In this document: positions 1 through 39,893 of the stretch, piece after piece | How positions within the stretch are numbered: position 1 is the stretch's first letter | Layout: every line of letters starts with the position of its first letter | Virus genome (UHGV): UHGV-1364246 | Strand: one strand, 5' to 3' | DNA from: a virus | DNA length: 39,893 nt | Made by a program: the position numbers and the translations under genes | The notes under the pieces: model-generated | The model's input: the letters and a program-made list of their open reading frames with translations, nothing else | What the model was told of the DNA's origin: nothing | Database searches by the model: none

Positions 1-1019
1 GCGCCAGCCGCTTCAGGACGCAGACCACCATGACCCATAGCGTATTTACCAACAATCAGGTCGCCCTGAGCATCGACGTCACGGTCACGTTCCAGCGCCA
101 AGTCACGCAGCTTCACAGTACCCACAGCAGAACGGTGAGAGAACAGACCCACAACGTTGTCCATAGCAACTTTAACGTCGCCAGTAGCAGTTGCCGGGAA
201 TGCGTGTTTCTGACCGGAAGCAATAGTGATACCATCTTCACCACGAGTCTCACCAGCGCCACCTTGTACCAGATGCGGAACTTCAACAACAACGAAGCCC
301 ATCACGTTACGGATGTTACCAGTCTCTGGGTCAATCAGCGCAGCATAGTTAGCAGCGTTAGGCATCAGAGCAGCAAGGATTGCAGAGTAGTTGTCCGGCG
401 TGGTGTAGAAGTAACGGTCGCCAGCAGGAACGTAGTTGGAGGTCAGCTTCGCACGAGCAATGGTCAGTTGACCAATGATTGCTTCACCCAGTTTAGCTGG
501 GGTGTCGAGGTCAGCTTTCTTACCTACTTCAAGTACGGACGCAGTGCCCAGACCAGCAATGTTCTCGTTGGATGCAGCCGGGAGGTTACACAGGATAGCC
601 ATTTCAGCCAGAACCGCACCATCGGCAGCGATAGCCAGAGCTTCACCCAACTGGTTGGAATACTCGCCAGCCACGTCATAGTGGTTCATCGCGTCTTCAA
701 TGTCGAAAATCATCACATCGGCAGTCAGCAGACCATCAATGGTAATCACTTTCTCGGTATGTTTGATACCTTTACGTTTATCGGACAGTCGCTCACCCGG
801 AGCCAGATACACACCAGAGGTGCGACCCATGACCGGGAACTGAGCAGACTTACCGTTCTGAATGGTACGGACAATATGCTTGTCAGCAGTTACAGAGCGG
901 CGAGTGAATGCGGTCAGGACTTCACCAGCAAATACCTTCAGGAACAACGCCAGAGCGTCGGAACTGGATTTGCCTTTACCTTGGTCTGTACCAATTTTCT
1001 GACCCGGAACGTTTGCCAT
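1..1019 (-). CDS. Major capsid protein (gene 10A), N-terminal 339 codons; ORF runs off the window start and continues at 39893
   Basis: Minus-strand ATG at 1017-1019 with AGGAGA 8 nt upstream; translation MANVPGQKIGTDQGKGKSS...LFLKVFAGEVLTAF...KYAMGHGGLRPEAAGA closely matches recalled T7 gp10. Absent from the ORF track because no stop lies in this segment. Confidence 0.9.
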   Translation of the reverse strand, partial: MANVPGQKIGTDQGKGKSSSDALALFLKVFAGEVLTAFTRRSVTADKHIVRTIQNGKSAQFPVMGRTSGVYLAPGERLSDKRKGIKHTEKVITIDGLLTADVMIFDIEDAMNHYDVAGEYSNQLGEALAIAADGAVLAEMAILCNLPAASNENIAGLGTASVLEVGKKADLDTPAKLGEAIIGQLTIARAKLTSNYVPAGDRYFYTTPDNYSAILAALMPNAANYAALIDPETGNIRNVMGFVVVEVPHLVQGGAGETRGEDGITIASGQKHAFPATATGDVKVAMDNVVGLFSHRSAVGTVKLRDLALERDRDVDAQGDLIVGKYAMGHGGLRPEAAG

Positions 1020-1121
1020 ATGATAATTCTCCTATTCAATTGAAAGATAAAGTTTATTACTTGCTGTACGCCCAATCCGTATGGACTGAAGTAATAGGGA
1101 AACCTTGAGTCTGTCTCTTGG

Positions 1122-1144
1122 TCTCCCTATAGTGATAGTTTAGT
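1122..1144 (-). promoter_or_regulatory. Phage RNAP promoter upstream of capsid gene (phi10-like, late class, GGGAGA start)
   Basis: Minus-sense CTAAACTATCACTATAGGGAGA; predicted +1 at 1127. Confidence 0.8.
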
Positions 1145-1145
1145 C

Positions 1146-2030
1146 CTACAGGCTCGATGCAGCTACCTTAGCGCGAACTTCCATCGTGTATTTAGCGTCA
1201 CGCAGGTATCGCGGGTCACTCATAGCCTTAATCATGTCAGACTTGGAGCTGAATGCTTCGGTCTGAGGAGCCTTAGGTGCTACCACAGGTTTAGCCTGAG
1301 TGGTGATGGTACGCTGAGGTTTAACACCTACAGCTTTACCCAGAGTCTTGCCAGCCAGATTCAGCAGAGCTTTGGTAGTCGCAATGTCCTTACGAACGAT
1401 AGCAGCTTCCAGTGCCTCACGAGTTGACGGGTCGGTTGACTCAAGGTGAGAAAGGATGCGGTTAAACTGTTCAGCTCCACCAGCGTAGCGAACCACTCCA
1501 GCAGCATACTGTTCAGCCAGTGCTTCCTGACCACGGACAAACGAATCTACGAAACGCTTGGTGTAACCTGCTTCCTGCAACTTAGCGTAGGATGCGTCAG
1601 ACAGCTTACCGTCCTTGGCGTATTCAGCCTTGATAGCGGTAATTTCATCAGCAGTGACCTTGCCAGCTTCCACAGCAGAAGACACCATGTCGTCGAATGC
1701 AGCTTCGTTTTCATCCAGAGCGGTGACACTTTCGGTCAGCTCTTTCGGTGCATCACCCAGTTCGATGAACTCAGGCTGCTCACCATCGTTCTCAGACTCT
1801 TCGTCATCGGACTCGTGGTCTTCTTCACCTTCAGCCTCTTCGACGTTCTCGTCTTCTTCGGTCGCCTCTTCGTTTTCGGCTTCCAGTTGCTTGAAGGTAA
1901 TAGCGTCGTCACCATCACGAACAGCTACGTCCTGTTCAAGCATAGACTTTTGGTGTTCGTTCAGGTCCTCAACGGAACCAGTGATTGCATTAGAGCTAAC
2001 GCCGAACTCGGCATAAACTGATTGAGACAT
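1146..2030 (-). CDS. Scaffolding protein (gp9-like), acidic
   Basis: ATG at 2028-2030 with AAGGAGA upstream; MSQSVYAEFGV... aligns with the T7 gp9 N-terminus; highly acidic; C-terminal MIKAMSDPRY motif conserved. The ORF-track start at 2069 is a GTG extension. Confidence 0.85.
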   Translation of the reverse strand: MSQSVYAEFGVSSNAITGSVEDLNEHQKSMLEQDVAVRDGDDAITFKQLEAENEEATEEDENVEEAEGEEDHESDDEESENDGEQPEFIELGDAPKELTESVTALDENEAAFDDMVSSAVEAGKVTADEITAIKAEYAKDGKLSDASYAKLQEAGYTKRFVDSFVRGQEALAEQYAAGVVRYAGGAEQFNRILSHLESTDPSTREALEAAIVRKDIATTKALLNLAGKTLGKAVGVKPQRTITTQAKPVVAPKAPQTEAFSSKSDMIKAMSDPRYLRDAKYTMEVRAKVAASSL

Positions 2031-2060
2031 TGAGTCGTTCTCCTTTAAGTCGTTAATAGG

Positions 2061-2157
2061 TAGAGCCACTCAAAGTGGGACTTACTGTAGGATGACTTAG
2101 GCTAAATACCCACGGTCATTGTGTGCGCTACAGTAAGTCCCACTTTGAGTGGCTCTA
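2061..2157. repeat. 30-bp perfect inverted repeat (arms 2061-2090 and 2128-2157, 37-nt loop) in the gene 9 leader
   Basis: tagagccactcaaagtgggacttactgtag is the exact reverse complement of ctacagtaagtcccactttgagtggctcta. Confidence 0.9.
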
Positions 2158-2159
2158 GT

Positions 2160-2182
2160 TGTTCCTATAGTGATAGTTTAGG
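2160..2182 (-). promoter_or_regulatory. Phage RNAP promoter (phi9-like), overlapping the portal stop codon
   Basis: Minus-sense CTAAACTATCACTATAGGAACA; the TAA of the portal gene is the first three bases of the TAAAC block. Confidence 0.75.
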
Positions 2183-3746
2183 CTTGAGCCATGTCCTCAC
2201 CAGCTACTTGTCCAACAGTAGCGCCCATGTTAGCACCAGCAGCAGACGCACCGTTGACCACAGCTCCTTGAGCGGATTGTTCTGCCATACGTTGCAACTT
2301 CTCGTCCTGAGTCAGCAGCAAACCGGCAGTGTCAATACCTAAGGCATTCAGCAGTCGCAGCTTCAGGGTAGGCAAGTTAATGTCTGGGTCCTGTTGCAGA
2401 GGCTGTAGCCCGGTCATCATGTTTACTGCCTGAGTCAGCTTCTCTAAGTCTTGACCACGACCTAACGCTTCCAGACCAGTGGATACCGTAGGCTCTACTG
2501 CTTCTTTCGGAAGGTCAGGAATCATGCCAGCAGACTGAAGCTGGTTCATCAGTACACGGACGATAGGTAACTGAAGCTCTTGTGACTGCACTGAGTACAC
2601 GCCACCTAAGGTCGCCTCCAGTTCGCCAGCAACATAACGAATCTCTTCAGCAGTGACTCGCTCGGCATTACGCTGAACAGCACTATTAAGAAGGAAGGCC
2701 CAACCTAAACGTTGCTCGATAGCGTCAGCCACCGACTTAGCAATCGTAAAGTCCTGACCTTTCGTCAGTTGCAGGAAGTTGATGTCCTCAACTCGACCAG
2801 CCACGAACTCACCTGTAGCCGCCTTGTTCAGACGTCTAGGTTGCGTGATACCGTTCGGGTTAACGAGGCCCACCACCTTGGAGGCTACCTTAGCCATTTT
2901 GGTGATAGCTTCTGTAATCGTCTCCAGCGAGTTCAGGTCTCCCAGATACTCCTCGCAGTAAGAACGACCGTAGTCTTCACCATCCAGTCGAACCATTCGT
3001 ACCGGGATGTATGGACATGCAGTCAGCGGGTAGGAACCATCGGTCCCTGCCACCTCAATACCTTCCACTTCCTCGTAGCGAAGATACTCGTCGTCCTGAC
3101 GGTAGATGTGCGTATACACTTCAAGCTCGGTGTCAGGCTCATAGTCGTCTGCGTTGAGTTGAGACTTCACGTCTTCCGGTAGAGCACTAAACGCTACCTT
3201 GTCGAGAGTCACAATCTGCAAGATGTTACCGAACGCATCACGTTGAACAACGTAAGACACTAAGCGGTACATTCGCATTGGACTGTAGGTTCCTTGTTCT
3301 GGAGGAGGGATGTAGAGCAGACAGTTACCTGAGACGATAAGCTGCTTCAAAGCCTCAAACAATGGGACACGGAAACTGTTAGTCTCCATGTAGGCCATCA
3401 ACACACGCTCGACCATAGCCAGCCCTTCGTCAACACGAGCAGCCGCCTCTGAGTCCTGACTCAAGGTCTTGGCCTCATATTCGGAGACTGTCAGTCGCAT
3501 CCACGGTGACTGAGGGAATAACGCCAACATCAGCTTTGCAGCCAAGTTGTTCAAGCAGCGAGCACCCACAGCTTGCCACGGCGTCACGTATTCCGTAGAC
3601 GAGTTGTCGGACTCCTTAGGAAACAGTGACGGGATAGTGACAGCCGCACAGTTCTGAGCGCGCGTCTCATATGGCTGTCTACCGTTCTTCAGTCTGTCAT
3701 AAACTGCCTTCGCGCCTTCAGCAGCAAATCCTTCACGTTCAGCCAT
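2178..3746 (-). CDS. Portal (head-to-tail connector) protein, gp8-like
   Basis: 522 aa; MAEREGFAAEGAKAVYDRLKNGRQPYETRAQNCA... closely matches recalled T7 gp8. Confidence 0.9.
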   Translation of the reverse strand: MAEREGFAAEGAKAVYDRLKNGRQPYETRAQNCAAVTIPSLFPKESDNSSTEYVTPWQAVGARCLNNLAAKLMLALFPQSPWMRLTVSEYEAKTLSQDSEAAARVDEGLAMVERVLMAYMETNSFRVPLFEALKQLIVSGNCLLYIPPPEQGTYSPMRMYRLVSYVVQRDAFGNILQIVTLDKVAFSALPEDVKSQLNADDYEPDTELEVYTHIYRQDDEYLRYEEVEGIEVAGTDGSYPLTACPYIPVRMVRLDGEDYGRSYCEEYLGDLNSLETITEAITKMAKVASKVVGLVNPNGITQPRRLNKAATGEFVAGRVEDINFLQLTKGQDFTIAKSVADAIEQRLGWAFLLNSAVQRNAERVTAEEIRYVAGELEATLGGVYSVQSQELQLPIVRVLMNQLQSAGMIPDLPKEAVEPTVSTGLEALGRGQDLEKLTQAVNMMTGLQPLQQDPDINLPTLKLRLLNALGIDTAGLLLTQDEKLQRMAEQSAQGAVVNGASAAGANMGATVGQVAGEDMAQA

Positions 3747-4149
3747 CTACGTGCCTCCATGTTTTACCTGTTAATACGTCAGACAGCGTTCTCCTGGCTA
3801 CTCCCGGATATGCAGAGGTAAGCTCTGTCGCTGTTAGCCCTGACTTTCGTATGGACTTAACATCTTCGGTTGTTAGCTTGGAGTTGTAATGGCTGTCACT
3901 ATGTGGAGCGTTCTTTCTACCTTTGGAAACACAGTCTACCATGTTATCGCTATAAGTACCAACGCTCAGGTGTTCGGGATTGACGCATAGTCTATTGTCG
4001 CAGGAGTGCATCACCACTAGACCTTCTGGTATGGGACCTTTGTGTTTTAGGTAGGACACTACATGCGCTCCACGTAGCTTACCTGCATACCACTTCAGTC
4101 CATATCCAGCATTATTTACGCAGCCCTTATGCAGTATGCAGTCTGTCAT
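3739..4149 (-). CDS. HNH endonuclease (T7 gene 7.7 position)
   Basis: 136 aa; HKGPIPEGLVVMHSCDNRLCVNPEHL HNH motif. Confidence 0.7.
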   Translation of the reverse strand: MTDCILHKGCVNNAGYGLKWYAGKLRGAHVVSYLKHKGPIPEGLVVMHSCDNRLCVNPEHLSVGTYSDNMVDCVSKGRKNAPHSDSHYNSKLTTEDVKSIRKSGLTATELTSAYPGVARRTLSDVLTGKTWRHVDG

Positions 4150-4394
4150 ATAGAAATACCGCCACCAGAGGTGCGAGAGACCTGAAGGCTACGCTTACCG
4201 GAACGCTTCACTTTCTTCTCGTCAGATGCGGTCGATTCAGTATCCACATCCTCCACTTTGTCGTTCGGTACTTCCACTGGTGCTGCTGGGGTCTGAGCCT
4301 CAACAACCTTAGGCGCATCGTCAGAGCCAAGACCAACGGTCCCTAGCGTACTTTTCACCACTTTCTTGAAGGCCTTACTGATTGATTTACCCAC
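4146..4394 (-). CDS. Tail assembly / virion protein gp7.3-like
   Basis: 82 aa; MGKSISKAFKK...KRSLQVSRTSGGGISI resembles T7 gp7.3 at both ends. Confidence 0.7.
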   Translation of the reverse strand: MGKSISKAFKKVVKSTLGTVGLGSDDAPKVVEAQTPAAPVEVPNDKVEDVDTESTASDEKKVKRSGKRSLQVSRTSGGGISI

Positions 4395-4791
4395 GGTTAA
4401 TCTCCTTAGTTGTTACGATGTCTACCGACCCTGAAACATGCTTGACACGAGAATACCAGCCAAGACCCCAACGCTTGCACTCTTCGTCTATGATGTGTCT
4501 GACAGTCTCAAGAACCTTGCGGGAGGACTGCGAGTCACGACGAATAGCGACGATTGAAAGGTCAAGACCGGGAGTCGGTCGGTGCCAAGATGCGGTAGCC
4601 AGCATGTAGAGATACGCTACTGGTTGACCTGAGACATCGTAGATTGTGTACTCTTCACCGCCGAACTCGTCAGCCATACGGTAAGTATGAGCCTTGAAGT
4701 CCTCGAATGACTTGAAGTTAGACTGCCCGTCTTCCCAGAGGCGACAGGCGCACATGTGGCGACCTTCGCGTGAGTTGAGATATGGTAGCAT
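4387..4791 (-). CDS. gp7-position protein (virion/host-range protein in T7), function uncertain
   Basis: 134 aa ORF in syntenic position between 6.7 and 7.3. Confidence 0.45.
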   Translation of the reverse strand: MLPYLNSREGRHMCACRLWEDGQSNFKSFEDFKAHTYRMADEFGGEEYTIYDVSGQPVAYLYMLATASWHRPTPGLDLSIVAIRRDSQSSRKVLETVRHIIDEECKRWGLGWYSRVKHVSGSVDIVTTKEINRG

Positions 4792-4795
4792 TGTC

Positions 4796-5020
4796 TTACC
4801 CCATGTTTACGCCAGAGGCTCGCATGGCGCGGCTCACTGACGATTTATCTTTTGGTGCAGACTCCTTCTTAACCTTAAGGTCTTTGATACCTTTGGTCTC
4901 GTTTGTGTCTACGTCTGACTCAGCCCCGATGTCAACTGACGCAACTTCCTCACTCAGAGGTGCTGGTTCAGGTGCTTGGACCGAAGGCTTCGGAGTGCTA
5001 ATCTTTGGACTGAAACACAT
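4796..5020 (-). CDS. gp6.7-like small virion protein
   Basis: 74 aa; starts MCFSPKI... like T7 gp6.7; Ser/Lys/acidic-rich. Confidence 0.65.
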   Translation of the reverse strand: MCFSPKISTPKPSVQAPEPAPLSEEVASVDIGAESDVDTNETKGIKDLKVKKESAPKDKSSVSRAMRASGVNMG

Positions 5021-5034
5021 AGTCCCTCCTACAG

Positions 5035-5307
5035 TTAATCGAACTGAACGGTATCTTTCAGCTCACGACGCATAGCGATTGCAGAGTCGAGAGTGTCAGA
5101 ACAATACTGGAGACCCTTGATGAACCCGGCGATGAACGCATCGCTGTAGCCTTGCTGCTTGAGGAGACTGATAGCTCCCATCTTCTCAGCGTAACTTGCG
5201 TTGAACAATACGTGCAGGAACTGGATGGCAGACTGGGAGATGTTAGGGACATCAAGTCTTTCTTCCTGTAACTGCTTAACAACGTTTTCAATAGCATTAA
5301 TCGCCAT
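5035..5307 (-). CDS. gp6.5-position protein
   Basis: 90 aa ORF immediately downstream of a late-type promoter; syntenic with T7 6.5. Confidence 0.5.
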   Translation of the reverse strand: MAINAIENVVKQLQEERLDVPNISQSAIQFLHVLFNASYAEKMGAISLLKQQGYSDAFIAGFIKGLQYCSDTLDSAIAMRRELKDTVQFD

Positions 5308-5368
5308 CTTGAATCTCCTCTTTAAGTTAAGACTAAAGTCTATCTTATAGTCATATCTTAGGTCCTAA

Positions 5369-5391
5369 AGTCCCTATAGTGATAGTTTAGT
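5369..5391 (-). promoter_or_regulatory. Phage RNAP promoter (phi6.5-like, GGGACT start)
   Basis: Minus-sense CTAAACTATCACTATAGGGACT. Confidence 0.8.
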
Positions 5392-5517
5392 GTTTCACCT
5401 ATGGATGACTATTGGATTGATAGGATATGACTATCGGTTAGACTCAGTGTTTAGGACGGTTGTTCGACCCGAACCACTTGTACATGCAGTAAAGGGCCAG
5501 AAGTCCGGCCCAGTATA

Positions 5518-6384
5518 TTACATGGATGGTGTCCACAGGATGACCTCCTTGGACTTAGGGTCGTAGTCGGAGGCTCGGCAAATACGAGCGACCTGAGCTT
5601 GGACCAGAAGTTCCTCCTCGGTCATCCCAGCTTTATCAGCCAGAGTCACCATGCAGTCCCACAGCGTCATGTCGTCACGCTTTGGATACTTCTTCCACTC
5701 AGTCTTAATTTTGCCTTTGTTCTTACCAGTCTTAAGCTCACGGCTCTCCTGCACGAAGTAGTACGGCTCGTCAAGGAACGCACGAGTGGTATCCTCACCC
5801 ATCCCCGGAATGCCACCGTAGCCATCTGTAGTGTCACCCTTGATGGTTTGCTCCATGTGCCAGTAGTCTGCCTCAGCAGTAGTATGACTCAGAATTTCAC
5901 CAGTGGTTAACCAGAAGAACTCACAGTTCGGGATGGTCTTGAAGTCCTTATCGCAGGATACCAGCACCGCATGGTCACAGCCAACAATCTGAGGTCTGGT
6001 CCCTATGATACCCATACAGTCATCACCCTCAAGCGTAGGACGTAGGAAGCTGTTGAACCGGGGGTCAGCCATCACTTCGGCTACGAACTTCTTGTAACCT
6101 ACAGGCTTGCGAGAACCTTTACGGTTAGCCTTATAGGTCGGTAATATTGACTTGCGCCAGTTCACGTCATCGGTGAAGCACATCACAATCTTAGCGTCTT
6201 TCCACGCCTTGCGTTTCTTAACGATTTCAGCGATGGTGTTCTCAAGGATACGACGCGCCTTGGCGTGGTCACAAATCAGAGTATAAATATCATCGCCCCA
6301 ATCGGTCTCATCCTCAGCCGCAGCCATAGAAGAGAATACCAGATAGTCACCATCCAGAACCAGAGCTATCTTCTTGTCAGACAT
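5518..6384 (-). CDS. 5'-3' exonuclease (gp6-like, FEN family)
   Basis: 288 aa; LDGDYLVF...NWRK...YKANRK...DGYGGIPGMGE matches recalled T7 gp6. Confidence 0.9.
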   Translation of the reverse strand: MSDKKIALVLDGDYLVFSSMAAAEDETDWGDDIYTLICDHAKARRILENTIAEIVKKRKAWKDAKIVMCFTDDVNWRKSILPTYKANRKGSRKPVGYKKFVAEVMADPRFNSFLRPTLEGDDCMGIIGTRPQIVGCDHAVLVSCDKDFKTIPNCEFFWLTTGEILSHTTAEADYWHMEQTIKGDTTDGYGGIPGMGEDTTRAFLDEPYYFVQESRELKTGKNKGKIKTEWKKYPKRDDMTLWDCMVTLADKAGMTEEELLVQAQVARICRASDYDPKSKEVILWTPSM

Positions 6385-6602
6385 TACGCCTCCTCAACGA
6401 TACACACTGAAGAGAATGCACGTACCGTCTCGACTTCCTCGGCAGCTCCTTTCCAGCGAATAAATGTCTTATGCTTGATGGCTACCGTCTTAGGCATTAC
6501 CCGGACGACTTCGCCTATACACATTGCGTATGATTTTCCAGCAAGACAGAAAGCAACCTTATGTCCTACCTTAAGTTCGCGTCCTGATACGTCTTGATTC
6601 AT
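6384..6602 (-). CDS. Hypothetical 72-aa basic protein at the gp5.9 locus (not homologous to T7 gp5.9)
   Basis: ATG at 6600-6602 overlaps the gp5.7 stop (ATGA); its stop overlaps the gp6 start (TAATG). MNQDVSGRELKVGHKVAFCLAGK... Confidence 0.5.
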   Translation of the reverse strand: MNQDVSGRELKVGHKVAFCLAGKSYAMCIGEVVRVMPKTVAIKHKTFIRWKGAAEEVETVRAFSSVCIVEEA

Positions 6603-6808
6603 AGACAGCCTCCGTGTTGGTTCAGGAACTTGGTGCCAGCAGCGGTAATCTCCCACGCACCGTTGTTACGCCCGTCCATAGACAGGCAGCTAAGATGTCC
6701 ACGACTCGCAGCCTCAGCCACAAGTGCAGCGTTGTTGCGCACATAGTTTGACTGAAAGGTCTTCGGGCAGGACTTAAGGGCCGCAAGGACCCGAAGGTAT
6801 TCACTCAT
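6599..6808 (-). CDS. gp5.7-like protein
   Basis: 69 aa; MSEYLRVLAALKSCPKTFQSNYVRNNAALVAEAASRGHLSCLSM... resembles T7 gp5.7. Confidence 0.7.
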   Translation of the reverse strand: MSEYLRVLAALKSCPKTFQSNYVRNNAALVAEAASRGHLSCLSMDGRNNGAWEITAAGTKFLNQHGGCL

Positions 6809-7104
6809 TGCTTGAACCTCACAGTAGCTGGTGAGACACTGAAGAACTCTGCGTCTGAATACTCCTGTACAGCCTCTTTAATCATTGACCGGAAGCTGTC
6901 ACGCAGAATAAACTCAATCACTGCGTCCATACCTTCCGTCAGCCACAGGGTCAGCATATGGCGCTGCTTAGCGTCTGGATTGATTTCACCTGAGTGAACG
7001 CCTTTAGCCAGATCTCGCAGACCCTTAATGATGAATTCCTCTTGGTCTGTAGGAAGTACAGCCTTAAGGTTGAAACTTACGATAGCGCGTTTGGTCATAG
7101 CCAT
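6805..7104 (-). CDS. gp5.5-like protein (H-NS-binding protein in T7)
   Basis: ATG at 7102-7104 (TAATG overlap with DNAP stop, AAGGAG upstream); MAMTKRAIVSFN...SPATV resembles T7 gp5.5. The ORF-track start at 7122 is an extension. Confidence 0.75.
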   Translation of the reverse strand: MAMTKRAIVSFNLKAVLPTDQEEFIIKGLRDLAKGVHSGEINPDAKQRHMLTLWLTEGMDAVIEFILRDSFRSMIKEAVQEYSDAEFFSVSPATVRFKQ

Positions 7105-9272
7105 TAGTGACACTCCTTCCACGTTGGTCCAATCTTACCTTCGGTATCAAGGACACATTTAAAGTTATAGAACTCACCCACCTTACGCATAGCAAGTTGA
7201 GCAATCCTGCGAATATCTTCGGCAATCTCCATGTTCCGAGCTGCAATCTGCAATTCGTCGTGGACCCATGCCATGTACGCAAAGTCTCCTTCCCAGCCGT
7301 GGACATACCCGGCCTCTTCGAGCATACGTTCAGTCTCTACAATCCAGTGCTTACAGACTACCGCACCATCGCCCTGAAGTAATGCGTTCAGTGCTGAGTG
7401 TGGAGACCGTATGTGGATACGTCGACCATCAAGTCCACGCAACCAACGGCGTTTCCACTTAACGATGTTCTCACCATCTACCCACTTAGAGTCTGATATT
7501 AACGTATTACTCACAGCTTCCCTGAGGTCCTTGATGGCTGGTGTACCCTCAATGAATTTCTTCATGAGAGCTGAACCTTCCTTCTTACCACCGCCGACTA
7601 TCAGTCCAATCTTAGCGGCCCCTGCACCATACAGGAACGCATAGATGAACGTCTTAGCGTTGTTGCGGAAAGCATCATGGTCGTGGCTCGACTTATCGCG
7701 TGGGACGTTAGGTGCTAACCCAGCGTTGACTGCGTTTGCCCAGTGGATGTCACCTTCGACTACAGTCTTCGCATATGCACCACCATCAAACGGAGCCGCT
7801 CGGTTCCCTAGACAACGAAGCTCAAGACCTGAAGCATCCACGCCTACTTGAATCCAAGGGTCTGGCTTGCCATCCTTCTTGTTCCACGCTGCACCGAAAG
7901 CACCACGGCAAGTCTCACCATATGGAGCACCGTTAGCCGGGACCTGAGCCATGTTTGGTGAGCTATGGGTCGCACGTCCTGTTACTGCACCACAAGGGTT
8001 GATTGAACCGTGCATACGTCCGTCTGGACCCACAAGTTTCAACCATGCGTTCTTACCTTCAGCAGCCTGACCGATGCGCTTCTGGACCACAAGATACTCA
8101 CGGACCAACTCTACACAAGCCTGAGCCTCTGCGTCTGGTAACTTAACGTGTTCTAACGTCTCGTCATCGACTACAGGTTTCCCAGTGTCAGTGAAGTCCA
8201 CAGGCTCCCAACCACGCTCCATCAGGACTTTCGCTAAGTGGTCTCCGCTTCCCGGATTAAATTCAACGTAAGTGATTGGCGTGAATGGTGCTCCCTCCAT
8301 CGTGTCTCGCGTATCGAGTTCACAAGGTTCGAGACCTAATCGTTGAGCTTTGTTCTTCGGCTTCTTAAAGATGCCACCGACCTTAGGATACACGACCCTC
8401 GGATACTTCGGAAGGTCCTTACCTGTCCGTGGATGCCTGAAGAACTCCTTGCCTCCCTTTGGTGCATACCAGCTACCGAAAGTAGAGCGCAGCTTGTCCA
8501 GTAACTCCGCACGTTTGACAGTGAGTTCACGATATAAGCCTTCGACCATCTCGGTGTTCATCGGATAGCCGTTACGCTCCATCTTCGCACAGGTCCACGC
8601 AGCATCATGTTCCAGACGCAACGCATAAATCTGTTCGAAAGCGAACTGTTCAGACTGGAAGTAATACTTGTCAGTCAGGAACTTCTTGAACAATGCCAGT
8701 GTGACCACAACGTCCTGAACGTTATAGTCCAGCATCTCCTGAGACGGGAACAACCATTCGTCCCCAGCCTTATATTCGATACCTTCGGCCTTGCACTTGG
8801 CAACGTAATCGTGTTTGTACTCACCCTTCATCTCACCGAGACGATAGCCCCAAGCCTCAAGAGACTGGCGTCCCATCATCTTAGGCGGCAGACGTCCAGC
8901 TTTCACCGCGCCTATGTCTGAGAACTTAATGTTGGGATACATCAAGCGGCCCAGCACCAAGGTATCAATCATCTTGTGTTTCGGGAAGTTAAATCGTTTC
9001 CCAAAGTACAGACGTTTCAGCTTGTCAATAGCCGGGACGTCATAGTTGATACCATTGTGGAATACCAGCATACCATCAGGTGATGCGGCAATCTCTTCCA
9101 CTTTATGAACATACTCTTTGAAGCCACCGACGATACCAACCATCGGAGCTACCCCATACTTAAGGGTCTCATTCGACTCGGCGTTAATCAGGACCCCGCA
9201 GTGGAACTGGGAGACTGTATCAAGGAGACCGTTGGTCTCGATGTCAGACCCATATACGTTACTTAAGTCCAT
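7104..9272 (-). CDS. DNA polymerase (gp5-like, family A with 3'-5' exonuclease)
   Basis: 722 aa; MDLSNVYGSDIETNGLL... exo motif; syntenic; size close to T7 gp5. Confidence 0.92.
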   Translation of the reverse strand: MDLSNVYGSDIETNGLLDTVSQFHCGVLINAESNETLKYGVAPMVGIVGGFKEYVHKVEEIAASPDGMLVFHNGINYDVPAIDKLKRLYFGKRFNFPKHKMIDTLVLGRLMYPNIKFSDIGAVKAGRLPPKMMGRQSLEAWGYRLGEMKGEYKHDYVAKCKAEGIEYKAGDEWLFPSQEMLDYNVQDVVVTLALFKKFLTDKYYFQSEQFAFEQIYALRLEHDAAWTCAKMERNGYPMNTEMVEGLYRELTVKRAELLDKLRSTFGSWYAPKGGKEFFRHPRTGKDLPKYPRVVYPKVGGIFKKPKNKAQRLGLEPCELDTRDTMEGAPFTPITYVEFNPGSGDHLAKVLMERGWEPVDFTDTGKPVVDDETLEHVKLPDAEAQACVELVREYLVVQKRIGQAAEGKNAWLKLVGPDGRMHGSINPCGAVTGRATHSSPNMAQVPANGAPYGETCRGAFGAAWNKKDGKPDPWIQVGVDASGLELRCLGNRAAPFDGGAYAKTVVEGDIHWANAVNAGLAPNVPRDKSSHDHDAFRNNAKTFIYAFLYGAGAAKIGLIVGGGKKEGSALMKKFIEGTPAIKDLREAVSNTLISDSKWVDGENIVKWKRRWLRGLDGRRIHIRSPHSALNALLQGDGAVVCKHWIVETERMLEEAGYVHGWEGDFAYMAWVHDELQIAARNMEIAEDIRRIAQLAMRKVGEFYNFKCVLDTEGKIGPTWKECH

Positions 9273-9664
9273 GTTTCTCCTCCAATTGCTCTAGCCAGTG
9301 TGCGGTGACCCACTCCATACTTCTTACCTAAGGAGCGGTGAGTCCAGCCACCTCCTGCGTAAAGCACCTTGGCCTCTTGTACTATTTCAGGTGTAAGCTT
9401 ATAGCTTCCATGTCGCACGCCTTTAGCGGTTCGACCTCTAACGTCTCTATCGTGATTGTTCTCAGCCCTTGTCCCCAGCTCCAAGTGTTCTGGATTGTAG
9501 CACGCTGGGTTGTCGCATTTGTGCCTCACGACCATTCCCTCTGGTATCGGACCATTCGCCTCCTCGAAGGCTATCAGATGCAGTCTACGGACCTTCCCGT
9601 TGACCTTTCGCATACCGTAGCCGAAACTATCTCGACACCCGGTCCACTCAATGCAATCAAACAT
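9263..9664 (-). CDS. HNH endonuclease
   Basis: ATG at 9662-9664 with GGAGGA upstream; GPIPEGMVVRHKCDNPACYNPEHLELGTRAENN HNH motif. The ORF-track start at 9700 is an extension. Confidence 0.7.
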   Translation of the reverse strand: MFDCIEWTGCRDSFGYGMRKVNGKVRRLHLIAFEEANGPIPEGMVVRHKCDNPACYNPEHLELGTRAENNHDRDVRGRTAKGVRHGSYKLTPEIVQEAKVLYAGGGWTHRSLGKKYGVGHRTLARAIGGETWT

Positions 9665-9680
9665 GGTTAATCCTCCGTTT

Positions 9681-9727
9681 AGTCTAATCATAAAGGCCAC
9701 TCGCTGTGAATGACCTTGAGTCTAGAC
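9681..9727 (-). ncRNA. RNase III processing element (R4.7-like)
   Basis: Conserved ~45-nt element ATCATAAAGGCCAC-N10-ATGACCTTGAGTCTA (plus sense), shared with 17041-17089 and 26086-26139; resembles recalled T7 R-site motif GACTCAAGGTC...GTGGCCTTTATG. Confidence 0.6.
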
Positions 9728-9910
9728 CTAGAAGTCTGTACGCAAGAAGTGGTACATGAACTTACGGTTAGCCTTCTTCCATGCCTTAGAGTCGAACCTC
9801 TGTTCTCCTAGAATGTTTGACAGGAAGGTTGCTTCATCGCTCCACCATTTGTACATGAACCGATGGTATCGAGCTTTAAGTTTCTTTAACACTAGAATGG
9901 AACCCTCCAT
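9728..9910 (-). CDS. Small hypothetical protein (gp4.3/4.5 position)
   Basis: 60 aa ORF with ATG start directly after the primase-helicase gene; weak SD. Confidence 0.35.
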   Translation of the reverse strand: MEGSILVLKKLKARYHRFMYKWWSDEATFLSNILGEQRFDSKAWKKANRKFMYHFLRTDF

Positions 9911-9925
9911 TTATACTTCTCGTAA

Positions 9926-11629
<1,704 letters not shown>

Positions 11630-11676
11630 TCACTCCTTAATCACAAATGCGAACAAAGGGACAGGACTCACGGTCC

Positions 11677-11699
11677 AATCCCTAAGGTGATAGTTTAGG
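11677..11699 (-). promoter_or_regulatory. Variant phage RNAP promoter (phi4-like), CCTTAGGG instead of CTATAGGG
   Basis: Minus-sense CTAAACTATCACCTTAGGGATT; overlaps the stop codon of the 71-aa gene. Confidence 0.55.
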
Positions 11700-11910
11700 C
11701 TTTAAAGAACTGAGACAACTGGTCAGCCTTGGTATCAGCCTGACGCGCCCTCATGCCAGCTTCCAGTGACGCGATGGTCAGCTTGTCAGCCAGAGCAGCA
11801 GCATCAGCCGCACCGTCAGCAGTCTTCTCTGCTACCTTTCGTTCCATAACCGCAGCACGACGATAACCCCGCACCACCAGACGACCAAGAAATTCGATAA
11901 GTTTAATCAT
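11695..11910 (-). CDS. Hypothetical 71-aa protein between lysozyme and primase-helicase
   Basis: ATG at 11908-11910 with AAGGAGA upstream; Ala/Lys/Arg-rich, probably helical. Confidence 0.5.
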   Translation of the reverse strand: MIKLIEFLGRLVVRGYRRAAVMERKVAEKTADGAADAAALADKLTIASLEAGMRARQADTKADQLSQFFKA

Positions 11911-11934
11911 TGAGTTGTTCTCCTTTAGAGTTTA

Positions 11935-12393
11935 TTAACCGTGGTCGGAAGTTACCAGTTCGTTGGTAGACAGCCAGCGTTGTAAGTCGAAACTTGGACA
12001 CGCCTTTGGTGCTACGTCATGGTGTGCTTTGATTTCTGCCTGAGGATACAGGACCTTCAGGTCGGCCAGCTTGTTGCGCAGGGAGTTCATCTGGGCCGGA
12101 GTGAAGTTAGCTTCAAACTTGCCCTTAGCGTCAATTCCACCTACAAGGCAGACGCCTACAGACCGTGAGTTCCAGTCCTTAACGTGCGACCCTACGACAT
12201 TGACCGGGCGGCCCTCTTCCACAGCACCATCTCGCTTGATGATAAAGTGGTAGCCTACGTCCAGCCAGCCTTGCTGTTTATGCCACATACGGATGGTCTC
12301 TACCCCGATGTCCATCTCTGGCTTGGTAGCCGAACAGTGAACGAAGATAGCGTCAGTCCGGGACCGTGGGTTGAACTGTACCTTACTTACCAT
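11935..12393 (-). CDS. Lysozyme / N-acetylmuramoyl-L-alanine amidase (gp3.5-like, RNAP inhibitor in T7)
   Basis: 152 aa; DAIFVHCSATKP...WLDVGYHFIIKRDG...GVCLVGGIDAKGKF...HHDVAPKACPSFDL...NELVTSD nearly collinear with recalled T7 lysozyme. Confidence 0.92.
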   Translation of the reverse strand: MVSKVQFNPRSRTDAIFVHCSATKPEMDIGVETIRMWHKQQGWLDVGYHFIIKRDGAVEEGRPVNVVGSHVKDWNSRSVGVCLVGGIDAKGKFEANFTPAQMNSLRNKLADLKVLYPQAEIKAHHDVAPKACPSFDLQRWLSTNELVTSDHG

Positions 12394-12874
12394 TGTACAC
12401 CACCAATTCTACGACCACCAGATTCAGGTGCTGGGTGAAGCGCTGTGCATCCGTGGTGTGCATCTGGAGGCGCTTATGGTTGAAGACGTGTGAGTTGCTA
12501 ATCTTCACGTAAACTTCGTCAGGCTTGCCGTGGACGATGAACGTCTGGCCTACACCAATCTTGTCGATTGTCAGGACCTCACGCTTCACAGTCACAGGCG
12601 GTACGCTCGAAGCTGGCAGGACTTGAGTGGTCTGTACACCAGTGAGTTTCTCTTCCGGCTTGATTTCCTCAAGTTCATGAGCATAGACCCATGCTCCCCA
12701 CATACCATCAGGCTGAGTATCATACCCGGCCGAACCATGCTTAAACGTACCGGGAGTTGTGGACTCTACGAGTACATAGTCCATGGATGGCCACTGGTCT
12801 TGCTCACACTTAGTAACGATAGTCCCACGAGGCCAGCCACACGTAGCTACTGACAGTTTAAACTTCTTGCTCAT
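12383..12874 (-). CDS. Hypothetical 163-aa protein inserted between endonuclease I and lysozyme (no T7 counterpart)
   Basis: ATG overlaps the gp3 stop (ATGA); its 3' end overlaps the gp3.5 start by 11 nt; SD AAAGGAG upstream. Confidence 0.6.
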   Translation of the reverse strand: MSKKFKLSVATCGWPRGTIVTKCEQDQWPSMDYVLVESTTPGTFKHGSAGYDTQPDGMWGAWVYAHELEEIKPEEKLTGVQTTQVLPASSVPPVTVKREVLTIDKIGVGQTFIVHGKPDEVYVKISNSHVFNHKRLQMHTTDAQRFTQHLNLVVVELVVYNGK

Positions 12875-13326
12875 TTCTTAACTCCTTTCTTCTTGGGGAT
12901 GAGTATACCTGAAGGCAGACGTACAGTCGACTCTCGAAGCCACTCAACCGGAATGAATTTATCGGCATACTTATAGCCGTTCTTTTCGCACCATGCGCCA
13001 TACGTGGTTGGAGACCCTTTGTATAACTTGGAGCGTGAACTTGAGAACACGAACCGGATGTCTAACTCTGGGTGCTGTTCTCGTACCAGAAGGTGCTTCT
13101 TACGGTCATCACTATCGAAGATACCTTTGGTCTCCACGATGATGCCGTTGGGAAGGATAAAGTCTGGTGTGTACTTGTGGTCGGAAGCCGGAATCACATA
13201 GTTGATATAATGGCTTTCGTACTCCGCTTTGACGCCGTTCTGTTCCAGCCACTGCTGGTTCTTGGCTTCAAGTCCAGAGCGGTAGGCACCCACAGAGTGC
13301 CCCCGTTTTGCAGACCATTGGGCCAT
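12871..13326 (-). CDS. Endonuclease I (gp3-like Holliday junction resolvase)
   Basis: 151 aa; syntenic between SSB and lysozyme; PDF...ETKG core typical of T7 endonuclease I. Confidence 0.85.
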   Translation of the reverse strand: MAQWSAKRGHSVGAYRSGLEAKNQQWLEQNGVKAEYESHYINYVIPASDHKYTPDFILPNGIIVETKGIFDSDDRKKHLLVREQHPELDIRFVFSSSRSKLYKGSPTTYGAWCEKNGYKYADKFIPVEWLRESTVRLPSGILIPKKKGVKK

Positions 13327-14024
13327 TAGAAGTCGTAATCGCCACCAGAGCCGGAGTCGTCACCACCTTCGGAACCATCGTCACCGAAGTCATCAGACCC
13401 GAAGTCACCATCGGTTGACGCTTTGTAGCCAGTACCAAGGTCTTCATCATCACCCCAGCCACCATCGCCACCAGCACCATCGCCCTTCCACTCCTTCAGT
13501 TCTACCAGAAGGCAGGACTCAAGCTGGAGCTTAACGCTTGCACCAGTCGCAGCGTTCCACTTGAACGGCAGGACTTTGAACTTGACCTTCAGCTTAGACC
13601 CAGCGCCAATATTCGGGACGTCACGGATGAGTTTAGCATCAGTGTCGTAGAACCGTAATACGATAGGCTCGGACTTGCCGTCTTTCAGGTAAGACGCAAA
13701 GCATTTAAACTTCAGGGTAACAGTACCGTCACCGTTCTCAATCCACGGCATATCGCCTTCACGCGGCTCGATAGGCTTCTTGCCACGCTGAACCTGAGGT
13801 GGGTTCTTCTCGTGGTCTGCGAGTGCTTTCGCATACGCATCGTCGTGAATCTTCTGTAAGACATCGATCATCTTACGGACCTTCGGGTCATCAAGACTGA
13901 AAGTCAGGTTAACCTTATGCTCACCACGCTCGTTAAACTTGGTGTCTGCTTTGTTCAGCCATGCGTAAGGCTCAACGATACCAGCTACCGGAGTGGTGAA
14001 AGTCTTCAGTTGCTCTTTAGCCAT
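13326..14024 (-). CDS. Single-stranded DNA-binding protein (gp2.5-like)
   Basis: 232 aa (same as T7 gp2.5); acidic C-terminal tail ending DYDF. Confidence 0.88.
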   Translation of the reverse strand: MAKEQLKTFTTPVAGIVEPYAWLNKADTKFNERGEHKVNLTFSLDDPKVRKMIDVLQKIHDDAYAKALADHEKNPPQVQRGKKPIEPREGDMPWIENGDGTVTLKFKCFASYLKDGKSEPIVLRFYDTDAKLIRDVPNIGAGSKLKVKFKVLPFKWNAATGASVKLQLESCLLVELKEWKGDGAGGDGGWGDDEDLGTGYKASTDGDFGSDDFGDDGSEGGDDSGSGGDYDF

Positions 14025-14063
14025 CGGTGTAAATCTCCTAATTTAAAGTTACGAACTGGACGT

Positions 14064-14086
14064 CTGTCCTACAGTGATAGTTTAGG
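14064..14086 (-). promoter_or_regulatory. Phage RNAP promoter (phi2.5-like), CTGTAGG variant
   Basis: Minus-sense CTAAACTATCACTGTAGGACAG; overlaps the gp2 stop codon. Confidence 0.65.
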
Positions 14087-14240
14087 TCTCAGGACGAATC
14101 CGTCCAACCACAAACCCAGCGTCCTCATACTCTTGGGACTTCAGGGTAGCCTCTTCAAGAGACTTTGCGTACACCGGAACATCGAAGGACTGAACGCGAC
14201 CCTCAAGCTCCACGATGTATTTCTTCTCAACCTCAGTCAT
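14082..14240 (-). CDS. Host RNA polymerase inhibitor (gp2-like), 52 aa
   Basis: Translated by hand (under the ORF-track size cutoff): [52 protein letters not shown]; resembles recalled T7 gp2 (SFEVPIYAETLDEA...AGFEVTRVRP). Confidence 0.7.
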
Positions 14241-14318
14241 AGACCGCGCTCCTTCCATTGGTTATATAACGTAATGTAGTCCGGGTTGAGAGTCTTCTCA
14301 TACATCTCCCGGCACCAC

Positions 14319-14762
14319 TCACTCGGCAGCATAGCACTTACCTTTATGCAAGTCGAACAGCTCCTGATAGAAGGCTGCTTTGTTCAGGTCCTTCTCCATA
14401 GTAGCCAGCTCTGACTTCTTGCCAGCCCGGAGTCGATATTTAAGAACGTTACCCATGCAGAACCCACGGAACTCGCTGACAGTCATGGACCGAGCGATAA
14501 TCTCAATGGACTCAATGCCATCAAAGACCTGATAGTGCGACGGTTTACGGACGCTGTCTTCCTGACCTATTGTTGTCTGCTCGGTCTGCTCCTGATTGGT
14601 AATTTTTAAGGCACTAGAGGAGTGAATGACTGGTTCAGATAAACCGGGCCACTTAACAACAACTATGTGCCCCTTTCTAACCATAATCACCTTGCCACAG
14701 GAGAGTCCCATGTAGGCTATAATTAGTCCAACATATTTAACTGTATCCCCCACCTTAATCAT
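14319..14762 (-). CDS. gp1.7-position protein (possible nucleotide kinase homolog), function uncertain
   Basis: 147 aa; syntenic only; no motif confidently recognised. Confidence 0.35.
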   Translation of the reverse strand: MIKVGDTVKYVGLIIAYMGLSCGKVIMVRKGHIVVVKWPGLSEPVIHSSSALKITNQEQTEQTTIGQEDSVRKPSHYQVFDGIESIEIIARSMTVSEFRGFCMGNVLKYRLRAGKKSELATMEKDLNKAAFYQELFDLHKGKCYAAE

Positions 14763-15015
14763 TGACCACCTCCTTTACGAACTCAACGAACAGACGAACT
14801 CTGGGCCACTTAGTGTAGACCACGGGCACATTGGTCTCACACTTCTGGCGGGCCTCTTCAGCTTTGCCAGGAGTAATCAGCGCGAAGACTGTAGGTGATA
14901 ACTTAACTGCCTTCCCGAAGTAGCCCAGCTTCTCGTTGCGCTTAATGCAAGCGAACGGGTTGTTGGACAGGTGTAAGGTATTGGAATAACGGTTGAACAT
15001 TAAGTTCTTAGACAT
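14755..15015 (-). CDS. gp1.6-position hypothetical protein
   Basis: 86 aa ORF downstream of a phage promoter; size matches T7 gp1.6. Confidence 0.4.
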   Translation of the reverse strand: MSKNLMFNRYSNTLHLSNNPFACIKRNEKLGYFGKAVKLSPTVFALITPGKAEEARQKCETNVPVVYTKWPRVRLFVEFVKEVVND

Positions 15016-15039
15016 AGAGTCTCCTTAGGTTGTTGATGG

Positions 15040-15062
15040 TTGTCCTATAGTGATAGCTTAGG
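15040..15062 (-). promoter_or_regulatory. Phage RNAP promoter (phi1.5/1.6-like), AAGC variant
   Basis: Minus-sense CTAAGCTATCACTATAGGACAA. Confidence 0.7.
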
Positions 15063-15082
15063 GTCTAGCTGGTGGCACAGAA

Positions 15083-15115
15083 GCAAAGAAACCCAGCAGT
15101 CCTAAGACCACTGGG
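15083..15115 (-). terminator. Putative early terminator (TE-like) for host RNAP
   Basis: Minus-sense CCCAGUGG-UCUUAGGA-CUGCUGGG hairpin followed by UUUCUUUGC; sits where T7 TE lies relative to the ligase. Confidence 0.5.
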
Positions 15116-15121
15116 TTGACG

Positions 15122-15583
15122 TTATAATGAATCTCTTAAGGCTACTGCCTCTGCTATGGTATCTAACGTACCGTATGACTTACGCTTTATCCGCAGTTGC
15201 CAGCGACCAGTCCTTGGCTCAAAGTTAACGTACTTCTCACCAGACTTGCAGTGGCTACGGACGGCGACGTTTGTCAGGTTCACTGCCTGAGTTACACACC
15301 TTAGGTTCTCAATTCGGTTATCAGAAGGGTCTCTGTTTATATGGTCAATAACCATTCCTTCCGGTATCTTACTGTGAGTTAGTTCCCAGACTACCCGGTG
15401 TGCAAGGATCTGACCTTTGGTTGTGTTTATAATCCAGTAGCCATCCTTGCGTCGATAGCCTAAGTGTTTACCCTTCAGGTTGGCGACTCCCGAAGGAGCC
15501 GTCCGGTCAACCTTAAATCTTGACTGTAGGATTGTCCTCAGTTCCTCGCCACTGGTCGAATGACGGATGTCGCAAACTTCCAT
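15122..15583 (-). CDS. HNH endonuclease with AP2-like DNA-binding region (free-standing homing-endonuclease-like)
   Basis: 153 aa; HRVVWELTHSKIPEGMVIDHINRDPSDNRIENLR; ATG at 15581-15583 with GGAGGAG upstream; 5' end overlaps the last 71 nt of the ligase gene. Confidence 0.75.
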   Translation of the reverse strand: MEVCDIRHSTSGEELRTILQSRFKVDRTAPSGVANLKGKHLGYRRKDGYWIINTTKGQILAHRVVWELTHSKIPEGMVIDHINRDPSDNRIENLRCVTQAVNLTNVAVRSHCKSGEKYVNFEPRTGRWQLRIKRKSYGTLDTIAEAVALRDSL

Positions 15584-16574
15584 CTGGTGTCTCCTCCATG
15601 TAGGTAATCTGACAGGCCCACCCTTTGTAGTAATCTGGGTCTGACTTTACGTTCTCTGTGAACTCGGACATAAGGGCGCGACTAATGTTAGTTGCGGAGA
15701 CCTCCATCCCGTTCTCAAGCATAACGTCGAAACCAATTACTAGACCTTCGTTGGCGAGACCTTCGGTTCCCCATACTGGTCTAACAACGTGACCATCCGC
15801 CTCTTCGCTTGGCTTCATTTTCCACATGCCTGACTTCTTGCCACGCTTGTATTTACCCAGTGGGTCCTTGACTACCAGACCCTCGTGTCCTTCCAGACGC
15901 TTCTGTTCGTACAGGGAGTTGAGCGACTCAAGGTCATAGACCGTGTGTGACTCAGACAGAACCCAGTCGATTTCCGGGAAGTATTTCTGGAGGAGAGGGA
16001 CGATAGCTTCGGCCTTCAGGCGTGTGACGCTATGGATAGGACCTTCAGCTTTCGGGTCGTTGATGACGTTAAGGTCAACGATACCGTAGACAACCACGCG
16101 GATGTGGTCGGTTGCCAGATGGAAAGGGACCTTATGCTTCTTCTTGGTGTCTATGTCAGCATCGGGGTTGCCATTCCAAGCGTAGTTCTTAGTGTCTGAC
16201 CACACGGTACGGACTAGACCTGAGGAAGTGTTGAAGTCGGTTGCAGGAACCATGACCTCACCATCTATCATCAGGCCAGTGCCTTCGTAGCCAGCTTGCT
16301 TCAGGAACCATAGCCAGTCAGACGCATTGAATGGGTGAGGGTCTGCTACCTTATAGTCTCCTGCTGAGGTTGACAACCAGCTCAACGCTGGAAGCTCTTT
16401 AGACTCACGGCTTAACCATTTGGTCTCACCAGTTGGGAAGACCGGTAGGTTCAACCGGACACCATCGTACTTCACTTCAGCTTCCAGAGACCCAGCAGCT
16501 TCCAAAGCCTTCTTAACGCCAGACTCAGAGTAATCTACAGCTCGGTGCGGGTTGGTTTTGATAGTCGTAGTCAT
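15513..16574 (-). CDS. ATP-dependent DNA ligase (gp1.3-like)
   Basis: 353 aa; adenylation motif EVKYDGVR; syntenic. Confidence 0.9.
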   Translation of the reverse strand: MTTTIKTNPHRAVDYSESGVKKALEAAGSLEAEVKYDGVRLNLPVFPTGETKWLSRESKELPALSWLSTSAGDYKVADPHPFNASDWLWFLKQAGYEGTGLMIDGEVMVPATDFNTSSGLVRTVWSDTKNYAWNGNPDADIDTKKKHKVPFHLATDHIRVVVYGIVDLNVINDPKAEGPIHSVTRLKAEAIVPLLQKYFPEIDWVLSESHTVYDLESLNSLYEQKRLEGHEGLVVKDPLGKYKRGKKSGMWKMKPSEEADGHVVRPVWGTEGLANEGLVIGFDVMLENGMEVSATNISRALMSEFTENVKSDPDYYKGWACQITYMEETPDGSLRHPSFDQWRGTEDNPTVKI

Positions 16575-16825
16575 TATTTCCAGCTCCTATAAGCATTCAG
16601 TTGCTGTAAGCACCATTGCTCACAGTTAAAGATTTCGTGTTCGGTAAACTCGCGGGAGACCAGAGGCTTCCCACCGTCTGCTTCAATGATGCGGACCAGC
16701 GTTGTGCGGGAGCATGGTAGGTCATCCATTCGGACCTCAAGTCCTGCCAAGCTCATCTCGCGGTGTGTCCGGCCCAACGATGACCACTGGCTCGTGGACG
16801 CATCAAATAACCAACGTCTGCTCAT
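16574..16825 (-). CDS. gp1.2-like protein (dGTPase inhibitor in T7)
   Basis: 83 aa; ends ...AYRSWK like T7 gp1.2 (...DWK); syntenic. Confidence 0.65.
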   Translation of the reverse strand: MSRRWLFDASTSQWSSLGRTHREMSLAGLEVRMDDLPCSRTTLVRIIEADGGKPLVSREFTEHEIFNCEQWCLQQLNAYRSWK

Positions 16826-16828
16826 GCC

Positions 16829-17008
16829 TTATGCTCCTACGAAGTATTTCTCTTGGTTTACCATAGAGTCTTTGCCTTCAGCGTTACGGAAAGCACCCTT
16901 GACACCACCGCCACGCTTGGTCTTGTTCAGCTTGCGGCCCTTCGGAATGTAACCTTCAGTCTTCTGACGTTCACGGATGCGCTCGAAGTTGATAGTGTTC
17001 TGATACAT
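16829..17008 (-). CDS. gp1.1-like small basic protein, 59 aa
   Basis: Translated by hand: MYQNTINFERIRERQKTEGYIPKGRKLNKTKRGGGVKGAF...; GRKLNKTKR motif as in T7 gp1.1. Confidence 0.65.
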   Translation of the reverse strand: MYQNTINFERIRERQKTEGYIPKGRKLNKTKRGGGVKGAFRNAEGKDSMVNQEKYFVGA

Positions 17009-17040
17009 GTGGTTAAATCTCCAGTAGTTTACGTTATGTT

Positions 17041-17089
17041 AGGGTTAATCATGAAGGCCACGACTCTGAGTCATGACCTTGAGTCTAAT
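17041..17089 (-). ncRNA. RNase III processing element (R1.1-like) between the promoter and gene 1.1
   Basis: Second copy of the ATCATGAAGGCCAC...ATGACCTTGAGTCTA element. Confidence 0.6.
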
Positions 17090-17108
17090 CCTATAGTGAT
17101 AGTTTAGG
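17086..17108 (-). promoter_or_regulatory. Phage RNAP promoter (phi1.1-like)
   Basis: Minus-sense CTAAACTATCACTATAGGATTAGA. Confidence 0.75.
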
Positions 17109-17183
17109 GTTAACCTCTTCTGCGTTGGATTAAAGTGAATACTGCGAGTGCTCCCAGCCACAGGGCCAGTAACTGTAGGTCTG

Positions 17184-17384
17184 TCATTTGGTTGCCGCCT
17201 CTTTAAGGGCTTGCTCGTGCATCAGCTCCACCTGCTTAACCAGCCACTTGAATTTGACGTTAAGCTGCTTTGACATCTCGGTAGGAATGACCGTGGTCTT
17301 CACCAGACCCTTGCTGTTGTGTTCTGTTACGGTCACAATTTGAGTCCCACCCTTAACGCCAGTCTGCTTGTGTGCAAATTTCAT
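17184..17384 (-). CDS. Hypothetical 66-aa Lys-rich protein immediately downstream of the RNAP gene
   Basis: ATG at 17382-17384 with AGGAGAGAGAG upstream; no T7 gene at this position. Confidence 0.5.
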   Translation of the reverse strand: MKFAHKQTGVKGGTQIVTVTEHNSKGLVKTTVIPTEMSKQLNVKFKWLVKQVELMHEQALKEAATK

Positions 17385-17398
17385 AACTCTCTCTCCTG

Positions 17399-20080
17399 TT
17401 AAGCGAATGCAAAGTCTGAAGACAAGATGTCTTCGATATTCAGTTTACCTTTCTTCGGAAGCTCAGGCAACTTGTCGCGCTGACTCTCGTGAAGCTGGTA
17501 TTCGAACTGCTCGTAGAAGTCAAGCAGTACATCGTTGTCGCGGTAGGTCTCGACCATTGTCTCACGGACGCCACGGAACAGATACTCAGCGTCAGCCGGG
17601 ATGGTCCCGAAGCTATCGTGAATCACTGCGAATGACATCACACCATACTTGCGGTGCGTGTGGACTACAGTCTTGCGGAGGTGGCTGCCATCTTGTGAGT
17701 GGACGAAGTTCGGGCTAATGCCTGACTCCTGCTTGTGCTTGTCTAGCTCTTTCTTCGTGCCTTTGTTGACTGTAGGCTGAAGGTTGAATGACCCTAAGAA
17801 CATCAGGTTCAGACGAGTGGTATCCTTCTTGCGGTATTCCTGCCAGACCGGGAAACCATCAGGTGTGACCCAGTGTACTGGAAGGCAAGGCTTCAGGATT
17901 TCACCAGTCTTCTTGTCCTTCACTTCAGCAGCCAGCAGCTTGGCAGCACCTTGAAGCCACTTCATCGCGTCAACCGCAGCAACTACGGTCACACTCACAG
18001 CTTCCCAAATCATCTTAGCCATGAAGCGAGACGCTTGTCTTGGTTCAGTGAACATAGAGCCAGACCCTGAGTCAATCGCTGGCATCACGATGTCCTCGTA
18101 CACTTGGTCTGCGAATCCGTACTCTTTCGACCCGTAGGCCAGAGTCATGACCGAACGCTTAGTTACCTTGCGTGACATGCCGTAAGTCAGCCACTGCCTG
18201 GCCAGCTCTCGTGTCCCCAGCTTGAGGCGCTCGGTAATCTCACCAGTTTTCTTATCCTCGTGAGTCACCATCTCGTTGTCCGTACCGTTAACCAGCAGGA
18301 CTTTAAGCTCCTCCTCAATGCGGTCAGACACGATGCGGTAGATGTCTTGGACCTTACCGGAAGGCGTCAGGTTTACTGCATGTCCACCTATGTGGTCTCG
18401 AAGCATCGCGCTGAAGTGCTGAATCCCAGAGCAGGACCCATCGAAAGCTATCGGCAGCGAGCAGGAGTAAGACAAACCGTGGTGCATTACGCCAGCATAC
18501 TCGAAGCAGAACGCTAGGAAGCAGAACGGAGAGTCTAACTTACCCCACCACTCAATGCTGTCCATCGGTGCCTTAGCGGTAGCCATGATGTTGTCGTGGT
18601 TGTCTTCCACCCACTTGATGCGCTCCTCGAAGGTGACTTTATCAATACCCGCACAGTTTGCACCGTGGACCTTCAGCCATTTGAAACCATCAGCACCAAT
18701 AGGCTTACCGACTGCCAGAGTTAGGAGACCCTTCTGCATGTCGTTACCCTGAGGGTTGAACATCGGCACAGCGTAGACGCGACCACGCCAGTCCATGTTG
18801 TACGGGAACCAGATGGCCTTGAACTGAGAGAACTTGTTCGCTTGGTTAACGATAAAGCTCAGCGACAATCTGCGTGACTGTCGGGCCTTCTCTCGGCGGT
18901 AGATACCAGCAGCAGCCTTCTTCCATTCCTTGAGTTCCTCTTCAGTCTCACCCGCATAGTCTTCAGGCTTCAGCGGCTCCATCTGAGGGATGTCATCAAT
19001 AGGCGTGTTGTTCAACTTCTCTACCATGTTCACCACGTCCAGAACCTTCTTGTTCACCTTCCAAGGCGTATTCTGGATGATATTCACAGCGTCATAGACT
19101 TCAGGCATGTACACGTCTTCATAACGTGCCACCGCAGACTTAGACCCTAAGCGAATCAGTGGTAGTGGTCTGCGACCTTTGGCCCAGTACCCACCTCCTA
19201 CGACACCAGTCCACGGCTTAGGTGGAACGACACAGGGCTGGTAGACTGGAGCGATACCCGCAAGGCTGAATCCTCGTTGTGCCATCTTCTTGACCCAGAA
19301 GTCTGACAGGTGGACCATCTCGACATCAGCCGCTGCATTGCCAGCACCGTAACGCTTAAGCTCGACCAGTTGTGTTGACTGGATGACAATCTCAAGCATC
19401 TTGATTCCAACGTGGACAGCCTCGGTCGGACTCCAAGTTCCCCACGCATCTTCAAGTTGGCCTTGCTCCAGCATGGAGGTCTCAACAGCTTGCATGTAGG
19501 CTTTTTTGTAGGATGCCCCGGCGCGCTTGTTCAGGTTCTCAGCTATCGCCTTCTTGAAGTGCTCCTTCTCCTTATCACGGATGCGACCGAAGCGGATTTC
19601 ATCCTCAAGTGTGCGACCTATCGCGGAGGCCATCGGTGTAATCGGTATCCCTTCAGGCTTGACCAGCTTGGAGAGGATGACCTTCAGTATGATGACCGCA
19701 GCAGACTCACAGGAGATGCGCAGAGAGCGGTCCTTGACGGCCTTCTCTTCAGTGCTCAACATGGTGAACGCTACGCTAGGACGAGAGGTTGACAGCTTAC
19801 CGTCTGGACCTTCGTGCCACTCCTTGACGGCTTGCGCAATCTTAGGGACCAGAGTCTGCATCAAAGGCTTGGCGACCTGATTGTCTGCCAGTTCCCCGCG
19901 CTCAGTCTGTCGCTCAAGGTTCTTGATGAAACGTCGCTCGCCTTCAGTGTATGCCTCATGCTCAAGCTGAAGCTGTTTGACTGCAAGGTCTTGCCCGTAG
20001 TGGTCAGCCAGCAGGTTAAACGGCTCAATGGCGTTCGACACATCAGAGAAGTCGTGTTTGTCAATAGAGATGACGCTCAT
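17399..20080 (-). CDS. DNA-directed RNA polymerase, single-subunit (T7 gene 1-like)
   Basis: 893 aa; collinear with recalled T7 RNAP (PYNMDWRGRVYA, DGSCSGIQHFSAMLRD, HDSFGT, C-terminal FAFA); specificity-loop region reads LMFLGSFNLQPTVN versus T7 LMFLGQFRLQPTIN. Confidence 0.97.
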   Translation of the reverse strand: MSVISIDKHDFSDVSNAIEPFNLLADHYGQDLAVKQLQLEHEAYTEGERRFIKNLERQTERGELADNQVAKPLMQTLVPKIAQAVKEWHEGPDGKLSTSRPSVAFTMLSTEEKAVKDRSLRISCESAAVIILKVILSKLVKPEGIPITPMASAIGRTLEDEIRFGRIRDKEKEHFKKAIAENLNKRAGASYKKAYMQAVETSMLEQGQLEDAWGTWSPTEAVHVGIKMLEIVIQSTQLVELKRYGAGNAAADVEMVHLSDFWVKKMAQRGFSLAGIAPVYQPCVVPPKPWTGVVGGGYWAKGRRPLPLIRLGSKSAVARYEDVYMPEVYDAVNIIQNTPWKVNKKVLDVVNMVEKLNNTPIDDIPQMEPLKPEDYAGETEEELKEWKKAAAGIYRREKARQSRRLSLSFIVNQANKFSQFKAIWFPYNMDWRGRVYAVPMFNPQGNDMQKGLLTLAVGKPIGADGFKWLKVHGANCAGIDKVTFEERIKWVEDNHDNIMATAKAPMDSIEWWGKLDSPFCFLAFCFEYAGVMHHGLSYSCSLPIAFDGSCSGIQHFSAMLRDHIGGHAVNLTPSGKVQDIYRIVSDRIEEELKVLLVNGTDNEMVTHEDKKTGEITERLKLGTRELARQWLTYGMSRKVTKRSVMTLAYGSKEYGFADQVYEDIVMPAIDSGSGSMFTEPRQASRFMAKMIWEAVSVTVVAAVDAMKWLQGAAKLLAAEVKDKKTGEILKPCLPVHWVTPDGFPVWQEYRKKDTTRLNLMFLGSFNLQPTVNKGTKKELDKHKQESGISPNFVHSQDGSHLRKTVVHTHRKYGVMSFAVIHDSFGTIPADAEYLFRGVRETMVETYRDNDVLLDFYEQFEYQLHESQRDKLPELPKKGKLNIEDILSSDFAFA

Positions 20081-20149
20081 ACTTAAAGTCCTTGTTATTA
20101 GTCTTTCACTTAAAGTCTCTTTGGTCTTTCACTTGGAGTCTTAGACCTT

Positions 20150-20172
20150 GAGTCCTATAGTGATAGTTAAGT
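20150..20172 (-). promoter_or_regulatory. Phage-type promoter about 75 bp upstream of the RNAP gene (TTAACTATCACTATAGGACTC)
   Basis: Matches the -17..+2 core; GGA start as in this phage's class-II promoters; followed by a half R-site motif GACTCAAGGTC. Confidence 0.5.
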
Positions 20173-20177
20173 AAGAA

Positions 20178-20504
20178 TCACTTGCATATCAGTGGGATAG
20201 CGTGAAGATGACTGAAGTCACCATGAGACGTGTGCTTGATGGTTGACCGTTGGTCTATCGCCTTCCAGCCTGAGACTAAAAGTTTGCCATCGTCGGTTGT
20301 TGGTCGTCCACCATACGCCAGACACATCAGTTCGGACTTATGGCCCTCAGCCCGTAGTCGTGCCTGTAGTACACGGTCACGCTCCCGCTGTTGACGTGCG
20401 GTATGACTCGACGTTCCGTGACGATACCCGGTAGCCAGTAGGCTTAACATTTGCATGTCTGCGTCCATAGAGTGTACCAGATTAATCCCGTATGACTTGT
20501 TCAT
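20178..20504 (-). CDS. Hypothetical 108-aa early protein immediately upstream of the RNAP gene
   Basis: ATG at 20502-20504 with AGGAGAA upstream; His-rich C-terminus; no recognised homolog. Confidence 0.5.
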   Translation of the reverse strand: MNKSYGINLVHSMDADMQMLSLLATGYRHGTSSHTARQQRERDRVLQARLRAEGHKSELMCLAYGGRPTTDDGKLLVSGWKAIDQRSTIKHTSHGDFSHLHAIPLICK

Positions 20505-20506
20505 TA

Positions 20507-20932
20507 TTAATTCTCCTGAAGATATTTGAGTGCGCTTGCCAGAAGCTCTGGCGAATCTTTAAATTTTCCTAGACCAATGTTACACGATGCACACAATAAA
20601 CCTCGCACCTTTCCAGACTTATGACAGTGGTCTACGGCTAACCTTCTACCTGTCTCACAAGCACTACCGCAGATTTTGCACCCACCGCCTTGACCTTCCA
20701 GCATGGTAGTATATTCACCCTCCGTTATTCCATACCTAGACCTCAGGTGATAGCCTCTCTCCGTGCTTCGTGCTCTTTTCAATGAGTCGCCATTCCTGTG
20801 TTGTGACGTAACGACCGATGACACTTGACAGGGCTTGCAATATGTCTGTAGTCCGTCCCGCCTAGCCTTGTTCCTGCCAAACATAGTAGCATCCTTAGTC
20901 TCTCCACATTTGGCGCAGGTCTTTTCCATCAC
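20507..20932 (-). CDS. Endonuclease VII-family (HNH-like) protein with N-terminal zinc ribbon
   Basis: 141 aa; CAKCG...CKPC zinc ribbon, then LAVDHCHKSGKVRGLLCASCNIGLG, typical of the Endonuclease_7 family. Confidence 0.65.
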   Translation of the reverse strand: MMEKTCAKCGETKDATMFGRNKARRDGLQTYCKPCQVSSVVTSQHRNGDSLKRARSTERGYHLRSRYGITEGEYTTMLEGQGGGCKICGSACETGRRLAVDHCHKSGKVRGLLCASCNIGLGKFKDSPELLASALKYLQEN

Positions 20933-21126
20933 AGTTTGCTCCCAAGAGTTGCTATATCCCAGACGTTCGCTAGGTTGCGCATGAATCGTCCGTTAGGTTG
21001 ACGTACAGTCCAGCGACCCAGACGTACATAGTTGAATTTGTAGACTTTACGTGCCTTGTTGACGTCTCTCACCAGCACGTAGGCGATAAGTCCATAGCCT
21101 ATGGCTATCAATAGTGTTATACTCAT
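20929..21126 (-). CDS. Small hydrophobic early protein (65 aa, probable single transmembrane helix)
   Basis: MSITLLIAIGYGLIAYVLV... hydrophobic N-terminus; overlaps the Endo VII start (ATGA). Confidence 0.4.
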   Translation of the reverse strand: MSITLLIAIGYGLIAYVLVRDVNKARKVYKFNYVRLGRWTVRQPNGRFMRNLANVWDIATLGSKL

Positions 21127-21560
21127 AGTGATTTCCGTTTAATACAGTCGTATATCCCATACCCTATCAGCCAGATAACTGGCGCTAGACATACCCAATA
21201 TCCCACACCCATAGTTACCTCCTATTAATGCAAGTGGTAATCTTTGAGGCCACCTATCAGTTAGATGACCTCTCGCCTATCACTCAGTACCCGCCTGTTA
21301 GCGTTATGGTCAGGCTATGGTGATTAGCCACGTAGCAAGCCCCGCGCTTCATCATCTCGTAGCAACCATCGTAGAACGCCTGTTCACTGCTATAAGTTAT
21401 CTGGTACATGTTTACTTGTCCTCAGCGTGTAAGCTGTCGTGTATGAGCTTGCGGCCCTCATAGACCGCCTTCAGGAGACGCATAGTCGCATCGTGGTTTA
21501 ATTGCCCGGTCTTGACCATAATCCGGGCGTTGATGATGTGGTGCTGGCAGAGACCATAAG

Positions 21561-22085
21561 TTACCATCTTGATGACCTCACCTCTTGCAGCTTGGACACA
21601 AGGAAGAAGCAGTCCACCAGTATTAACTTGCCGTTCACGGCCCGTACATTGCGTGGGCTTATCTCAAACTGAATGTCAGACCCAAAGTTAGCGCAAGCAT
21701 CCATCGCCATCATCACATCCATCAGACCATCCCGCACAGTCTCAGTCTCAGACCTGTCGTGTGCAGCTTGGAATATCTCGTACCACTTGTGATACAGTTC
21801 AGCAGGTCTAGAGAATACCGGAGACCGTGAGAAGCAGTCTCGCAACACCTGATAGAGTTGCCATTGGTCATCATCTAAATGCGCCTTGAGACCTCGTGTT
21901 GGTGGCATGTAGTCCATCTCATACGTGCCTAACTCAATCATTTTGACTTCAGGGAACAGTGGAGACTCAGGGAACCATCCCCACGCCATACACTCCTTGA
22001 TTGGGTCTGAAGAGACCAGAATTACACGCTTCCCGCAGTCCTTCAGGTAGCACTTAGTGAACGCGCCTTTGCCTATCAGTTTCAT
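21561..22085 (-). CDS. Putative protein kinase-like early protein (short gp0.7-like kinase domain)
   Basis: 174 aa; glycine-rich loop LIGKGAFTKCY; C-terminal NVRAVNGKLILVD resembles the T7 gp0.7 segment NIMFSNGDVPYITD; first gene after the sigma70 promoters. Confidence 0.4.
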   Translation of the reverse strand: MKLIGKGAFTKCYLKDCGKRVILVSSDPIKECMAWGWFPESPLFPEVKMIELGTYEMDYMPPTRGLKAHLDDDQWQLYQVLRDCFSRSPVFSRPAELYHKWYEIFQAAHDRSETETVRDGLMDVMMAMDACANFGSDIQFEISPRNVRAVNGKLILVDCFFLVSKLQEVRSSRW

Positions 22086-22270
22086 CTTGTTTATCCTATA
22101 GTTAGTGACTATCAGTCAGGGCCTTCAGATGTAGACTCAAAGACCCTGTAGTTAGTCGCTATCGGCGCACATTAAGAGTTTATCCAGATTGTTAAAGAGC
22201 ATTCGCGTTGGCTGTCGTCGCCGTGCTATCCCGTTTCAGTGTTGGGACTCACTAATCTTGCCTGCCGTGT

Positions 22271-22299
22271 AAGTTACTACAGTCAAACCAGCTTGTCAA
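22271..22299 (-). promoter_or_regulatory. Sigma70-type early promoter (A-series-like): TTGACA, 17-nt spacer, TAACTT
   Basis: Minus-sense TTGACAagctggtttgactgtagTAACTT. Confidence 0.45.
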
Positions 22300-22425
22300 C
22301 CACTTTCTTAGCTCGCTTGCTGTAGTAACCTACCATCTTACTTAGTAGACCAGATATTCGCGCTGGTCACTCCGCATAGCCGATGTAGTTTATCAGTTCC
22401 GGCTCGCTGTACTGCTTGGTGAATC

Positions 22426-22454
22426 ATACTACTTTAAGTCTTACATCTTGTCAA
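22426..22454 (-). promoter_or_regulatory. Sigma70-type strong early promoter (A1/A2-like): TTGACA, 17-nt spacer, TAGTAT
   Basis: Minus-sense TTGACAagatgtaagacttaaagTAGTAT; upstream block TAAGTAGACAGCCTGATAAGTCG resembles recalled T7 sequence near A2. Confidence 0.6.
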
Positions 22455-22584
22455 CTACTTTCTGTCATCTGCCTGTTGTTCTTACGACTTATCAGGCTGT
22501 CTACTTAACCGTGATGACCCGGCGTCTTCACTATCCGGTGGTTGCCGTGTCGTGTTGACGTAAGCTATTAAGCCATAGTCTAGA

Positions 22585-22607
22585 CCTATAGTCAATAGGT
22601 AATTTGA
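22585..22607 (-). promoter_or_regulatory. Degenerate phage-promoter-like sequence near the left end (phiOL-like)
   Basis: Minus-sense TTACCTATTGACTATAGGTCTAG; only the ACTATAGG core is conserved. Confidence 0.3.
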
Positions 22608-22719
22608 GATAATATTGATTGAGCTATCGTCGGCCCCATGGTGTAAGAGGATATAGTCTTTGACTAACATGTCTTAGACCGTAAGTCTATAGCCTTTGTG
22701 TCTATTAACTGTGGGTCTC

Positions 22720-23045
22720 TGACTGTAGGTGTTGGTGTCTTATGGTTGAGACTGTAGGTTAGTGACTTATGGTCTGATACAGATAGAGACTCAAAGAAGA
22801 CCCATAGTCCCAACCTATCGTCCTGACCATCAGCCATAGCCTAGACCTATCGTAGACCTAACGTCTTGACCATTGGTCCAACCTTATGATAGACTGGGGT
22901 AGGGCCTTTGGTCTGGACTGAAAGAGGGCCTATGGGGAGACTTGAGGTTCTTGAACTGTGAGATGTGGTCTCAAACTTTTGGTCCAAAACTCATCGTCAT
23001 TACTGTAGGTCACAGCCACTGTAGGTCAAGGACCGTAGGTCAGGC
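22720..23045. repeat. Genome-end region: collapsed terminal repeat flanked by arrays of the short direct repeat (C)YGTAGGT; inferred physical left end at about 22963
   Basis: Five copies of ctgtaggt/ccgtaggt (22723, 22752, 23003, 23019, 23033), analogous to T7 ACCTAAAG arrays; minus-sense TCTCACAGT...CCCCATAGG at 22963 downward resembles the first bases of T7. Confidence 0.5.
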
Positions 23046-23200
23046 GACACTAGGATAGACCAATAAGTAGGATGACCCTAAGTGAGCTTCTCTTAAGATG
23101 TTACCTAAAGTCCTTGACTACAGTAGCTAAGGTCAGTAGAGTAGCGTCAGCTATGAACTGACCTTAGGTCTTACTTTCGTTGATTGTTACCATTACGGCG

Positions 23201-23359
23201 TTAATGACACTCAGACACCAGAGAACATACGAGAGTCTCGACCCACCCGACCCACTGACTTCCAGCAGTAACGCCAGCAGCAAGTAGAACAGCAGCAAGA
23301 AACCTGTATGTAGCTCGATTGGTCGCCAGAGCTTTAAGTACAGCTTTGGTCTTTGCCAT
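23201..23359 (-). CDS. gp19.5-like small membrane protein, 52 aa
   Basis: Translated by hand: MAKTKAVLKALATNRATYRFLAAVLLAAGVTAGSQWVGWV...; AGGAGGT 9 nt upstream; lies after the phiOR-like promoter. Confidence 0.5.
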   Translation of the reverse strand: MAKTKAVLKALATNRATYRFLAAVLLAAGVTAGSQWVGWVETLVCSLVSECH

Positions 23360-23547
23360 ATGCTACATACCTCCTGTATCTATGGTCGGTGACTATCTGT
23401 ATTGGAGGGATTATGATTAATATCACCCTCCTTCCTTCCTTCCATCGGTGCAAGCCTTAGGTAAGAACTCGGAGTCTGCCTCCTAAGGTCTTGCATAAAG
23501 TCTGCATATGTATATTCACTACAGTAATACTATAAGTAACCGGGGGT

Positions 23548-23570
23548 CTTCCCTATAGTGATAGTTAAGT
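23548..23570 (-). promoter_or_regulatory. Phage RNAP promoter near the right end (phiOR-like, GGGAAG start)
   Basis: Minus-sense CTTAACTATCACTATAGGGAAGA. Confidence 0.75.
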
Positions 23571-23664
23571 CCAAACTACTTGTAAAACAGTAGGTTAGAC
23601 TGGTAGTAACTATAGGTTACTAACCGCGTATTCATGCAGCTTTCACCCATAGTTATTCATTCAG

Positions 23665-25428
23665 TTAGTGGAACGTAACGTAGGACCCTAGTCCTAGCTC
23701 GTCGTCCGTATCGTGCGTTACCCGGACCCCATTGTCCCAGAACTCAGTGTGGATGGACTCGAATCCTTTCCGTGGGTTCTCCATCTGTTCCTCCAGCCAC
23801 TCCTCAGTGACTTCACGTTCGCCTTTGTTGGCATCCTTAGCCATAGACTCAACGAAGAACTGTACACCGATAGCCAGCGCATCAAGTCGGTCATCGTGTG
23901 CCAAGGCGCCACGTTCACGAGATATACGTGTCATCTGGTAGAAGAGAGAGTAGATAGGGTTACGAACACCATCCTTATCAGAGGCTGACTGGTAGTCTTG
24001 GACGATAGCAGCAGCGTTTACGATAAGTCGGTGAGACCCCATGATAGGCTCCAGAACGTCACAGATGCGTAGTTCTTTCTGACCCTTACTCTTCACTTCA
24101 GTTACAGCCGCAGGATGAATACGGGCAGCTACAGGCTTGAATAGCTCAAGGTACATACCATCACCGAAGTTACCCTCAATGACGTATTCGTTAACCTTCC
24201 ACTTACGACCAATCTTAGCCAAGGCTTCCAGCGTAGAGTCTTCATAGCCACCACGCATACCACCAACTTCCATAGCGAAGATGTAGCCGTTGAGCTGGTA
24301 CAGTACCGCATAGCCAGTTTCATCCTTACCACGACCACTAGGGTCAATGACCAGAATCTTCTGGGTGTACGAACTGAAGGCAGAACCTACAGTCTGATAC
24401 GTGTGGTATGAGTCACCCATGAGTCCAACGTTAGGAACGTCCTCACGCTTGTTCTGAGGGTTAGGCAACCATTGGTAGACCATTGGGCTGGACGCTGGGT
24501 CCAAGTCTGCTACGATAAGGTCACGGAGCTTCAGAGGGTACTTCTCGGCATCACTCAGGTTCGGGTTAAGCATGAACTGTAGAGCGAAACCAGCTTTACC
24601 GTACGACAACTCGCGTTCCTTCAGGTCCGTATCATCGAAGCGTACTTCATCAGTCGGACGCCAGTAGAAGGACTCAGGGTCCTCTTCCAGCTCTGCCTGA
24701 AGCATAGGAGCCAGACGGTCGCCGTAAGACTGCCAGTCCTTCCTGTCGCGTGGATAACGAGCGGGCCAGATAGTAGTGGTGTACCCACGACCTTCCAGCT
24801 CACGATACAGGGTCATCTCGTTCTGAGGAGTACCCAGATAGATGATTGTACCTCCCGGCTTCAGGATAGCGTCGAATTCTTTCACAAGCTCTGACAGACG
24901 GTCACGCGCAGCCTGAGTCGCTGAGTTGTTCGGAACTTCCACGTCATCGGCAATCAGGATGTCAGCACGACTACCAGTCAACTGACCAGTGATACCAACG
25001 GACTTAACCGAAGGTGAGTGGTCCGGCTTGGCTGGCCCAACATCAAAGCTGATAACCGCATCTCGTTGTCCCTGCTTAGGTTTGAGTTCCTGAAGCTGAG
25101 GCATGAGGTCGATGATTCGCTTGATGAAGATGGAGTTCGCATCGGCTCGTTCCTTTGAGGCCGACACAATCATGAACTTCAAGTCTGGGTTGTTCCATAA
25201 CTTCCAGACAACGAAGGCACACGTAATGAAGGACTTCCCTATACCACGGAACGCCTGTAGAATGAAGCGCCTGTTGTCCCCAGCCGATAGTTTCTTCGCC
25301 ATGTCAATCTGACAGCGAGTCGGGACCGGGAGTGACAGAGCTTTCCACAGGACGAACAGGAAGAACACGAAGTCTGACTTCATACGTGCAGTCATTAGCG
25401 CCTGACGCGCCACTAAGTCTTTACTCAA
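23665..25428 (-). CDS. Terminase large subunit (gp19-like)
   Basis: 587 aa; [28 protein letters not shown]...[18 protein letters not shown] (Walker A) closely matches recalled T7 gp19; apparent TTG start with AAGGAGGT 8 nt upstream. Confidence 0.93.
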
Positions 25429-25430
25429 GG

Positions 25431-25595
25431 TTACACCTCCTTAGGTTCAAACCACTTAGATGGGAACATACCAATGTACCGTCCTCCCCTAATATGCACA
25501 TAGGAGTCAATGTCTTCAAGCGAGTCCACCCAGTAGACTGAACCCACCTCAAGAATCCCATTTGAGTCAGACTTTAAGCATTTAACTCTAATCAT
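25431..25595 (-). CDS. Hypothetical 54-aa protein between spanin and terminase (no T7 counterpart)
   Basis: Translated by hand: [54 protein letters not shown]; GAGGGAG upstream; its stop TAA lies inside the terminase SD. Confidence 0.5.
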
Positions 25596-26037
25596 TGCTC
25601 TCCCTCTCTTGCTGTAAGGATCTCACAGTGTCCTGAAGCGCCTTAATCCACTTGTCTCCTTTCAGTCCGATGGCGATAAGACGTTTAGCATCTCGTTCGT
25701 CAAGTTCGGCGTAACCATCAATGACGCATCGACCGTCACTTTGCGTGGTTCCACTCGTAGGTTTGACTCGGATGCGCAGCCGCTTATTGTCAGACTGAAG
25801 GTCAGCAATAATCCTGTCAGTGCTGCCTTCCAGCGAGGACATTTCGTCCTGAAACCGTTTGGACACCTTGTTGACTTCAGCTTGGACAGCAAGTCTTGTA
25901 TCCTCCGATGCCTTAAGATTCGAGGTGTATTCTGCATTGACCTTAGCCTCCCACTTATTGTTAGCGGTGTGATAGCCACCAGCAAACATCACTGCTGCAA
26001 GTAACCACGGAGCCGCTCTCTTTAAAAATTCGAGCAT
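25588..26037 (-). CDS. i-spanin (gp18.5 / Rz-like)
   Basis: 149 aa; N-terminal transmembrane segment AAPWLLAAVMFAGGY then coiled-coil-like region; syntenic; contains an embedded frame with a lipobox. Confidence 0.75.
   Translation of the reverse strand: MLEFLKRAAPWLLAAVMFAGGYHTANNKWEAKVNAEYTSNLKASEDTRLAVQAEVNKVSKRFQDEMSSLEGSTDRIIADLQSDNKRLRIRVKPTSGTTQSDGRCVIDGYAELDERDAKRLIAIGLKGDKWIKALQDTVRSLQQERESND
25662..25937 (-). CDS. o-spanin (gp18.7 / Rz1-like lipoprotein) embedded in the i-spanin gene; start uncertain
   Basis: +1 frame within the i-spanin gene encodes a basic n-region, hydrophobic AALTGLLLTFSLT and lipobox ISGC; first in-frame ATG is far upstream of the signal peptide. Confidence 0.45.
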   Translation of the reverse strand: MQNTPRILRHRRIQDLLSKLKSTRCPNGFRTKCPRWKAALTGLLLTFSLTISGCASESNLRVEPRKVTVDASLMVTPNLTNEMLNVLSPSD

Positions 26038-26085
26038 AGTCGCCCTCCCGGTTTATCAGATTTCACGTAGAGTATCCTCCACTAG

Positions 26086-26139
26086 TTAGTGTTAACCATA
26101 AAGGCCACTACATATAGTAATGACCTTGAGTCTAACACT
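26086..26139 (-). ncRNA. RNase III processing element (R18.5-like)
   Basis: Third copy of the CCATAAAGGCCAC...ATGACCTTGAGTCTA element, between genes 18 and 18.5. Confidence 0.6.
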
Positions 26140-26147
26140 TAAGATAT

Positions 26148-26411
26148 TTACTGTACTCCATATCCAGTGTCATTATCTTCCGTAGCGGAGAGCACCTTAT
26201 CGTACTCTGCGTTCAGGGCCTCCATATCAGCGAGCGTCTTCTCATCAACAGACACCTTGCTTAGCACGAAGTTGTGACGAGCCAGTAGCTTCTCAATGGC
26301 GTTGTAAAGCTGAGGTGAACGCTTAGAGTCATCCCGCAGGTCTTGCAGCATGAGTCGAGCACGTTCAGTATCTAGCATTAAGAGGAACTTCTCTAAGTCC
26401 ATCTGCGTCAT
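26148..26411 (-). CDS. Terminase small subunit (gp18-like)
   Basis: 87 aa; FLLMLDTERARLMLQDLRDDSKRSPQLYNAIEKLLARH matches recalled T7 gp18. Confidence 0.85.
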   Translation of the reverse strand: MTQMDLEKFLLMLDTERARLMLQDLRDDSKRSPQLYNAIEKLLARHNFVLSKVSVDEKTLADMEALNAEYDKVLSATEDNDTGYGVQ

Positions 26412-26602
26412 GTTTTACCACCTCCTTTAATCGTTTTGTAGACTAGCACACCAATCTGGACAACGGTGTACGCGATAGCTGCAACGTAGAACCATTCGTT
26501 CAGTGTAAGTCCGAAGAAGAACCGACTGGCACCATCAGCCGCAGCGGTCCCGACGATAGGAGAGGCTTTAAGGACCTCATTCTTGAAGTCTAACTCAATC
26601 AT
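26408..26602 (-). CDS. Holin (gp17.5-like, class II)
   Basis: 64 aa; ...LKASPIVGTAAADGASRFFFGLTLNEWFYVAAIAYTVVQIG matches recalled T7 gp17.5. Confidence 0.85.
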   Translation of the reverse strand: MIELDFKNEVLKASPIVGTAAADGASRFFFGLTLNEWFYVAAIAYTVVQIGVLVYKTIKGGGKT

Positions 26603-26924
26603 AAAACCTCCAGTTTAAAGCGGGTCGTCCGTGACCCAAAGTTGTACCATACGTTGGTCAGCGTGTAGTTAGCCTCTACCTCCACAACCTTCGATCCTCT
26701 ACCCAGTTCAGGAATCCAATGGTGCCAGAGGTAGCAGTAATGGTCGTAACCACGTTAACGTCTTTAACAGTTCCGTCATCAGTAGTCAGAGTAAAGAGAT
26801 TGGAACCATCAGAGCCATTGATATTTGATGGTTTTAGCAACAACATCAGCAACCAAAACAACAAATCCCACAAGGAGGAAATGAGCCTCCTATGAAATTC
26901 GACGATTCAATACCCTTCTAATGA

Positions 26925-26950
26925 TAAAAATAACCCGCCAAAGCGGGGTT
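26925..26950. terminator. GC hairpin with flanking A/T runs immediately 3' of the tail fiber gene (possible bidirectional terminator)
   Basis: aaaaataaCCCGCcaaaGCGGGgtttattatttt; embedded in an AT-rich 355-bp gap between fiber and holin. Confidence 0.5.
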
Positions 26951-26957
26951 TATTATT

Positions 26958-29144
26958 TTAAAAAGTAGCACCCCTCCATGAGCAATCAACAATCCCACCG
27001 CGCACCATCTTCCACCGCATGTTGTACGATGCCGATGGTACAAGGCGGAGTCCTATTCCCAGATTCGGTGTCAGCTCGACCGCATTTATCCAAGCAGTTG
27101 ATGAGGTTGAAAATGTAAAAGATAGCTGCTCCGTATTTGTGTAAAAATCATCAACGCAAGTTGTTATTGATGCTGTAGTATTTGCAGTATCCGCGCCGTT
27201 AAAATAATACAGCTCAACAGCCACGTACCCGTGGTTCTTCATCCTTGTAGCAAACACGCCTCCGGTGTTTCTTGCCGCGATACCACCCTGTTTGAATGTG
27301 GTGTTACGCTCTCCCTGTGCGCTCCCGGCATTGATAGTCTGGAATGGTGTGACATCGGCGGAACTGTACTTGTCATTGTACAACTGCATAGCCCCACCCA
27401 TTCTATCCGTGTAAAATGCGTACACATCTATGTCATAAGGTTTTTGTCTAGGTACAGAATTGAATTCTTTCCCTAAAGCGTACAAATCAGTATCGGTGGT
27501 CAATGTGTTGTGTGTGTTTACGATGAGCTGTGTTTCCCACGAGAACGCCGCATACTCACCATCGCCCATGTTAAAAAACTTCTTAGCGAAAGCTATCTGT
27601 TTTGCTTTGTTTTTGAAGTTGTCAGAACCACCATTTGCATCAGTTGTAAACAATCCAACGCAAGGTACAATTCTTGATGTAGGGCATTTATACTTTAGCT
27701 CGGCCCACCCAATAACAGCCTGTCGTTTATTCCTGGCATCATCCCAGTCATCATGATAATACGCGTCTGCAAATATAATATCGTATCCAGTACCATCATA
27801 ACCGCCCGGGTGTGTATTTGAATCAAATCCAAAAATACCATGTTCAGCTATGCATAATGATTTTTCTGTGAATGATTTAAATGCCGCGATGCGGGTTTCT
27901 TGCGCCGCCCTGCTAACTGAATTATTTTGTGGTTCATCAAACAAATAATAGCCGATAACACAATCTCTACTGTCTAAGTCGGTAGCCGGAGTGTTTGTCT
28001 GTCCATATATTGGCCCACCAAGTATAAGTTTAAGCCCAACAGCTTCGGCGGCGTTACAGGCTTTTTCCATATTCCCACCGCTTGTCCACGCTTGTCCGTA
28101 GTGTATTAGCGTATTAAACCCGGCAGTTTTTAGTTGTAACATATCACATATATCAAACACGCGATGGACATATACAGCCTTCATGAGCGAATGATTTACA
28201 GGGGTTTCACTGTCAAGCTCACAAGGAACGTTTGGTAGCCTTGTGTATGTGATGGCGGCCTTTCCTGTCAATCTGGCTCCTTCAGGCCAATCAAAACTCG
28301 ATAATGTCGTGGCACCGGATATGTGTGCGTACCCGTGGTCCGATATAGCTGATAGAACCGCGTCTTTACCATCAACACCACTACCATAAACATACCCGTA
28401 ATTAGAGATGTCTGCGCGGTCTAAATTTAATCGTTGTTGAACAGTTAATCCGTTATTAGTCCCAACTAAATTGGAACCATTATTTGTTTTAAGTGCGCTT
28501 CTTAATGAAGCATCACCAACACTAACCCACGCACCTAATCCAATCCCACCGGAAGTTTCAGGAGTTGAACCAGCAGGAACGTTCTTTGGAAGCGTACCAC
28601 CCCAGCGGTAATAATCACCATCCTCTTCCCATAGCAGGACCTCGTTCCATGTTGTAACGTTGAAGCCTTTCTCGAAGGAGCGACGGGTAATATAGCCAAA
28701 TAGACCAGCTGCCTTGATACTCTCAGCAATTCGTCGTGCTTCGTCCTCGCTATCCTTAGCGTTGCCAGCAGAGCTACCAGCAGCATCGGCATATTCCTTC
28801 GCTAAGTCAACCGTTTGGTCTCGACCTTCTTCTGCAATATGGATAGCCTGAAGCTCTGCATTGGTCAGGTCACTAGCTGTCAACACTGAGCCATTCCTGA
28901 AGTCTACCACTAAGTCAGTTCCAGTCTGACGGTGAATACGAACGATGTCGAAACCTGATTGGTCAACCAACATCTCAATCATCGTTGGATTAATGAATCG
29001 GTAATCTCGACCAACTTCCAGTACACGGTTCAGGGTAGGGTTAGAGCTATTCACCAGCGTAACAACAACAAACGTTCTGGCTAGGTAGTCGAACTCAATC
29101 CTGTACTGAGTGTTTCCTGAAGGGAATTGTGTAATCGTGGACAT
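26958..29144 (-). CDS. Tail fiber / tailspike: gp17-like N-terminal adaptor fused to a glycoside-hydrolase-like (putative polysaccharide depolymerase) C-terminal region
   Basis: 728 aa; the N-terminus (up to about LVDFRNGSVLTASDL...AIHIAEEGRD) matches the T7 gp17 anchor; the remainder is unrelated to T7, with a TIM-barrel-like YLFDEPQ motif; coding DNA from about 27000 to 28500 is visibly AT-richer than the rest of the genome. Confidence 0.8.
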   Translation of the reverse strand: MSTITQFPSGNTQYRIEFDYLARTFVVVTLVNSSNPTLNRVLEVGRDYRFINPTMIEMLVDQSGFDIVRIHRQTGTDLVVDFRNGSVLTASDLTNAELQAIHIAEEGRDQTVDLAKEYADAAGSSAGNAKDSEDEARRIAESIKAAGLFGYITRRSFEKGFNVTTWNEVLLWEEDGDYYRWGGTLPKNVPAGSTPETSGGIGLGAWVSVGDASLRSALKTNNGSNLVGTNNGLTVQQRLNLDRADISNYGYVYGSGVDGKDAVLSAISDHGYAHISGATTLSSFDWPEGARLTGKAAITYTRLPNVPCELDSETPVNHSLMKAVYVHRVFDICDMLQLKTAGFNTLIHYGQAWTSGGNMEKACNAAEAVGLKLILGGPIYGQTNTPATDLDSRDCVIGYYLFDEPQNNSVSRAAQETRIAAFKSFTEKSLCIAEHGIFGFDSNTHPGGYDGTGYDIIFADAYYHDDWDDARNKRQAVIGWAELKYKCPTSRIVPCVGLFTTDANGGSDNFKNKAKQIAFAKKFFNMGDGEYAAFSWETQLIVNTHNTLTTDTDLYALGKEFNSVPRQKPYDIDVYAFYTDRMGGAMQLYNDKYSSADVTPFQTINAGSAQGERNTTFKQGGIAARNTGGVFATRMKNHGYVAVELYYFNGADTANTTASITTCVDDFYTNTEQLSFTFSTSSTAWINAVELTPNLGIGLRLVPSASYNMRWKMVRGGIVDCSWRGATF

Positions 29145-29190
29145 TATGCCTCCTTTGTGATTTAAATGGAGACCTATGGTAGCGCCTCCC

Positions 29191-29213
29191 GTTTCCTATA
29201 GTGATAGTTTAGT
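29191..29213 (-). promoter_or_regulatory. Phage RNAP promoter (phi17-like), overlapping the gp16 stop codon
   Basis: Minus-sense CTAAACTATCACTATAGGAAAC. Confidence 0.75.
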
Positions 29214-32200
29214 CCTTGATGTGGATACCTTGCTCCTCAAACGTTCCAAGCAACAGCTTCTGGGTAATTGGGTCGTTCGGAACCAGTTCACGGAACGTAT
29301 TATACATCCCGGTCATGTAGTCACGCTCGTTGACACGAGTATCAGCCTTGAGGTAGCCAGCCAAGTTGTAAGCCGAAGCGCCAACGTTAGCAGCATATCC
29401 GAAAGCTGGAACCTGCTCCAAGAAGTTACCAACAACATTCATCACAGGGCCACTTGTAGCTGCACCATACGCGATGGCACGTTCAGGCTTCTCTGTAGGT
29501 GAACGAGGTAGGATAGACGAACGGAGCATCTTAGTGTCCTCATACCCAGCGATCCCACCCAGAATGTTGGCGACACCAAGTGGTCCACCAAGATGTGAAC
29601 TACGTGATAGAGCTGCATATCCAATCATCGTCGGGTCCAGAGCTTGCTTGAGGTAGTCACGGTCTCGACCCTCCTGCATAGCGTAAGCCTTGACATGCGC
29701 CTGAGCCATGTAGTAGATACCAGCAAGGCCCATAGAGATCACAGTGGACAGAGCAGCGTCCATCGCTCGGTTGTTCTTCGTGGCGTTATAGAAGGTTCGC
29801 ATGGTACGTCCATTGATGGACTTGATGACGAAGTTCTTAAACTGAAGGACAGTCTTAGCGAGAGGACCATAAGCCTTGGCGTCCATGTTTGATAGCTTAT
29901 GAGGTCGGAGTAACGTTTCGTCAGCGATAGTGTCACCCATACGCCACAGGTCCATAGCCCTTGGGTCCTGACTGAACGCCTTCTTATCCTTGATGGTGTA
30001 CTTCCCGTCTGGACCACGCGTCACTGACTCACGGATTAGGGACTTAATGCCCTTCCACTGCTCGTCAGAGATACCAGCGGTCTTCAGCCATCGGTCATCG
30101 AACTTACGCTTACTGCCCGTCAGGCTATGCTCCACTATGTCAGACAGGAAGCCTTGACGTCCAGCATCTAACAGGTAGTTGGTCGTACCGTTGAGGACTT
30201 TAGTGAACGGAGAGCGTACTGCAAGTTCACCAGTGTAATACTTGGCAGTCCCCAGAGCTGTAGCTGTACCACGACCAAGGTCGCTGTAAGACCGCAGACG
30301 GTCAATGACATCCTGTTTAGATGGGCGGATTGAGTCATCAAGTTCCTTACCAAAGATAACATTGTGCAGGTCCTTAATCTCTGAGGCCCCTACCTTCTTG
30401 TTACGGAAGGCTAGGTCACGGAAAATCGGGACTCCATGCAGCAGCGCACGAACGTTACCACGAGCCAGCATACCACCAATCTCCGTTAAGTTCTGAACAC
30501 CCATGTAGGCATTCTTAGCGAAGAACGATAGGTCTGTCATTGTGCGCATAACGGTAGCGAAAGCAGCATCGTCAGCACCATCACGTCGAGCACGACCAGT
30601 CAGAATCTTCAAGGTGTCACGTAAGGTCGAGACCTCACCTTTCAACTTACCGTCATCACCAGCCTTGTTCATCATGGTCTCAACCAAGTCCTTCATGTCC
30701 TTCGTGGTTCTGCCTGTACCAGCCATGATAGCAATATCGCCATTAACTCTACGGTTGTAGGCCGGGATAATCTTGTCCATGTCCCACTCACGCAGGTTAT
30801 TGACACTGAAGGTTTGACCGTTAGGCAGGACGATTGACATATCGCTATCGAACAGGTTACGAGCCTCAAGGAAGCTGTTGTTCTCCAGACCAACCAGACC
30901 GTTGATGTTCTCTTCCATTACGGATGAACGTTCGAACTGCTCGGTGTGAGAGATACCGTAAGCCTTATCGTTGGCGTACTTATCGACCGCAGCAGCAAGT
31001 CCCTCTGGAGTCAACGTAGGGTCAGCCTCTAAGAGTGCCTCGTCCACGCGTTTCTTGACTTCAGGTCGAGACGCATAGCTGGTCAACCATGACTTTTTGA
31101 TGGCCTCCTGCAACGCCTCTGGACTACCAAGCTCCTTGATGTACAAATCCTTCATCTGTTTGCTATACACATGAGGGACGTAGGTTCCCTTGAAGCGGCT
31201 ACCCGGAAAGATAGACTGAGCGTCTGGGCGACCAAACATAGCCGGGTTCTCCATCATCTCACGCTTGGCGTCGAACTGGTTCTTCAGCAGGTCATAGACT
31301 TTCAGTTCTCCCGGAGTTAGTTCAGCCTTCAGGTTTCCGCTACCATCTTCGATAGCCATAGACACACGCTGGTAGATGTCCTGACGGAATGCGCCAGAGT
31401 CTCGCCAGAATGCTGTCTGGAAGTACGGGTCCTTTAGTGCCTCAGTAACCGCATCGTCGATGTCGTTGTAGAACCGATGGTCCACAGCACGAAGTCTCTC
31501 GAACACGTCTGACGCAGTTGTCCCGATTTTACCTGAGGCCCCAGACTGCATACCAGTCGGTGAACGTACTAAGTCAGCAGCTACTCCACGAATCTCAGGG
31601 TTCTCAGATCGAAGCAGCTTCAGGCCAATCTCGGTAAGTCCACCAAGGTTCACACCAGCAGCGGCACGTTCCGGCTCAATCACTTCGTCAAAGACTTGAC
31701 GTGTCTTAGGGTTCAGAGGGTTCTCACCAATCAGGATTGAACCATCTTCCAGTCGTACACTACCCGGCTCGTTCGGAACGTCTGCGAACTTAACACCTTG
31801 ATGACTAAAGGTCTGCTCACCTTCCTGAATAGGGAGACGAGACAGGTCCTGACCATCAACGTTACGAGCGGTCTCACGAGCTTCCAGACGTGTAGCTGGC
31901 CCAGCAAACTCATTAGTGTTGCGACCTAAGGCTCTGCCTAGGCCATCAGCTATAGCAGTCATACCGCCACCGAAGAGAGCACCACCAAGGATAGCTTCAG
32001 CCACATGAGCATCACCACCAGCCACTGAGGTACGGGCCATCTCAGACACACCAGCTAGTGCTCCAGATTGAGCCGCCACTGTGAACATCTTGTTGACCAG
32101 TTTACCTCCTTTACCCACCTGTCCAGCGATAGGAACGTAGGTCAGAGGGTCCACACCAGCGCCAATCACACCAGCGGCTAACTGAGCACCAGTCCCAGCC

Positions 32201-33096
32201 TTGGCCTTCTCTTGGTCCAACTTCTGGTTCTCAAGCGCCAAGTTAATAAGCTCGGTCAGGTTCTGAGGAGAGCCTCCAGTAATGACTCCGTAATACTGAG
32301 GCAGAACCCCAGCGTTACGAATCTGGTCAAGCTCCTCACGGGTCCATTTATGGTTGTTCCATCTTGTCGGGTTGAACACATCTCCAATGACATCAAGTGA
32401 GTCCTCGGTCTGACCAGCGCGGATAGCCACGCCGACCATAGAGTTCTTCACTTCAGCTTCTGTAGCCGCACCGAACCCGAACCACGTAGAGCGTCCCTCT
32501 CGTTCCTGCATGGTCTCGCCAGTAGCCTTATAGAACATCTCACCAAACGATTCGTTGGGAGCTTCAGGTGCTTGACCCTCAATGTTCAGACCAGCAGCGG
32601 TCGGAAGGTTCTCACCCAGAGCTACTTTAGGTTTAGACTTGAGTCCTTCCGTGAGTGCGTCAAATACGTTAGCGCTTACTGGTGGCGTCTTTGGGCTGAT
32701 ACCGTTGAGTGCTCTTGCGACTCCCTGCTGATAGACTTCAGGGTCGTACCGGGAGCCTGTCTCATGGAAGCTGATAGCTTGCGCCAGAGAAGACAGGGTG
32801 TCCGGATTCGAGAGGTCGAGACTCTGGGTAGCTGGGATACCAGTCGCAGCCACCACTGAGTCAATATAAGCCTGAGTGTCGTTCTCATTAGGAGGTGCCC
32901 ATCGGTTGATAATCTTCTCGATGGAGTCATAACCTTGGCGACCGTAGGACAGCAGGTTTTTACCTAAAGCTCGGACGCCAGACTCTGGACTATCGAATGT
33001 GACAAATGCGCCATCATCTCCAGTCATTCCTTCCCATTGGTCCTTACTTACCCGGATGTTCCCAGGATTGTTATTGCGAATACCACGAGTCGCCAT
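29209..33096 (-). CDS. Internal virion core protein gp16-like, with a non-T7 N-terminal domain
   Basis: 1295 aa; from about residue 200 onward collinear with recalled T7 gp16; the first ~190 aa (MATRGIRNNNPGNIRVSKDQWEGM...) do not resemble the T7 lytic transglycosylase domain. Confidence 0.9.
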   Translation of the reverse strand: MATRGIRNNNPGNIRVSKDQWEGMTGDDGAFVTFDSPESGVRALGKNLLSYGRQGYDSIEKIINRWAPPNENDTQAYIDSVVAATGIPATQSLDLSNPDTLSSLAQAISFHETGSRYDPEVYQQGVARALNGISPKTPPVSANVFDALTEGLKSKPKVALGENLPTAAGLNIEGQAPEAPNESFGEMFYKATGETMQEREGRSTWFGFGAATEAEVKNSMVGVAIRAGQTEDSLDVIGDVFNPTRWNNHKWTREELDQIRNAGVLPQYYGVITGGSPQNLTELINLALENQKLDQEKAKAGTGAQLAAGVIGAGVDPLTYVPIAGQVGKGGKLVNKMFTVAAQSGALAGVSEMARTSVAGGDAHVAEAILGGALFGGGMTAIADGLGRALGRNTNEFAGPATRLEARETARNVDGQDLSRLPIQEGEQTFSHQGVKFADVPNEPGSVRLEDGSILIGENPLNPKTRQVFDEVIEPERAAAGVNLGGLTEIGLKLLRSENPEIRGVAADLVRSPTGMQSGASGKIGTTASDVFERLRAVDHRFYNDIDDAVTEALKDPYFQTAFWRDSGAFRQDIYQRVSMAIEDGSGNLKAELTPGELKVYDLLKNQFDAKREMMENPAMFGRPDAQSIFPGSRFKGTYVPHVYSKQMKDLYIKELGSPEALQEAIKKSWLTSYASRPEVKKRVDEALLEADPTLTPEGLAAAVDKYANDKAYGISHTEQFERSSVMEENINGLVGLENNSFLEARNLFDSDMSIVLPNGQTFSVNNLREWDMDKIIPAYNRRVNGDIAIMAGTGRTTKDMKDLVETMMNKAGDDGKLKGEVSTLRDTLKILTGRARRDGADDAAFATVMRTMTDLSFFAKNAYMGVQNLTEIGGMLARGNVRALLHGVPIFRDLAFRNKKVGASEIKDLHNVIFGKELDDSIRPSKQDVIDRLRSYSDLGRGTATALGTAKYYTGELAVRSPFTKVLNGTTNYLLDAGRQGFLSDIVEHSLTGSKRKFDDRWLKTAGISDEQWKGIKSLIRESVTRGPDGKYTIKDKKAFSQDPRAMDLWRMGDTIADETLLRPHKLSNMDAKAYGPLAKTVLQFKNFVIKSINGRTMRTFYNATKNNRAMDAALSTVISMGLAGIYYMAQAHVKAYAMQEGRDRDYLKQALDPTMIGYAALSRSSHLGGPLGVANILGGIAGYEDTKMLRSSILPRSPTEKPERAIAYGAATSGPVMNVVGNFLEQVPAFGYAANVGASAYNLAGYLKADTRVNERDYMTGMYNTFRELVPNDPITQKLLLGTFEEQGIHIKD

Positions 33097-33100
33097 TATG

Positions 33101-35383
33101 TTACTCCTTACCGATTAGTACGTTTGCGATACCCTCCAGTGAGACGTCATTGTACATCCCACCGCGCTTCTCGATGTTGGCCTCTCGGTCAGCTCGACGT
33201 TTGTCACCAGCAGCTTTAGTCCCGACGATACGCGCTCGCTTGTTAGCGTCACGTTCTGCCTGAGCATATGCGGCATCTTGTGCCTTCTGCTGTTGTTCGC
33301 GATAGAGTTTACCTACAAGTTCTTTATCGTACCGAATACGAATAGTCCCCGTAGCGTCTTGGAGGAAGATAGAGCCGTTCTGTTCAACAACGGACAACTG
33401 AGAGTTAACTACCCAAGGGTTAGCCTTAATGAGCTGCTTACGAGCGGTGTCTATAATGTCTCGACCCACCTGCCACGACTCTGGGTTATCCCCGACCATA
33501 AGCTGGTGCTTAGATACCATGCCGATTGACTTACCGTCAGAACCTTCAGACTGGAACGTTACGGTGTTCTCGTTAAGCCAGCGTTGAGTCTGCTGAGTCG
33601 CAGCGTCAGCGTTACCTGTACGATAGTACCATGAGTCCCAGACCTTACGAGCACTTGCATCCAGAGACGTTGGGAGGCGAGACAACTGGGCGTTCTTGGA
33701 GTCGTTCTTCAACTCCTGCCACGCCTTGTCTGACTCCATGCGCATCTCACGGCTTTGACTTGCAGCTTGCTTATCAGCTTCAATCATCGTCTGAGGGTCC
33801 AGACCCATCTTGTCCATCTGGTCGAACGTAGAGAACAACTGAGCTTGGTCAGGATACAGAGCAGCAAAACTTGAAGGGTCCTGAGTATAGGCACGACGAA
33901 GAGATTCGAAGCGTTTCATCTTGTCTGGGTCGTACTGTCCACGGATGACCGCAGCTTGCCACTCACCAGCAGCGTCCTGAGTCAGCGTCTGGAAGGCATT
34001 ACGGAACGGACCGTTGTTAGTGTCAGCTCTTAACAATGCCACCTTCTGAGCGTCCTTAGCGGCTTCAGGGATGTCCATCTGGTCAATCTGCTGTAACTTG
34101 GCAGACGCATAGTTGTTCATATCTGAACGCTTGAACTCACCTGTAGCGTCAGAGACCGGAAGGTCCTCATAGTTGGTGGACACATTGTCCCCAGCCAGAC
34201 GTCGCTGATACACTTGGTCGATGACCAGTTGCTTGTTCTGAGTCTGGATTAACTTAGTGTTCTCCTTCGCCTGTTCAGCGGACTTACGCTTGACCGCTTC
34301 CAGTAAGCTCGCTTCGGCATTAATAAGCATCTGACGCTGAGGCGTGAGTTCTTCACCCGGCTGAAGCAGGTTGTTCTGCTCCTTGAGTTTCTGAATCTGG
34401 GCAAGACCGATGGTTGGGTCGTCCTGAAGAATAGCAGACTGAACGCCTAACGCTAAGTCCTCCTGATACTTAGCCACCAGCTTGTACTCAGTACCTTGAG
34501 CCTCAACCACAGCAGCATTGAAGACGTCAGGGCCTACAATCTCTTCGATGGTAGCATCAATACCGTTAAGGGTGATACGCTCGCCCCGGACTTGCTGTAG
34601 GAAGTTTGAGCCTCCTGACTTCTGGATTGCGTCACGGACAGTCTGGGTGATGACCTCTCGTGCTCGCTGGTCCGAAGGGATAGCAGCAGTCGTCAGCCCA
34701 TCCCGAAGGTAGGCCATGAATGTCTTTCCAGACTCAGGCGAACGCATCAGGTCCCCATCGTTAAGGAACGAGTTCATCTCAATACGAGTGTTCAACATTG
34801 CTGTCTCTTCAGACTGCTTGCTGAAATACTTATTGAAAGACCCATAGATAGCGATGTTGCGGTCTGTGATGTTATCGTTGAACCCGCGCTGAAAGAACTC
34901 GTCGGTAGGGTTAATACCCGCCTCTTCAGCATAGGACTTAGCGGCGTCCTGAAGTCGCTGGTGGCGATACTCTTCCATGTCCTGACGTGTGCGGAACTCA
35001 CCGTTCTGAATCTTAACGTTAATCTCATCATCCACCGCAAAGGCAGCGTTGCGACCTGTCTTGACGCGAAGTGCTTCCATAGCGTAAGGGTCGTCCTGAT
35101 ACAGCAGTGTGCCGTTCTGGATAGCCTCACGTCTTTGCTGAGGTGTCAGCTTACGGATAATCTCGTTAGACCGCTCGTCGGCCCGTGTCTTCTCCTCGTC
35201 TTTGAACTGCTTGTATAATCCAGTACCAGACTCAACGAAGTTGGTTAACGCCCGAGCCAGACCTGAGTCACCAGTTGGAGCCTGAACGCTGGCTGCTTGA
35301 TAGTTGACGGCGATAGTTTTACCCGGCGCTCTGCCACGACCCATAGTCCGATTAGCCAGAGCTGATTCAATATTACTAGCCAT
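33101..35383 (-). CDS. Internal virion core protein gp15-like
   Basis: 760 aa; syntenic, size close to T7 gp15. Confidence 0.8.
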   Translation of the reverse strand: MASNIESALANRTMGRGRAPGKTIAVNYQAASVQAPTGDSGLARALTNFVESGTGLYKQFKDEEKTRADERSNEIIRKLTPQQRREAIQNGTLLYQDDPYAMEALRVKTGRNAAFAVDDEINVKIQNGEFRTRQDMEEYRHQRLQDAAKSYAEEAGINPTDEFFQRGFNDNITDRNIAIYGSFNKYFSKQSEETAMLNTRIEMNSFLNDGDLMRSPESGKTFMAYLRDGLTTAAIPSDQRAREVITQTVRDAIQKSGGSNFLQQVRGERITLNGIDATIEEIVGPDVFNAAVVEAQGTEYKLVAKYQEDLALGVQSAILQDDPTIGLAQIQKLKEQNNLLQPGEELTPQRQMLINAEASLLEAVKRKSAEQAKENTKLIQTQNKQLVIDQVYQRRLAGDNVSTNYEDLPVSDATGEFKRSDMNNYASAKLQQIDQMDIPEAAKDAQKVALLRADTNNGPFRNAFQTLTQDAAGEWQAAVIRGQYDPDKMKRFESLRRAYTQDPSSFAALYPDQAQLFSTFDQMDKMGLDPQTMIEADKQAASQSREMRMESDKAWQELKNDSKNAQLSRLPTSLDASARKVWDSWYYRTGNADAATQQTQRWLNENTVTFQSEGSDGKSIGMVSKHQLMVGDNPESWQVGRDIIDTARKQLIKANPWVVNSQLSVVEQNGSIFLQDATGTIRIRYDKELVGKLYREQQQKAQDAAYAQAERDANKRARIVGTKAAGDKRRADREANIEKRGGMYNDVSLEGIANVLIGKE

Positions 35384-35394
35384 TAGTCCTCCTC

Positions 35395-35982
35395 TTAGCT
35401 ATGACCTGTAGGTGTGCCTTTGGCAGCACCAATCGGCGCAGCACCACCAGAGTTTGAAGGTCCGGCGATAGATTTACCAGCAGCGTACCCTTGCATCCCG
35501 GCGTTAGCAACATTAAGCGCATGAGCTAGTGGGCTGGTCTTGATGATTTTACCTTGACCACGGATAGCAGACTTGGTGTTCTCAATGTTGGCGATACGGT
35601 TCCCGAAGATAGCCGCATAGTCACGGTTGTAGCTTTCGGTAATCCCGGCTCTCTCCTTGACTGTGTCTCCCTCGACCTGACGTTCAATCCTGTCCATAGA
35701 GTTACCTTCCAGACCGGACTCAGCTACCGCAGCTCGGACCATGCCCTGATTGCGGATACCATTTAACGTGGTCTCTGTCAGTTCAGCCATCTGCTGCTCC
35801 TTCAGGTCTCGCTCCTGCATCTTCAGGTTGGCGTCAGAGTAGTTCATCTGCTTAACCATCTCCTGAGCCTGACGGTTCTGAGCGTCGATAGCAGCACCCT
35901 CAGCTTTGGCCTGACTAGAAGCGGACATAGCGGCACCAGCTACAGCCATAATACCCATGCCGATACTTACTGGCTCGCACAT
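35395..35982 (-). CDS. Internal virion protein gp14-like
   Basis: 195 aa; begins MC...; MDRIERQVEGD...NRDYAAIFG resembles recalled T7 gp14. Confidence 0.8.
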   Translation of the reverse strand: MCEPVSIGMGIMAVAGAAMSASSQAKAEGAAIDAQNRQAQEMVKQMNYSDANLKMQERDLKEQQMAELTETTLNGIRNQGMVRAAVAESGLEGNSMDRIERQVEGDTVKERAGITESYNRDYAAIFGNRIANIENTKSAIRGQGKIIKTSPLAHALNVANAGMQGYAAGKSIAGPSNSGGAAPIGAAKGTPTGHS

Positions 35983-36437
35983 ACGTCCTCCTTAGAGATA
36001 GTGAATAGTTGAAAACGCTCACCAGTTACCGGGCTTACAGTCCAATCATCATGGAATTTAGCGCCAAGCAACTTCAAGAATTTAATGTGAGACTTATTGC
36101 CTGACCACACGTAGTTCCAGATGGTCCCGTATTGGTCTAACATTAAGTCCCTGTACTCAGAGATACGCTTTATGAACTCTCGCTTCTCTTTAGGTCTCAG
36201 CTTATAGACCAGACCGGAAGTCAAGAACCATACGTTATCCCCTTGGTTTCCACCATAGGCAAACACTTCGCCTACACCGTTCGTTAAAACCACAGATGAC
36301 GGAGATAGGTGCTTAAGCAGTCTTTCAGAGAGACCCACGGTTGACCCATAGTTTGCTTTGCACTCATTAACATCATCTGCTGAAAGATGCCACAGAAAGT
36401 AGTGGACATCTGGTTCCGTAGCCTTGCGAATATACAT
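35967..36437 (-). CDS. Internal virion protein gp13-like
   Basis: 156 aa; syntenic, directly downstream of a late promoter; overlaps the gp14 start. Confidence 0.6.
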   Translation of the reverse strand: MYIRKATEPDVHYFLWHLSADDVNECKANYGSTVGLSERLLKHLSPSSVVLTNGVGEVFAYGGNQGDNVWFLTSGLVYKLRPKEKREFIKRISEYRDLMLDQYGTIWNYVWSGNKSHIKFLKLLGAKFHDDWTVSPVTGERFQLFTISKEDVCASQ

Positions 36438-36466
36438 AAAGTCTCCTTATAACCTTAAGGGCCTAT

Positions 36467-36489
36467 AGTCCCTATAGTGATAGTTAAGG
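36467..36489 (-). promoter_or_regulatory. Phage RNAP promoter (phi13-like, GGGACT start)
   Basis: Minus-sense CTTAACTATCACTATAGGGACTATAGG; a partial duplicate of the core (CTATAGG) follows. Confidence 0.75.
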
Positions 36490-36513
36490 TAAATCTACAG
36501 GCCCTTCAATAAG

Positions 36514-38871
36514 TTAGACGGAACGAGCTTTCTTAGCGTATGACGCCTCCCAGCCACAGCCAACGATGGACACTGGGGTAGGATAATCTGACTCTAAGGT
36601 TAGACTCGTGGTTAATGCGTTGCCATTCATAGCGAATCGATACTGACCATCCCCAATGTTGGTAGTCCCGATGGTTTGCTGACCTAGGGTGTACCCATTA
36701 AAGGTGTTCACGAACTCCCGCTCACCGTTTCTGACAATGAGTCTAAGAGCGCCAGTGTCCTTGTAGTTGACCCAAGCCCGACGAAGTTGTAGTCGTCCAG
36801 TGTCTTCAGACTGAGTGCCACTCTCGTCTTCAATCTTAATCAGGAACCGTGAGAACTTGTAGGACATCAGATAAGACCTTCCGATGAACACTGTGCGTCC
36901 TGACCAATCGCCGTTGAGAATAACCACAGTGGATATACTTGTTAAGTCACCAAGGTCCAAATAAGAACCCTGACTGTCAATCAAATAGTACCGGCCGGGA
37001 GACGGAGCGTTACCGCCATAAGCAGTACCGATGTCAACCGTAGTCTTATTGGTGTCAATATTAAACGAGCCAATTGGAATGACCATAGACACCTTGGAGT
37101 CAACGTGTAGTCTATACGGCTCTGACGGGAAGTCAGTGGCCTCCTTGATGAACTTAAGGTGCTCAATGTCCACACCTCCTTGGTGCTGACGGACGATGAA
37201 CATGGTAGAGCCAATGGAAGCAGATGCCAGAATCTTATCAGCTTTAGGGAACTCCCAGTGTGACCAAGAGGCTTGAAGCTGTACGCCGTCCTTAAACAAG
37301 AACTTGTAGATGTAGATACGGTTGTATGCACCTGTAGAGTTGACGCAGATGTAGTTCTCAGTCCCTGTACCTTGAATATCAAACACCCCGTTAGGGATGT
37401 AGGACAGTACGTGGCCAGTTGTATCATCGGCATCCTTCACATCAGACACATCAGCTACAGCGAAGTATCGCTTAATGCTGGTAAATGACCCACGAGGAGC
37501 TGAGAAGAAGACTGAGCGTCCTACAGCGAACGGTCTGGCATTGTCACCTAGGGCAAACTCTGAGCCAACATCAAGCTGGATAGACTTCGATGTAAGGACC
37601 CCAGAACTTGTCATCACGAACTGAACCTCATCCGACCAAAGTAGTAGCTGCTCGCTAAACGGAACGGCATACTTAAGGATTGAGATTCGAGGGTGACTTA
37701 CAGCTACATCAATAGGGTCATCATCACTCAGTGTCGCCACACTCTTAGGGAAGAACGAAAAGTAGCTGGCTGAACGGCTCATGATTACGTTCTCACCCGA
37801 CAAGAACCCGAGTCTGTTCCTGTAGAAGAACACATCATTAATCGTAGCATCCACGAAGCTAGGCATAGGGTTTGTGTCATCGTTACCAGCACCGCGCTTG
37901 GACCAATCCAGAGTCTTGAACTCAAAGGATCCATCAAACTTCCTGACCAGAGCATGTGGCATTGTGGTGACATCGAACCCAGTGACCACTCCCGGCTCTA
38001 CTGTCTCCTTCCACGTCTTAGTATTGGAGTCATACATCACGTAATATTCATCGGCGCTACTGTTGGTCTCACCTTGAATCTTAATGATGTACCCATTTGG
38101 AGCCGCAAGAGGCAACTTAGAGATTGTTTGCACCGTGTCGAGGACTGGGCTGATTAGCTGGTTAGCGTAGCCATCCTCCGTCTCCACTGAGTTAATGTCA
38201 GTCCCTGAAGGGGCAGTGATTAACAGGAATCCAGACCCAAGGTCGAACGTGAAGGTAGGGTAAGCAGCAACAAGAAGGTCTCTCAGAGCTGCACCGATAG
38301 CCTGAGCATCAACCTTAGGAGGGTCATTCTCGGCATCATTACCTGCTGGCAACTTATGCGAAACCTTAACGCCTCCATTGATTCCTACCTTAAGGGTGCG
38401 ACCATACTGTCCACCACGCAGGTTAATTAAAGCACGAGCTTTACGATTATAACCAGAGTGTGACTTCTCGCTTCCGCCTTTAACGACAACCTTACGGTTC
38501 ACGATGAACGTATAGTCTGCAACGGTAACGACACGGATGTCATCTCGCGGGTTGGACGACTTAACGTAATCTACCGCACCGGAAACTGAGTATTGATTAC
38601 CACTCAAGTCAACTACCTGAATGTTGGACCCGTTGAACACGATGTAATACTGCTCCTGCTCATCACGGTTAATCAGGTGGAACTTAGGGTTGCTCCCAAC
38701 GTCGATGTTAAGACGTCGCTTGAAGACTGTAGGCGGGCGCTTCTGGAGTCCATCACTCTCTGAGGACCAGCAGTTAACTTGCTCCTCGCCTTGGTCTGAG
38801 AACCTCAGTATGTCTGGCTGCTGGCTAATACCACCTTTAAGGTTCTTGATTGATTGAGTAATTAGTGGCAT
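36514..38871 (-). CDS. Tail tubular protein B (gp12-like)
   Basis: 785 aa; syntenic; size close to T7 gp12. Confidence 0.85.
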   Translation of the reverse strand: MPLITQSIKNLKGGISQQPDILRFSDQGEEQVNCWSSESDGLQKRPPTVFKRRLNIDVGSNPKFHLINRDEQEQYYIVFNGSNIQVVDLSGNQYSVSGAVDYVKSSNPRDDIRVVTVADYTFIVNRKVVVKGGSEKSHSGYNRKARALINLRGGQYGRTLKVGINGGVKVSHKLPAGNDAENDPPKVDAQAIGAALRDLLVAAYPTFTFDLGSGFLLITAPSGTDINSVETEDGYANQLISPVLDTVQTISKLPLAAPNGYIIKIQGETNSSADEYYVMYDSNTKTWKETVEPGVVTGFDVTTMPHALVRKFDGSFEFKTLDWSKRGAGNDDTNPMPSFVDATINDVFFYRNRLGFLSGENVIMSRSASYFSFFPKSVATLSDDDPIDVAVSHPRISILKYAVPFSEQLLLWSDEVQFVMTSSGVLTSKSIQLDVGSEFALGDNARPFAVGRSVFFSAPRGSFTSIKRYFAVADVSDVKDADDTTGHVLSYIPNGVFDIQGTGTENYICVNSTGAYNRIYIYKFLFKDGVQLQASWSHWEFPKADKILASASIGSTMFIVRQHQGGVDIEHLKFIKEATDFPSEPYRLHVDSKVSMVIPIGSFNIDTNKTTVDIGTAYGGNAPSPGRYYLIDSQGSYLDLGDLTSISTVVILNGDWSGRTVFIGRSYLMSYKFSRFLIKIEDESGTQSEDTGRLQLRRAWVNYKDTGALRLIVRNGEREFVNTFNGYTLGQQTIGTTNIGDGQYRFAMNGNALTTSLTLESDYPTPVSIVGCGWEASYAKKARSV

Positions 38872-38880
38872 AGGCCCTCC

Positions 38881-39108
38881 TTAAATCATACTCATTAGGA
38901 CATATCCCTCAGCGATGTCACCAACGTCAGCAATGTGGACAACCTTACGTGCTACCTGTTGTCCAGTATACCCGTTGTCCCACTCATTCAGGATAAGCCA
39001 GTCGCCAACCTTAAAGTCCCGGTCGTTAAGTCTCAGCTCTGCTGTCTTTAGACCTAGTTGTACCGGACCAAAGTGCTGGCGGTGAATCTTCAGGTTGTGA
39101 CTAGCCAT
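38881..39108 (-). CDS. Small PUA/ASCH-like protein (DUF3850-like) inserted between tail tube A and B genes
   Basis: 75 aa; HNLKIHRQHFGPVQLGLKTAELRLNDRDFKVGDWLILNEW resembles the DUF3850 pattern; ATG overlaps the gp11 stop (TAATG) with GGGAGGGA upstream. Confidence 0.55.
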   Translation of the reverse strand: MASHNLKIHRQHFGPVQLGLKTAELRLNDRDFKVGDWLILNEWDNGYTGQQVARKVVHIADVGDIAEGYVLMSMI

Positions 39109-39674
39109 TAGTCCCTCCCGATGTCGGACATCATGTTGTAGCGACCAGTGTCCATCTCGTATTCCATGACCTGCTGATAGAGTTCTGCTTCCTGCTCACG
39201 AAGGTATAGCTCTGACTCTGGGCTACCGAAGAACTTAGCGTTGAACTCACGGCTTGCCTTGGTAACGATGTAGTCCCTGAATACCACAGGCATCTCAGAG
39301 AACGGTTTCATCTCAACAAGCTCTACCGTTATAGGGTCGGTGAAAGTGGTTGACTGAGTGGACAGGTCGTACAGGTATCCACCCATGTTGCTGTAGTAGC
39401 TGGTGGCCCCGGCAGTCATTACACGAAGGTATGACGGCAGGAATCGAATCCTGTTGTCTTGGACATCAGGTGTCAGGACAGCAGCTTCATTAATGTTAAA
39501 GTTCCATCCTTTAGCTTGGACCTGACGATTGACACGATGCAGGATACGTTGAGCGTTCGAGACATCAGCGTTGCCCTCATCAAGCTGTAGGACTGCTGGT
39601 TCACCGATAGCAGCTAACATATCGTTGATGGCATCTAAGTCATCGTTAGCATTCAGTGGAATGTATTGAGCCAT
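39108..39674 (-). CDS. Tail tubular protein A (gp11-like)
   Basis: 188 aa; LAAIGEPAV...NAQRILHRVNRQVQAKGWNFNI...FRDYIVTKASREFNAKFFGSPE...MEYEMDTGRYNM matches recalled T7 gp11. Confidence 0.9.
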   Translation of the reverse strand: MAQYIPLNANDDLDAINDMLAAIGEPAVLQLDEGNADVSNAQRILHRVNRQVQAKGWNFNINEAAVLTPDVQDNRIRFLPSYLRVMTAGATSYYSNMGGYLYDLSTQSTTFTDPITVELVEMKPFSEMPVVFRDYIVTKASREFNAKFFGSPESELYLREQEAELYQQVMEYEMDTGRYNMMSDIGRD

Positions 39675-39692
39675 AAGTCTCCTCTCACTTTA

Positions 39693-39735
39693 AGCAAAAA
39701 ACCCCTCAAGCACCCGAAGGCACCCAAGGGGTTTC
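39693..39735 (-). terminator. Tphi-like late terminator between capsid and tail tube A genes
   Basis: Minus-sense CCCCUUGGGUGCC-UUCG-GGUGCUUGAGGGG hairpin followed by UUUUUUG; same position and form as T7 Tphi. Confidence 0.8.
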
Positions 39736-39737
39736 AA

Positions 39738-39890
39738 TTAGTTGTTGGACTCAGCCAGTTTAGCGGCCCTGTTCGCAGCACGAGTACGCGCAGCTTTCTG
39801 TTGAGGAGTTAGAGTCTCCTCTTCAGGTGCAGCCGCTACTGTAGCGACGTTAGGTTGGCTAAAGGTGCTTACGCCGCTGGGCTGAAAACC
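39738..39890 (-). CDS. Minor capsid protein 10B C-terminal extension, reached by -1 ribosomal frameshift at GGTTTTC
   Basis: Slippery heptamer G GTT TTC at 39884-39890 (minus sense). The -1 frame reads FQPSGVSTFSQPNVATVAAAPEEETLTPQQKAARTRAANRAAKLAESNN-stop (stop 39738-39740), resembling the recalled T7 10B tail. Confidence 0.6.
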   Translation of the reverse strand, partial: GFQPSGVSTFSQPNVATVAAAPEEETLTPQQKAARTRAANRAAKLAESNN

Positions 39891-39893
39891 AGT
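39869..39893 (-). CDS. Major capsid protein 10A, C-terminal 8 codons plus stop (continuation of 1..1019 across the circular junction)
   Basis: Joining position 1 to 39893 keeps the frame: ...EAAGA-A-LVFSPAA-TAA, stop at 39869-39871; total about 347 aa, close to T7 10A. Confidence 0.6.

Follow-up and report, generated by a model that had tools for sequence, protein, structure and literature searches.

The presence of eleven similar promoter-like sites on one strand of a phage genome, which also encodes a single-subunit RNA polymerase (RNAP), raises the question of whether this promoter set defines a polymerase specificity distinct from that of T7, as proposed in a first-pass annotation, and whether such a specificity would be new. 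The sites are located in a 39,893-nt stretch of viral DNA (UHGV-1364246), which was analyzed at its full length and is called here the window. Our reading, to which we assign a probability of about 95%, is that the window is a complete, circularly permuted Kayfunavirus genome (K1F-like, T7 group) encoded on the minus strand, and that the eleven sites are the known K1F-type phage RNAP promoters; no feature of the sequence speaks against this reading. Many Kayfunavirus records matched the first 25 kb of the window with 93-95% nucleotide identity and 81-88% coverage, and the comparison by blastn showed that the minus strand of the window is collinear with K1F (NC_007456), although circularly permuted; hence, both the nucleotide identity and the common gene order place the phage in this genus. 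The terminal repeat of about 178 bp is present as a single copy near 22786-22963, which means that the genome is collapsed. The capsid gene (347 aa) spans the window boundary (1019..1, then 39893..39869), and it is absent from the list of open reading frames because it crosses this boundary. The phage is one more member of a well-sampled genus. A plus-strand open reading frame of 337 aa, at 30-1043, is exactly antisense to the capsid gene, and it is most likely a shadow reading frame of a codon-biased, highly expressed gene. Off-diagonal blastn matches of 65-75% identity had suggested internal repeats, but this was rejected, as the matches belonged to T7 and T3 records.

The window was searched on both strands for TAAACTATCACTATAGG, with a tolerance of three mismatches. 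The data showed exactly eleven matches, each with at most 2 mismatches and all of them on the minus strand, while shuffled sequence gave a mean of 0.09 matches and a maximum of 2. The eleven minus-strand sites proposed in the first-pass annotation were in this way recovered at the same positions, and the coordinates that it had given as promoter cores are those of the +1 G of each site (see the table). The sites were extracted from −25 to +15, and a weight matrix was built from all eleven over −20 to +8. The scan of the genome with this matrix, which had been proposed as a check of the promoter set, separated the sites cleanly from the rest of the sequence: they scored 31-42 bits (22.6-39.8 bits when each was left out of the matrix in turn), as compared to 15.2 bits for the runner-up position on either strand, which leaves a 16-bit gap, and the best score on the plus strand was 5.3 bits. 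When further, weaker promoters were sought in the same scan, it returned a single 15-bit relic, with +1 at 5345, and nothing else. This degenerate promoter-like sequence, CCTAAGATATGACTATA-AG, is located at 5325-5364 on the minus strand, 29 nt downstream of the phi6.5 start, and it is conserved in K1F and EcoDS1. A role for it in an RNA hairpin of the phi6.5 leader was also considered and rejected, as the leader folded no better than shuffled sequences (z = 0.01).

The eleven sites follow the T7 group arrangement. Every site (11/11) is intergenic or at a gene end, with ten of them before genes 1, 1.1, 1.6, 2.5, 4, 6.5, 9, 10, 13, and 17 and one at the right genome end, and all except the gene 1 site sit where T7 has phage promoters. 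All 11 sites recur in K1F, where they are syntenic with those of the window and carry the same variant bases. In EcoDS1 (NC_011042), eleven 23-bp phage promoters are annotated before the same ten genes and as phiOR, and they match those of the window except at two positions, which are −17 of the phi1.1-type promoter (T in EcoDS1, C in the window) and +6 of the gene 4 promoter (G in EcoDS1, T in the window). The promoter number and placement are therefore those of the K1F-type reference genomes. T7 (NC_001604) shares with the window the RNAP fold family, the catalytic residues, the −7 to +2 promoter core, and the genome layout, but it has 17 phage promoters instead of 11. The window also differs from T7 in having a phage promoter immediately upstream of gene 1 and in being without phiOL near the left end; among the eleven sites of the genome scan there is no phage promoter at the left genome end and no phiOL equivalent. 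A phage promoter directly before gene 1 is also annotated in EcoDS1, while the only promoter there in T7 and T3 is a host promoter. Judged from its position, this promoter would allow positive autoregulation of the polymerase. The proposal that late promoters start with GGGA and class-II promoters with GGA held in 8 of the 11 sites and failed in three. Four of the five class-II promoters start with GGA, the exception being the gene 4 promoter (GGGA), and GGGA is the start of four of the six late and right-end promoters, with phi9 and phi17 as the exceptions (both GGAA).

Features of the window that are discussed in the text (promoters are given from −17 to +6)
Feature	Coordinates	Strand	+1	Start	Remarks
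Gene 1, single-subunit T7-like RNA polymerase, 893 aa	17399..20080	−			Pfam domains and alignment
Specificity loop core RLNLMFLGSFNLQPTV (T7 residues 746-761)	17768..17815	−			Translation and ungapped alignment; identical to K1F
AT-rich recognition loop region, WHEGPDGKLSTSRPSVAF followed by 11-residue insertion	19715..19819	−			Alignment; T7 R96 and K98 both Ser
Gene 1 promoter	20150..20172	−	20155	GGAC	75 nt upstream of RNAP start codon; identical to EcoDS1 "phi" at 2244-2266
phi1.1-type promoter	17086..17108	−	17091	GGAT	Downstream of gene 1
phi1.6 promoter	15040..15062	−	15045	GGAC	G at −12; identical to EcoDS1 phi1.6
phi2.5 promoter	14064..14086	−	14069	GGAC	G at −3; identical to EcoDS1 phi2.5
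Gene 4 (primase/helicase) promoter	11677..11699	−	11682	GGGA	Before gene; C at −4, T at −3
phi6.5 promoter	5369..5391	−	5374	GGGA	
phi9 promoter	2160..2182	−	2165	GGAA	Overlaps portal gene stop codon
phi10 promoter	1122..1144	−	1127	GGGAGA	Before capsid gene; start as in T7 phi10
phi13 promoter	36467..36489	−	36472	GGGA	
phi17 promoter	29191..29213	−	29196	GGAA	Overlaps gene 16 end
phiOR promoter	23548..23570	−	23553	GGGA	Downstream of terminase gene, near right genome end
Terminator-like hairpin and T-run after capsid gene	39703..39720	−			Position of T7 late terminator Tphi; EcoDS1 annotates terminator there
Terminator-like hairpin just upstream of phi1.6	15090-15117	−			Position of T7 early terminator TE

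The comparison of the promoter sequences with those of T7 showed where the two sets diverge. The extended 23-bp consensus of the eleven promoters is (A/C)CT(A/T)AACTATCACTATA-GG(G/A), and every site has the same base at positions −16, −15, −13, −11 to −5, −2, −1, +1, and +2. The core from −7 to +2, CACTATAGG, is identical to that of the T7 promoters. Numbered from the start site, bases −12 to −9 read ACTA instead of the CGAC of T7, as had been proposed, and the segment from −12 to −8, which differs from T7 at four of its five positions, is ACTAT in ten sites and GCTAT in one, the counterparts of which in K1F and EcoDS1 are also GCTAT. A further difference, overlooked in the first-pass annotation, is located upstream, where positions −17 to −14 read (A/C)CT(A/T) instead of the TAAT of T7. 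When up to three mismatches were allowed, the T7 consensus had no match in the window, and the window-type consensus had none in the T7 genome.

To relate these differences to the polymerase, the product of gene 1 was aligned with the RNAPs of T7, T3, and K1F. The protein contains the RNA_pol (PF00940, E = 1.9e-106) and RPOL_N (PF14700, E = 1.2e-14) domains, which identify it as a T7-like RNAP, and all five catalytic residues compared (D537, K631, Y639, H811, and D812 in T7 numbering) are identical. It is 98.9% identical to the K1F RNAP and 63.9% identical to the T7 and T3 RNAPs, and its gene is at the DNA level about 96% identical to the RNAP genes of many Kayfunavirus records. Ten of the 893 residues differ from the K1F enzyme, none of them in the specificity loop, in the AT-rich recognition loop, or among the five catalytic residues. 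The specificity loop of T7, RLNLMFLGQFRLQPTI, pairs with that of the window and K1F (RLNLMFLGSFNLQPTV) with zero gaps, and the changes from T7 in this segment are Q754S, R756N, and I761V, with R746, N748, and Q758 retained. This agrees with the earlier claim that the residue aligned with T7 R756 is Asn and that the equivalents of N748 and Q758 are conserved; the possibility that R756 would prove to be conserved after correct gapping was checked by the same alignment, in which the residue is Asn. The combination of N748, N756, and Q758 with S754 and V761 makes the loop a K1F-type one. A 72-aa segment containing the loop was shared by 133 phage records at 99% identity or more and by a further 72 at 95-99%, while only 18 records fell between 80 and 95% identity, before the T7-like group near 79%. 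Hence, the K1F-type loop is a common and discrete class.

In the likely course of infection, drawn by analogy to T7 biology, the host polymerase would transcribe the early region, including gene 1, and the phage polymerase would then initiate at the eleven 23-bp promoters. The initiation part of these promoters (−7 to +2) has the same sequence as in T7, and the binding part (−12 to −9) has ACTA in place of CGAC. In the T7 enzyme R756 contacts the G of the −9 base pair. The loss of this arginine would go together with the C-to-A change at −9, and the retained R746 and Q758 would go with the unchanged positions −7 and −8. In the T7 promoter complex R746, N748, R756, and Q758 make base-specific contacts in the major groove (PMC11880802). 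A reading in which one residue corresponds to one base fails, however, for the switch as a whole, because N748 is kept although −11 and −10 differ from T7. We infer that the loop context matters beyond single residue-base pairs.

The same loop and the same promoter bases have been studied before in an engineered form. Temme et al. (2012) identified a K1F subfamily by loop alignment and promoter prediction, grafted the K1F loop (Q744-I761) into T7 RNAP, and gave the T7 promoter the consensus of the subfamily at −12 to −7 (PMC3458549). The T7 RNAP with the K1F loop was active on the ACTATC promoter, with 17-fold induction, and it was orthogonal to the T7, T3, and N4 variants (PMC3458549). In a 2025 study in NAR, T7-like polymerases are sorted into named specificity clusters, of which K1F is one, and the variant "754S, 756N, 761V" is listed in Table 2 with the promoter ACTAT (PMC11880802). 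The engineered pair has the same loop residues at 754, 756, and 761 and the same ACTATC at −12 to −7 as the window, and the published experiments with this loop show that Q754S, R756N, and I761V suffice to retarget T7 RNAP to ACTAT with little cross-talk. Some details of these systems are worth noting for comparison: a split-polymerase version with the K1F loop required the additional mutation M750R for good activity (PMC4299498), and the native K1F RNAP with its promoter PK1F has been used for expression and for targeted mutagenesis as a mutator, where it proved highly specific in a comparison that covered the MmP1 and VP4 systems rather than T7 (PMC12218169). The proposed orthogonality of the pair to T7 is thus supported by the published graft of the same loop and the ACTAT promoter (PMC3458549, PMC11880802). 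The proposal that the promoter set defines an RNAP specificity distinct from T7 also stands, as the recognition region differs in a way that matches R756N, but the class is already known: the promoter-polymerase pair is the K1F/Kayfunavirus pair, and there is no new specificity. The earlier knowledge of these promoters rests on the EcoDS1 annotation and on the engineering papers. Public phage records already carry annotations of the K1F-type pair, and synthetic biologists have used it as a standard orthogonal part since 2012. The use of the result is the confident labelling of the eleven promoters and the polymerase in the genome annotation. It also means that a real specificity switch could be inferred from raw sequence alone.

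The upstream part of the promoters allows a different view of how the native enzyme makes this switch. It could lie mainly upstream, with the AT-rich recognition loop reading (A/C)CT(A/T) at −17 to −14 and with R756N being secondary. This view, which we consider unlikely, would account for the fact that C−16 and T−15, within the non-AT upstream element, are invariant in all eleven promoters, and that T7 R96 and K98 are both replaced by Ser and followed by an insertion of 11 residues, which is common to the window and K1F. On the other hand, the three loop substitutions are enough to redirect T7 RNAP to ACTAT on a promoter that keeps the T7 upstream TAATA (PMC11880802, PMC3458549), and therefore the loop is sufficient for the switch at −12 to −8. 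The specificity loop remains in our reading the main determinant of this switch, to which the upstream difference may be added. The −17 to −14 difference would pair with the changes in the AT-rich recognition loop, from which R96 and K98 are missing and to which 11 residues have been added, and it is possible, although we hold it only tentatively, that C−16 and T−15 are read by this altered loop as a second promoter determinant of the native polymerase. The engineered pair differs from the native one in just these features, since its scaffold is that of T7 and its promoter retains the upstream TAATA of T7, where the native promoters have (A/C)CT(A/T)A, and its AT-rich recognition loop is unlike that of the native enzyme. 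If there is such an upstream determinant, the discrimination of the native pair against T7 promoters would exceed that of the published loop graft, and the contact mode would be unlike any in the T7 structure. A narrow literature search found no published analysis of the −17 to −14 difference, and the AT-rich recognition loop is absent from the text of PMC11880802. The upstream difference together with this loop is the only part of the system with some room for a new result.

The extent of the orthogonality could also be doubted. It could be argued that the polymerase is not meaningfully orthogonal to T7 and that the promoter differences are drift tolerated by both enzymes, because the grafted T3/K1F/N4 set showed relatively high non-cognate activity and a worst-case orthogonality of only 8-fold (PMC11880802), and because the initiation region is the same as that of T7. 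This is very improbable in view of the report of Temme et al. that each grafted RNAP was highly orthogonal (PMC3458549), the failure of either genome to contain the promoter type of the other within three mismatches, and the differences at four of five positions at −12 to −8 and again at −17 to −14. That the eleven repeats are not promoters at all but another signal, for RNA processing, replication or packaging, or recombination hot spots, would have in its favor only their repetition and strand bias and can be given almost no weight, as their −7 to +2 core is identical to that of T7 promoters, they sit at T7 promoter positions, EcoDS1 annotates them as promoters, the K1F-loop T7 RNAP expresses genes from a T7-frame promoter with ACTATC at −12 to −7 (PMC3458549), and the native K1F RNAP does so from PK1F (PMC12218169).

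Outside the promoter system, the recognition of the sites as K1F-type promoters leaves several features of this genome to be described. Two terminator-like hairpins occur at positions equivalent to those of the T7 terminators (see the table). A scan of the early region for sigma-70 promoters gave 9 sites, as compared to 5.1 expected, an excess that is uninformative by itself; a sigma-70-like site with a 10/12 match is located at 22454-22426 on the minus strand, and EcoDS1 has three host promoters annotated in the equivalent region. The differences between the window and K1F are found in the C-terminal part of the tailspike, in an extra HNH gene at 3739-4149, in an insertion in the DNA polymerase gene, and in several early genes, and none of them touches the promoter system. 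Four endonuclease reading frames, all on the minus strand (3739-4149, 9263-9700, 15122-15583, and 20507-20932), encode three HNH_3 homing endonucleases and one Endonuclease VII, and the first of them is the HNH gene without a counterpart in K1F. The HNH-containing insertion of the K1F DNA polymerase gene is missing in the window, where this gene is intact (7104-9272). The tailspike (26958-29144, minus strand) has a T7-type N-terminal adaptor and a Tail_spike_N domain. The last 1.5 kb of its gene is 90% identical to three phage records only (two of PE3-1, and JSS1; host E. coli O153), and the C-terminal part differs from the K1F endosialidase. The tailspike is without the K1F endosialidase, and therefore the host of this phage is probably other than a K1 strain.

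Follow-up and report, generated by a model that had tools for sequence, protein, structure and literature searches.

A perfect inverted repeat ahead of gene 9 in a Kayfunavirus genome is the longest allele of a sequence-hypervariable leader stem-loop

The mRNA of T7 gene 10 is stabilised by a 5'-terminal stem-loop (Mertens et al. 1996, as cited in PMC6146998), and the T7 RNase III sites (R0.3, R1.1, R6.5, and others) are intercistronic hairpins in polycistronic transcripts of the phage polymerase, the enzyme accommodating about 22 bp of double-stranded RNA (PMC6212723). Perfect stems can also be created, or existing ones repaired, in a single event of template switching, which by itself can yield compensatory-looking changes without selection (PMC8794818). 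The leader hairpin described here acts, by analogy, possibly like the T7 gene 10 and ompA-type 5' hairpins and possibly also like the T7 RNase III sites, and is a sequence relative of none of them. As a short intergenic unit of 97 bp with long terminal inverted repeats, it additionally bears a likeness to miniature inverted-repeat and REP-like elements.

The window, that is, the whole stretch of 39,893 nt that was analysed (UHGV-1364246), is a Kayfunavirus genome (K1F / EcoDS1 / SH3 group, T7 family) with its genes on the minus strand, and it shares 96.5% identity with Citrobacter phage SH3 across the 1.5 kb surrounding the site (~3.5% divergence). Ten matches to the promoter consensus were found in the window, all on the minus strand and phi9 among them. 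Using the T7 convention of -17 to +6, we infer a start of the phi9 transcript at G2165; the promoter also contains the stop codon of gene 8 (2180-2178). Counted from this start, the stem-loop covers +9 to +105 of the transcript (2157 to 2061), beginning 8 nt past position 2165, and the end of the stem is 15 nt from the gene 9 Shine-Dalgarno sequence. In read-through transcripts the hairpin is intercistronic, between genes 8 and 9. A first, sequence-only reading of this DNA had placed a perfect 30-bp repeat between phi9 and the start of the scaffold gene, and this placement proved right, since phi9, the stem, the ribosome-binding block, and the gene 9 ATG follow one another in that order on the minus strand (Table 1). 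The open reading frame list extends gene 9 to a GTG at 2069, and relatives annotate the ATG. Elsewhere in this region, an HNH endonuclease ORF of 136 aa (Pfam HNH_3; 3739-4149, minus) separates gene 7.3 from gene 8, whose start it overlaps. EcoDS1 lacks this ORF, gene 7.3 there coming directly before gene 8, and the ORF is likely a homing endonuclease insertion.

Table 1. Features of the phi9/gene 9 locus, in window coordinates
Feature	Position	Strand	Description
Gene 8, portal / head-tail connector	2178..3746	-	PF12236; hairpin also in gene 8 read-through transcripts
phi9 phage-RNA-polymerase promoter	2160..2182	-	CCTAAACTATCACTATAGGAACA; equals the 23-nt phi9 feature of EcoDS1 and a predicted promoter in CR44b
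RNA stem, 5' arm	2128..2157	-	Sense UAGAGCCACUCAAAGUGGGACUUACUGUAG; begins at +9 of the phi9 transcript; 1 position varies (13 genomes), covarying with its partner
Loop region, 37 nt	2091..2127	-	From the fold; most variable part of the cassette, 10/38 columns
Small apical hairpin in loop	2092-2119	-	AUGAC/GUCAU stem plus 5 more pairs (fold)
RNA stem, 3' arm	2061..2090	-	Sense CUACAGUAAGUCCCACUUUGAGUGGCUCUA; C-to-U in 3 relatives gives a G-U pair in sense RNA
Window-specific 3 nt	2082..2084	-	UAA in sense RNA, pairs with UUA 2136-2134; completes the perfect repeat
Conserved unstructured ribosome-binding block	2040..2060	-	CCUAUUAACGACUUAAAGGAG; Shine-Dalgarno AAGGAG 2045-2040; kept in leaders that are otherwise unrelated
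Gene 9, scaffolding / capsid assembly protein, 294 aa	1146..2030	-	ATG 2030-2028; Pfam PF05396 match

The two arms (2061-2090, TAGAGCCACTCAAAGTGGGACTTACTGTAG, and 2128-2157) are exact reverse complements over 30 nt (100%) with a spacer of 37 nt. RNA folding, which had been proposed as a check, was carried out against a background of dinucleotide shuffles, and the leader as sense RNA gave the best hairpin of the window (-68.2 kcal/mol compared with -31.4 +/- 3.4 for the shuffles, z = -10.9); the DNA fold of the repeat reached -38.3 kcal/mol (z = -10.6). In a window-wide inverted-repeat scan, this was the sole perfect long inverted repeat in 39.9 kb, the runner-up having 24-nt arms at 83%, and the arm found no second match within the window at up to 3 mismatches (100 shuffles likewise gave 0 matches). 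The impression that the repeat is unusually long and perfect was borne out, as it exceeds the window's other processing-type hairpins in both respects. Equally confirmed was the observation that no U-tract follows the stem. An intrinsic (class I) terminator was rejected on this ground, the stem being followed by CCUAUUAACGACUU. A scan for terminators and sigma-70 promoters around the site found none (0 terminators in 1800-2400), and a tRNA/tmRNA scan was also negative. When the cassette was scanned against Rfam 15 at E <= 10, no family reached its gathering threshold; the sub-threshold matches were to generic miRNA hairpins, the best being mir-290 with 31.5 bits against a threshold of 51.

Comparison with 23 Kayfunavirus gene 9 loci taken from IMG/VR revealed that the phi9 leader occurs in at least nine alleles, 25-100 nt long and unrelated in sequence, set between an invariant GGAAC(A/T).. 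start and an equally invariant (U)ACCUAUUAAC..AAAGGAG block. Each of nine alleles folds with a closing helix, in which the first 1-9 nt of the transcript pair with the bases just before ACCUAUUAAC, and the T7 phi9 leader forms a closing helix from its 5' end too (GGGAGACC/GGUCUUCC). When the conserved 5' end was held fixed and the remainder shuffled, the 3' end of the cassette was more complementary to the 5' end than in the shuffles for nine of the nine alleles (p = 0.0005-0.045); the Fisher combined p was 1.2e-11, and 2e-10 with the window left out. A second allele family showed its own compensatory pair in the closing stem. The shuffle z-scores for the fold were weak for several other alleles (-0.1 to -2.5), the EcoDS1-type leader scoring -0.1 as a whole leader and -1.6 over the cassette core. 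In most of the other alleles, the closing helix has about 6-10 bp and is accompanied by large internal loops, and one allele (L061) is a 10-bp hairpin.

Since the leader alleles are incongruent with the phylogeny of the flanks, we conclude that recombination has swapped cassettes in the interval from the conserved promoter to the ribosome-binding site. The closest relative by flanks, CLB_P1 (98.1% identical overall and 99.1% on the gene 9 side), bears an EcoDS1-type leader. A recombination hotspot had been suggested from the repeat itself; the reshuffling of leader alleles relative to the flank phylogeny agrees with this, but the conserved flanks would suffice for it without the repeat. On the basis of the shared closing helix and the exchange of cassettes, the window repeat is the longest ('SH3-type') allele of a structurally conserved, sequence-hypervariable leader stem-loop found in all Kayfunaviruses examined. 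That the hairpin is one allele of such a general element had been missed by the sequence-only reading. With flanks that are 95-99% identical, at least nine unrelated leaders, and one preserved helix, the locus constitutes a natural allelic series, which is useful for working out what hairpins in the 5' leader do for late phage messages and for the design of expression leaders of the T7 type.

A search for the arms elsewhere and in related phages, also proposed earlier, was performed with blastn ('distant'). The 97-nt cassette was found in 14 phage records only, all Kayfunavirus-like, and nowhere else in the window; in 13 of 13 records examined among the 14, it was located at the phi9/gene 9 locus. 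Conservation within this allele was assessed in 13 genomes representing 7 haplotypes with ~8% flank divergence. Among the 27 stem pairs shared by these genomes, no disruptive change was observed. One pair was fully compensatory (A-U in 5 genomes and G-C in 8), and another changed from G-C to G-U in 3 genomes, a wobble that works in the sense RNA only and not in the antisense. Variable columns were fewer in the arms (3/54) than in the loop (10/38; Fisher p = 0.0066). The small apical hairpin is not conserved, as HC12 and 6925 have lost its 5 inner pairs. The argument from covariation is weakened by the fact that template switching can mimic compensatory changes without selection.

The perfect repeat was present in the window only, a point that the sequence-only reading had missed: perfection is peculiar to one assembly, and all relatives carry a bulge. 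In 12 of 12 relatives, the 3' arm is without the UAA, so that the UUA of the 5' arm forms a 3-nt bulge between helices of 21 bp and 6 bp and the cassette measures 94 nt. The perfect form reads CTACAGTAAGTCCC and the bulged form CTACAGGTCCC, the insert at 2082-2084 being the exact complement of the relatives' bulged UUA. In the allele comparison, the fold went from -54.8 kcal/mol in SH3 (bulged) to -64.5 kcal/mol in the window. In the flank tree, bulged cassettes occurred in both deep clades, {SH3, RDN8.1} and {HC12, P7124, Aba_01KA}, with the window nested in the first, and by parsimony the insertion is therefore derived. Judged by the sequences compared, the perfect 30-bp state looks like a recent, derived, templated 3-nt insertion in the lineage of the window. 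The 3 nt would have been copied from the opposite arm by template switching or quasipalindrome correction, removing the ancestral bulge. This matches the described template-switch or quasipalindrome-correction events (Ripley model; Monttinen and Loytynoja 2022, PMC8794818) in that an imperfect stem becomes perfect in one step through an insert complementing the opposite arm; these events are a mutational mechanism, not a functional class, and here we infer one from a single lineage-specific 3-nt insertion whose ancestry is given by parsimony only. With an insert of 3 nt that exactly fills a bulge, the window offers a clean candidate for the footprint that template switching would leave on perfecting a phage stem. 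As a separate observation, the 8-mer CCTACAGT occurs 14 times in the window compared with 1.5 expected, 11 of these on the sense (minus) strand, with a cluster at 22722-23025 (minus) in the terminal-repeat / left-end region. Its reverse complement, ACTGTAGG, is similar to the promoter core ACTATAGG, and one copy (2091 to 2084) is owed solely to the window's TAA insertion.

On the precedent of the 5' stem-loop of the T7 gene 10 mRNA, we favour, with moderate confidence, the reading that the leader hairpin is a 5'-proximal stem-loop serving the stability or the insulation of the gene 9 message. The repeat would be transcribed as a long stem-loop opening the phi9 mRNA, from +9 to 15 nt before the gene 9 Shine-Dalgarno sequence, where it would shield the abundant late mRNA of gene 9 (and 10) from decay that depends on the 5' end and would hold upstream sequence away from the ribosome-binding block. 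Like the hairpins of the T7 gene 10 (phi10) and ompA 5' UTRs, it is a promoter-proximal leader hairpin upstream of an unstructured A/U-rich ribosome-binding block, and gene 9 is a highly expressed late structural gene of the T7 family. Its structure is also kept while its sequence diverges, as seen in the compensatory and wobble changes, in the nine alleles, and in the second allele family. The likeness extends to the T7 phi9 leader with its GGGAGACC/GGUCUUCC closure and to the window's own phi10 leader, which has the classical version of such a hairpin. The phi9 hairpin differs from the T7 gene 10 type in its size (30 bp plus an apical hairpin, 97 nt in all, against ~8 bp), in beginning at +9 and not at +1, in its unrelated sequence, and in occupying a locus with at least nine interchangeable alleles.

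The first 8 nt of the transcript (GGAACAAC) were predicted to be unpaired in the window and in the SH3 allele (mean unpaired probability of nt 1-4, 0.65); in most other alleles, taking the inferred start position, the minimum free energy structure pairs nt 1-2. Classical protective hairpins are said, after Emory and Belasco, to lie at most ~4 nt from the 5' end, and the protective reading is weakened by the greater distance of this stem. Predicted Shine-Dalgarno accessibility and 5'-end pairing probabilities did not discriminate among the alleles; as Shine-Dalgarno accessibility was equal between them, the insulation idea gains no direct computational support. Because of its helix length (21 + 6 bp in the relatives and 30 bp in the window), the allele could fill the ~22-bp binding site of RNase III and hence may also be cleaved. 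Of the functions proposed earlier, a translational or stability element and a double-stranded RNA processing site thus both stay viable, the stem being kept in 13 genomes and the closing helix in nine alleles. A cis-acting mRNA hairpin is an ordinary kind of element, and the biological surprise would be small. Hairpins were also noted in other leaders of the window: the phi10 leader (1097-1127, minus, start 1127) shows a T7-phi10-like 5'-terminal stem-loop, GGGAGACC..GGUUUCCC, followed by a second hairpin, and the promoter with its start at 17091 (17050-17091, minus) has a 12-bp hairpin at about +11 (AAGGUCAUGACU/AGUCGUGGCCUU) with two G-U pairs.

For the window allele, a protective hairpin and RNase III processing are compatible and not exclusive. 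The main rival is a dedicated RNase III site ('R9'), at which a cut by the host enzyme would part gene 8 from the gene 9-10 mRNA and so determine where the scaffold and capsid message begins and how stable it is, as the T7 R sites do; this we hold to be unlikely, though by no means negligible. The intercistronic position in read-through transcripts of the phage polymerase and the length of the helix, which at 30 bp in the window and 21 + 6 bp in the relatives is compatible with T7-type sites (at least ~20 bp) and with the ~22-bp footprint, speak for such a site, as do the asymmetric 3-nt bulge of the 12 relatives, which resembles the interrupted helices of T7 sites, and the presence in the window of further hairpins that are long and imperfect in the manner of T7 R sites, such as that spanning phi6.5. 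Against it, the window helix has no internal loop or bulge at the scissile position and runs uninterrupted over 30 bp, so that cleavage of both strands with loss of the hairpin is predicted, unlike the single nick that leaves a protective, stabilising hairpin at T7 sites. The enzyme is moreover sequence-selective in vivo and not merely length-dependent. Most of the other alleles, with their short closing helices, are below the length required by RNase III, and processing is therefore not a shared function of the locus.

No match by homology or position to a catalogued T7-group R site was obtained (blastn 'distant'), and phi9 is the sole entry between genes 8 and 9 in the RefSeq T7 record, with no feature annotated from there to gene 9. 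In the work of Dunn and Studier (1983), T7 reportedly has no RNase III site in this interval. The curated annotation of EcoDS1 likewise has phi9 only and no RNase III sites, a literature search on RNase III sites in K1F-like phages returned nothing relevant, and the hairpin is unmentioned in the paper describing SH3. If the perfect helix is real, cutting on both strands would be expected, which makes the window variant functionally interesting, and the bulged and perfect forms provide a natural matched pair for comparing, in vivo, the action of RNase III on interrupted helices with that on uninterrupted ones. Long imperfect hairpins were also predicted on the minus strand at 5330-5450 (z = -4.2), 23018-23125 (z = -4.6), and 22262-22340 (z = -6.6). 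The first spans a phi6.5-like promoter (start 5374), as T7 R6.5 does, and the other two are in or near the genome-end and early region; their modelled folds make all three candidates for RNase III sites of the classical type, which the records of relatives leave unannotated.

It is improbable that the repeat has no function of its own and is a neutral by-product of template switching, sitting in a spacer that tolerates it and hitchhiking when recombination exchanges the stretch from the conserved promoter to the ribosome-binding site. Such an origin would account for the hypervariability of a leader that is swapped among near-identical flanks, for the nearly unstructured EcoDS1-type leader, and, given that template switching produces perfect repeats and compensatory-looking changes without selection, for the features of the stem itself. 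It is at odds with the closing of a helix at the same boundaries in nine unrelated alleles, with the lower variation in the arms than in the loop, and with the absence of any disruptive arm substitution in 7 haplotypes at ~8% flank divergence. A bolder extension of the cassette exchange, to which we give only slight credence, is that the phi9 leader of Kayfunaviruses is a dedicated swap slot for structured-RNA cassettes, in which hairpins arise de novo and are perfected by template switching, recombined, and kept diverse by selection. If true, this diversity might help, for instance, in evading or titrating a host factor directed at the abundant late RNA (RNase III, an RNA-targeting defence, or a double-stranded RNA sensor), and the perfect 30-bp double-stranded RNA would be a functionally distinct, newly arisen allele.

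Independently of the other readings, there is a slim chance that the perfect state arose as an artefact of assembly or sequencing and that the phage truly carries the 94-nt bulged cassette. The perfect state rests on one metagenome assembly, the window being a circular permutation of ENA ERZ28577305 scaffold_428; 3.9 kb fetched from this scaffold was 100% identical to the window and wrapped its ends. Exact-protein look-ups of gp9 and gp8 returned only scaffold_428 and no second assembly. An assembly error, named at the outset as something that would refute the repeat, is kept among the readings because the perfect form is seen in this one assembly only. The perfect form was also found in 0 of the 14 cultured-phage records. 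The loop, however, has two more changes private to the window, A to C and G to U, which fit the ~3.5% natural divergence from SH3, and a templated 3-nt insertion is a known natural class of mutation. By reasoning alone, the two arms would not give rise to a closed bubble in a de Bruijn graph, and bubble-popping is therefore not expected to make them perfect. The 39,948 bp of scaffold_428 (COST17-1_SAMEA4545425) exceed the 39,893 of the window by a terminal overlap of 55 nt, of the kind that an assembler leaves at k = 55, and the window ends fall in the gene 10-11 region.

The sequence-only reading had further proposed a miniature palindromic insertion, and this was not upheld. An element acting at the DNA level, be it a mobile palindromic insertion of miniature size, a signal for recombination or cruciform formation, or a palindrome bound by a protein, is very improbable, even though the repeat is perfect over 30 bp, its DNA hairpin is stable, and the locus is a mosaic boundary. 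The cassette replaces a different 68-nt leader between identical flanks (compared with EcoDS1, CR44b, and CLB_P1) and shows no target duplication. No match was found among 5,426 complete E. coli genomes, and a 17-mer scan of IMG/VR returned SH3 and one chance match only. Metagenome contigs scanned with 17-mers and species genomes scanned with 19-mers, the latter being one representative bacterial or archaeal genome for each of 185,579 species, together gave 26 matches, all of them chance k-mers of 17-20 nt when compared by BLAST with the whole leader. Thus, in contrast to miniature inverted-repeat and REP-like elements, the cassette is single-copy, has no target-site duplication, is not found in hosts or at other loci, and sits in a slot of homologous replacement. 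A mobile palindromic element was excluded because of this single locus, the replacement without target duplication, and the absence of other copies. For the remaining DNA-level forms, the 37-bp spacer works against cruciform extrusion, and it is only as sense RNA that the stem tolerates the G-U wobble.

A 23-codon leader micro-ORF (MTVGIEPKSSYRSHLEWLYLLTT in the relatives), running from a start in the loop to a UAA stop just before the gene 9 Shine-Dalgarno sequence, deserves hardly any credence and was rejected: although it is intact in 12 relatives, shows differences at four third-codon positions in HC12 and 6925, and is annotated as a CDS in two records, it meets a stop at codon 6 in the window, its ATG has no upstream Shine-Dalgarno sequence and is buried in a helix, its substitutions (3 synonymous, 5 missense, 1 nonsense) are near neutral, and the phanotate score of the annotated CDS is -0.307. 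In the GenBank records of Providencia phage EPr2 and Acinetobacter phage vB_Aba_01KA (95-190 in each), the cassette carries a 31-codon 'hypothetical protein', which is most likely a spurious call. The vB_Aba_01KA record (1-722) also has the portal gene 8 annotated in two pieces, with the 'head-tail adaptor' ending at 405 and 480-722 labelled as a 'hypothetical protein', which suggests a frameshift or a sequencing error. This phage (39,611 bp) and Escherichia phage vB_Eco_1RS (39,612 bp) are nearly equal in size and match the query similarly.

Follow-up and report, generated by a model that had tools for sequence, protein, structure and literature searches.

Phage T7 carries gene 5.9 between genes 5.7 and 6. 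Its product has been described as a highly acidic dimer, which forms a parallel coiled coil, bears an N-terminal strand and mimics DNA in the DNA-binding sites of RecBCD and MukE (PMC9836394; PMC7617805). The viral genome UHGV-1364246, a stretch of 39,893 nucleotides that was analysed whole and is referred to here as the window, encodes a 72-residue protein at exactly this position. A sequence-only reading of the locus had offered two explanations for this open reading frame (ORF): it might stand in for gp5.9 functionally while working by another mechanism, or be an accessory gene unrelated to it. Here we ask which of the two is favoured, and what relation the protein has to gp5.9.

Positions 5500-7200 of the window matched phage EcoDS1 (Kayfunavirus, K1F group of T7 relatives) best, at 96.7% over the whole query (Megablast), and the whole-genome comparison showed that the window is an EcoDS1-like Kayfunavirus genome of this K1F type, in reverse complement and circularly permuted; the genes treated here are therefore on the minus strand (Table 1). 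The coordinates that the sequence-only reading had given for the ORF are exact, and the coupled position that it had described between 5.7 and gene 6 is confirmed: the ATG (6602-6600) overlaps the TGA of gene 5.7 (6601-6599) as ATGA, the TAA (6386-6384) overlaps the ATG of gene 6 (6384-6382) as TAATG, the ORF has its own GGAGG, and the flanks are identified by identity to T7 gp5.7 and gp6. As read from these junctions, the ORF is shown to be translationally coupled in a 5.5-5.7-X-6 string within the DNA-metabolism (class II) region.

Table 1. The ORF, its translation signals and its neighbours in the window.
Feature	Position	Strand	Basis
DUF7205 / phrog_2251 small beta-barrel (predicted) ORF, 72 codons + TAA stop	6384..6602	-	ORF, translation, phrog_2251, AF2 model, dN/dS
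Shine-Dalgarno GGAGG, 6 nt 5' of the ORF ATG, within the 3' end of gene 5.7	6609..6613	-	sequence; junction alignment
Shine-Dalgarno GAGGAGG of gene 6, inside the last codons of the ORF (VEEA)	6389..6395	-	sequence
Gene 5.7, 69 aa, upstream flank, stop overlaps ORF start (ATGA)	6599..6808	-	77% identity to T7 gp5.7; phrog_1334
Gene 6, 5'-3' exonuclease, 288 aa, downstream flank, start overlaps ORF stop (TAATG)	5518..6384	-	51% identity to T7 gp6; PF02739; phrog_107
Gene 5.5 (H-NS inhibitor family), upstream in the same coupled string	6805..7104	-	PF11247 Phage_T7_55, E=6.7e-22; phrog_1452; EcoDS1 annotation

Several lines of evidence indicate that this is a genuine gene. An annotated CDS of EcoDS1, AS9_0028 (ACF15807.1, 'unknown product'), is 97% identical to it, with the same position and overlaps and no substantial difference. 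The 72-codon length and both overlaps were kept in all five Kayfunavirus copies compared, and the dN/dS ratio was 0.08-0.18 in diverged pairs from this genus (dS about 0.5-0.6). Homologues were detected by tblastn in 204 phage records, and a profile built from 18 diverse members recovered 219 representative clusters at E<=1e-3 among 1.84 billion proteins. On these comparisons, the ORF is shown to be more than a chance reading frame and looks like an expressed gene under purifying selection. Its product had been described as Lys-rich, which overstates its composition: with seven Lys in 72 residues (9.7%), one Asp, seven Glu and four Arg, it is mildly basic (net charge +3, pI 8.9), and the commonest residue is Val (11). 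Lysine content was consequently ruled out as a functional clue.

The protein belongs to a known family, DUF7205 / phrog_2251, by a significant family-model match: residues 2-71 matched phrog_2251 (PHROGs, function unknown) at E=6.6e-21, and all close homologues (75-93% identity) carry a precomputed match to PF23835.2, PF23835 being DUF7205. The older version.1 of that Pfam model gave no match to the window ORF, and reached only E=0.01 with the related barrel of phage IMEP24 described below. In a Pfam scan the only match of the ORF was CusF_Ec, below threshold (E=0.066), and an NCBIfam search returned nothing. The invariant or near-invariant columns of the family alignment (D4, G7, G13, V16, F18, G30, K38-T39-V40 and V66) are all present in the window protein, and the same pattern recurs in the Studiervirinae subfamily. 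Stand-alone members are consistently mildly basic (median pI 8.9, 82% above 7.5), and the subfamily of the window protein was seen stand-alone only. Long multi-repeat profile matches (P0031, P0050 and P0058) were set aside as generic matches to Tudor or SH3 repeats and uninformative.

Members from more distant phages, PaP1 gp034 and KPP10 ORF69 of Pseudomonas and RSB2 ORF20 of Ralstonia, are likewise of about 70 aa and have in common with the window protein the N-terminal D-x-x-G...VG-x-x-V-x-F motif, the PKTV motif and the predicted barrel; they differ in being only 28-43% identical to it and in their genome positions. In Pseudomonas myoviruses and other Autographiviridae, homologues stand at unrelated loci, among genes of nucleotide or DNA metabolism. 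Literature searches for DUF7205 and PF23835 found no papers under either name, and neither the paper on the Citrobacter SH phages nor an accessory-gene screen (text and supplements) contained anything on this gene. By family assignment, the window ORF is thus already annotated (in EcoDS1) and catalogued, and would add a member to a known uncharacterised family.

The claim that the protein has no resemblance to gp5.9 held in every comparison. Detectable homology in a profile search had been named beforehand as the result that would speak against it; hhalign of the ORF family against six gp5.9-family proteins found none (probability 0.2%, E 0.29), and blastp produced no alignment. The ORF did not match PF25708 (Phage_T7_Gp5_9) in a Pfam scan even at E<=10, tblastn across the window was likewise negative, and homology to gp5.9 was rejected on the outcome of these four comparisons. 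Nor did an HMM of the six proteins, run with --max against all six-frame ORFs, detect a gp5.9-family ORF anywhere in the window (best E 2.4).

What the ORF has in common with T7 gene 5.9 is its location between 5.7 and 6, its small size and its translational coupling. By contrast, the gp5.9 family is strongly acidic (pI about 4; 4.1 with a net charge of -8 for T7 gp5.9), its Asp and Glu residues mimicking phosphates, whereas the window protein is basic; and where gp5.9 is a helical parallel coiled coil with an N-terminal strand, the AlphaFold2 (AF2) monomer model of the window protein is all-beta. Structure prediction, proposed in the sequence-only reading as a check, gave a confident all-beta barrel: the model, computed from an 18-sequence alignment, consists of five strands, with no helix as long as four residues (pLDDT 89.4, pTM 0.74). 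Because the protein is basic and predicted to be all-beta, DNA mimicry of the gp5.9 kind is excluded for it, as far as the model holds.

The fold is confidently modelled as a five-stranded, highly curved antiparallel SH3-like barrel of the Tudor/KOW type. It resembles, at 7-21% identity, the barrels of Sgf29, PHF19 and SMN (Tudor), of Spt5, the NusG C-terminal domain and L24 (KOW), of eL21 and of PF24203 (Phage_ProQ_C_like). This likeness is at the level of the fold only and implies no specific ligand, and no Pfam match reached threshold. A Foldseek search of the PDB returned nothing at E<=1e-3, the best matches being the barrels of eL21, L24 and KapB; structure neighbours in BFVD were uncharacterised phage proteins only; the family profile found no solved relative among PDB sequences (best E=1.3); and the window ORF matched none of the Tudor or KOW Pfam models. 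The predicted fold is therefore a generic one that carries no functional signature.

We then turn to the locus itself. In a phage collection search with the flanks and the ORF, only 28 of the 224 matching records carried the ORF. Slot content was deduced from the spans of two-piece matches together with individually inspected records. Between 5.7 and 6 the slot is empty in K1F, PE3-1 and many other Kayfunaviruses. Elsewhere it holds an insert of about 445 nt encoding a 149-aa phrog_4382 protein (CHRF_10022, inspected; other sampled records by span), an insert of about 270 nt (SH4, SH5, ST56 and BHUENT8, the span of the last holding a barrel match of the IMEP24 type), or one of about 320 nt (322), the size of the fusion gene described below (ST34, ST16 and ST64, by span). 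The unrelated 149-aa protein is also assigned to SH4-like phages; SH4 itself is among those with the insert of about 270 nt. In pO91, an 'HNH endonuclease motif protein' is annotated under the match.

Beyond the genus, T7 and T3 carry only gp5.9. In Przondovirus K2044-HW a barrel gene is the sole occupant between 5.7 and gene 6, and in Teseptimavirus KKE5P one follows 5.7 directly. In the Berlinvirus JSS2 (a Salmonella phage) and Klebsiella phage KA1-1, a gp5.9-family gene (PF25708, 54 and 63 bits) is followed at once by a barrel gene. Barrels of the JSS2/KA1-1 type are homologous to that of the window (hhalign 97%, E 1.2e-10, 63 columns), with reciprocal HMM matches. Taken together, these comparisons of gene order show the 5.7-to-6 junction to be a hypervariable accessory slot, in which conserved flanks enclose genes subject to presence, absence and replacement among close relatives.

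The slot is bounded cleanly on its left side. Alignment of the junctions of the window, EcoDS1, PE3-1 and IMEP24 indicated that any gene after 5.7 uses the common context "GGAGGCTGTCT(A/G)TGAG", a shared Shine-Dalgarno-plus-start sequence that constitutes the left cassette boundary. Recombination through the conserved flanks is enough to account for the shared position of otherwise different genes. Variable regions between core genes have been described as enriched in counter-defence functions (bioRxiv 10.1101/2023.04.06.535777). Furthermore, gp5.9 is reported to trigger both the retron Ec48 (PMC9836394) and type III Sir2-HerA (PMC13434337), which provides a rationale for frequent loss of gp5.9 and for turnover of the slot.

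A second connection with gp5.9 comes from fusion proteins. The slot of Kayfunavirus IMEP24 encodes a 103-aa protein (UCR92068.1), in which residues 6-64 match phrog_2251 (E 6e-12) and residues 64-97 match PF25708, "Phage T7 gp5.9 RecBCD inhibitor" (50.8 bits versus a gathering score of 24.5). In a large protein collection this two-domain architecture formed seven 90%-identity clusters (59-98% identity). One fusion, P0180, is encoded between 5.7 and 6 in a T7-like phage with a gene 6 product of 305 aa, versus 288 aa in the window; a very divergent one, P0157 (PF25708, 31 bits), lies between DNA ligase and the 5'-3' exonuclease in a distant T7-like element. As fusions range from close to very divergent, the architecture has been maintained across considerable divergence. 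The N-terminal barrel of the fusions (IMEP24, P0174-P0180 and P0157) is homologous to the window protein (hhalign 97%), and those of IMEP24 and P0180 occupy the same slot; however, it is only about 22% identical to the window protein, and the fusions add about 40 aa that the latter lacks, with a helix, the 'GVDNWxGY' motif and an acidic tail. The model of the fusion protein is of low confidence (pLDDT 66) and was used for its secondary-structure outline only. Other family members, P0033 and P0121, are fused to zinc-ribbon-like segments instead.

The PF25708 part of these fusions needs to be read with care. It consists of "LxALEAGGVDNWxGY plus acidic tail", which corresponds to the C-terminal half of the "gp5.9" of Berlinvirus and Teetrevirus and is absent from T7 gp5.9 itself. 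T7 gp5.9 scores only 27.8 bits on PF25708 and has no direct similarity to the IMEP24 fusion by blastp (E=1.5). RecBCD inhibition is thus not established for that module, since T7 gp5.9 lacks the segment and is not directly similar to the fusion. To our knowledge, RecBCD inhibition has been demonstrated for T7 gp5.9 alone, and the "host RecBCD nuclease inhibitor" labels on phrog_6234, phrog_4790 and GenBank records appear to be transferred annotation. The segment is also promiscuous, being joined to several unrelated N-termini, and it is present in phages of Erwinia, Proteus, Acinetobacter, Clostridium and Enterococcus. The PF25708 genes of Erwinia Y2, Proteus Myduc and Acinetobacter 133 have no barrel gene within 3 kb, and no gp5.9-family ORF was found near the barrel genes of PaP1, KPP10 and phTUNSv (Pseudomonas) or RSB2 (Ralstonia). 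A conserved linkage of barrel and PF25708 beyond the enterobacterial T7-like slot was rejected, as these phages lack it. Within that slot, the recurrent adjacency or fusion of the barrel with a gp5.9-family module hints at a common functional sphere.

These observations bear on the two explanations put forward in the sequence-only reading. An optional accessory gene, rather than a replacement of gp5.9, is probably what the ORF represents: the evidence from gene content favours this half of the alternative, and a simple replacement does not fare well. Four points argue in this direction: the slot is empty in K1F, PE3-1 and many Kayfunaviruses, with the gene in only a minority of the records; barrel and gp5.9-family genes coexist in JSS2 and KA1-1; homologues occupy unrelated positions in Pseudomonas myoviruses and other Autographiviridae; and the protein is a basic, predicted all-beta barrel, not an acidic helical DNA mimic. 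The word 'unrelated', on the other hand, is probably too strong, because the same barrel domain is repeatedly fused to the PF25708 module.

We tentatively suggest, giving it the highest weight of the readings considered though somewhat short of an even chance, that the barrel is a companion module in the host DNA-end-processing or defence sphere of gp5.9, able to work alone. The weight derives from the adjacency and fusion with the gp5.9-family module, which is the only positive functional clue. On this proposal, the protein would be dispensable and would serve in host interaction or counter-defence, binding a protein or nucleic-acid ligand as a small module rather than mimicking DNA. The barrel repeatedly adjoins, or is fused in front of, the acidic helical gp5.9-family module, and its sphere would most likely be the same interface with host DNA-end processing or defence at which gp5.9-type proteins act. 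There it may supply recognition or binding, and might also act by itself, as in the phage of the window; it would then be a companion type of module and not a like-for-like substitute for gp5.9.

Some observations count against this proposal. The fold is generic, its BFVD neighbours are all uncharacterised, and slot sharing in enterobacterial Studiervirinae could be no more than the outcome of recombination in the conserved flanks. The homologues of phTUNSv, RSB2, PaP1 and KPP10 stand elsewhere, with no gp5.9-family neighbour. The PF25708 module, for its part, is promiscuous, none of Y2, Myduc and 133 has a barrel within 3 kb of it, and the segment in the fusions is one that T7 gp5.9 lacks. 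The subfamily of the window protein, moreover, was seen stand-alone only.

A stronger version, which we regard as improbable, would make the DUF7205 barrel the targeting or binding domain of a modular two-part anti-RecBCD or anti-defence system that occurs split, fused or as the barrel only, with stand-alone barrels inhibiting or evading a host DNA-end-processing or defence complex by means other than mimicry.

By itself, the gene is an ordinary hypothetical accessory gene; it is useful mainly for the access it gives to the 5.7-to-6 junction of T7-like phages. There, nature has run a compact experiment: gp5.9, a DUF7205 barrel, a fusion of the two types of module, other small proteins or nothing at all are swapped between near-identical genomes. 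As gp5.9 not only inhibits RecBCD and MukBEF but also sets off abortive defences (retron Ec48 and type III Sir2-HerA), the role of the barrel and the reason for its coupling to a gp5.9-family module could reveal how phages tune this liability. Any function found would apply to a family whose hundreds of members occur in Escherichia, Klebsiella, Salmonella, Pseudomonas and Ralstonia phages. Most worth following up are the DUF7205-PF25708 architecture, which recurs, and the exchange of modules in the slot.

Nearly as plausible as a companion of gp5.9-type proteins, if still rather unlikely, is a nucleic-acid-binding barrel (KOW-, Tudor- or ProQ-C-terminal-like) whose targets would be RNA or DNA of the phage or of its host, for instance in a chaperone or regulatory role at the DNA-metabolism stage, with no relation to the gp5.9 pathway; sharing of the slot would then be a by-product of recombination. 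The SH3-like fold with KOW, eL21 and L24 neighbours and the consistently basic character of the family are in line with this, as is the location of homologues among nucleotide- and DNA-metabolism genes of unrelated phages. Matches to PF24203 (Phage_ProQ_C_like) point the same way, although they stay below threshold (14.6-24.6 bits against a cut-off of 27), and so do the independent fusions to zinc-ribbon segments in P0033 and P0121. However, no family match attains a curated cut-off, the family profile, as noted, has no solved relative among PDB sequences (best E=1.3), and SH3-like barrels have protein ligands as often as nucleic-acid ones. Nor would this reading explain why the fusion to the acidic PF25708 module is conserved in three lineages.

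A true functional replacement, in which the barrel alone would inhibit RecBCD or another target of gp5.9 (for example MukBEF) by a non-mimic mechanism, is in our judgement quite unlikely. It would account for a gene that has the slot and the translational coupling of T7 gene 5.9 in a window with no gp5.9-family ORF, and the recurrent fusion of the barrel to a gp5.9-family module suggests that it can act on the same complex. Yet JSS2 and KA1-1 have homologous barrels alongside gp5.9, and in K1F, PE3-1 and many Kayfunaviruses an empty slot goes with the absence of gp5.9, so that the genus needs no replacement. The homologues at unrelated loci of Pseudomonas and Ralstonia phages also argue against it, and a basic, predicted all-beta protein is the opposite of an acidic coiled-coil mimic (PMC9836394).

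Finally, that the ORF is spurious or decaying, left over from a mobile cassette and functionless in itself, is most improbable: the gene is optional in the genus and absent from most relatives, and the window has other mobile insertions, but the dN/dS values at the divergence given above, the 72-codon length and coupling kept in 5/5 copies, the confident AF2 model and the breadth of the family all argue otherwise. The other mobile insertions in the window are two HNH_3 ORFs.

The Pfam family PF25708 (Phage_T7_Gp5_9), to which the RecBCD inhibitor gp5.9 of T7 belongs, is dominated by a module consisting of the motif LxALEAGGVDNWxGY followed by an acidic tail. This module is missing from T7 gp5.9 itself (phage record L002), in contrast to gene 5.9 of the Berlinvirus, Teetrevirus and Klebsiella phages (records L010-L014). 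With a family cut-off of 24.5 bits, T7 gp5.9 scores 27.8 bits and Kvp1 gp5.9 scores 72.5. In many distant phage proteins, the annotation 'RecBCD inhibitor' is based on the PF25708 module alone.

Gene 5.9 of phiYeO3-12 carries the GenBank note 'not homologous to bacteriophage T3 or T7 gp5.9'. However, residues 4-26 of T7 gp5.9 align with this gene at 56.5% identity (tblastn), and an N-terminal stretch, VTxxRDxWND, is common to phiYeO3-12 gene 5.9, Kvp1 and T7 in the alignment. The Berlinvirus-type gp5.9 looks like a chimera, in which a T7-like N-terminal third is joined to the LxALEAGGVDNWxGY module and its acidic tail.

The PF25708 module is promiscuous. Several unrelated N-terminal segments precede a C-terminal copy of it in proteins from a large protein collection (P0181, P0182 and P0183), the partner in P0183 being a 'KKPVEIEAVQW...GDWIIKG' domain, and it was also located in Erwinia, Proteus and Acinetobacter phages (see table). 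In the SH4-like Salmonella phage CHRF_10022, the slot between genes 5.7 and 6 is occupied by an unrelated 149-aa phrog_4382 protein, in which the motif LMSHLNSE[DE]NDMAxEF is present. This motif also appears in the N-terminal region of gp58 from Erwinia phage Y2, a protein that ends in the PF25708 module, and is further evidence that the slot proteins exchange small modules.

Coordinates of the features described
Feature	Record	Position	Strand	Remark
Gene 5.9, phiYeO3-12	L012	683-865
gp58, Erwinia phage Y2	L020	2836-3090		PF25708 module at the C-terminus
PF25708 gene, Proteus Myduc phage	L021	2965-3108
PF25708 gene, Acinetobacter 133 phage	L022	2980-3282
phrog_4382 protein, CHRF_10022	L009	1057-1506
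ORF20, Ralstonia phage RSB2	L005	2680-3198
HNH_3 ORF, 136 aa	window	3739-4149	-	Pfam HNH_3, E 1.6e-13
HNH_3 ORF, 145 aa	window	9263-9700	-	Pfam HNH_3, E 1.8e-17
Overlap of matches to the two EcoDS1 ends	window	22722-22963
Distal portion of gene 17	window	26662-28504		tail fibre or tailspike

The annotated start of Ralstonia phage RSB2 ORF20 is probably too far downstream, since the match to the HMM of the DUF7205/phrog_2251 barrel family begins upstream of it in the same open frame. The barrel domain covers residues 106-171 of the stop-to-stop frame, and the annotated 58-aa product begins within it.

Genome comparison with EcoDS1 showed that the window has two stretches of ∼400 nt without an equivalent in that phage, located between genes 7.3 and 8 and between genes 4.3 and 5. 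Each contains an HNH_3 ORF, and these ORFs look like homing-endonuclease insertions. The distal portion of gene 17 likewise had no blastn match in EcoDS1, which suggests that the two phages differ in receptor-binding domain and host specificity. Finally, both ends of the EcoDS1 genome match the window, and these two matches overlap by ∼179 nt, the length of the EcoDS1 terminal repeat (178 nt). The window is thus an assembly circularised through a single copy of the repeat, with the physical genome ends at the overlap.

Follow-up and report, generated by a model that had tools for sequence, protein, structure and literature searches.

A putative phi3.8-type promoter with a CTTA unwinding segment and a gp4.3-like gene at the gene 3.7/gene 4 junction of a K1F-type phage

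The DNA analysed here, referred to as the window, is the virus genome UHGV-1364246 with a length of 39,893 nucleotides. It represents a complete, permuted genome whose minus strand carries all genes. Over the segment 11000..12500, the window shares 95-96.6% (about 96%) identity with a large number of Kayfunavirus genomes, among them K1F, EcoDS1 and Vec13 (223 records). Judged by its sequence, the window is the genome of a Kayfunavirus, a T7-like phage resembling K1F and EcoDS1. Read along the minus strand, the genes for gp2.5 (13326..14024), gp3 (12871..13326), gp3.2 (12383..12874) and the gp3.5 amidase (11935..12393; Amidase_2 match) are followed by an ORF of 71 amino acids (11695..11910, stop codon included), which was assigned to gene 3.7 by its identity to K1F gp3.7. 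A Shine-Dalgarno sequence AAGGAG (11920..11925, assigned by sequence) is located 9 nt 5' of its ATG at 11910. Next come a putative phage-RNAP promoter (11677..11699; -17 to +6), the positional equivalent of phi3.8 of T3 and T7, and a hairpin (11657..11683) that starts at -1 and is the counterpart of R3.8. The 16-nt string TCCCTTTGTTCGCATT (11646..11661) consists of the same letters that follow phi3.8/R3.8 in T7. A further Shine-Dalgarno sequence AAGGAG (11633..11638, likewise assigned by sequence) belongs to gene 4 (9926..11626), an ORF of 566 amino acids that is annotated as gp4 or primase/helicase in the relatives.

Downstream of gene 4, between the ORF named gp4.3 by position and gene 5, the window contains an HNH endonuclease ORF of 145 amino acids (9263..9700, minus strand; Pfam HNH_3, E 1.8e-17), which overlaps the start of gene 5 by 10 nt. 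In EcoDS1 this ORF is missing and gp4.3 is directly followed by gp5; the HNH ORF is probably a mobile homing-endonuclease insertion. Some relatives have an extra insert upstream of gene 4, after the R3.8-like hairpin, which is the position of gene 3.8 in T7. The Vec13-like insert comprises about 190 bp with an ORF of 59 amino acids (L011 1485..1664; also present in L009 and L012), and ST31 and PM129 contain another insert that is unlike the Vec13-like one.

The 23-bp promoter on the minus strand (11677..11699) reads CCTAAACTATCACCTTAGGGATT, with the +1 G at 11682, the -4 C at 11686 and the -3 T at 11685. Across the junction the minus strand reads ...TTTAAAGCC-TAA-ACTATCACCTTAGGGATTGGACCGTGAGTCCTGTCCCTTTGTTCGCATTTGTGATTAAGGAGTGACCAATG. 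The TAA at 11695..11697, which corresponds to positions -15 to -13 of the promoter, is the in-frame stop codon of the 71-residue ORF. Thus, the variant promoter ahead of gene 4 that encloses the stop codon of the preceding gene, as described in the initial annotation, is present. Its recognition element CTAAACTATCAC (about -17/-16 to -5) agrees with the consensus without a mismatch. The unwinding segment from -4 to -1 is CTTA vs TATA; three of these four positions are still A or T, and the GGG start is kept. A chance occurrence of the element is not plausible, because the recognition 9-mer AACTATCAC occurs 10 times in the window, on the minus strand only, vs an expected number of 0.37. In EcoDS1 (EU734172), the identical sequence at 11107..11129 carries a promoter annotation. 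Furthermore, the synteny is that of T3 and T7: the promoter is placed between gene 3.5 and gene 4 and is followed by an R3.8-type hairpin. A scan for sigma-70 promoters and terminators gave none on the coding strand. The element is thus best described as a predicted class II promoter of the phage RNAP, equivalent to phi3.8, that would be used in vivo.

A search with the consensus CTAAACTATCACTATAGGRA identified 11 good promoter sites in the window, all of them on the minus strand. They match the 11 annotated phage promoters of EcoDS1 one-to-one and in the same order. The gene-4 promoter is the sole one of the 11 that lacks a T at -4 and the sole one with a T at -3; the other ten contain a T at -4 and an A or a G at -3. 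The statement that CTATAGGG is otherwise invariant does not hold, however: phi2.5 has CTGTAGGA, and six of the ten other promoters have GGA and not GGG. In phi2.5 (14066..14085, minus strand), the melting element is CACTGTAGGA owing to an A>G change at -3, and phi1.6 has an A>G change at -12. Core deviations are limited to phi1.6, phi2.5 and the gene-4 promoter, i.e. to early and middle promoters, and in T7 it is likewise the class II promoters that deviate in the core. Between phi2.5 and phi6.5 (8.7 kb), the gene-4 promoter is the only phage promoter, whereas T7 has four in this interval. A degenerate promoter-like sequence, CTAAGATATGACTATAAGAT (5342..5361, minus strand), has five mismatches and is located 9 nt downstream of the 20-mer core of phi6.5.

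The placement of a stop codon inside a promoter recurs in the window at phi2.5 (gp2, 58 aa), phi9 (gp8, 522 aa) and phi17 (gp16, 1295 aa), as had been claimed. The annotation of EcoDS1 contains the same 5-nt overlaps between genes and promoters. In T7, position 9092 is the end of gene 2, and the -17 and +1 of phi2.5 are at 9090 and 9107; the TAA at -17 to -15 is therefore the stop codon. T3 shows a like overlap of gene 2 with phi2.5 and of gene 3.7 with phi3.8. By sequence comparison, enclosed stop codons are a general form of compaction among phages of the T7 group and not specific to the gene-4 site.

In EcoDS1 and K1F, the same 20-mer CTAAACTATCACCTTAGGGA likewise lies between genes 3.7 and 4, with the same hairpin after it. 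EcoDS1 differs from the window by a G instead of a T at +6 and by a frameshifted gene 3.7. In T3 and T7, phi3.8 is also a class II promoter with a hairpin directly behind it, which begins within the -4 to -1 region and has a 5-nt loop. T3 moreover has a small gene 3.7, whose stop codon overlaps the promoter, and gene 4 comes directly next, whereas in T7 the HNH gene 3.8 is inserted between hairpin and gene 4. The T3 gp3.7 (35 aa) shares the map position between the lysozyme gene 3.5 and the promoter, but it is Cys-rich, half as long and without a Pfam match. It was rejected as a homologue of the gp3.7 from the window, as BLASTP detected no similarity (E 2.3). The positions deviating from the consensus are -13, -12, -11 and -2 in phi3.8 of T7, -10 in phi3.8 of T3, and -4 and -3 in the window. 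Three genera thus have in common that gene 4 is preceded by a promoter deviating from consensus, and each arrived at it by different substitutions.

In order to assess the conservation of the CTTA segment, IMG/VR was scanned with the pattern ACTATCACNNNNGGGAT..GAC.....GTC, in which positions -4 to -1 were left free. Among the 18 loci found, 17 contained CTTA, one CTAA, and none TATA. Altogether, CTTA was found at -4 to -1 in 35 relative loci and CTAA in one; TATA was found in none. The complete 20-mer CTAAACTATCACCTTAGGGA is identical in 18 relative loci, namely those of EcoDS1, K1F, 12 IMG/VR contigs and four more distant GenBank genomes. Identity of the 20-mer extends even to Dev2-, RDN8.1- and vB_EclP_26-like phages, in which the identity of gp3.7 is as low as about 52-68%. 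When 24 distinct sequences were aligned, the diversity was zero from -16 to +5 except for one change at -2, and the coding sequence beside the promoter was far more diverse. Decay would not give rise to such invariance, which argues that the promoter element is under selection in exactly its CTTA form.

The strength of the promoter was judged from its fit to the other promoters and from published data on T7. In a leave-one-out PWM analysis, the gene-4 promoter had the lowest score of the 11 (25.0 bits, vs 28.7-36.1 bits for the others); phi2.5 scored 28.7, phi1.6 29.9, and the remainder 31-36 bits. According to a review (PMC11617373), positions -4 to -1 constitute the melting element, initiation is affected by substitutions at these positions, and promoters of class II are the weaker ones. 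In vitro, 7847 variants of the T7 promoter were assayed with T7 RNAP by Komura et al. 2018 (PMC5937735). According to the S2 file of this study, the T7 promoter variant that has both changes of the gene-4 promoter, TAATACGACTCACCTTAGG, yielded an RNA/DNA ratio of 3.63, compared with 169 +/- 19 for the wild type (mean of five barcodes). This corresponds to about 2%, a value that refers to T7 RNAP, a linear template and one barcode. In the same file, ratios of 10.9 and 6.9 are listed for -4C paired with a near-neutral change further upstream; for -3T together with the neutral -13T the ratio is 29.3, and for the T3-like -2A it is 138-161. Single -4C, -3T and -3G mutants were absent among the S2 rows compared, so that double mutants with a near-neutral second change were used in their place. 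By analogy to the about 2% activity of the T7 double mutant, and in agreement with the lowest PWM score, the expectation of the initial annotation that the substitution weakens the promoter is supported, and it is plausible to assume that the gene-4 promoter is weak also with the K1F-type polymerase. Melting-region defects of T7 promoters are milder on supercoiled DNA. We infer that most RNA of genes 4-6 probably originates from read-through of upstream promoters.

Alternatively, CTTA might not be weak for the K1F-type RNAP, but tolerated or even preferred, so that the element would be the main promoter of genes 4-6; the hairpin that begins with GGGAU at +1 or supercoiling could compensate for the altered segment. 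This would suit the isolated position of the promoter, which stands alone in the 8.7-kb interval from phi2.5 to phi6.5 where T7 has four, and its GGG at +1 to +3, which is also found in the strongest late promoters. A K1F-type enzyme that uses CTTA well would likewise be compatible with the perfect, genus-wide conservation of the 20-mer. However, T at -4 and A or G at -3 are present in all ten other promoters of the same phage, with T7 RNAP this double change reduces the output about 50-fold, and the equivalent phi3.8 of T7 also deviates from its consensus TAATACGACTCACTATAGGGAGA, namely at four positions. We therefore consider a fully active CTTA promoter improbable and retain the weak promoter as the preferred interpretation.

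The hairpin (11657..11683) has the sequence A-GGGAUUGGAC-CGUGA-GUCCUGUCCC-U, with 11 stem positions and the 5-nt loop CGUGA. It dominates the MFE structure of all four leaders that were folded (window, K1F-type, T7 and T3), each of which has a 5-nt loop. Among 12 distinct Kayfunavirus versions, 97.7% of the stem cells are paired. The Dev2 clade shows one compensatory exchange between a GC and an AU pair (GGAC/GUCC to AGAC/GUCU); as this is a single pair in one clade and probably one event, the support from covariation is modest. Due to its T at +6, the window has a U.U mismatch in the stem, which is fully paired in most relatives, where +6 is a G. A lower stem AUCAC/GUGAU, which is part of the MFE structure of the window, was rejected, because its 3' arm changes in relatives without compensation. 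The idea that CTTA lengthens the RNase III stem, in the way the A at -2 lengthens it in phi3.8 of T7, was also rejected: pairing by hand indicated that TATA would pair no less well with the UUUG downstream.

In T3, the corresponding site is annotated as the RNase III recognition site R3.8, which overlaps with phi3.8. Promoter and hairpin are arranged alike in T7, and the 16 nt TCCCTTTGTTCGCATT after the T7 loop are those of the window; the stem sequences differ between the genera. Position, architecture and the shared TCCCTTTGTTCGCATT indicate that the module of promoter and hairpin is homologous to phi3.8/R3.8 of T7 and T3. A scan of 11500..12000 against Rfam gave no matching model. RNase III sites of T7 typically consist of a two-tier stem with an internal loop and about 20 bp in total. 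Here, only the upper stem of 11 bp is supported, which is short for an RNase III substrate. For T7 and T3, cleavage by RNase III is documented by annotation and literature; in this genus the site is a predicted one. The hairpin is thus a candidate counterpart of the R3.8-type RNase III site, at which the transcript would be cleaved.

Conservation in the alignment of the 24 sequences is as high for the hairpin and for TTTGTTCGCATT downstream of it as for the promoter. This degree of conservation, the sharing of these features with T7 and the annotation of the T3 hairpin as an RNase III site would also be in agreement with an element that no longer is a promoter and is conserved as a signal for RNA processing or stability together with the translation initiation region of gene 4. 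In that case, however, a dead promoter should have drifted as the adjoining coding sequence did, whereas positions -16 to -5 are invariant and have exactly the bases by which the other promoters are recognized. These positions moreover lack a conserved RNA pairing partner, since the AUCAC/GUGAU stem is broken in several relatives. The loss of the promoter function is therefore very unlikely, and the reading as a promoter joined to a processing hairpin is maintained.

The 71-residue ORF that ends in the promoter is K1F gp3.7, to which it is 91% identical. The gp3.7 family is narrow, comprising 79 clusters exclusively from phages of the K1F type. The reading frame is intact in 22 of the 24 distinct sequences, and the nucleotide diversity at codon positions 1, 2 and 3 is 0.19, 0.17 and 0.32, respectively, with the first 26 codons being most constrained. 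As judged from the kept frame and the excess of third-position changes, gene 3.7 is a real gene. In gene 3.7 of EcoDS1 (L001 3817..3912), a 1-nt insertion represents either a sequencing error or a real inactivation; due to this frameshift, gp3.7 is annotated there with 31 aa, and its stop codon falls short of the promoter. One IMG/VR relative (L013) has a premature stop at codon 67, and several database entries of the family are truncated. Being frameshifted or truncated in some relatives, gene 3.7 is probably dispensable. An AF2 model of gp3.7 consists of one continuous helix (residues 2-70, pLDDT 94.8). A Foldseek search with this model against BFVD gave no match, as expected for a single helix, and PADLOC gave no match for gp3.7 either.

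It had been stated that the 71-residue protein has no obvious counterpart in T7. Homology searches refute this and identify T7 gp4.3. The family phrog_1950 comprises the protein of the window (91 bits, E 1.2e-25), T7 gp4.3 (108 bits) and T3 gp4.3 (106 bits). In an alignment of the gp3.7 and gp4.3 families by means of hhalign, the probability was 97.7% (E 1.3e-12) over 70 gap-free columns, and BLASTP of gp3.7 against T7 gp4.3 gave 38% identity (E 1e-7). The Pfam family DUF5471 (PF17565) is the T7 gp4.3 family, scoring 169 bits for T7 gp4.3 and 57.6 bits for T3 gp4.3. It aligns with gp3.7 over positions 1-69 of 70 (E 3.5e-4), although the score of 21.3 bits is below the gathering threshold of 25 bits, and it matches 23 of 26 members of the gp3.7 family (best E 3.7e-5). 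In tblastn searches, gene 4.3 was the sole match of gp3.7 in the 2.5-5 region of T7 and the 71-residue ORF the sole match of T7 gp4.3 in the window, which thus has no second gp4.3-like copy. By sequence, gp3.7 is homologous to T7 gp4.3. Both comprise 70-71 aa, are all-helical (by prediction in the case of gp3.7), begin with M[FI]KLIxxLGxLxV, end with QLxxFF, and are encoded by accessory genes of the class II region, that of T7 being non-essential and gene 3.7 probably dispensable. In contrast, their identity is only about 33-38%, and the map positions differ: the gp3.7 gene is located upstream of gene 4, T7 4.3 downstream and behind its own phi4.3. The K1F/EcoDS1 ORF called gp4.3 (60 aa; 9728..9910, minus strand) belongs to phrog_13039, has no Pfam match and is unrelated to T7 gp4.3.

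The HNH gene 3.8 of T7 had been named as the occupant of the same place. This assignment fails, because T7 3.8 lies downstream of phi3.8 and the 71-residue ORF upstream of the promoter; gene 3.8 is therefore not the positional equivalent of gene 3.7, and no HNH match was found in the 71-residue protein with Pfam. That the ORF is an orphan replacing T7 3.8 might be suggested by the lack of a named product in most GenBank records, by the lack of precomputed Pfam domains in family members and by the score under the Pfam cut-off, but given the common PHROG with T7 and T3 gp4.3, the gap-free hhalign result, the BLASTP and DUF5471 matches and the location of T7 3.8 on the opposite side of the promoter, this notion can practically be dismissed.

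T7 gp4.3 is non-essential (PMC12664982). According to a preprint, T7 without gp4.3 shows a reduction in plating by about 70% when the host carries the defence system RADAR2, and the protein structurally resembles the ATPase inhibitor IF1 (PMC11482910). This provides a weak lead for an anti-RADAR role of T7 gp4.3 and, by analogy, for the function that gp3.7 may have.

Taken together, the junction likely corresponds to the gene 3.7/gene 4 boundary of a K1F-type phage, at which a weak phi3.8-type promoter, a hairpin and a gp4.3-like gene are combined. Gene 3.7 encodes an accessory protein of about 70 aa, predicted to be a single helix, which is a homologue of T7 gp4.3; in this genus, its gene is placed before gene 4. 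The stop codon of gene 3.7 lies in the first bases of a promoter with a perfect recognition half and the unwinding segment CTTA. The replacement of TATA by CTTA is expected to lower open-complex formation and initiation; with fewer initiation events, the promoter would make only a modest early addition to the transcription of genes 4-6, atop the read-through from upstream. In the read-through RNA the hairpin may serve as counterpart of an RNase III processing site, and in RNA started at the gene-4 promoter it would form a 5' stem-loop.

A more far-reaching interpretation, which we regard as rather unlikely, is that the fixation of CTTA represents a selected regulatory setting and not a tolerated decay, the promoter being especially dependent on supercoiling or especially sensitive to inhibition by the gp3.5 lysozyme, which is encoded just upstream. 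If true, transcription of the replication genes from the only promoter of genes 4-6 would be throttled or shut off on schedule. Separately, and at the same low level of confidence, gp3.7 might be a helical counter-defence protein like T7 gp4.3, which would make it a small helical protein of the anti-RADAR or ATPase-inhibitor type.

The finding as such is ordinary and essentially known, since a close relative already carries the promoter annotation, gene 3.7 has a name, and PHROGs groups its product with gp4.3. Beyond annotation it adds little; of mild interest are the genus-wide melting-region variant and the positional gene names. With its invariant CTTA, the promoter provides a natural example of a conserved melting-region variant, and it could be used as a low-strength part for orthogonal polymerases of the K1F type. 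The names gp3.7 and gp4.3 are positional in K1F-like phages and misleading, as K1F gp3.7 is the homologue of T7 gp4.3. Any function of T7 gp4.3, for example the proposed anti-RADAR activity, should therefore be sought in the gp3.7 proteins of this genus.

Follow-up and report, generated by a model that had tools for sequence, protein, structure and literature searches.

The 163-amino-acid open reading frame between the genes for endonuclease I (gene 3) and the amidase/lysozyme (gene 3.5) of the phage genome UHGV-1364246 is clearly a genuine coding sequence under selection. It encodes gp3.2, a member of an already annotated but uncharacterized protein family, which makes the finding a lead rather than a discovery. 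The protein joins a C-terminal module that is held almost constant within the genus to an N-terminal module that is exchanged between otherwise near-identical genomes. We tentatively propose that gp3.2 is a non-enzymatic binding protein of the middle phase of infection, in which the base is constant and the head can be exchanged, and that it faces outward, in host takeover or counter-defense; this is the reading that we favor, and we hold it with something short of even confidence. Throughout, the window denotes the entire stretch of DNA that was analyzed (39,893 nucleotides), a K1F-like (Kayfunavirus) genome that is reverse-complemented relative to the usual T7 map, with all of the genes discussed here on the minus strand.

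Genomic context and transcription of gp3.2

The list of open reading frames places gp3.2 at 12383..12874 on the minus strand, with an ATG start and a length of 163 amino acids. Its upstream neighbor, gene 3 for endonuclease I (12871..13326, minus strand), and its downstream neighbor, gene 3.5 for the amidase/lysozyme (11935..12393, minus strand), were both assigned from the same list and from annotated homologous regions. The gp3.2 start codon overlaps the gp3 stop codon by 4 nt as ATGA (12871..12874, minus strand), and a Shine-Dalgarno sequence, AAGGAG (12882..12887, minus strand), lies within the 3' end of gene 3, 7 nt ahead of the ATG. At the other end, the final stretch of the gene (12383..12404, minus strand) contains the gp3.5 ribosome-binding site, GGTGGTG (12398-12404, minus strand), together with an 11-nt overlap with the start of gp3.5 (12383-12393), whose ATG occupies 12391-12393. 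The same GGTGGTG has also been given as the ribosome-binding site of the amidase of the SH phages (PMC4925675). Judged from the junction itself, the ATGA overlap of gp3 and gp3.2 looks like translational coupling. In T7, gene 3 abuts gene 3.5 with nothing between them. The original prediction, made on this DNA from sequence alone, was accurate on the position and length of the reading frame, on both overlaps, on the Shine-Dalgarno sequence and on the T7 gene order.

That prediction also held that gp3.2 looks like an expressed class II gene, a view with which the apparent coupling and the flanking promoters agree. A phage RNA-polymerase promoter in the phi2.5 position lies upstream of gene 2.5 (14067..14089, minus strand); it is one of 11 copies of the phage promoters, repeat family D1, and the EcoDS1 annotation has phi2.5 in the equivalent position. 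The copy that comes after it is found at 11680-11702, upstream of gene 4, and from the placement of these two promoters gp2.5, gp3, gp3.2, gp3.5 and gp3.7 form one class II unit. Matches to sigma-70-like promoters and to terminators at the gp3.2 locus were not above chance.

The assignment of M1 as the start of gp3.2 is supported by both the gene junction and the protein alignment. The first ATG shares bases with the gp3 stop codon in 24 of the 24 related loci in which the C-terminal module motif located gp3.2, and five residues within the first 30 amino acids (W14, T18, V20, C23 and D26) are invariant. One gene call for this genome in public data, P0019, starts at M31 and comprises 133 amino acids; this call is probably truncated.

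gp3.2 forms a family confined to T7-like phages

The window reading frame matches PHROG 16385 over residues 1-163 (E 1.6e-90), and its residues 94-163 match PHROG 15211 (E 2.2e-40), both of which are without functional annotation. The closest named protein is gp3.2 of phage EcoDS1, with 89% full-length amino acid identity, and gp3.2 of K1F is 78.5% identical over its full length. In both of these phages the slot between genes 3 and 3.5 and the overlaps match those of the window, and apart from the N-terminal module, which is the most diverged part, the window gene is another allele of one gene. Membership in the family is further indicated by the C-terminal signature described below, every invariant residue of which is present in the window protein (alignments A2, A4 and A5). 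Relatives are annotated as "gp3.2" or "hypothetical protein", and gp3.2 appears in PMC4925675 as a gene-table entry without function. The literature on gp3.2, K1F and EcoDS1 yielded no functional study of the protein and no expression, knockout or interaction data. The label "RNA polymerase inhibitor", found under two of the matches, refers to gp3.5 and not to gp3.2.

Searched by megablast, the 1.5-kb region matched 226 phage records, most of them from Kayfunavirus phages of Escherichia, Salmonella, Enterobacter and Citrobacter. By tblastn against 50,697 phage records, gp3.2 is carried by 221 of the approximately 226 records that share the region, with the long form covered over at least 80% of its length in 55 of the 221. 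Outside K1F-like genomes the same search gave one weak match, to a Providencia T7-like phage; T7 itself was not matched, and with it no homolog among known T7 core proteins. Among 1.84 billion representative proteins, a profile search matched only 16 clusters, all of the gp3.2 family, and the gp3.2 matches with a length on record are all on contigs of at most approximately 41 kb. Providencia T7-like phages carry a diverged sister clade of gp3.2 in the same slot after endonuclease I, and a second profile search seeded with this clade extended it to about 34 clusters and reached no annotated relative. In these searches gp3.2 is confined to T7-like phages and absent elsewhere.

This distribution overturns the description of the gene as an orphan in the original prediction and divides its other suggestions. 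As gp3.2 is annotated in K1F and EcoDS1, matches PHROG 16385 and occurs in 221 records, it is neither an orphan nor a recent acquisition. The idea of an acquired gene fails for the whole gene, which is genus-wide, and holds for the N-terminal half, a cassette of approximately 240 nt. Comparison with other T7-like genomes, which had been recommended, found the gene at this locus in nearly all records with a K1F-like region and in the Providencia clade, and found it absent from T7. gp3.2 is among the few genes that set the class II module of K1F-like phages apart from that of T7, and K1F-like phages (K1F, LM33_P1, Bas105) are widely used as chassis for therapy and engineering.

Selection acts on the gp3.2 protein

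Across nine genomes with the same gene type, dN/dS was 0.18 for the whole of gp3.2, 0.24 for its N-terminal half and 0.08 for its C-terminal half, compared with 0.08-0.14 for gp2.5, gp3 and gp3.5 from those genomes. Poor conservation at the coding level, which the original prediction had named as a reason for doubt, is thus not what the whole-gene value shows. In the signature block, the most conserved part of the gene, synonymous sites vary freely, no less than in other parts (pS 0.47), and nonsynonymous differences are few (pN 0.07), which places the constraint on the protein rather than on DNA or RNA. An embedded DNA or RNA element was considered as the cause of the conservation and rejected, given this free synonymous variation and no match in Rfam.

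The alternative that the reading frame arose by chance or is non-functional, or that only its 3' end matters as a platform for the gp3.5 ribosome-binding site, draws on deletion variants that keep only this 3' end and on records that leave the short form of gp3.2 unannotated. Against it stand the low dN/dS values (0.08-0.24) despite high synonymous divergence, conservation over the full length of the protein in 120+ to more than 250 protein clusters, a strong Shine-Dalgarno sequence, and a reading frame that is open in all 28 of 28 distinct DNA versions. Conservation at the coding level effectively refutes this alternative, and we give it next to no weight.

The variants themselves bear on whether the gene is needed. 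In phage TH20 the equivalent of window positions 12431-12590 is missing, two metagenomic proteins, P0133 and P0135, terminate in a -1 frame reading of the last approximately 20 codons, and P0123 has lost most of the N-terminal module in frame. In these four, most of gp3.2 is removed and the 3' end with the gp3.5 ribosome-binding site is always kept. As independent deletion and frameshift variants, drawn from an UNVERIFIED record (TH20) and from metagenome assemblies, they suggest that gp3.2 is likely dispensable.

A near-invariant C-terminal module

The C-terminal module comprises residues 85-163 (12386..12622, minus strand; alignments A1, A2 and A4), with a core, residues 94-163, that corresponds to PHROG 15211. 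Its signature is SNSHVFN-x4-QMHTT-x3-RF, and both the Kayfunavirus and the Providencia clades keep the wider block VG..F.V....Y.K(I/M)SNSH(V/C)FN....QMHTT...RF. Within Kayfunavirus the module is near-invariant, in keeping with its dN/dS of 0.08; it is basic, with a pI of 9.5, and contains five histidines. In 13 of the 24 fetched loci in which the gene was located it stands alone as a protein of 74-76 amino acids, the commonest form among them. Short forms of this kind in Cronobacter phage Dev2 and Citrobacter phages SH3 and SH4 share the locus and the overlaps and are 77-81% identical to the window protein in the C-terminal module; unlike the window protein, they have neither the SH3-like N-terminal module nor the linker. 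The short form is also found in many Salmonella and Enterobacter Kayfunaviruses. That it occurs without N-terminal module and linker marks the C-terminal module as the family's autonomous core, and its very strong conservation argues that at least half of gp3.2 does a constant job.

Other relatives carry an N-terminal module ahead of the C-terminal one; at least six kinds were distinguished, mutually without detectable similarity in sequence, and P0121 has two N-terminal modules in tandem. Comparison with hhalign of N-terminal types A, G and C and of the C-terminal module gave probabilities below 1%, and the type D module against the C-terminal module gave 30% over 17 columns (LTxxDLxVGxxYxxH). 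With similarity limited to these 17 columns, the idea that the modules are duplicates of one another was rejected at the sequence level. An AlphaFold2 model of the C-terminal module, built with a more diverse alignment, had a mean pLDDT of 57, and this low-confidence model gave no structural match.

The invariant block of His, Asn, Ser, Thr and Arg residues could be a catalytic or metal site, and the C-terminal module might then be a minimal enzyme acting through the residues N-S-H...N...H-T-T...R, such as a nuclease or phosphoesterase that depends on His. This block of polar residues (two His, two Asn, Ser/Thr and Arg) is invariant across both clades, the constraint is at the protein level, and the neighboring genes include nucleases. 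The module, however, has only about 70 residues and no cysteine for structural zinc, its residue spacing by our reading does not fit HNH or 2H motifs, and no HNH, His-Me, 2H, HIT or other catalytic family was matched in Pfam, NCBIfam or PDB sequences. We consider an enzyme quite improbable.

An exchangeable SH3-like N-terminal module

The window protein carries an N-terminal module of type A (residues 1-72; 12659..12874, minus strand), recognized by the motifs GWPxGTIVTKC and QPDGMWGAWV. A five-stranded barrel was modeled for it with a pLDDT of approximately 90; an SH3-like fold is confidently predicted, and the model superposes on SH3 domains. Sequence identity to SH3-like barrels (eukaryotic SH3, the beta-barrel domain of Hpy99I and the C-terminal domain of KorB) is 2-19%. 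The predicted likeness is at the level of fold only and would say little about the ligand. Among the SH3, SH3b, Tudor and KOW groups, no Pfam family was matched at E<=10, and none was matched in NCBIfam or PDB sequences.

Across 94 type A sequences the motifs GWPxGTIVTKC, LVE, KHG and QPDGMWGAWV form an invariant scaffold, and between them lie sites at which as many as 17 different residues occur. The N-terminal module has a mean column entropy of 1.08 bits and the C-terminal module one of 0.20 bits, and dN in the N-terminal module is 0.31 versus 0.03-0.06 in the neighboring genes, which amounts to amino acid evolution 5-10 times faster. These hypervariable sites, at residues 8-12, 28-33, 43, 49-51 and 64-67, may be unconstrained loops; a mean dN/dS of 0.24 does not amount to positive selection. 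A variable linker rich in Pro, Ser and Val follows the module (residues 73-84; 12623..12658, minus strand; alignment A1) and has a dN/dS of 0.62; in some relatives a module of approximately 65 amino acids is inserted in it.

Both blastn breakpoints and sliding identity delimit a swappable cassette of approximately 240 nt at the N-terminal end of the gene (12633..12871, minus strand). In one related genome (L003), identity to the window is 97% up to 12871 and 95% from 12632 onward; nothing aligns between these points, and an unrelated module stands in place of the window cassette. In another (L018), window positions 12575-12861 are deleted. Replacement or loss of the cassette thus occurs where the flanking DNA is 92-97% identical, and gp3.2 architecture differs from that of the window even in some genomes that match it at 98-100% protein identity in gp2.5, gp3 and gp3.5. 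Only the N-terminal half of gp3.2 behaves like an acquired element.

A basic, beta-rich C-terminal module, with or without the SH3-like barrel, would also suit a small nucleic acid binder that coats or marks DNA or RNA during replication or recombination, for which Sso7d/Cren7, Tudor/KOW and integrase C-terminal domains would be models. This possibility, which overlaps with both the outward-facing reading and a role as partner of the neighboring gene products, seems to us improbable as the explanation of gp3.2.

Searches for known families and anti-defense proteins

Scans of the window protein against Pfam, NCBIfam and PADLOC gave no family above threshold, and sequences of the PDB likewise held no recognizable motif for it, as had been concluded in the original prediction. 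Pfam scans of ten diverse gp3.2 relatives also gave no family above the cut-off. The sub-threshold matches were a chance one to Imm11 (E 0.04-0.08, below its cut-off) and, in a sequence-profile search of the PDB, a single chance match to the HAS1 helicase (E 0.48). Among the PADLOC-DB profiles of defense components, 0 families were matched at E<=10. A Foldseek comparison, proposed earlier as a check, gave no match in BFVD at E<=0.001, and the weak matches were to uncharacterized small phage proteins. In these searches neither module of gp3.2 had a homology or structural match to a known anti-defense or host-takeover protein.

Polyvalent or modular phage conflict proteins have reportedly been described by Iyer et al. 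in 2017. gp3.2 resembles such proteins, and the genes of enterobacterial accessory regions, in its small size, in belonging to the early or middle genes and in occupying a fixed slot among core genes; it also shares with them the fusion and replacement of modules between near-identical flanks, fast evolution and apparent dispensability. It differs from them in that one of its modules is as conserved as a core gene. The motifs of the gp3.2 family are absent from the supplements of two accessory-gene screens (bioRxiv 10.1101/2023.04.06.535777 and PMC12373910).

Proposed function of gp3.2

A role in host takeover or anti-defense, as first suggested from the sequence, is plausible. In the outward-facing reading that we favor, gp3.2 would be made in the class II phase from the phi2.5 transcript, coupled to endonuclease I and the amidase, and would act by binding rather than by catalysis. 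The invariant, basic C-terminal module would carry out a constant task, perhaps docking on nucleic acid or on a conserved phage or host protein, and the N-terminal barrel, with its aromatic-rich scaffold, would serve as an exchangeable recognition head for a variable host factor. The whole protein may then work as an adaptor for host takeover or counter-defense. Fast evolution, module replacement, narrow range and dispensability are hallmarks of accessory conflict genes. Four observations favor the outward-facing role of gp3.2: the replacement of a module by non-homologous ones between near-identical flanks, the 5-10-fold faster amino acid evolution of the head, the narrow taxonomic range, and the apparent dispensability of the gene. 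The C-terminal module, however, is core-like and near-universal in the genus, which is unusual for a protein in an arms race, and a housekeeping role fits it equally well.

A bolder extension, which we regard as doubtful, is that gp3.2 represents a new class of modular phage adaptor in which the C-terminal domain of approximately 70 residues, of a fold not seen before, docks on a conserved hub. That hub might belong to the phage (replisome, resolvase or RNA polymerase) or to the host, or might be DNA, and the interchangeable beta-barrel heads, unrelated in sequence, would each neutralize or recruit a different host factor, with cassette swaps at the one slot re-tuning host range or counter-defense in K1F-like phages. 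If the arrangement of constant base and swappable head is correct, a single cassette slot of approximately 240 nt would serve as a natural determinant of host interaction that is open to engineering, and the C-terminal module would add a new small fold whose ligand is defined.

The strongest rival to the outward-facing reading, itself rather unlikely in our view, is that gp3.2 helps the phage's class II machinery, either as a stoichiometric partner of endonuclease I or the gp3.5 amidase or as a regulator of one of them, with the N-terminal modules as minor add-ons. With endonuclease I as partner, gp3.2 might restrain or target junction cleavage and the breakdown of host DNA; the amidase of T7, gp3.5, also inhibits the phage RNA polymerase. 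If either endonuclease I or the lysozyme were the partner, gp3.2 would add a regulatory layer to T7-type DNA processing or lysis that T7 is without. Such a role is consistent with the constant position of gp3.2 after gp3 and before gp3.5 and with its recurrent ATGA and 11-nt overlaps, the first of which, at the gp3 junction, holds even in the diverged Providencia clade, and with a C-terminal module that is near-universal (221 of the approximately 226 records) and constrained like the core genes. The overlaps with gp3 and gp3.5 point to coupled, near-equimolar synthesis, but coupling alone is weak evidence of a shared function, since compact T7-like genomes routinely overlap unrelated neighbors. 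Further evidence argues against a partner of the neighboring proteins: T7, T3-type and other relatives manage without gp3.2, deletion variants exist, and Providencia phages have one or two other genes between gp3.2 and the amidase. Nor does the variant of the C-terminal module track the variant of gp3 or gp3.5, as in the genome with the deleted cassette (L018), where gp3 is 99% and gp3.5 98% identical to the window and the C-terminal module of gp3.2 only 79%.

Accessory genes and modular variation between gp3 and gp3.5

In the Providencia phages PSTRCR_120 and PSTCR2, one or two extra small genes (1659-2012 in locus L001; 2457-2810 and 2791-3030 in locus L030) lie downstream of endonuclease I, after the gp3.2-like gene and before the endolysin, and no function is assigned to them. 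As this slot holds further small genes in addition to the gp3.2-like gene, the gp3|gp3.5 junction of these T7-like phages serves as a general site for accessory genes. Variation also extends to the architecture of the protein itself, with three gp3.2 relatives of 226-227 amino acids (P0081, P0119 and P0121) carrying two N-terminal modules in tandem, in which a type-D module (VGxxYxxHP...WxGH) resides after the type-A barrel and before the C-module.

Independent variants of gp3.2 with a deletion or a frameshift occur in Escherichia virus TH20 (locus L032, around 1763) and as the proteins P0123, P0133 and P0135. All of these variants keep the last ~45-65 nt of gp3.2, within which the ribosome-binding site of gp3.5 lies. 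The TH20 record (MT446394), which is flagged UNVERIFIED, is missing the equivalent of window positions 12431-12590.

Representation of gp3.2 in public records

A public JGI gene call (P0019; 12383-12784, 133 amino acids), which appears to come from the same genome as the window, begins gp3.2 at Met31 and thereby loses 30 conserved residues. In Escherichia phage YZ1 (locus L031, MG845865), a 74-amino-acid short-form gp3.2 is present at 789-1013, and the record has no annotation for it. The "RNA polymerase inhibitor" label seen at this match was rejected for the protein, as it is the annotation of gp3.5. Kayfunavirus gp3.2 with enterobacterial-phage neighbours was also found in MT350292 (Enterococcus phage EFA-1) and OR786095 (Staphylococcus phage MBBL139), and the Gram-positive host labels on these two records look doubtful.

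Hairpin elements, promoters and genome layout

A conserved element of ~55 nt (repeat families D4/D5/D17) recurs three to four times in the window, on the minus strand at 9678-9735, 17030-17095 and 26078-26142, with a weaker copy near 21230-21280. On the transcribed strand, each copy folds as a hairpin of stem, internal loop and stem, with dG between -19 and -23 kcal/mol and z between -3.6 and -4.1. These elements resemble the RNase III processing sites of T7-type phages; a search of window positions 9000-18000 against Rfam yielded no match. The phage RNA-polymerase promoter is present as 11 repeat copies, all 23-nt sites on the minus strand (1125, 2163, 5372, 11680, 14067, 15043, 17089, 20153, 23551, 29194 and 36470), with the minus-strand consensus CCTAAACTATCACTATAGG; the RNA polymerase open reading frame lies on the same strand at 17399-20080. 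The window is a complete genome, reverse-complemented and circularly permuted compared to the standard T7-type map.

Follow-up and report, generated by a model that had tools for sequence, protein, structure and literature searches.

Gene 1.45 of Yersinia phage phiYeO3-12, a member of Teetrevirus, lies behind the DNA ligase gene and overlaps its 3' end (ligase 6933-7973, gene 1.45 7903-8376; overlap 7903-7973, 71 nt), and in the literature searched we found no functional study of its product, gp1.45 (cleavage, target site, or homing). Phage T7 has the ligase gene and then the early terminator TE with no gene between them (ligase end 7554, TE at 7588), as the sequence-only reading of the present DNA had stated, and its small HNH_3-matching genes 3.8, 5.3, and 7.7 are scattered between essential genes. 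I-HmuI of Bacillus phage SPO1 is a site-specific nicking enzyme that targets the insert-free allele; it is encoded inside a group I intron and has a long C-terminal DNA-binding extension. In T4-like phages, MobE is a free-standing HNH gene between conserved genes and is sporadic among relatives. The spread of free-standing HNH genes of T4-like phages is ascribed to cleavage of the neighbouring conserved gene and co-conversion of the flanks (PMC2790892). Mobility was reportedly demonstrated by experiment for MobE, whereas we infer it for the gene 1.45 family.

We analysed a virus genome of 39,893 nt (UHGV-1364246; this whole stretch is referred to as the window), which appears to be complete at about 39.9 kb and, going by gene order, to be given in permuted, reverse-complement form. 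The sequence-only reading had proposed a 153-aa HNH gene starting 71 nt inside the ligase gene in another frame, and an open reading frame with these properties was recovered (Table 1). All genes of the region were on the minus strand, and the HNH gene was flanked by the ligase gene and a gene 1.6 homologue. The overlap comprised codons 1-23 and two bases of codon 24 on the HNH side, and the last 22 sense codons, the stop codon, and two further bases on the ligase side. The gene had also been said to end 7 nt before a TE-like terminator; this distance holds if counted from the last sense codon, whereas the stop codon (15124-15122) is separated from the stem by 4 nt.

Table 1. Positions of the features discussed, in the numbering of the window
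Feature	Position	Strand	Description
HNH_3 gene	3739-4149		Pfam match; full length in 8 records by megablast
HNH_3 gene	9263-9664		Pfam match; full length in 8 records by megablast
T7-type endonuclease I	12871-13326		Ordinary in such phages; outside the nuclease count of the sequence-only reading
Phage-RNA-polymerase promoter core CTATCACTATAGGA	15043..15056	-	Downstream of the terminator, upstream of gene 1.6
Early-terminator-like hairpin	15080..15117	-	AACCCAGTGGTC-TTAG-GACTGCTGGGTT, then TCTTTGCTTC
Segment missing from empty-site relatives	15121..15512	-	392 nt in place of the 6 nt CTAAAY
HNH endonuclease gene, gene 1.45 type	15122..15583	-	ATG start, 153 aa; AP2-like tail at about residues 113-152
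Internal hairpin	15484..15501	-	CGGCTCC-TTCG-GGAGTCG; inside HNH codons 28-33, just past the ligase stop
HNH/ligase overlap	15513..15583	-	71 nt, different frames
ATP-dependent DNA ligase, T7 gene 1.3 counterpart	15513..16574	-	353 aa; Pfam DNA_ligase_A_M and DNA_ligase_C
Shine-Dalgarno-like GGAGGAG	15591..15597	-	7 nt upstream of the HNH ATG; putative ribosome-binding site
Endonuclease_7 gene	20507-20932		Pfam match; no close DNA match; best full-length protein matches among those listed about 52%

Family and predicted fold of the HNH product

The HNH product was searched by tblastn, and the closest copies were found in phiHAO1-1 and vB_EclP_26 (96.7% identity), PE3-1 and JSS1 (94.8%), and CLB_P1 (93.5%). 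The JSS1 record annotates the gene as 'HNH homing endonuclease', and CLB_P1 names it gene 1.45, 'similar to phiYeO3-12 gp1.45 endonuclease'. Identity to phiYeO3-12 gene 1.45 itself was 66% over residues 1-152, and ligase-overlapping copies at 59-67% identity were present in T7-like phages of Klebsiella, Shigella, Erwinia, Serratia, and Dickeya. With the shared position and overlap, these matches mark the gene as an ortholog of gp1.45, within the Studiervirinae gene 1.45 family. The gene type is already known, since the family has long been annotated in GenBank phages and near-identical copies have been deposited at the same locus, and the gene is ordinary for its phage group, Kayfunavirus.

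The product matched Pfam HNH_3 (PF13392) at residues 60-102 with 70.8 bits (E 7e-20; cut-off 24.8 bits) and PHROG 99 'HNH endonuclease' (E 4e-41), and I-HmuI (1u3e, E 3e-4) was the only solved structure found by sequence. In the alignment, D80, H81, N93, and N102 stood opposite D74, H75, N87, and N96 of I-HmuI, which are reportedly, in the paper describing that structure, the general base with its metal-binding neighbour, a structural Asn, and a metal-binding Asn. D80, H81, N89, N93, L94, and R95 were invariant across a 36-member family alignment, and N102 was nearly so. Degeneracy of the HNH motif, which the sequence-only reading had named as counting against an active nuclease, was not found, D80, H81, N93, and N102 all being intact. 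An AF2 model built on the 36-homologue alignment reached a mean pLDDT of 87.5, and its best fold match in the PDB was again 1u3e (Foldseek, E 8.8e-4, probability 1.00; 90 columns at 33% identity), with the His-Me nuclease I-PpoI next. Alignment and model together predict an HNH nuclease of the I-HmuI type (beta-beta-alpha-metal). The likeness to I-HmuI covers the nuclease core, with Asp-His, Asn, and Asn at equivalent positions; unlike the intron-encoded enzyme, the window gene is free-standing between two genes and its AP2-like tail is only about 40 residues long.

The label AP2-like, which had been given to the product beforehand, held in part. Pfam AP2 (PF00847) was sought in the HNH product even at E<=10 and no match was obtained. 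However, many homologues (35-45% identity) carry PF00847 aligned onto the same C-terminal stretch, and the tail in the model has the corresponding topology, with strands at 119-122, 127-132, and 135-140 followed by a helix at 143-152. Foldseek matches to AP2 structures were weak (7wq5, probability 0.57; 3igm, E 4.7). Because of the homologues' PF00847 and these weak fold matches, AP2-like is a reasonable label for the C-terminal 40 residues.

Two other HNH genes and an Endo VII-family gene had been listed with the present one, and Pfam assigned the former to HNH_3 and the latter to Endonuclease_7. All three are also sporadic, which fits the earlier suggestion of homing-endonuclease traffic. 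The two HNH_3 genes, like T7 genes 3.8, 5.3, and 7.7, are small and scattered between essential genes. The products of these two genes and of the T7 genes are only 20-25% identical to the gene 1.45-type protein. They have neither its N-terminal region nor its AP2-like tail, the latter being replaced by a helix-turn-helix-like one, and their insertion sites differ from the ligase-terminator slot. A terminase-associated HNH of the HK97 gp74 type was considered and rejected, as the gene lies in the early region, far from the terminase gene (23665-25428), and its family is I-HmuI-like HNH_3.

Signals for transcription and translation

The translation signals of the HNH gene coincide with ligase codons. 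GGAGGAG is formed by the Met-Glu-Glu codons of the conserved ligase motif YMEETPDG, and the HNH ATG comes from the Asp-Gly codons GAT GG; the ligase codons ATG GAG GAG ACA CCA GAT GG (M-E-E-T-P-D-G) hold both signals, read in the alternative frame. As for transcription, CTATCACTATAGGA was present in 10 minus-strand copies versus 0.21 expected by chance. Upstream of the copy ahead of gene 1.6, the next one was at 17089-17102, ahead of the ligase operon. No phage promoter was found between 17089 and the HNH gene, and no sigma-70-like promoter in 14000-17000. A promoter of its own was rejected for the HNH gene on both counts, and the gene would therefore be co-transcribed with the ligase gene, inside the early unit. 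An Rfam search of 14000-17500 at E<=1 returned nothing.

Downstream of the gene, a pattern scan found a terminator-like 12-pair stem (15117..15090, minus strand) followed by TCTTTGCTTC, with a predicted fold of -19.5 kcal/mol. The hairpin was conserved in relatives and lay directly 3' of the ligase gene in empty-site genomes. With its U-tract, it has the sequence features of an intrinsic (rho-independent) terminator and is a putative early terminator TE.

The internal hairpin had no U-tract after it in the window. Its 16-nt core, GGCTCCTTCGGGAGTC, is identical to a sequence within gene 1.45 that carries the annotation 'putative early terminator TE' in the phiYeO3-12 record. It also resembled the TE stems of T7 (GGCTCACC-TTCG-GGTGGGCC) and T3 (GGCTCACC-TTCAC-GGGTGGGCC), each of which is followed by a U-tract. 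Judging from this resemblance, the internal hairpin may be the vestige of a T7/T3-type terminator that the element brought along. The window and phiYeO3-12, like the other Kayfunavirus copies, agree in gene family and post-ligase position, and the two share the 71-nt overlap and the hairpin core just past the ligase stop. They differ further on: the phi1.5 promoter comes immediately after the phiYeO3-12 insert, and no TE other than the internal hairpin is annotated there, whereas the window has a separate terminator hairpin of Kayfunavirus type 3' of the gene.

Alleles and distribution at the ligase-terminator junction

We compared 25 loci around ligase relatives (IMG/VR) and ten annotated GenBank phage loci. 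Alignment from the ligase end to the start of gene 1.6, combined with a hairpin scan, yielded four allele states. The occupied allele of type A, with 394 nt from ligase stop to hairpin, was found in the window, phiHAO1-1, PE3-1, CLB_P1, PH1061, and vB_EclP_26; the last carried the same type A gene with a downstream hairpin unmatched by the scan. Twelve loci, including Baskent_phicoli_1, were clean empty alleles consisting of the ligase TAA, CTAAAY, and the hairpin (8 nt by the same measure), so that the terminator hairpin of these relatives lies 6 nt past the ligase stop. L009 and RDN8.1 were occupied by a second HNH type (type B, 415 nt), the core of which was only 49% identical to type A, with the first 26 and last 12 residues the same. 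In two further loci, L010 and L014, 39 nt remained between ligase stop and hairpin, consisting of about 11 nt resembling the insert start and 25 nt of the insert end; the latter agreed with the last 25 nt of the CLB_P1 HNH gene at 24 of 25 positions. By this alignment the two remnants appear to be deletion products, the gene having been lost at least once.

Comparison with insert-free relatives, which the sequence-only reading had put forward as a check, gave clean empty sites at the same junctions, with 392 nt in the window versus 6 nt. The 71-nt overlap stretch was also found in relatives without the HNH body. A similar pair is formed by T3, which has the empty allele (ligase stop, TE, phi1.5 promoter), and phiYeO3-12, which has the occupied one; here too the insert starts at the ligase stop codon, and the right junction differs. 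Members of the family occupied this junction in Teetrevirus, in Kayfunavirus, and in T7-like phages of Klebsiella.

The region was matched by 265 phage records, mostly of Kayfunavirus (K1F-like T7 relatives) infecting Escherichia, Salmonella, and Klebsiella. The full HNH gene body was present in 12 of the 265 (about ten distinct phages) and absent from all eight of the closest whole-genome relatives, the nearest of which in the collection was Escherichia phage Baskent_phicoli_1 (94.5% identity, with 84% of a 24-kb query covered). Presence throughout the lineage, the other finding that had been named as counting against the insert, was thus not observed. The nearest HNH copies were those of vB_EclP_26 (98.2% nt) and phiHAO1-1 (97.4% nt), neither of which is among the closest genomes. 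Identity of the window to these two phages was 95-100% from about 16100 to 15100, covering the ligase 3' half and the HNH gene, and 45-90% on either side of this block. The distribution of the gene is thus sporadic and incongruent with the phage genome phylogeny. Such a block of high identity could also arise by ordinary recombination, given the strong mosaicism of T7-like phages.

The ligases of all HNH-carrying relatives examined, with either HNH type, ended in '...TVKI', and these ligases of occupied alleles were without the 24-residue loop found in Baskent-type ligases. The remnants had the '...TVKI' end as well. This linkage fits co-conversion of the ligase end with the HNH gene, but it could also reflect common descent of one ligase lineage; it is not proof of co-conversion, because the clean empty alleles L011 and L013 share the haplotype. 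Import of the ligase 3' end with the gene from a T3-like donor was rejected, since TVKI is the Kayfunavirus form of the ligase end and the ligases of T3, T7, and phiYeO3-12 end in the QEKM/QEKV type.

Proposed homing and alternative readings of the locus

Located between the ligase stop and the putative early terminator, the gene stands free and probably encodes a homing-type HNH endonuclease of the gene 1.45 family. The sequence-only reading had described it as a free-standing HNH insert of homing type, and this is borne out by the intact motif, the non-universality, the empty sites, and the incongruence; the homing-endonuclease reading is supported because neither a degenerate motif nor universal presence was found. 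Like MobE, the gene stands free between conserved genes and is sporadic among relatives, in another phage group and beside other neighbour genes. Since no enzymatic or genetic test of the family was found in the literature searched, it is by inference from sequence that we ascribe specific cleavage and homing to the gene 1.45-type enzyme.

We propose the following course of events. The gene would be transcribed with the ligase gene, early transcripts of the host polymerase stopping at the downstream hairpin and phage-polymerase transcripts covering the gene beginning near 17100. Translation would start from the ATG and Shine-Dalgarno sequence inside the conserved YMEETPDG codons, giving a protein with a putative I-HmuI-like core (D80, H81, N93, N102) and a short, presumably DNA-binding AP2-like tail. 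In a mixed infection, the enzyme would nick or cut an insert-free genome near the ligase 3' end or at the ligase-terminator junction, a target that would be interrupted in the enzyme's own genome. Repair by recombination, with the HNH-carrying genome as template, would then place a copy of the gene, along with some flanking ligase sequence, in the recipient.

The start within the ligase gene bears on whether the overlap is used at all. If the protein started past the ligase stop, the overlap would be non-functional and an accident of an open alternative frame, which we consider very improbable. The annotators of CLB_P1 and PH1061 placed the start at ATGs past the ligase stop, equivalent to residues 36 and 28 of the window product, but these ATGs exist only in those phages, and between 15583 and Met77 the window offers none of the codons ATG, GTG, and TTG in frame. 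Met77 is three residues before D80-H81, and a start there would drop residues 35-76 of the conserved domain; the domain is thus retained by no canonical start other than 15583. The more distant homologues P0010, P0012, and P0015 have their starts some 19-20 residues further in, the model was of low confidence at residues 1-10, and the same frame was open in an empty-site relative, all of which would suit a late start. Yet the ATG at 15583 follows GGAGGAG at the spacing given in Table 1, it is the annotated start in phiYeO3-12 and is conserved in four close copies, and residues 13-22 form a confidently predicted helix. We take 15583 as the probable start. The private changes of the window copy raise a different question, namely whether it is a decaying or inactive endonuclease at a late stage of the homing life cycle, with an open frame but no cleavage. 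Four amino-acid changes set it apart from its four closest relatives (L59I, G71S, P72K, and F140L). At least 90% of the 36 family members keep G71, and F140 is the F of a conserved G-T-F in the AP2-like tail. The window branch had 5 non-synonymous private changes to 1 synonymous, versus 8 to 26 for L001, L003, and L004 pooled (L032 had none); the CLB_P1 branch had 5 and 19. The deletion remnants in relatives add that loss does happen. These counts are small, however, and a single event may account for three neighbouring nucleotide changes among them (GGTCCG to AGTAAG). Moreover, the reading frame has its full length, none of the four catalytic or metal-binding positions is altered, and the model folds with high confidence. 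We regard decay as improbable; the changes hint at relaxed constraint or a small functional shift in this copy, in small numbers and with the catalytic residues untouched.

It is also conceivable that the gene is kept as a nuclease or DNA-binding protein that benefits the phage, rather than or besides acting as a selfish homing element. Such a protein might exclude competing phages without the gene, or blunt a break-sensing host defence. Values of dN/dS between diverged type A copies were 0.05-0.16, indicating strong purifying selection on these copies as judged from codon changes, and the protein would be made from the first minutes of infection because its gene lies upstream of the early terminator. 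A preprint on HNH homing endonucleases and the GAPS4 defence also points this way, reporting that I-HmuI-like enzymes and the HNH homing endonuclease T7 gp3.8 weaken GAPS4 even when catalytically dead, and that one of these enzymes interferes with related phages (10.1101/2025.09.07.674715, preprint). On the other hand, about 95% of the related records, and every one of the closest genomes, are without the gene, and it has been lost by deletion at least once, a pattern unexpected for a generally useful gene; gp1.45 itself has been tied to no defence system. We consider a benefit to the phage unlikely as the reason for the gene's presence, and it would in any case be compatible with homing as the main explanation.

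The homing reading can be carried one step further, tentatively and with considerable doubt, to an element built for use with many T7-like ligase alleles, with a borrowed start and ribosome-binding site, a junction at the ligase stop, a recognition block, and a terminator remnant. The start and ribosome-binding site would then be not the element's own and would be supplied by the YMEETPDG codons read in the alternative frame (ATGGAGGAG...GATGG). The mobile DNA would begin exactly at the ligase stop in Teetrevirus and Kayfunavirus alike, and the enzyme would then most likely recognise the conserved block just upstream of it, CGAGGAACTGAGGACAAYCC. The T7/T3-like hairpin inside the gene would be what is left of a donor's early terminator, moved across genera.

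The finding leaves the understanding of T7-like phages and of HNH nucleases unchanged. What it adds is a series of alleles that includes remnants and an exchange of HNH type, the translation signals apparently borrowed from the ligase gene, and the internal terminator-like hairpin. The gene marks a site of gain and loss in Kayfunavirus, a therapeutically used phage group, and the ligase-terminator junction of insert-free relatives offers a concrete substrate for a widely annotated enzyme family. Together, the occupied, empty, swapped, and remnant alleles line up naturally as a tidy sequence of stages in the homing-endonuclease life cycle.

Alleles of the slot after the ligase gene

Among relatives, the slot between the ligase stop and the early-terminator-like hairpin, filled in the window by the gene 1.45-type HNH endonuclease, was found with altered contents in two forms. 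In two relatives' loci around the ligase gene (L010 and L014), the HNH insert was reduced to about 11 nt from its start and 25 nt from its end, with deletion end points identical in both; these short sequences are what is left of an endonuclease gene that has been lost. In two others (L009 and Escherichia phage RDN8.1), a divergent second HNH was 49% identical to the window type in its core, whereas the two types had the first 26 residues, which overlap the ligase, and the final 12 residues, encoded by the final 36 nt, in common. Since this HNH shares both ends with the window type and diverges in between, comparison of the sequences suggests that its core was replaced between conserved ends.

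The ligase C-terminal (OB) domain aligned in two haplotypes among Kayfunavirus relatives. The haplotype of the type found in Baskent_phicoli_1, the closest whole-genome relative in the collection, carried a 24-residue acidic, cysteine-containing loop that was absent from the window, from all HNH-carrying relatives, and from Yersinia phage phiYeO3-12. The 5' half of the ligase gene was mosaic separately from these C-terminal haplotypes.

Within the HNH coding sequence of the window, the 16-nt core of a hairpin was identical to the sequence annotated as a putative early terminator (TE) within phiYeO3-12 gene 1.45. This hairpin was similar to the TE stems of T7 and T3, but it had no U-tract.

The same HNH type was also present in GenBank MT350292.1, a typical Kayfunavirus with 84% identity to the enterobacterial phage region of the window. 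This record is titled 'Enterococcus phage EFA-1' with Enterococcus faecalis given as host, a label that looks doubtful.

Features of the window and of related loci (L009, L010, L014 and L034, loci around the ligase gene of relatives)
Feature	Position	Strand	Remark
HNH_3 gene	3739-4149	-	portal gene immediately downstream
HNH_3 gene	9263-9664	-	DNA polymerase gene immediately downstream
Hairpin with UUCG loop	15484-15501	-	within HNH coding sequence
Ligase OB-domain haplotype region	15650-15900	-	ligase codons about 225-310
Endonuclease VII-family gene	20507-20932	-	Pfam PF02945, E 3e-26
Promoter core copies	1125, 2163, 5372, 14067, 15043, 17089, 20153, 23551, 29194, 36470	-	
HNH insert remnant	L010:3529-3569		between ligase stop and terminator hairpin
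HNH insert remnant	L014:3526-3566		between ligase stop and terminator hairpin
Divergent second HNH	L009:3468-3950		same slot after ligase
Divergent second HNH	L034 (Escherichia phage RDN8.1), about 1560-2039		same slot after ligase

Other nuclease genes of the window

Both HNH_3 genes were distant from the gene 1.45-type protein, with 20-25% identity, and full-length copies of each were found in only 8 phage records. The one next to the DNA polymerase gene is the counterpart of the CR44b '7.7B predicted homing endonuclease', and its copy in the Kayfunavirus CLB_P1 was 99.5% identical. The Endonuclease VII-family gene lies in the early region with the RNA polymerase gene downstream. No close DNA match to it was present among 50,697 phage records, matching being limited to its last 36-47 nt, and the best full-length protein identity among the matches listed was about 52%, to IMM-002 and some Salmonella T7-like phages. 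This gene was rarer than the gene 1.45-type HNH.

Genome layout and phage promoters

At about 39.9 kb, the window seems to span an entire phage genome, given in reverse-complement orientation and apparently permuted, with its start near the capsid gene (ends 1-1043 and 39108-39893). There, the only long ORF listed (30-1043) runs on the plus strand, against the direction of all the other genes. It is probably an artefact, read antisense to a capsid gene that continues past the end of the window. The phage promoter core CTATCACTATAGG(A/G) occurred 10 times in the window, always on the minus strand, compared with 0.21 copies expected by chance; together these copies give a predicted map of transcription of this genome by the phage polymerase.

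Follow-up and report, generated by a model that had tools for sequence, protein, structure and literature searches.

A small basic protein gene downstream of the RNA polymerase gene of Kayfunavirus phages: conservation, allele exchange and a possible role in host interaction

The stretch of DNA analyzed here (39,893 nucleotides, hereafter the window) represents a K1F-like podovirus (Kayfunavirus, Autographiviridae/Studiervirinae); it is a complete genome in permuted form, and its genes lie on the minus strand. A 1-kb query around the ORF under study matched 264 phage records at 80–96% identity, led by Escherichia phages TM1, ZH4 and ST31 and Citrobacter phage CR44b. Gene 1, encoding an 893-amino acid T7-type single-subunit RNA polymerase (RNAP), occupies positions 17399..20080 (minus strand). 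Its TAA stop codon (17399..17401, minus strand) is followed by CAGGAGAGAGAGTT and then by the ATG of a 66-codon ORF (17184..17384, minus strand, stop included), with a 14-nt spacer that holds a Shine-Dalgarno sequence, AGGAG (17393..17397, minus strand), 8 nt before the start codon. The ORF encodes MKFAHKQTGVKGGTQIVTVTEHNSKGLVKTTVIPTEMSKQLNVKFKWLVKQVELMHEQALKEAATK, a basic protein of 7.4 kDa with 11 lysines among its 66 residues (16.7%), a pI of 9.9 and a net charge of about +6. Its TGA overlaps the ATG of a 25-amino acid micro-ORF (17110..17187, minus strand), whose own stop lies inside a consensus phage RNAP promoter, TTAACCCTAAACTATCACTATAGG (17090..17113, minus strand), at a place where a predicted promoter is also annotated in CR44b. 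Since the following gene, a 59-amino acid ORF (16829..17008, minus strand), matches Pfam Phage_1_1 (PF08200; 41 bits against a 21-bit cut-off), it is the equivalent of gene 1.1 and the promoter is justifiably called phi1.1. A sequence-only reading of the window had described a small lysine-rich gene with a strong Shine-Dalgarno sequence between the RNAP gene and the phi1.1 promoter, and this description holds in each of its parts.

By itself, a 66-codon ORF is unremarkable in a 40-kb genome – the window holds many spurious ORFs of similar length, as would suit a frame open by chance, whether a spurious ORF or part of a non-coding element. Conservation lifts this ORF above chance. In a large protein collection, a single-sequence search (E ≤ 0.01) retrieved 151 clusters at 90% identity, a profile search retrieved 191 and separate searches with the diverged branches retrieved 28; tallied another way (151 + 28 + ~12), the family comprises ~190 clusters. 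Nearly all clusters are exactly 66 amino acids long, with C-terminal extensions (71–81 amino acids) in a few members, such as those of K1F and EcoDS1. When 1.84 billion cluster representatives were scanned exhaustively with an HMM, about seven small relatives came up; the other matches were long repetitive proteins aligned through many short stretches, which we judged spurious.

Across 11 phage loci, omega for the ORF was 0.23–0.35 in all comparisons (Nei-Gojobori), variable sites were distributed 39/28/59 over codon positions 1/2/3, with an excess at third positions, and the reading frame was the sole sense frame open in all 11 relatives. A Shine-Dalgarno sequence, AGGAGA or AAGGAGG, is kept in every one of them. 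The invariant length, an omega well below 1, the third-position bias, the conserved Shine-Dalgarno sequence and an AlphaFold model with a pLDDT of 91 from a diverse alignment (see below) all speak against a chance ORF, a reading that the conservation analysis effectively refutes and to which we assign a negligible probability. Lack of conservation had been named in advance as grounds for abandoning the gene, and the opposite was clearly found. On these comparative grounds, the 66-codon ORF is a genuine protein-coding gene. Literature searches found no ribosome-profiling, proteomic or experimental data on its product; on gp1.05, gene 1.05, K1F early genes and Kayfunavirus anti-defence they found genome tables and no functional work.

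The gene is not new. A profile search, one of the checks that the sequence-only reading had proposed, gave an end-to-end match to PHROG 8082, a family of 'unknown function' (E 2.4e-38, residues 1–66 on profile positions 1–66 of 66), and the gene is annotated as 'hypothetical' in ~220 Kayfunavirus genomes, including K1F (gp06, YP_338095.1), ST31, SH4, GA2A and GW1. The synteny of PHROG 8082 – after a T7-type RNAP gene and before gene 1.1 – is that of the window, and the members from K1F (gp06), CR44b and EcoDS1 share both family and post-gene-1 position with the window copy and differ in nothing essential. The CR44b member was named 'gene 1.05' by its position (CDM21534.1), and the 71-amino acid EcoDS1 member (AS9_0008) is labelled 'gp1.1'; these labels are positional or mistaken and do not reflect homology. 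The window copy is 74–94% identical to members of what we call allele type A (see below) and is one more such allele, being 100% identical to a protein encoded on a 39,948-nt metagenome contig.

By tblastn, the gene was found in 221 of 50,697 phage records, all of them of Kayfunavirus type; the additional records matched by the 1-kb query, mostly from Klebsiella phages, match gene 1.1 only. By these searches, the gene is near-universal in Kayfunavirus and confined to that genus. Every genome examined has it downstream of the RNAP gene, even those with the most diverged homologs: P0137 (~40% identical) directly follows a T7-type RNAP gene, and P0123 (44%) follows a T7-type RNAP gene and an inserted 86-amino acid ORF. 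Two records with unexpected host names, MT350292.1 ('Enterococcus phage EFA-1') and OR786095.1 ('Staphylococcus phage MBBL139'), are Kayfunavirus genomes that carry the gene (77–80% identity), and their host labels are probably wrong.

The sequence-only reading had set this arrangement against that of T7, where it saw only promoters between gene 1 and gene 1.1. In the T7 record, phi1.1A and phi1.1B are indeed the only features annotated there, but the contrast is not surprising: the ORF is normal in its genus, and T3-like phages have a different gene, 1.05, at this position. Given these genes and the CR44b- and EcoDS1-type annotations, it is ordinary outside T7 itself for an ORF to separate gene 1 from gene 1.1. 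The Studiervirinae phages T3 and phiYeO3-12 also encode their gp1.05 there, but this is an unrelated protein of ~90–165 amino acids (PF25755, Phage_T3_1_05); none of 48 sampled members of the 66-residue family matched this or any other Pfam family at E ≤ 10. In relatives carrying both genes, the PF25755 gene is downstream of the 66-codon gene and the micro-ORF, and in relative L015 PF25755 matches a separate 164-amino acid gene.

No other family assignment emerged, and no relative of known function was detected. Neither the single sequence nor a 48-member profile found a match among Pfam, NCBIfam and PDB sequences, and the family profile gave 0 matches to PDB chains at E ≤ 10. T7 gp1.1 (PF08200) did not match this ORF, matching instead the neighboring ORF at 16829..17008. 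The Gp2-type host RNAP inhibitor of T7 (PF16857, RNA_pol_inhib) did not match either, and the protein is basic where a Gp2-like protein should be acidic. Neither a Pfam AP2 match nor a strong structural match, with basic and aromatic residues on the sheet, pointed to an AP2-type DNA-binding domain. T7 gp1.2 showed no sequence or profile similarity (hhalign probability 1%). The window has gp2-like and gp1.2-like genes of its own, apart from this ORF. An ORF at 14082..14258 resembles T7 Gp2 by eye; at the equivalent position, the annotations of relatives show a Gp2-type host RNAP inhibitor. The gp1.2-like ORF (16574..16825, minus strand) matches PHROG 6515, dGTPase inhibitor (E 4e-35); it had no phmmer match to the solved T7 Gp1.2 and no acceptable tblastn match in ten related whole genomes. 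The locus is known to vary, and the window carries a rare allele of it. No Rfam family was found anywhere in the window.

We next considered when the gene would be expressed. No terminator-like hairpin was found on the minus strand between gene 1 and the 66-codon ORF, and the first good one downstream – a 12-bp hairpin with a T-rich tail after the ligase region (15090..15117, minus strand) – is likely the early terminator TE that closes the host-transcribed unit holding the ORF. The EcoDS1 annotation places TE at this point, after gene 1.3, and three host promoters at the left end of the genome. Taken together, these features argue that gene 1 and the ORF are co-transcribed by the host RNAP. 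The earlier proposal of co-transcription with the RNAP gene from host promoters was sound in this respect but incomplete, as a phage promoter lies directly upstream of gene 1 (20154..20176, core 20154..20167, minus strand) and is also annotated in CR44b and EcoDS1. With this promoter in place, the phage RNAP should transcribe the ORF too, driving gene 1, the ORF and the micro-ORF. Judged by its promoters and terminators, the small protein should be made from both early host-RNAP and phage-RNAP transcripts.

The position of the upstream promoter would also imply positive autoregulation of gene 1; we know of no equivalent promoter in T7. The 14-nt core of the phi1.1 promoter occurs in nine exact copies in the window, all on the minus strand, and with up to three mismatches at 13 sites, against 3.1 expected in shuffled sequences. 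At the 5' end of the phi1.1 transcript is a 12-bp hairpin (17054..17080, minus strand; z = -2.3 against shuffles) that may, like R1.1 of T7, be an RNase III, processing or stabilizing structure. The leader that follows the gene 1 promoter starts with the motif GGACTCAAGGTC, similar to this hairpin. Close to TE, a 153-amino acid ORF (15122..15583, minus strand) overlaps the 3' end of the ligase gene; by eye, it resembles an HNH endonuclease with an AP2-like C-terminus. Its presence in only some relatives (34–49% identity) makes it probable that a mobile homing endonuclease has been inserted ahead of the early terminator.

The micro-ORF encodes MTDLQLLALWLGALAVFTLIQRRRG, with a single predicted transmembrane helix (mean Kyte-Doolittle hydropathy 2.2 over residues 4–20) followed by a basic C-terminus. 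Its junction with the 66-codon gene reads AAATGA in the window, and start and stop overlap in every genome examined (ATGA, or GTGA in L015). It is intact in 11 of 11 loci with mostly synonymous changes, and its pN/pS of 0.24, together with a dS of 1.0 against a dN of 0.12 between types, indicates purifying selection. Searching with its 78 nt by blastn identified 222 phage records, essentially the set that carries the 66-codon gene; tblastn with the 25-residue peptide gave no match. In L015, where the DNA is heavily diverged, a GTG-start version (3702..3779), (V)TDNQLWLTLWSAFLITFIVFQRRRG, keeps the hydrophobic core and the QRRRG tail. The micro-ORF is mostly unannotated: GA2A lists it explicitly as a CDS (78 nt), and a few other records list a second hypothetical protein there.

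These features raise the question of whether the two small genes work together, for example as an inner-membrane module for superinfection exclusion or for interference with a membrane-bound host system. The start/stop overlap, the shared set of ~221–222 phage records, the purifying selection on the micro-ORF and the retention of its core and tail in L015 are what such a module would display. The peptide, however, does not co-vary with the allele of its neighbor – type C alleles of the 66-codon gene carry the type A peptide, at 96–99% nucleotide identity – and for this reason functional linkage is only possible. In addition, only about five basic residues of the peptide would be left in the cytoplasm to contact a cytoplasmic protein that is itself basic, and ATGA overlaps are common between unrelated neighboring genes in T7-type genomes. 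We regard a two-gene membrane module as improbable. A further version, a Kayfunavirus-specific two-component early module whose hypervariable soluble partner serves as the specificity determinant for anti-defence or host targeting and is exchanged as a precise cassette, seems to us equally doubtful.

The surroundings of the gene pair are variable in their own right. Extra ORFs of 76–86 amino acids lie between gene 1 and the 66-codon gene in EcoDS1 (locus L002, 1918..2148) and L015 (3227..3487), and the PF25755 (T3 gp1.05-type) gene of L015 (3786..4280) lies between the micro-ORF and gene 1.1. TM1, GA2A and GW1 have an ORF of similar size there (loci L003 1696..2175, L005 1780..2253 and L007 1781..2248), a likeness to the L015 gene that is one of size and place. 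Both junctions of the pair are thus insertion hot spots. Hardly any nucleotide varies in the last 24 nt of the micro-ORF (17110..17133, minus strand; TTAATCCAACGCAGAAGAGGTTAA), even when allele types with differences elsewhere are compared, which suggests a further constraint – either AGAGG acting as the Shine-Dalgarno sequence of the next gene, in relatives with a gene directly after, or a promoter-upstream or RNA element.

The 66-codon gene itself is an island of divergence. Comparing Salmonella phage ST35 and Kayfunavirus AN17P1 with the window, we found 92–98% nucleotide identity over the last 1.5 kb of the RNAP gene and 96–97% over the 78 nt of the micro-ORF, but only 54–56% nucleotide and 42–45% amino acid identity over the ORF. 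Divergence sets in immediately past the RNAP stop codon and stops at the final codons of the ORF, and the flanks are 92–99% identical in nucleotides. For the same genome pairs, dS was 1.6–2.4 in the ORF against 0.18–0.24 in the RNAP tail. Within an allele type, omega was ~0.3 for the ORF against 0.02–0.09 for RNAP; for gene 1.1 it was ~0.04–0.11 in eight of nine comparable pairs and 0.26 in the ninth, a value that comes from only six differences. At the protein level, the ORF has evolved 6–10 times faster than its neighbors.

Its alleles fall into at least three types, deeply diverged from one another – A (window, K1F, CR44b), B (GA2A, GW1) and C (ST35, AN17P1, BHUENT8); Pectobacterium and Kosakonia phages carry further branches. 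In the ten whole genomes compared, none of 44 other window genes tested co-varied with allele type. Among genes present in all ten, the ORF is one of the most diverged, along with ORFs at 6805..7122 (gp5.5 region) and 25588..26037 (spanin-like); for the gp1.2-like and tailspike-like ORFs, these genomes gave no acceptable match. For the latter, a 728-amino acid ORF in the tail fibre/tailspike position (26958..29144, minus strand), this is expected of a host-range module. The gp5.5-region ORF (105 amino acids, minus strand), which is 31–40% identical in seven relatives and 90% in three, is another allelic locus.

Alleles of the 66-codon gene have thus been swapped precisely between conserved flanks and independently of every other phage gene tested. 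The gene behaves as an exchangeable accessory cassette, which is unexpected for a regulator tied to the phage RNAP or to phage sequences that are conserved. This pattern bears on the notion that the protein is an accessory factor of the phage RNAP, a modulator comparable in logic to T7 lysozyme. Such a role would fit the position of the gene downstream of gene 1 in every genome examined, the most distant homologs included, and the promoters that the two genes share. Yet alleles only 42–50% identical stand beside RNAPs that are 98–99% identical in protein and 92–98% in nucleotides, and such pairings of diverged alleles with near-identical RNAP genes argue that the protein does not co-evolve with RNAP. 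Other ORFs have also been inserted between gene 1 and the ORF in EcoDS1 and L015. An RNAP accessory role is therefore very unlikely in our estimation.

To gain insight into what the protein could do, we turned to its predicted structure, the other check proposed at the outset. An AlphaFold model built from type A sequences only reached a pLDDT of 72; adding the diverged alleles raised this to 91.2, with a pTM of 0.72. The better model is a compact fold of three beta strands (residues 2–10, 13–22 and 25–34) followed by two helices, one short (35–40) and one long and amphipathic (45–65). The predicted fold is confident but non-diagnostic. A Foldseek search of viral models with the first model (pLDDT 72) found nothing at E ≤ 0.001. 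The nearest solved structures have LptE and type III secretion class I chaperone folds, sharing an antiparallel sheet of three strands packed by a helix, with superposition over 57–64 residues at 1.7–2.9 Å. The structure of Gp1.2 was not among the 60 matches listed for the better model. On the whole, we consider the fold searches uninformative.

Conservation within the family adds some detail. H5, V19 and K39 are invariant, and G12, G13, V17, T18, G24, K25, K29, P34, K46, H56, E57 and L60 are further conserved positions. We weighed a His/His/Glu metal site (H5, H56, E57) but dropped it, since the family has no third or fourth ligand that is conserved. A basic pI (9.1–10.75) is shared by all 48 sampled members, and this conserved positive charge fits nucleic-acid binding as well as protein binding. 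Binding to phage or host DNA or RNA, with modulation of transcription, RNA processing or replication near gene 1 and phi1.1, is accordingly a reading to be weighed; we think it unlikely, though less so than a membrane module.

We tentatively prefer to read the product as an early, non-enzymatic protein whose binding to a host component would serve take-over of the host or anti-defence; this reading, drawn from sequence and analogy, has in our view slightly less than an even chance of being correct. The protein would bind a host macromolecule stoichiometrically and without catalysis early in infection, its target being either a component that the phage takes over or one of a defence system, and turnover of its alleles would reflect variation in that target. 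An exposed, partly hydrophobic face of the beta sheet, together with H5, K25, K29, K39, K46, H56 and E57, would be the likely contact or dimerization surface. The small class I/II host take-over proteins of T7-type phages, early and middle (Gp0.4, Gp1.2, Gp2, Gp5.5 and Gp5.7), serve as a model for this role rather than as relatives, as Gp1.2 shares no sequence or profile similarity with the protein and the Pfam families of these proteins did not match it.

The sequence-only reading had offered an early regulator or a host-interaction factor as alternatives. Because the protein evolves 6–10 times faster than its neighbors, undergoes allelic replacement and has no co-varying phage gene, the evidence leans toward host interaction over regulation of the phage's own genes, though it proves nothing. 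The lack of a co-varying gene, seen in ten genomes only, argues for a partner that is either non-phage or invariant. A dispensable gene under relaxed constraint can also evolve fast, with no arms race involved.

As it stands, the protein is one more conserved hypothetical phage protein, to which this analysis newly adds a sharply bounded allelic replacement, a basic character in all members examined, a conserved overlapping transmembrane micro-ORF and a confident predicted fold. Kayfunaviruses (K1F, CR44b, Salmonella Typhi phages and others) are therapeutic and typing phages with unstudied early accessory genes. This gene, expected to be expressed along with RNAP and among the most diverged of those shared by the ten genomes, comes near to being a signature of the genus, and such a profile is typical of host take-over and anti-defence genes. 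If binding to a host or defence component proves true, allele type could help predict host range or sensitivity to defence, and the protein could be a new small inhibitor scaffold.

Follow-up and report, generated by a model that had tools for sequence, protein, structure and literature searches.

A predicted phage-polymerase promoter directly upstream of the RNA polymerase gene in a Kayfunavirus genome

The window, i.e. the whole stretch of DNA that was analysed (39,893 bases), is a complete Kayfunavirus genome (K1F-like, Studiervirinae, T7 group) with its genes on the minus strand. A terminal repeat of about 179 nt is present as a single copy. Since this repeat lies in the interior of the window, the record is a circularised, circularly permuted assembly of a linear genome, in which the phage promoter phiOR (+1 at 23553) consequently appears some 590 nt before the physical left end. 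The major capsid gene (minus strand) spans the window ends. A 337-aa open frame antisense to it (30-1043, plus strand) is most likely a codon-bias artefact and no gene. Identity of the early region to the closest records is about 92%, with about 80% of the region aligned.

The gene under study, gene 1, encodes a single-subunit T7-type RNA polymerase that is 58-63% identical to the T7-, T3- and K11-type polymerases. It is separated from an upstream gp0.38-like ORF by a 97-nt intergenic gap. This gap contains a predicted phage promoter, here called phi1; the TGA stop of the gp0.38-like ORF lies 5 nt before promoter position -17. The region around phi1 is matched over at least 80% of its length by 222 phage records, and 168 of these are 95-99% identical to it, nearly all being Kayfunavirus. 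Three host-type early promoters were located by mapping the features of phage EcoDS1 onto the window, and one of them was also recovered by a consensus scan. Past the early promoters, the minus strand has no terminator-like hairpin before the early terminator TE, which is located downstream of gene 1.3. In the early region, a 141-aa endonuclease VII / HNH-type gene (20507-20932, minus strand; Pfam Endonuclease_7, E = 2.8e-26) directly precedes the gp0.38-like ORF. The alignments of the closest relatives (Peacock, CLB_P1) break off at its edge; therefore, this gene looks like a mobile homing-endonuclease insertion. The features of the locus are collected in Table 1.

Table 1. Features at and around gene 1 (positions in the window)
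Feature	Position	Strand	Basis or detail
Four canonical RNase III-like hairpins	cores 26126-26102, 21271-21247, 17079-17055, 9716-9694	-	AGGTCAT ... GTGGCCT
Terminal repeat, one copy	22963..22785	-	EcoDS1 features mapped onto the window
Host-type (sigma-70) early promoters, three	22595..22562, 22454..22417, 22299..22263	-	92-97% identity to EcoDS1 'host RNAP promoter' features
Upstream early ORF, gp0.38-like, 108 aa	20178..20504	-	PHROG 7066, function unknown
Predicted promoter phi1, -17..+6: ACTTAACTATCACTATA up to the start, then GGACTC	20172..20150	-	Core match, profile score and EcoDS1 identity
Irregular 58-nt RNA hairpin, predicted	20163..20106	-	-16.4 kcal/mol in 76-nt context, z = -2.3
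75-nt leader of the predicted phi1 transcript	20155..20081	-	37% GC vs 50% for the genome; 64% purine
ACTCAAGGTC	20153..20144	-	Equals part of the 5' arm in three canonical hairpins of the genome
21-nt direct repeat, two copies, AGACTCCAAGTGAAAGACCAA and AGACTTTAAGTGAAAGACTAA	20141..20121, 20118..20098	-	18/21 identical, 23 nt apart
Gene 1, single-subunit T7-type RNA polymerase, 893 aa	20080..17399	-	Pfam RNA_pol E = 1.9e-106, RPOL_N
phi1.1, +1 at 17091, canonical RNase III-like hairpin directly after	17068..17108	-	Next phage promoter after phi1
Early terminator TE, downstream of gene 1.3	15117..15090	-	EcoDS1 feature mapping and terminator scan

A sequence-only reading of the window had placed a phage-type promoter about 75 bp before the start codon of the polymerase gene, and such an element was found there on the minus strand. 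The sequence TTAACTATCACTATAGGACTC occupies 20170..20150, and its predicted start by T7 numbering is G 20155, which is 75 nt before the ATG at 20080. The core of phi1 from -16 to +2, CTTAACTATCACTATAGG, equals that of the other phage promoters save one or two positions. The same core occurs at nine other minus-strand sites, with +1 at 36472, 29196, 23553, 17091, 15045, 14069, 5374, 2165 and 1127, and CTWAACTATCACT[A/G]TAGG is common to all ten. An eleventh site (+1 at 11682) is slightly deviant. All eleven are on the minus (coding) strand and coincide with the promoters annotated in EcoDS1 as phiOR, the pre-gene-1 promoter, phi1.1, 1.6, 2.5, 4, 6.5, 9, 10, 13 and 17. The bases of phi1 (ACTTAA at -17..-12, TATA at -4..-1 and GG at +1/+2) follow the layout of the T7 group, which has an AT-rich stretch at -17..-13, a TATA melting region at -4..-1 and a GG start.

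In a leave-one-out profile built from the other nine strong sites, phi1 scores 26.8 bits. The other strong sites reach 28-38 bits; the maximum over 200 shuffled genomes is 19.1 bits and that of the plus strand is 1.6 bits. The rank of phi1 as the lowest of the ten strong sites is owing to its flanks at -19..-17 and +3..+6. A chance match is ruled out by the profile scan, the shuffles and the conservation across loci described below, and 20172..20150 is probably a promoter for the phage's own RNA polymerase. It lies upstream of gene 1 in the same orientation. The minus strand is free of terminator-like hairpins from 23700 down to TE at 15117, hence none lies between phi1 and gene 1. Nothing above 3.1 bits occurs between phiOR and phi1 in the profile scan, and no phiOL is annotated in EcoDS1. 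Two other details of the promoter set were observed. A weak second promoter-like site (15.2 bits, 5345, minus strand) is located 29 nt downstream of phi6.5, and at phi13 (36462-36479, minus strand) the sequence ACTATAGG is duplicated (CACTATAGGGACTATAGG).

The arrangement was compared across 80 loci with relatives of the polymerase (100% to 58% amino-acid identity). A promoter profile was derived separately for each locus, and the promoter positions were taken relative to the gene 1 ATG. An own-type promoter, its +1 at -75 to -93, is present before gene 1 in 20 of the 20 loci from Kayfunavirus (at least 88% identity) and Citrobacter phage CR8 (Caroctavirus, 78%). In the T7-, T3- and K11-like loci, about eight promoters were detected per locus, and none of the 53 loci has one of its own type within 400 nt. 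The nearest sites in that group are isolated, at -617 and -972, and the usual phiOL-type promoter of the group is about 2.2-3.4 kb upstream of gene 1 (about 2.6-3.4 kb in T7-like loci). Some non-Kayfunavirus loci carry own-type promoters in the early region, well before gene 1, that are distinct from the usual phiOL position, i.e. the T3-like locus L037 (-617 and -1569 from the gene 1 ATG), L041 (-972), L031 (-1388) and L057 (-1330). One other locus (L084), which is probably gh-1-like judged by its promoter motif, has TTAAAAACCCTCACTTAAAG upstream of gene 1 (about -104 to -78 relative to the ATG). The two other promoter-like sites of its locus equal this one up to -5 and differ from it in the start region, so that L084 is possibly a further lineage with a promoter before the polymerase gene.

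Across the 20 loci the bases just upstream of phi1 vary and the consensus core stays identical. In lineage B (L012, L013, L014, L020 and L022), the gene 1 promoter has A and not T at -2, where the other promoters of the lineage have T in nearly all cases. This substitution could mean that the gene 1 promoter of lineage B is weakened.

The site before gene 1 follows the promoter set of its own phage in three lineages and changes together with the specificity loop of the polymerase. In the window, the motif for the specificity region (about -12..-8) is CTATCACT and the loop is RLNLMFLGSFNLQ. The GW1-like Kayfunavirus loci (L019 and L040, from Cronobacter phage GW1 and its relatives), whose polymerase shares 88% identity with that of the window, have the motif CCCTCACT; every promoter carries TAAACCCTCACTATAGG, the pre-gene-1 site included, and the loop is the T3-like RLDLMFLGTFRLQ. 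This loop has D and R at the positions of T7 748 and 756 (T3-type residues), and the GW1-like phages look like a recent specificity switch within Kayfunavirus. CR8 has GGTACACT, with AAGGAAGGTACACTATAGG in every promoter and again in the pre-gene-1 site, and a third, different loop. When the K1F specificity loop is placed in T7 polymerase, the chimera is active on a promoter with the K1F-subfamily consensus at -12..-7 and orthogonal to other promoters (PMC3458549). The co-variation with specificity is the strongest evidence for phi1 short of experiment. This three-way co-variation and the clade distribution (20/20 vs 0/53) are the contribution of this analysis.

On this basis, we consider it likely that phi1 is a working promoter for the phage's own polymerase, which would give self-transcription on top of the host-driven early transcription. 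Host RNA polymerase starting at the three early promoters (22595..22263) would produce the first gene 1 mRNA. Once made, the phage polymerase would also start at G 20155, and transcription from phi1 would cover gene 1 and then genes 1.1-1.3. In this way phi1 would close a positive feedback loop, and transcription of gene 1 could continue after the host polymerase is shut off. In this context, a gene 2 homologue is present in EcoDS1. Positive autoregulation of the polymerase, as had been suggested from the sequence, could therefore be brought about by phi1.

The start of phi1 also gives an indication of its strength. A GGA-type start is found in phi1 (GGACTC), in the DNA-metabolism promoters phi1.1, 1.6 and 2.5 (GGATTA, GGACAA and GGACAG) and in phi9 and phi17. 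A GGGA-type start is found in phi4, phi6.5, phi10, phi13 and phiOR. The T7 analogy would accordingly make phi1 a middle-class promoter of moderate strength. Since class II promoters of T7 are weaker and more sensitive to lysozyme-bound polymerase, phi1 would likewise be expected to rank with the promoters on which the phage lysozyme (gp3.5) acts most strongly, and the loop would be capped in this way. In the literature covered, with the original K1F genome paper outside its scope, neither transcript 5' ends nor in vitro transcription nor expression measurements are reported for a Kayfunavirus. We infer initiation in vivo, promoter strength, damping by lysozyme and the benefit to the phage.

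It is also conceivable that phi1 is a real promoter kept mainly for another job, either priming or activation of replication or service as the first middle promoter for genes 1.1-1.3, with self-transcription being incidental. Replication origins of T7 consist of a promoter plus AT-rich sequence, and phiOL of T7 is able to serve as a secondary origin. Kayfunavirus is without a phiOL-type promoter near the left end. The leader is AT-rich, with only 2.7% of the 75-nt windows in the genome having a GC content as low or lower, and it contains one T7-primase-type site (TGGTC, plus strand, 20122). However, one 5-nt primase motif is the chance expectation and nothing else links phi1 to replication. 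As for genes 1.1-1.3, a single promoter follows gene 1 in the window vs two in T7-like loci, which is in line with another job for phi1, but the dedicated phi1.1 (+1 at 17091) already precedes these genes. Any transcript from 20155 must cross gene 1 regardless of its purpose. It is therefore unlikely that self-transcription is only a by-product.

The leader itself has several features. It begins with GGACTCAAGGTC, which contains ACTCAAGGTC, and a Shine-Dalgarno-like AAGGA is located at 20093..20089. The sequence-only reading mentioned a direct repeat of two copies in the leader. The repeat is present at that place and is larger than noted, since the two exact copies of AAGTGAAAGAC (20134..20124 and 20111..20101, minus strand) are contained within a 21-nt unit. 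No further copy of the 10-mer AGTGAAAGAC exists in the genome, with about 0.02 copies expected per shuffled strand, and the 10-nt GACTTTAAGT is also found twice. A loose form of the motif, AGT-N(2-4)-ARGAC, was considered as a genome-wide binding site and rejected; its 14 minus-strand hits (about 5 expected) are scattered over the genome and not confined to the leader.

The half RNase III motif reported in the leader was described accurately, as only part of a 5' arm is present. ACTCAAGGTC is identical to the corresponding part of the 5' arm in three hairpins of the form ACTCAAGGTCAT...GTGGCCTT, with cores near 26126, 17079 and 9716; folding of these gives z of about -3. The fourth hairpin, near 21271, has the AGGTCAT...GTGGCCT core in common with them. 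One canonical hairpin is in the early region and one is directly after phi1.1. T7-type RNase III sites are irregular hairpins of roughly 20 bp, and at the other sites of the genome their conserved arms are AAGGUCAU ... GUGGCCUU. From these the gene 1 leader has only ACTCAAGGTC, and the matching 3' arm GTGGCCTT is absent from it. A canonical RNase III site in the gene 1 leader is ruled out since the 3' arm is missing. Processing by RNase III may still occur at the leader.

These features raise the question of whether the sequence is conserved because it supplies the 5' arm of a processing hairpin to the early transcripts made by host polymerase, as a counterpart of R1 of T7, and not for initiation by the phage polymerase. 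The T7-, T3- and K11-like loci have a strong hairpin at the same position just before gene 1, which corresponds to the place of the R1 RNase III site of T7. In the window, the leader starts with the 5'-arm element of the three canonical hairpins, and a 58-nt hairpin is predicted whose 5' arm takes in promoter bases -8..+2 (3 of 200 shuffles fold as well). The bottom helix of this hairpin (UCACU/AGUGA) needs bases upstream of +1, so that the whole hairpin would form only in transcripts arriving from upstream; a 96-nt transcript from +1 folded alone is no better than shuffled sequence (z = +0.5). Lineage B has an 11-nt perfect inverted repeat, TATCACTAAAG / CTTTAGTGATA, between promoter bases -10..+1 and a segment of the leader. 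It takes in the variant base at -2, which is suggestive but amounts to a single event.

However, the pairing of the 58-nt hairpin covers only -8..+2, and positions -12..-9 follow the consensus of each lineage (CTAT, CCCT and GGTA). The hairpin has no canonical 3' arm and is kept in lineages A and C, with other folds in lineage B and CR8. No compensatory changes are seen in it; the observed substitutions are few and are in loops or break pairs. Rfam gives no match in the whole window, nor at a permissive threshold around phi1. Searching a viral contig collection for AAGGACTTTAAGTATG gave Kayfunavirus contigs that were already in the comparison and some unrelated chance hits, and added no power to detect covariation. 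As a possible alternative RNase III site, the 58-nt hairpin has weak statistics and shows no covariation. A pairing of the upstream edge of the promoter with the start codon (inverted repeat 20176..20167 / 20086..20077) is likely chance because it depends on a T that most relatives do not have. Since -12..-9 tracks the polymerase specificity of each lineage, conservation for RNA pairing alone is ruled out, and it is very improbable that phage-polymerase initiation plays no part in keeping this sequence. The promoter role and an RNA-hairpin role are not mutually exclusive.

The layout CACTATAGGA..ACTCAAGGTC is common to phi1 and to phi1.1 with its canonical hairpin, and it fits an origin of phi1 from a promoter-plus-processing-site cassette. 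The loss of the second half of the hairpin (the 3' half) and the lowest score among the strong sites would suit a silent or vestigial leftover of such a cassette after duplication, but this reading of phi1 is hardly credible, since the core of a relic would not stay identical over 20 loci with variable upstream bases and would not be re-tuned to three polymerase specificities.

With phi1 taken as a functional promoter, its position in the 5' arm of the leader hairpin has a further possible consequence. Host- and phage-made gene 1 mRNAs would differ in 5' structure, and the 21-nt repeat might act as a processing or translation switch that puts a brake on the loop. If so, host read-through mRNA would have the full hairpin, with a possible processing site, and phage-made mRNA would start inside the hairpin. 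For the phage-made transcript, folding predicts that the near-palindromic ACUUUAAGU copy in the repeat pairs with the other copy, beside the start codon. Such a switch is quite unlikely.

A phage promoter before gene 1 is already known. In EcoDS1 (EU734172, Kayfunavirus), a 'phi' promoter is annotated at 2244-2266, 70 nt before gene 1, and is identical at 23 of 23 positions to 20172..20150 of the window. In CR8 (HG818824, Caroctavirus), a 'predicted promoter' with CR8's own sequence is annotated at the equivalent place. Both are the same element as phi1, but they are sequence-based annotations without a functional test or discussion, and the window phage is a different isolate from either. The genome paper of phage Sparklingdew (2026) lists a repeat CTWAACTATCACTATAGG, one copy of which is at the 3' end of the gene numbered immediately before the polymerase gene (PMC13298934). 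In LUZ100, a T7-like phage of Pseudomonas, a transcription start was mapped at a phage-specific phi1 directly upstream of the polymerase gene, and a positive feedback was proposed in which host-driven first transcripts are followed by self-amplification (PMC10134795). LUZ100 and the window phage are thus alike in having a phage-specific promoter right before their own polymerase gene. The two also differ. LUZ100 is a distant, temperate-like relative, its start has been mapped whereas that of the window phage is predicted, and a MarR-like repressor has been proposed to gate its loop. The early region of the window shows neither a repressor nor a lysogeny module.

The comparison with T7 requires a correction. 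The sequence-only reading took it that gene 1 of T7 is transcribed by host RNA polymerase only, which is too strong because phiOL is upstream of the whole T7 early region. Self-transcription is therefore formally possible in T7 too, and the lineage-specific feature is the position of the promoter 75 nt upstream of gene 1. The other part of that reading, a phage promoter upstream of gene 1, stands on the sequence, the comparison of loci and the lack of an intervening terminator. T7 and the window phage share the 23-bp promoter with its specificity region at -12..-8 and GG start, and both have a promoter of their own upstream of gene 1, which in T7-like genomes is phiOL at about -2.7 kb. The class II cassettes of T7 (phi1.1A/B-R1.1 and phi1.3-R1.3) consist of a promoter followed by an RNase III hairpin, as at phi1.1 of the window. 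The T7-, T3- and K11-like loci differ in having only a hairpin before gene 1, where the window has a promoter 75 nt from the ATG and a half-canonical hairpin. Kayfunavirus, unlike T7, has no phiOL. A synthetic counterpart is the T7 'autogene', which Dubendorff and Studier reportedly engineered in 1991 by cloning the T7 polymerase gene under a T7 promoter. As with phi1 and gene 1, the polymerase transcribes its own gene from a cognate promoter; however, this construct is tolerated only under tight repression and with lysozyme, whereas the window arrangement is natural and in a lytic phage. In such a phage, runaway expression of the polymerase would cause trouble only briefly.

In the textbook account of T7 the hand-over is strict, in that the phage polymerase is produced by way of the host polymerase and afterwards takes control of transcription. 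In the K1F-like phages and CR8, a large and common group of coliphages, the polymerase gene appears to be wired directly to its own promoter. Sister genomes already have the promoter annotated and LUZ100 has a mapped equivalent, so that this case serves to confirm the arrangement and to show its taxonomic spread more clearly, and is not a discovery. The arrangement could serve as a natural example for synthetic self-amplifying polymerase circuits. Many Kayfunavirus isolates are candidates for therapy, and the finding may have a modest relevance to the infection timing of such phages. Self-wiring predicts that the polymerase would build up with different kinetics and with less dependence on host transcription.
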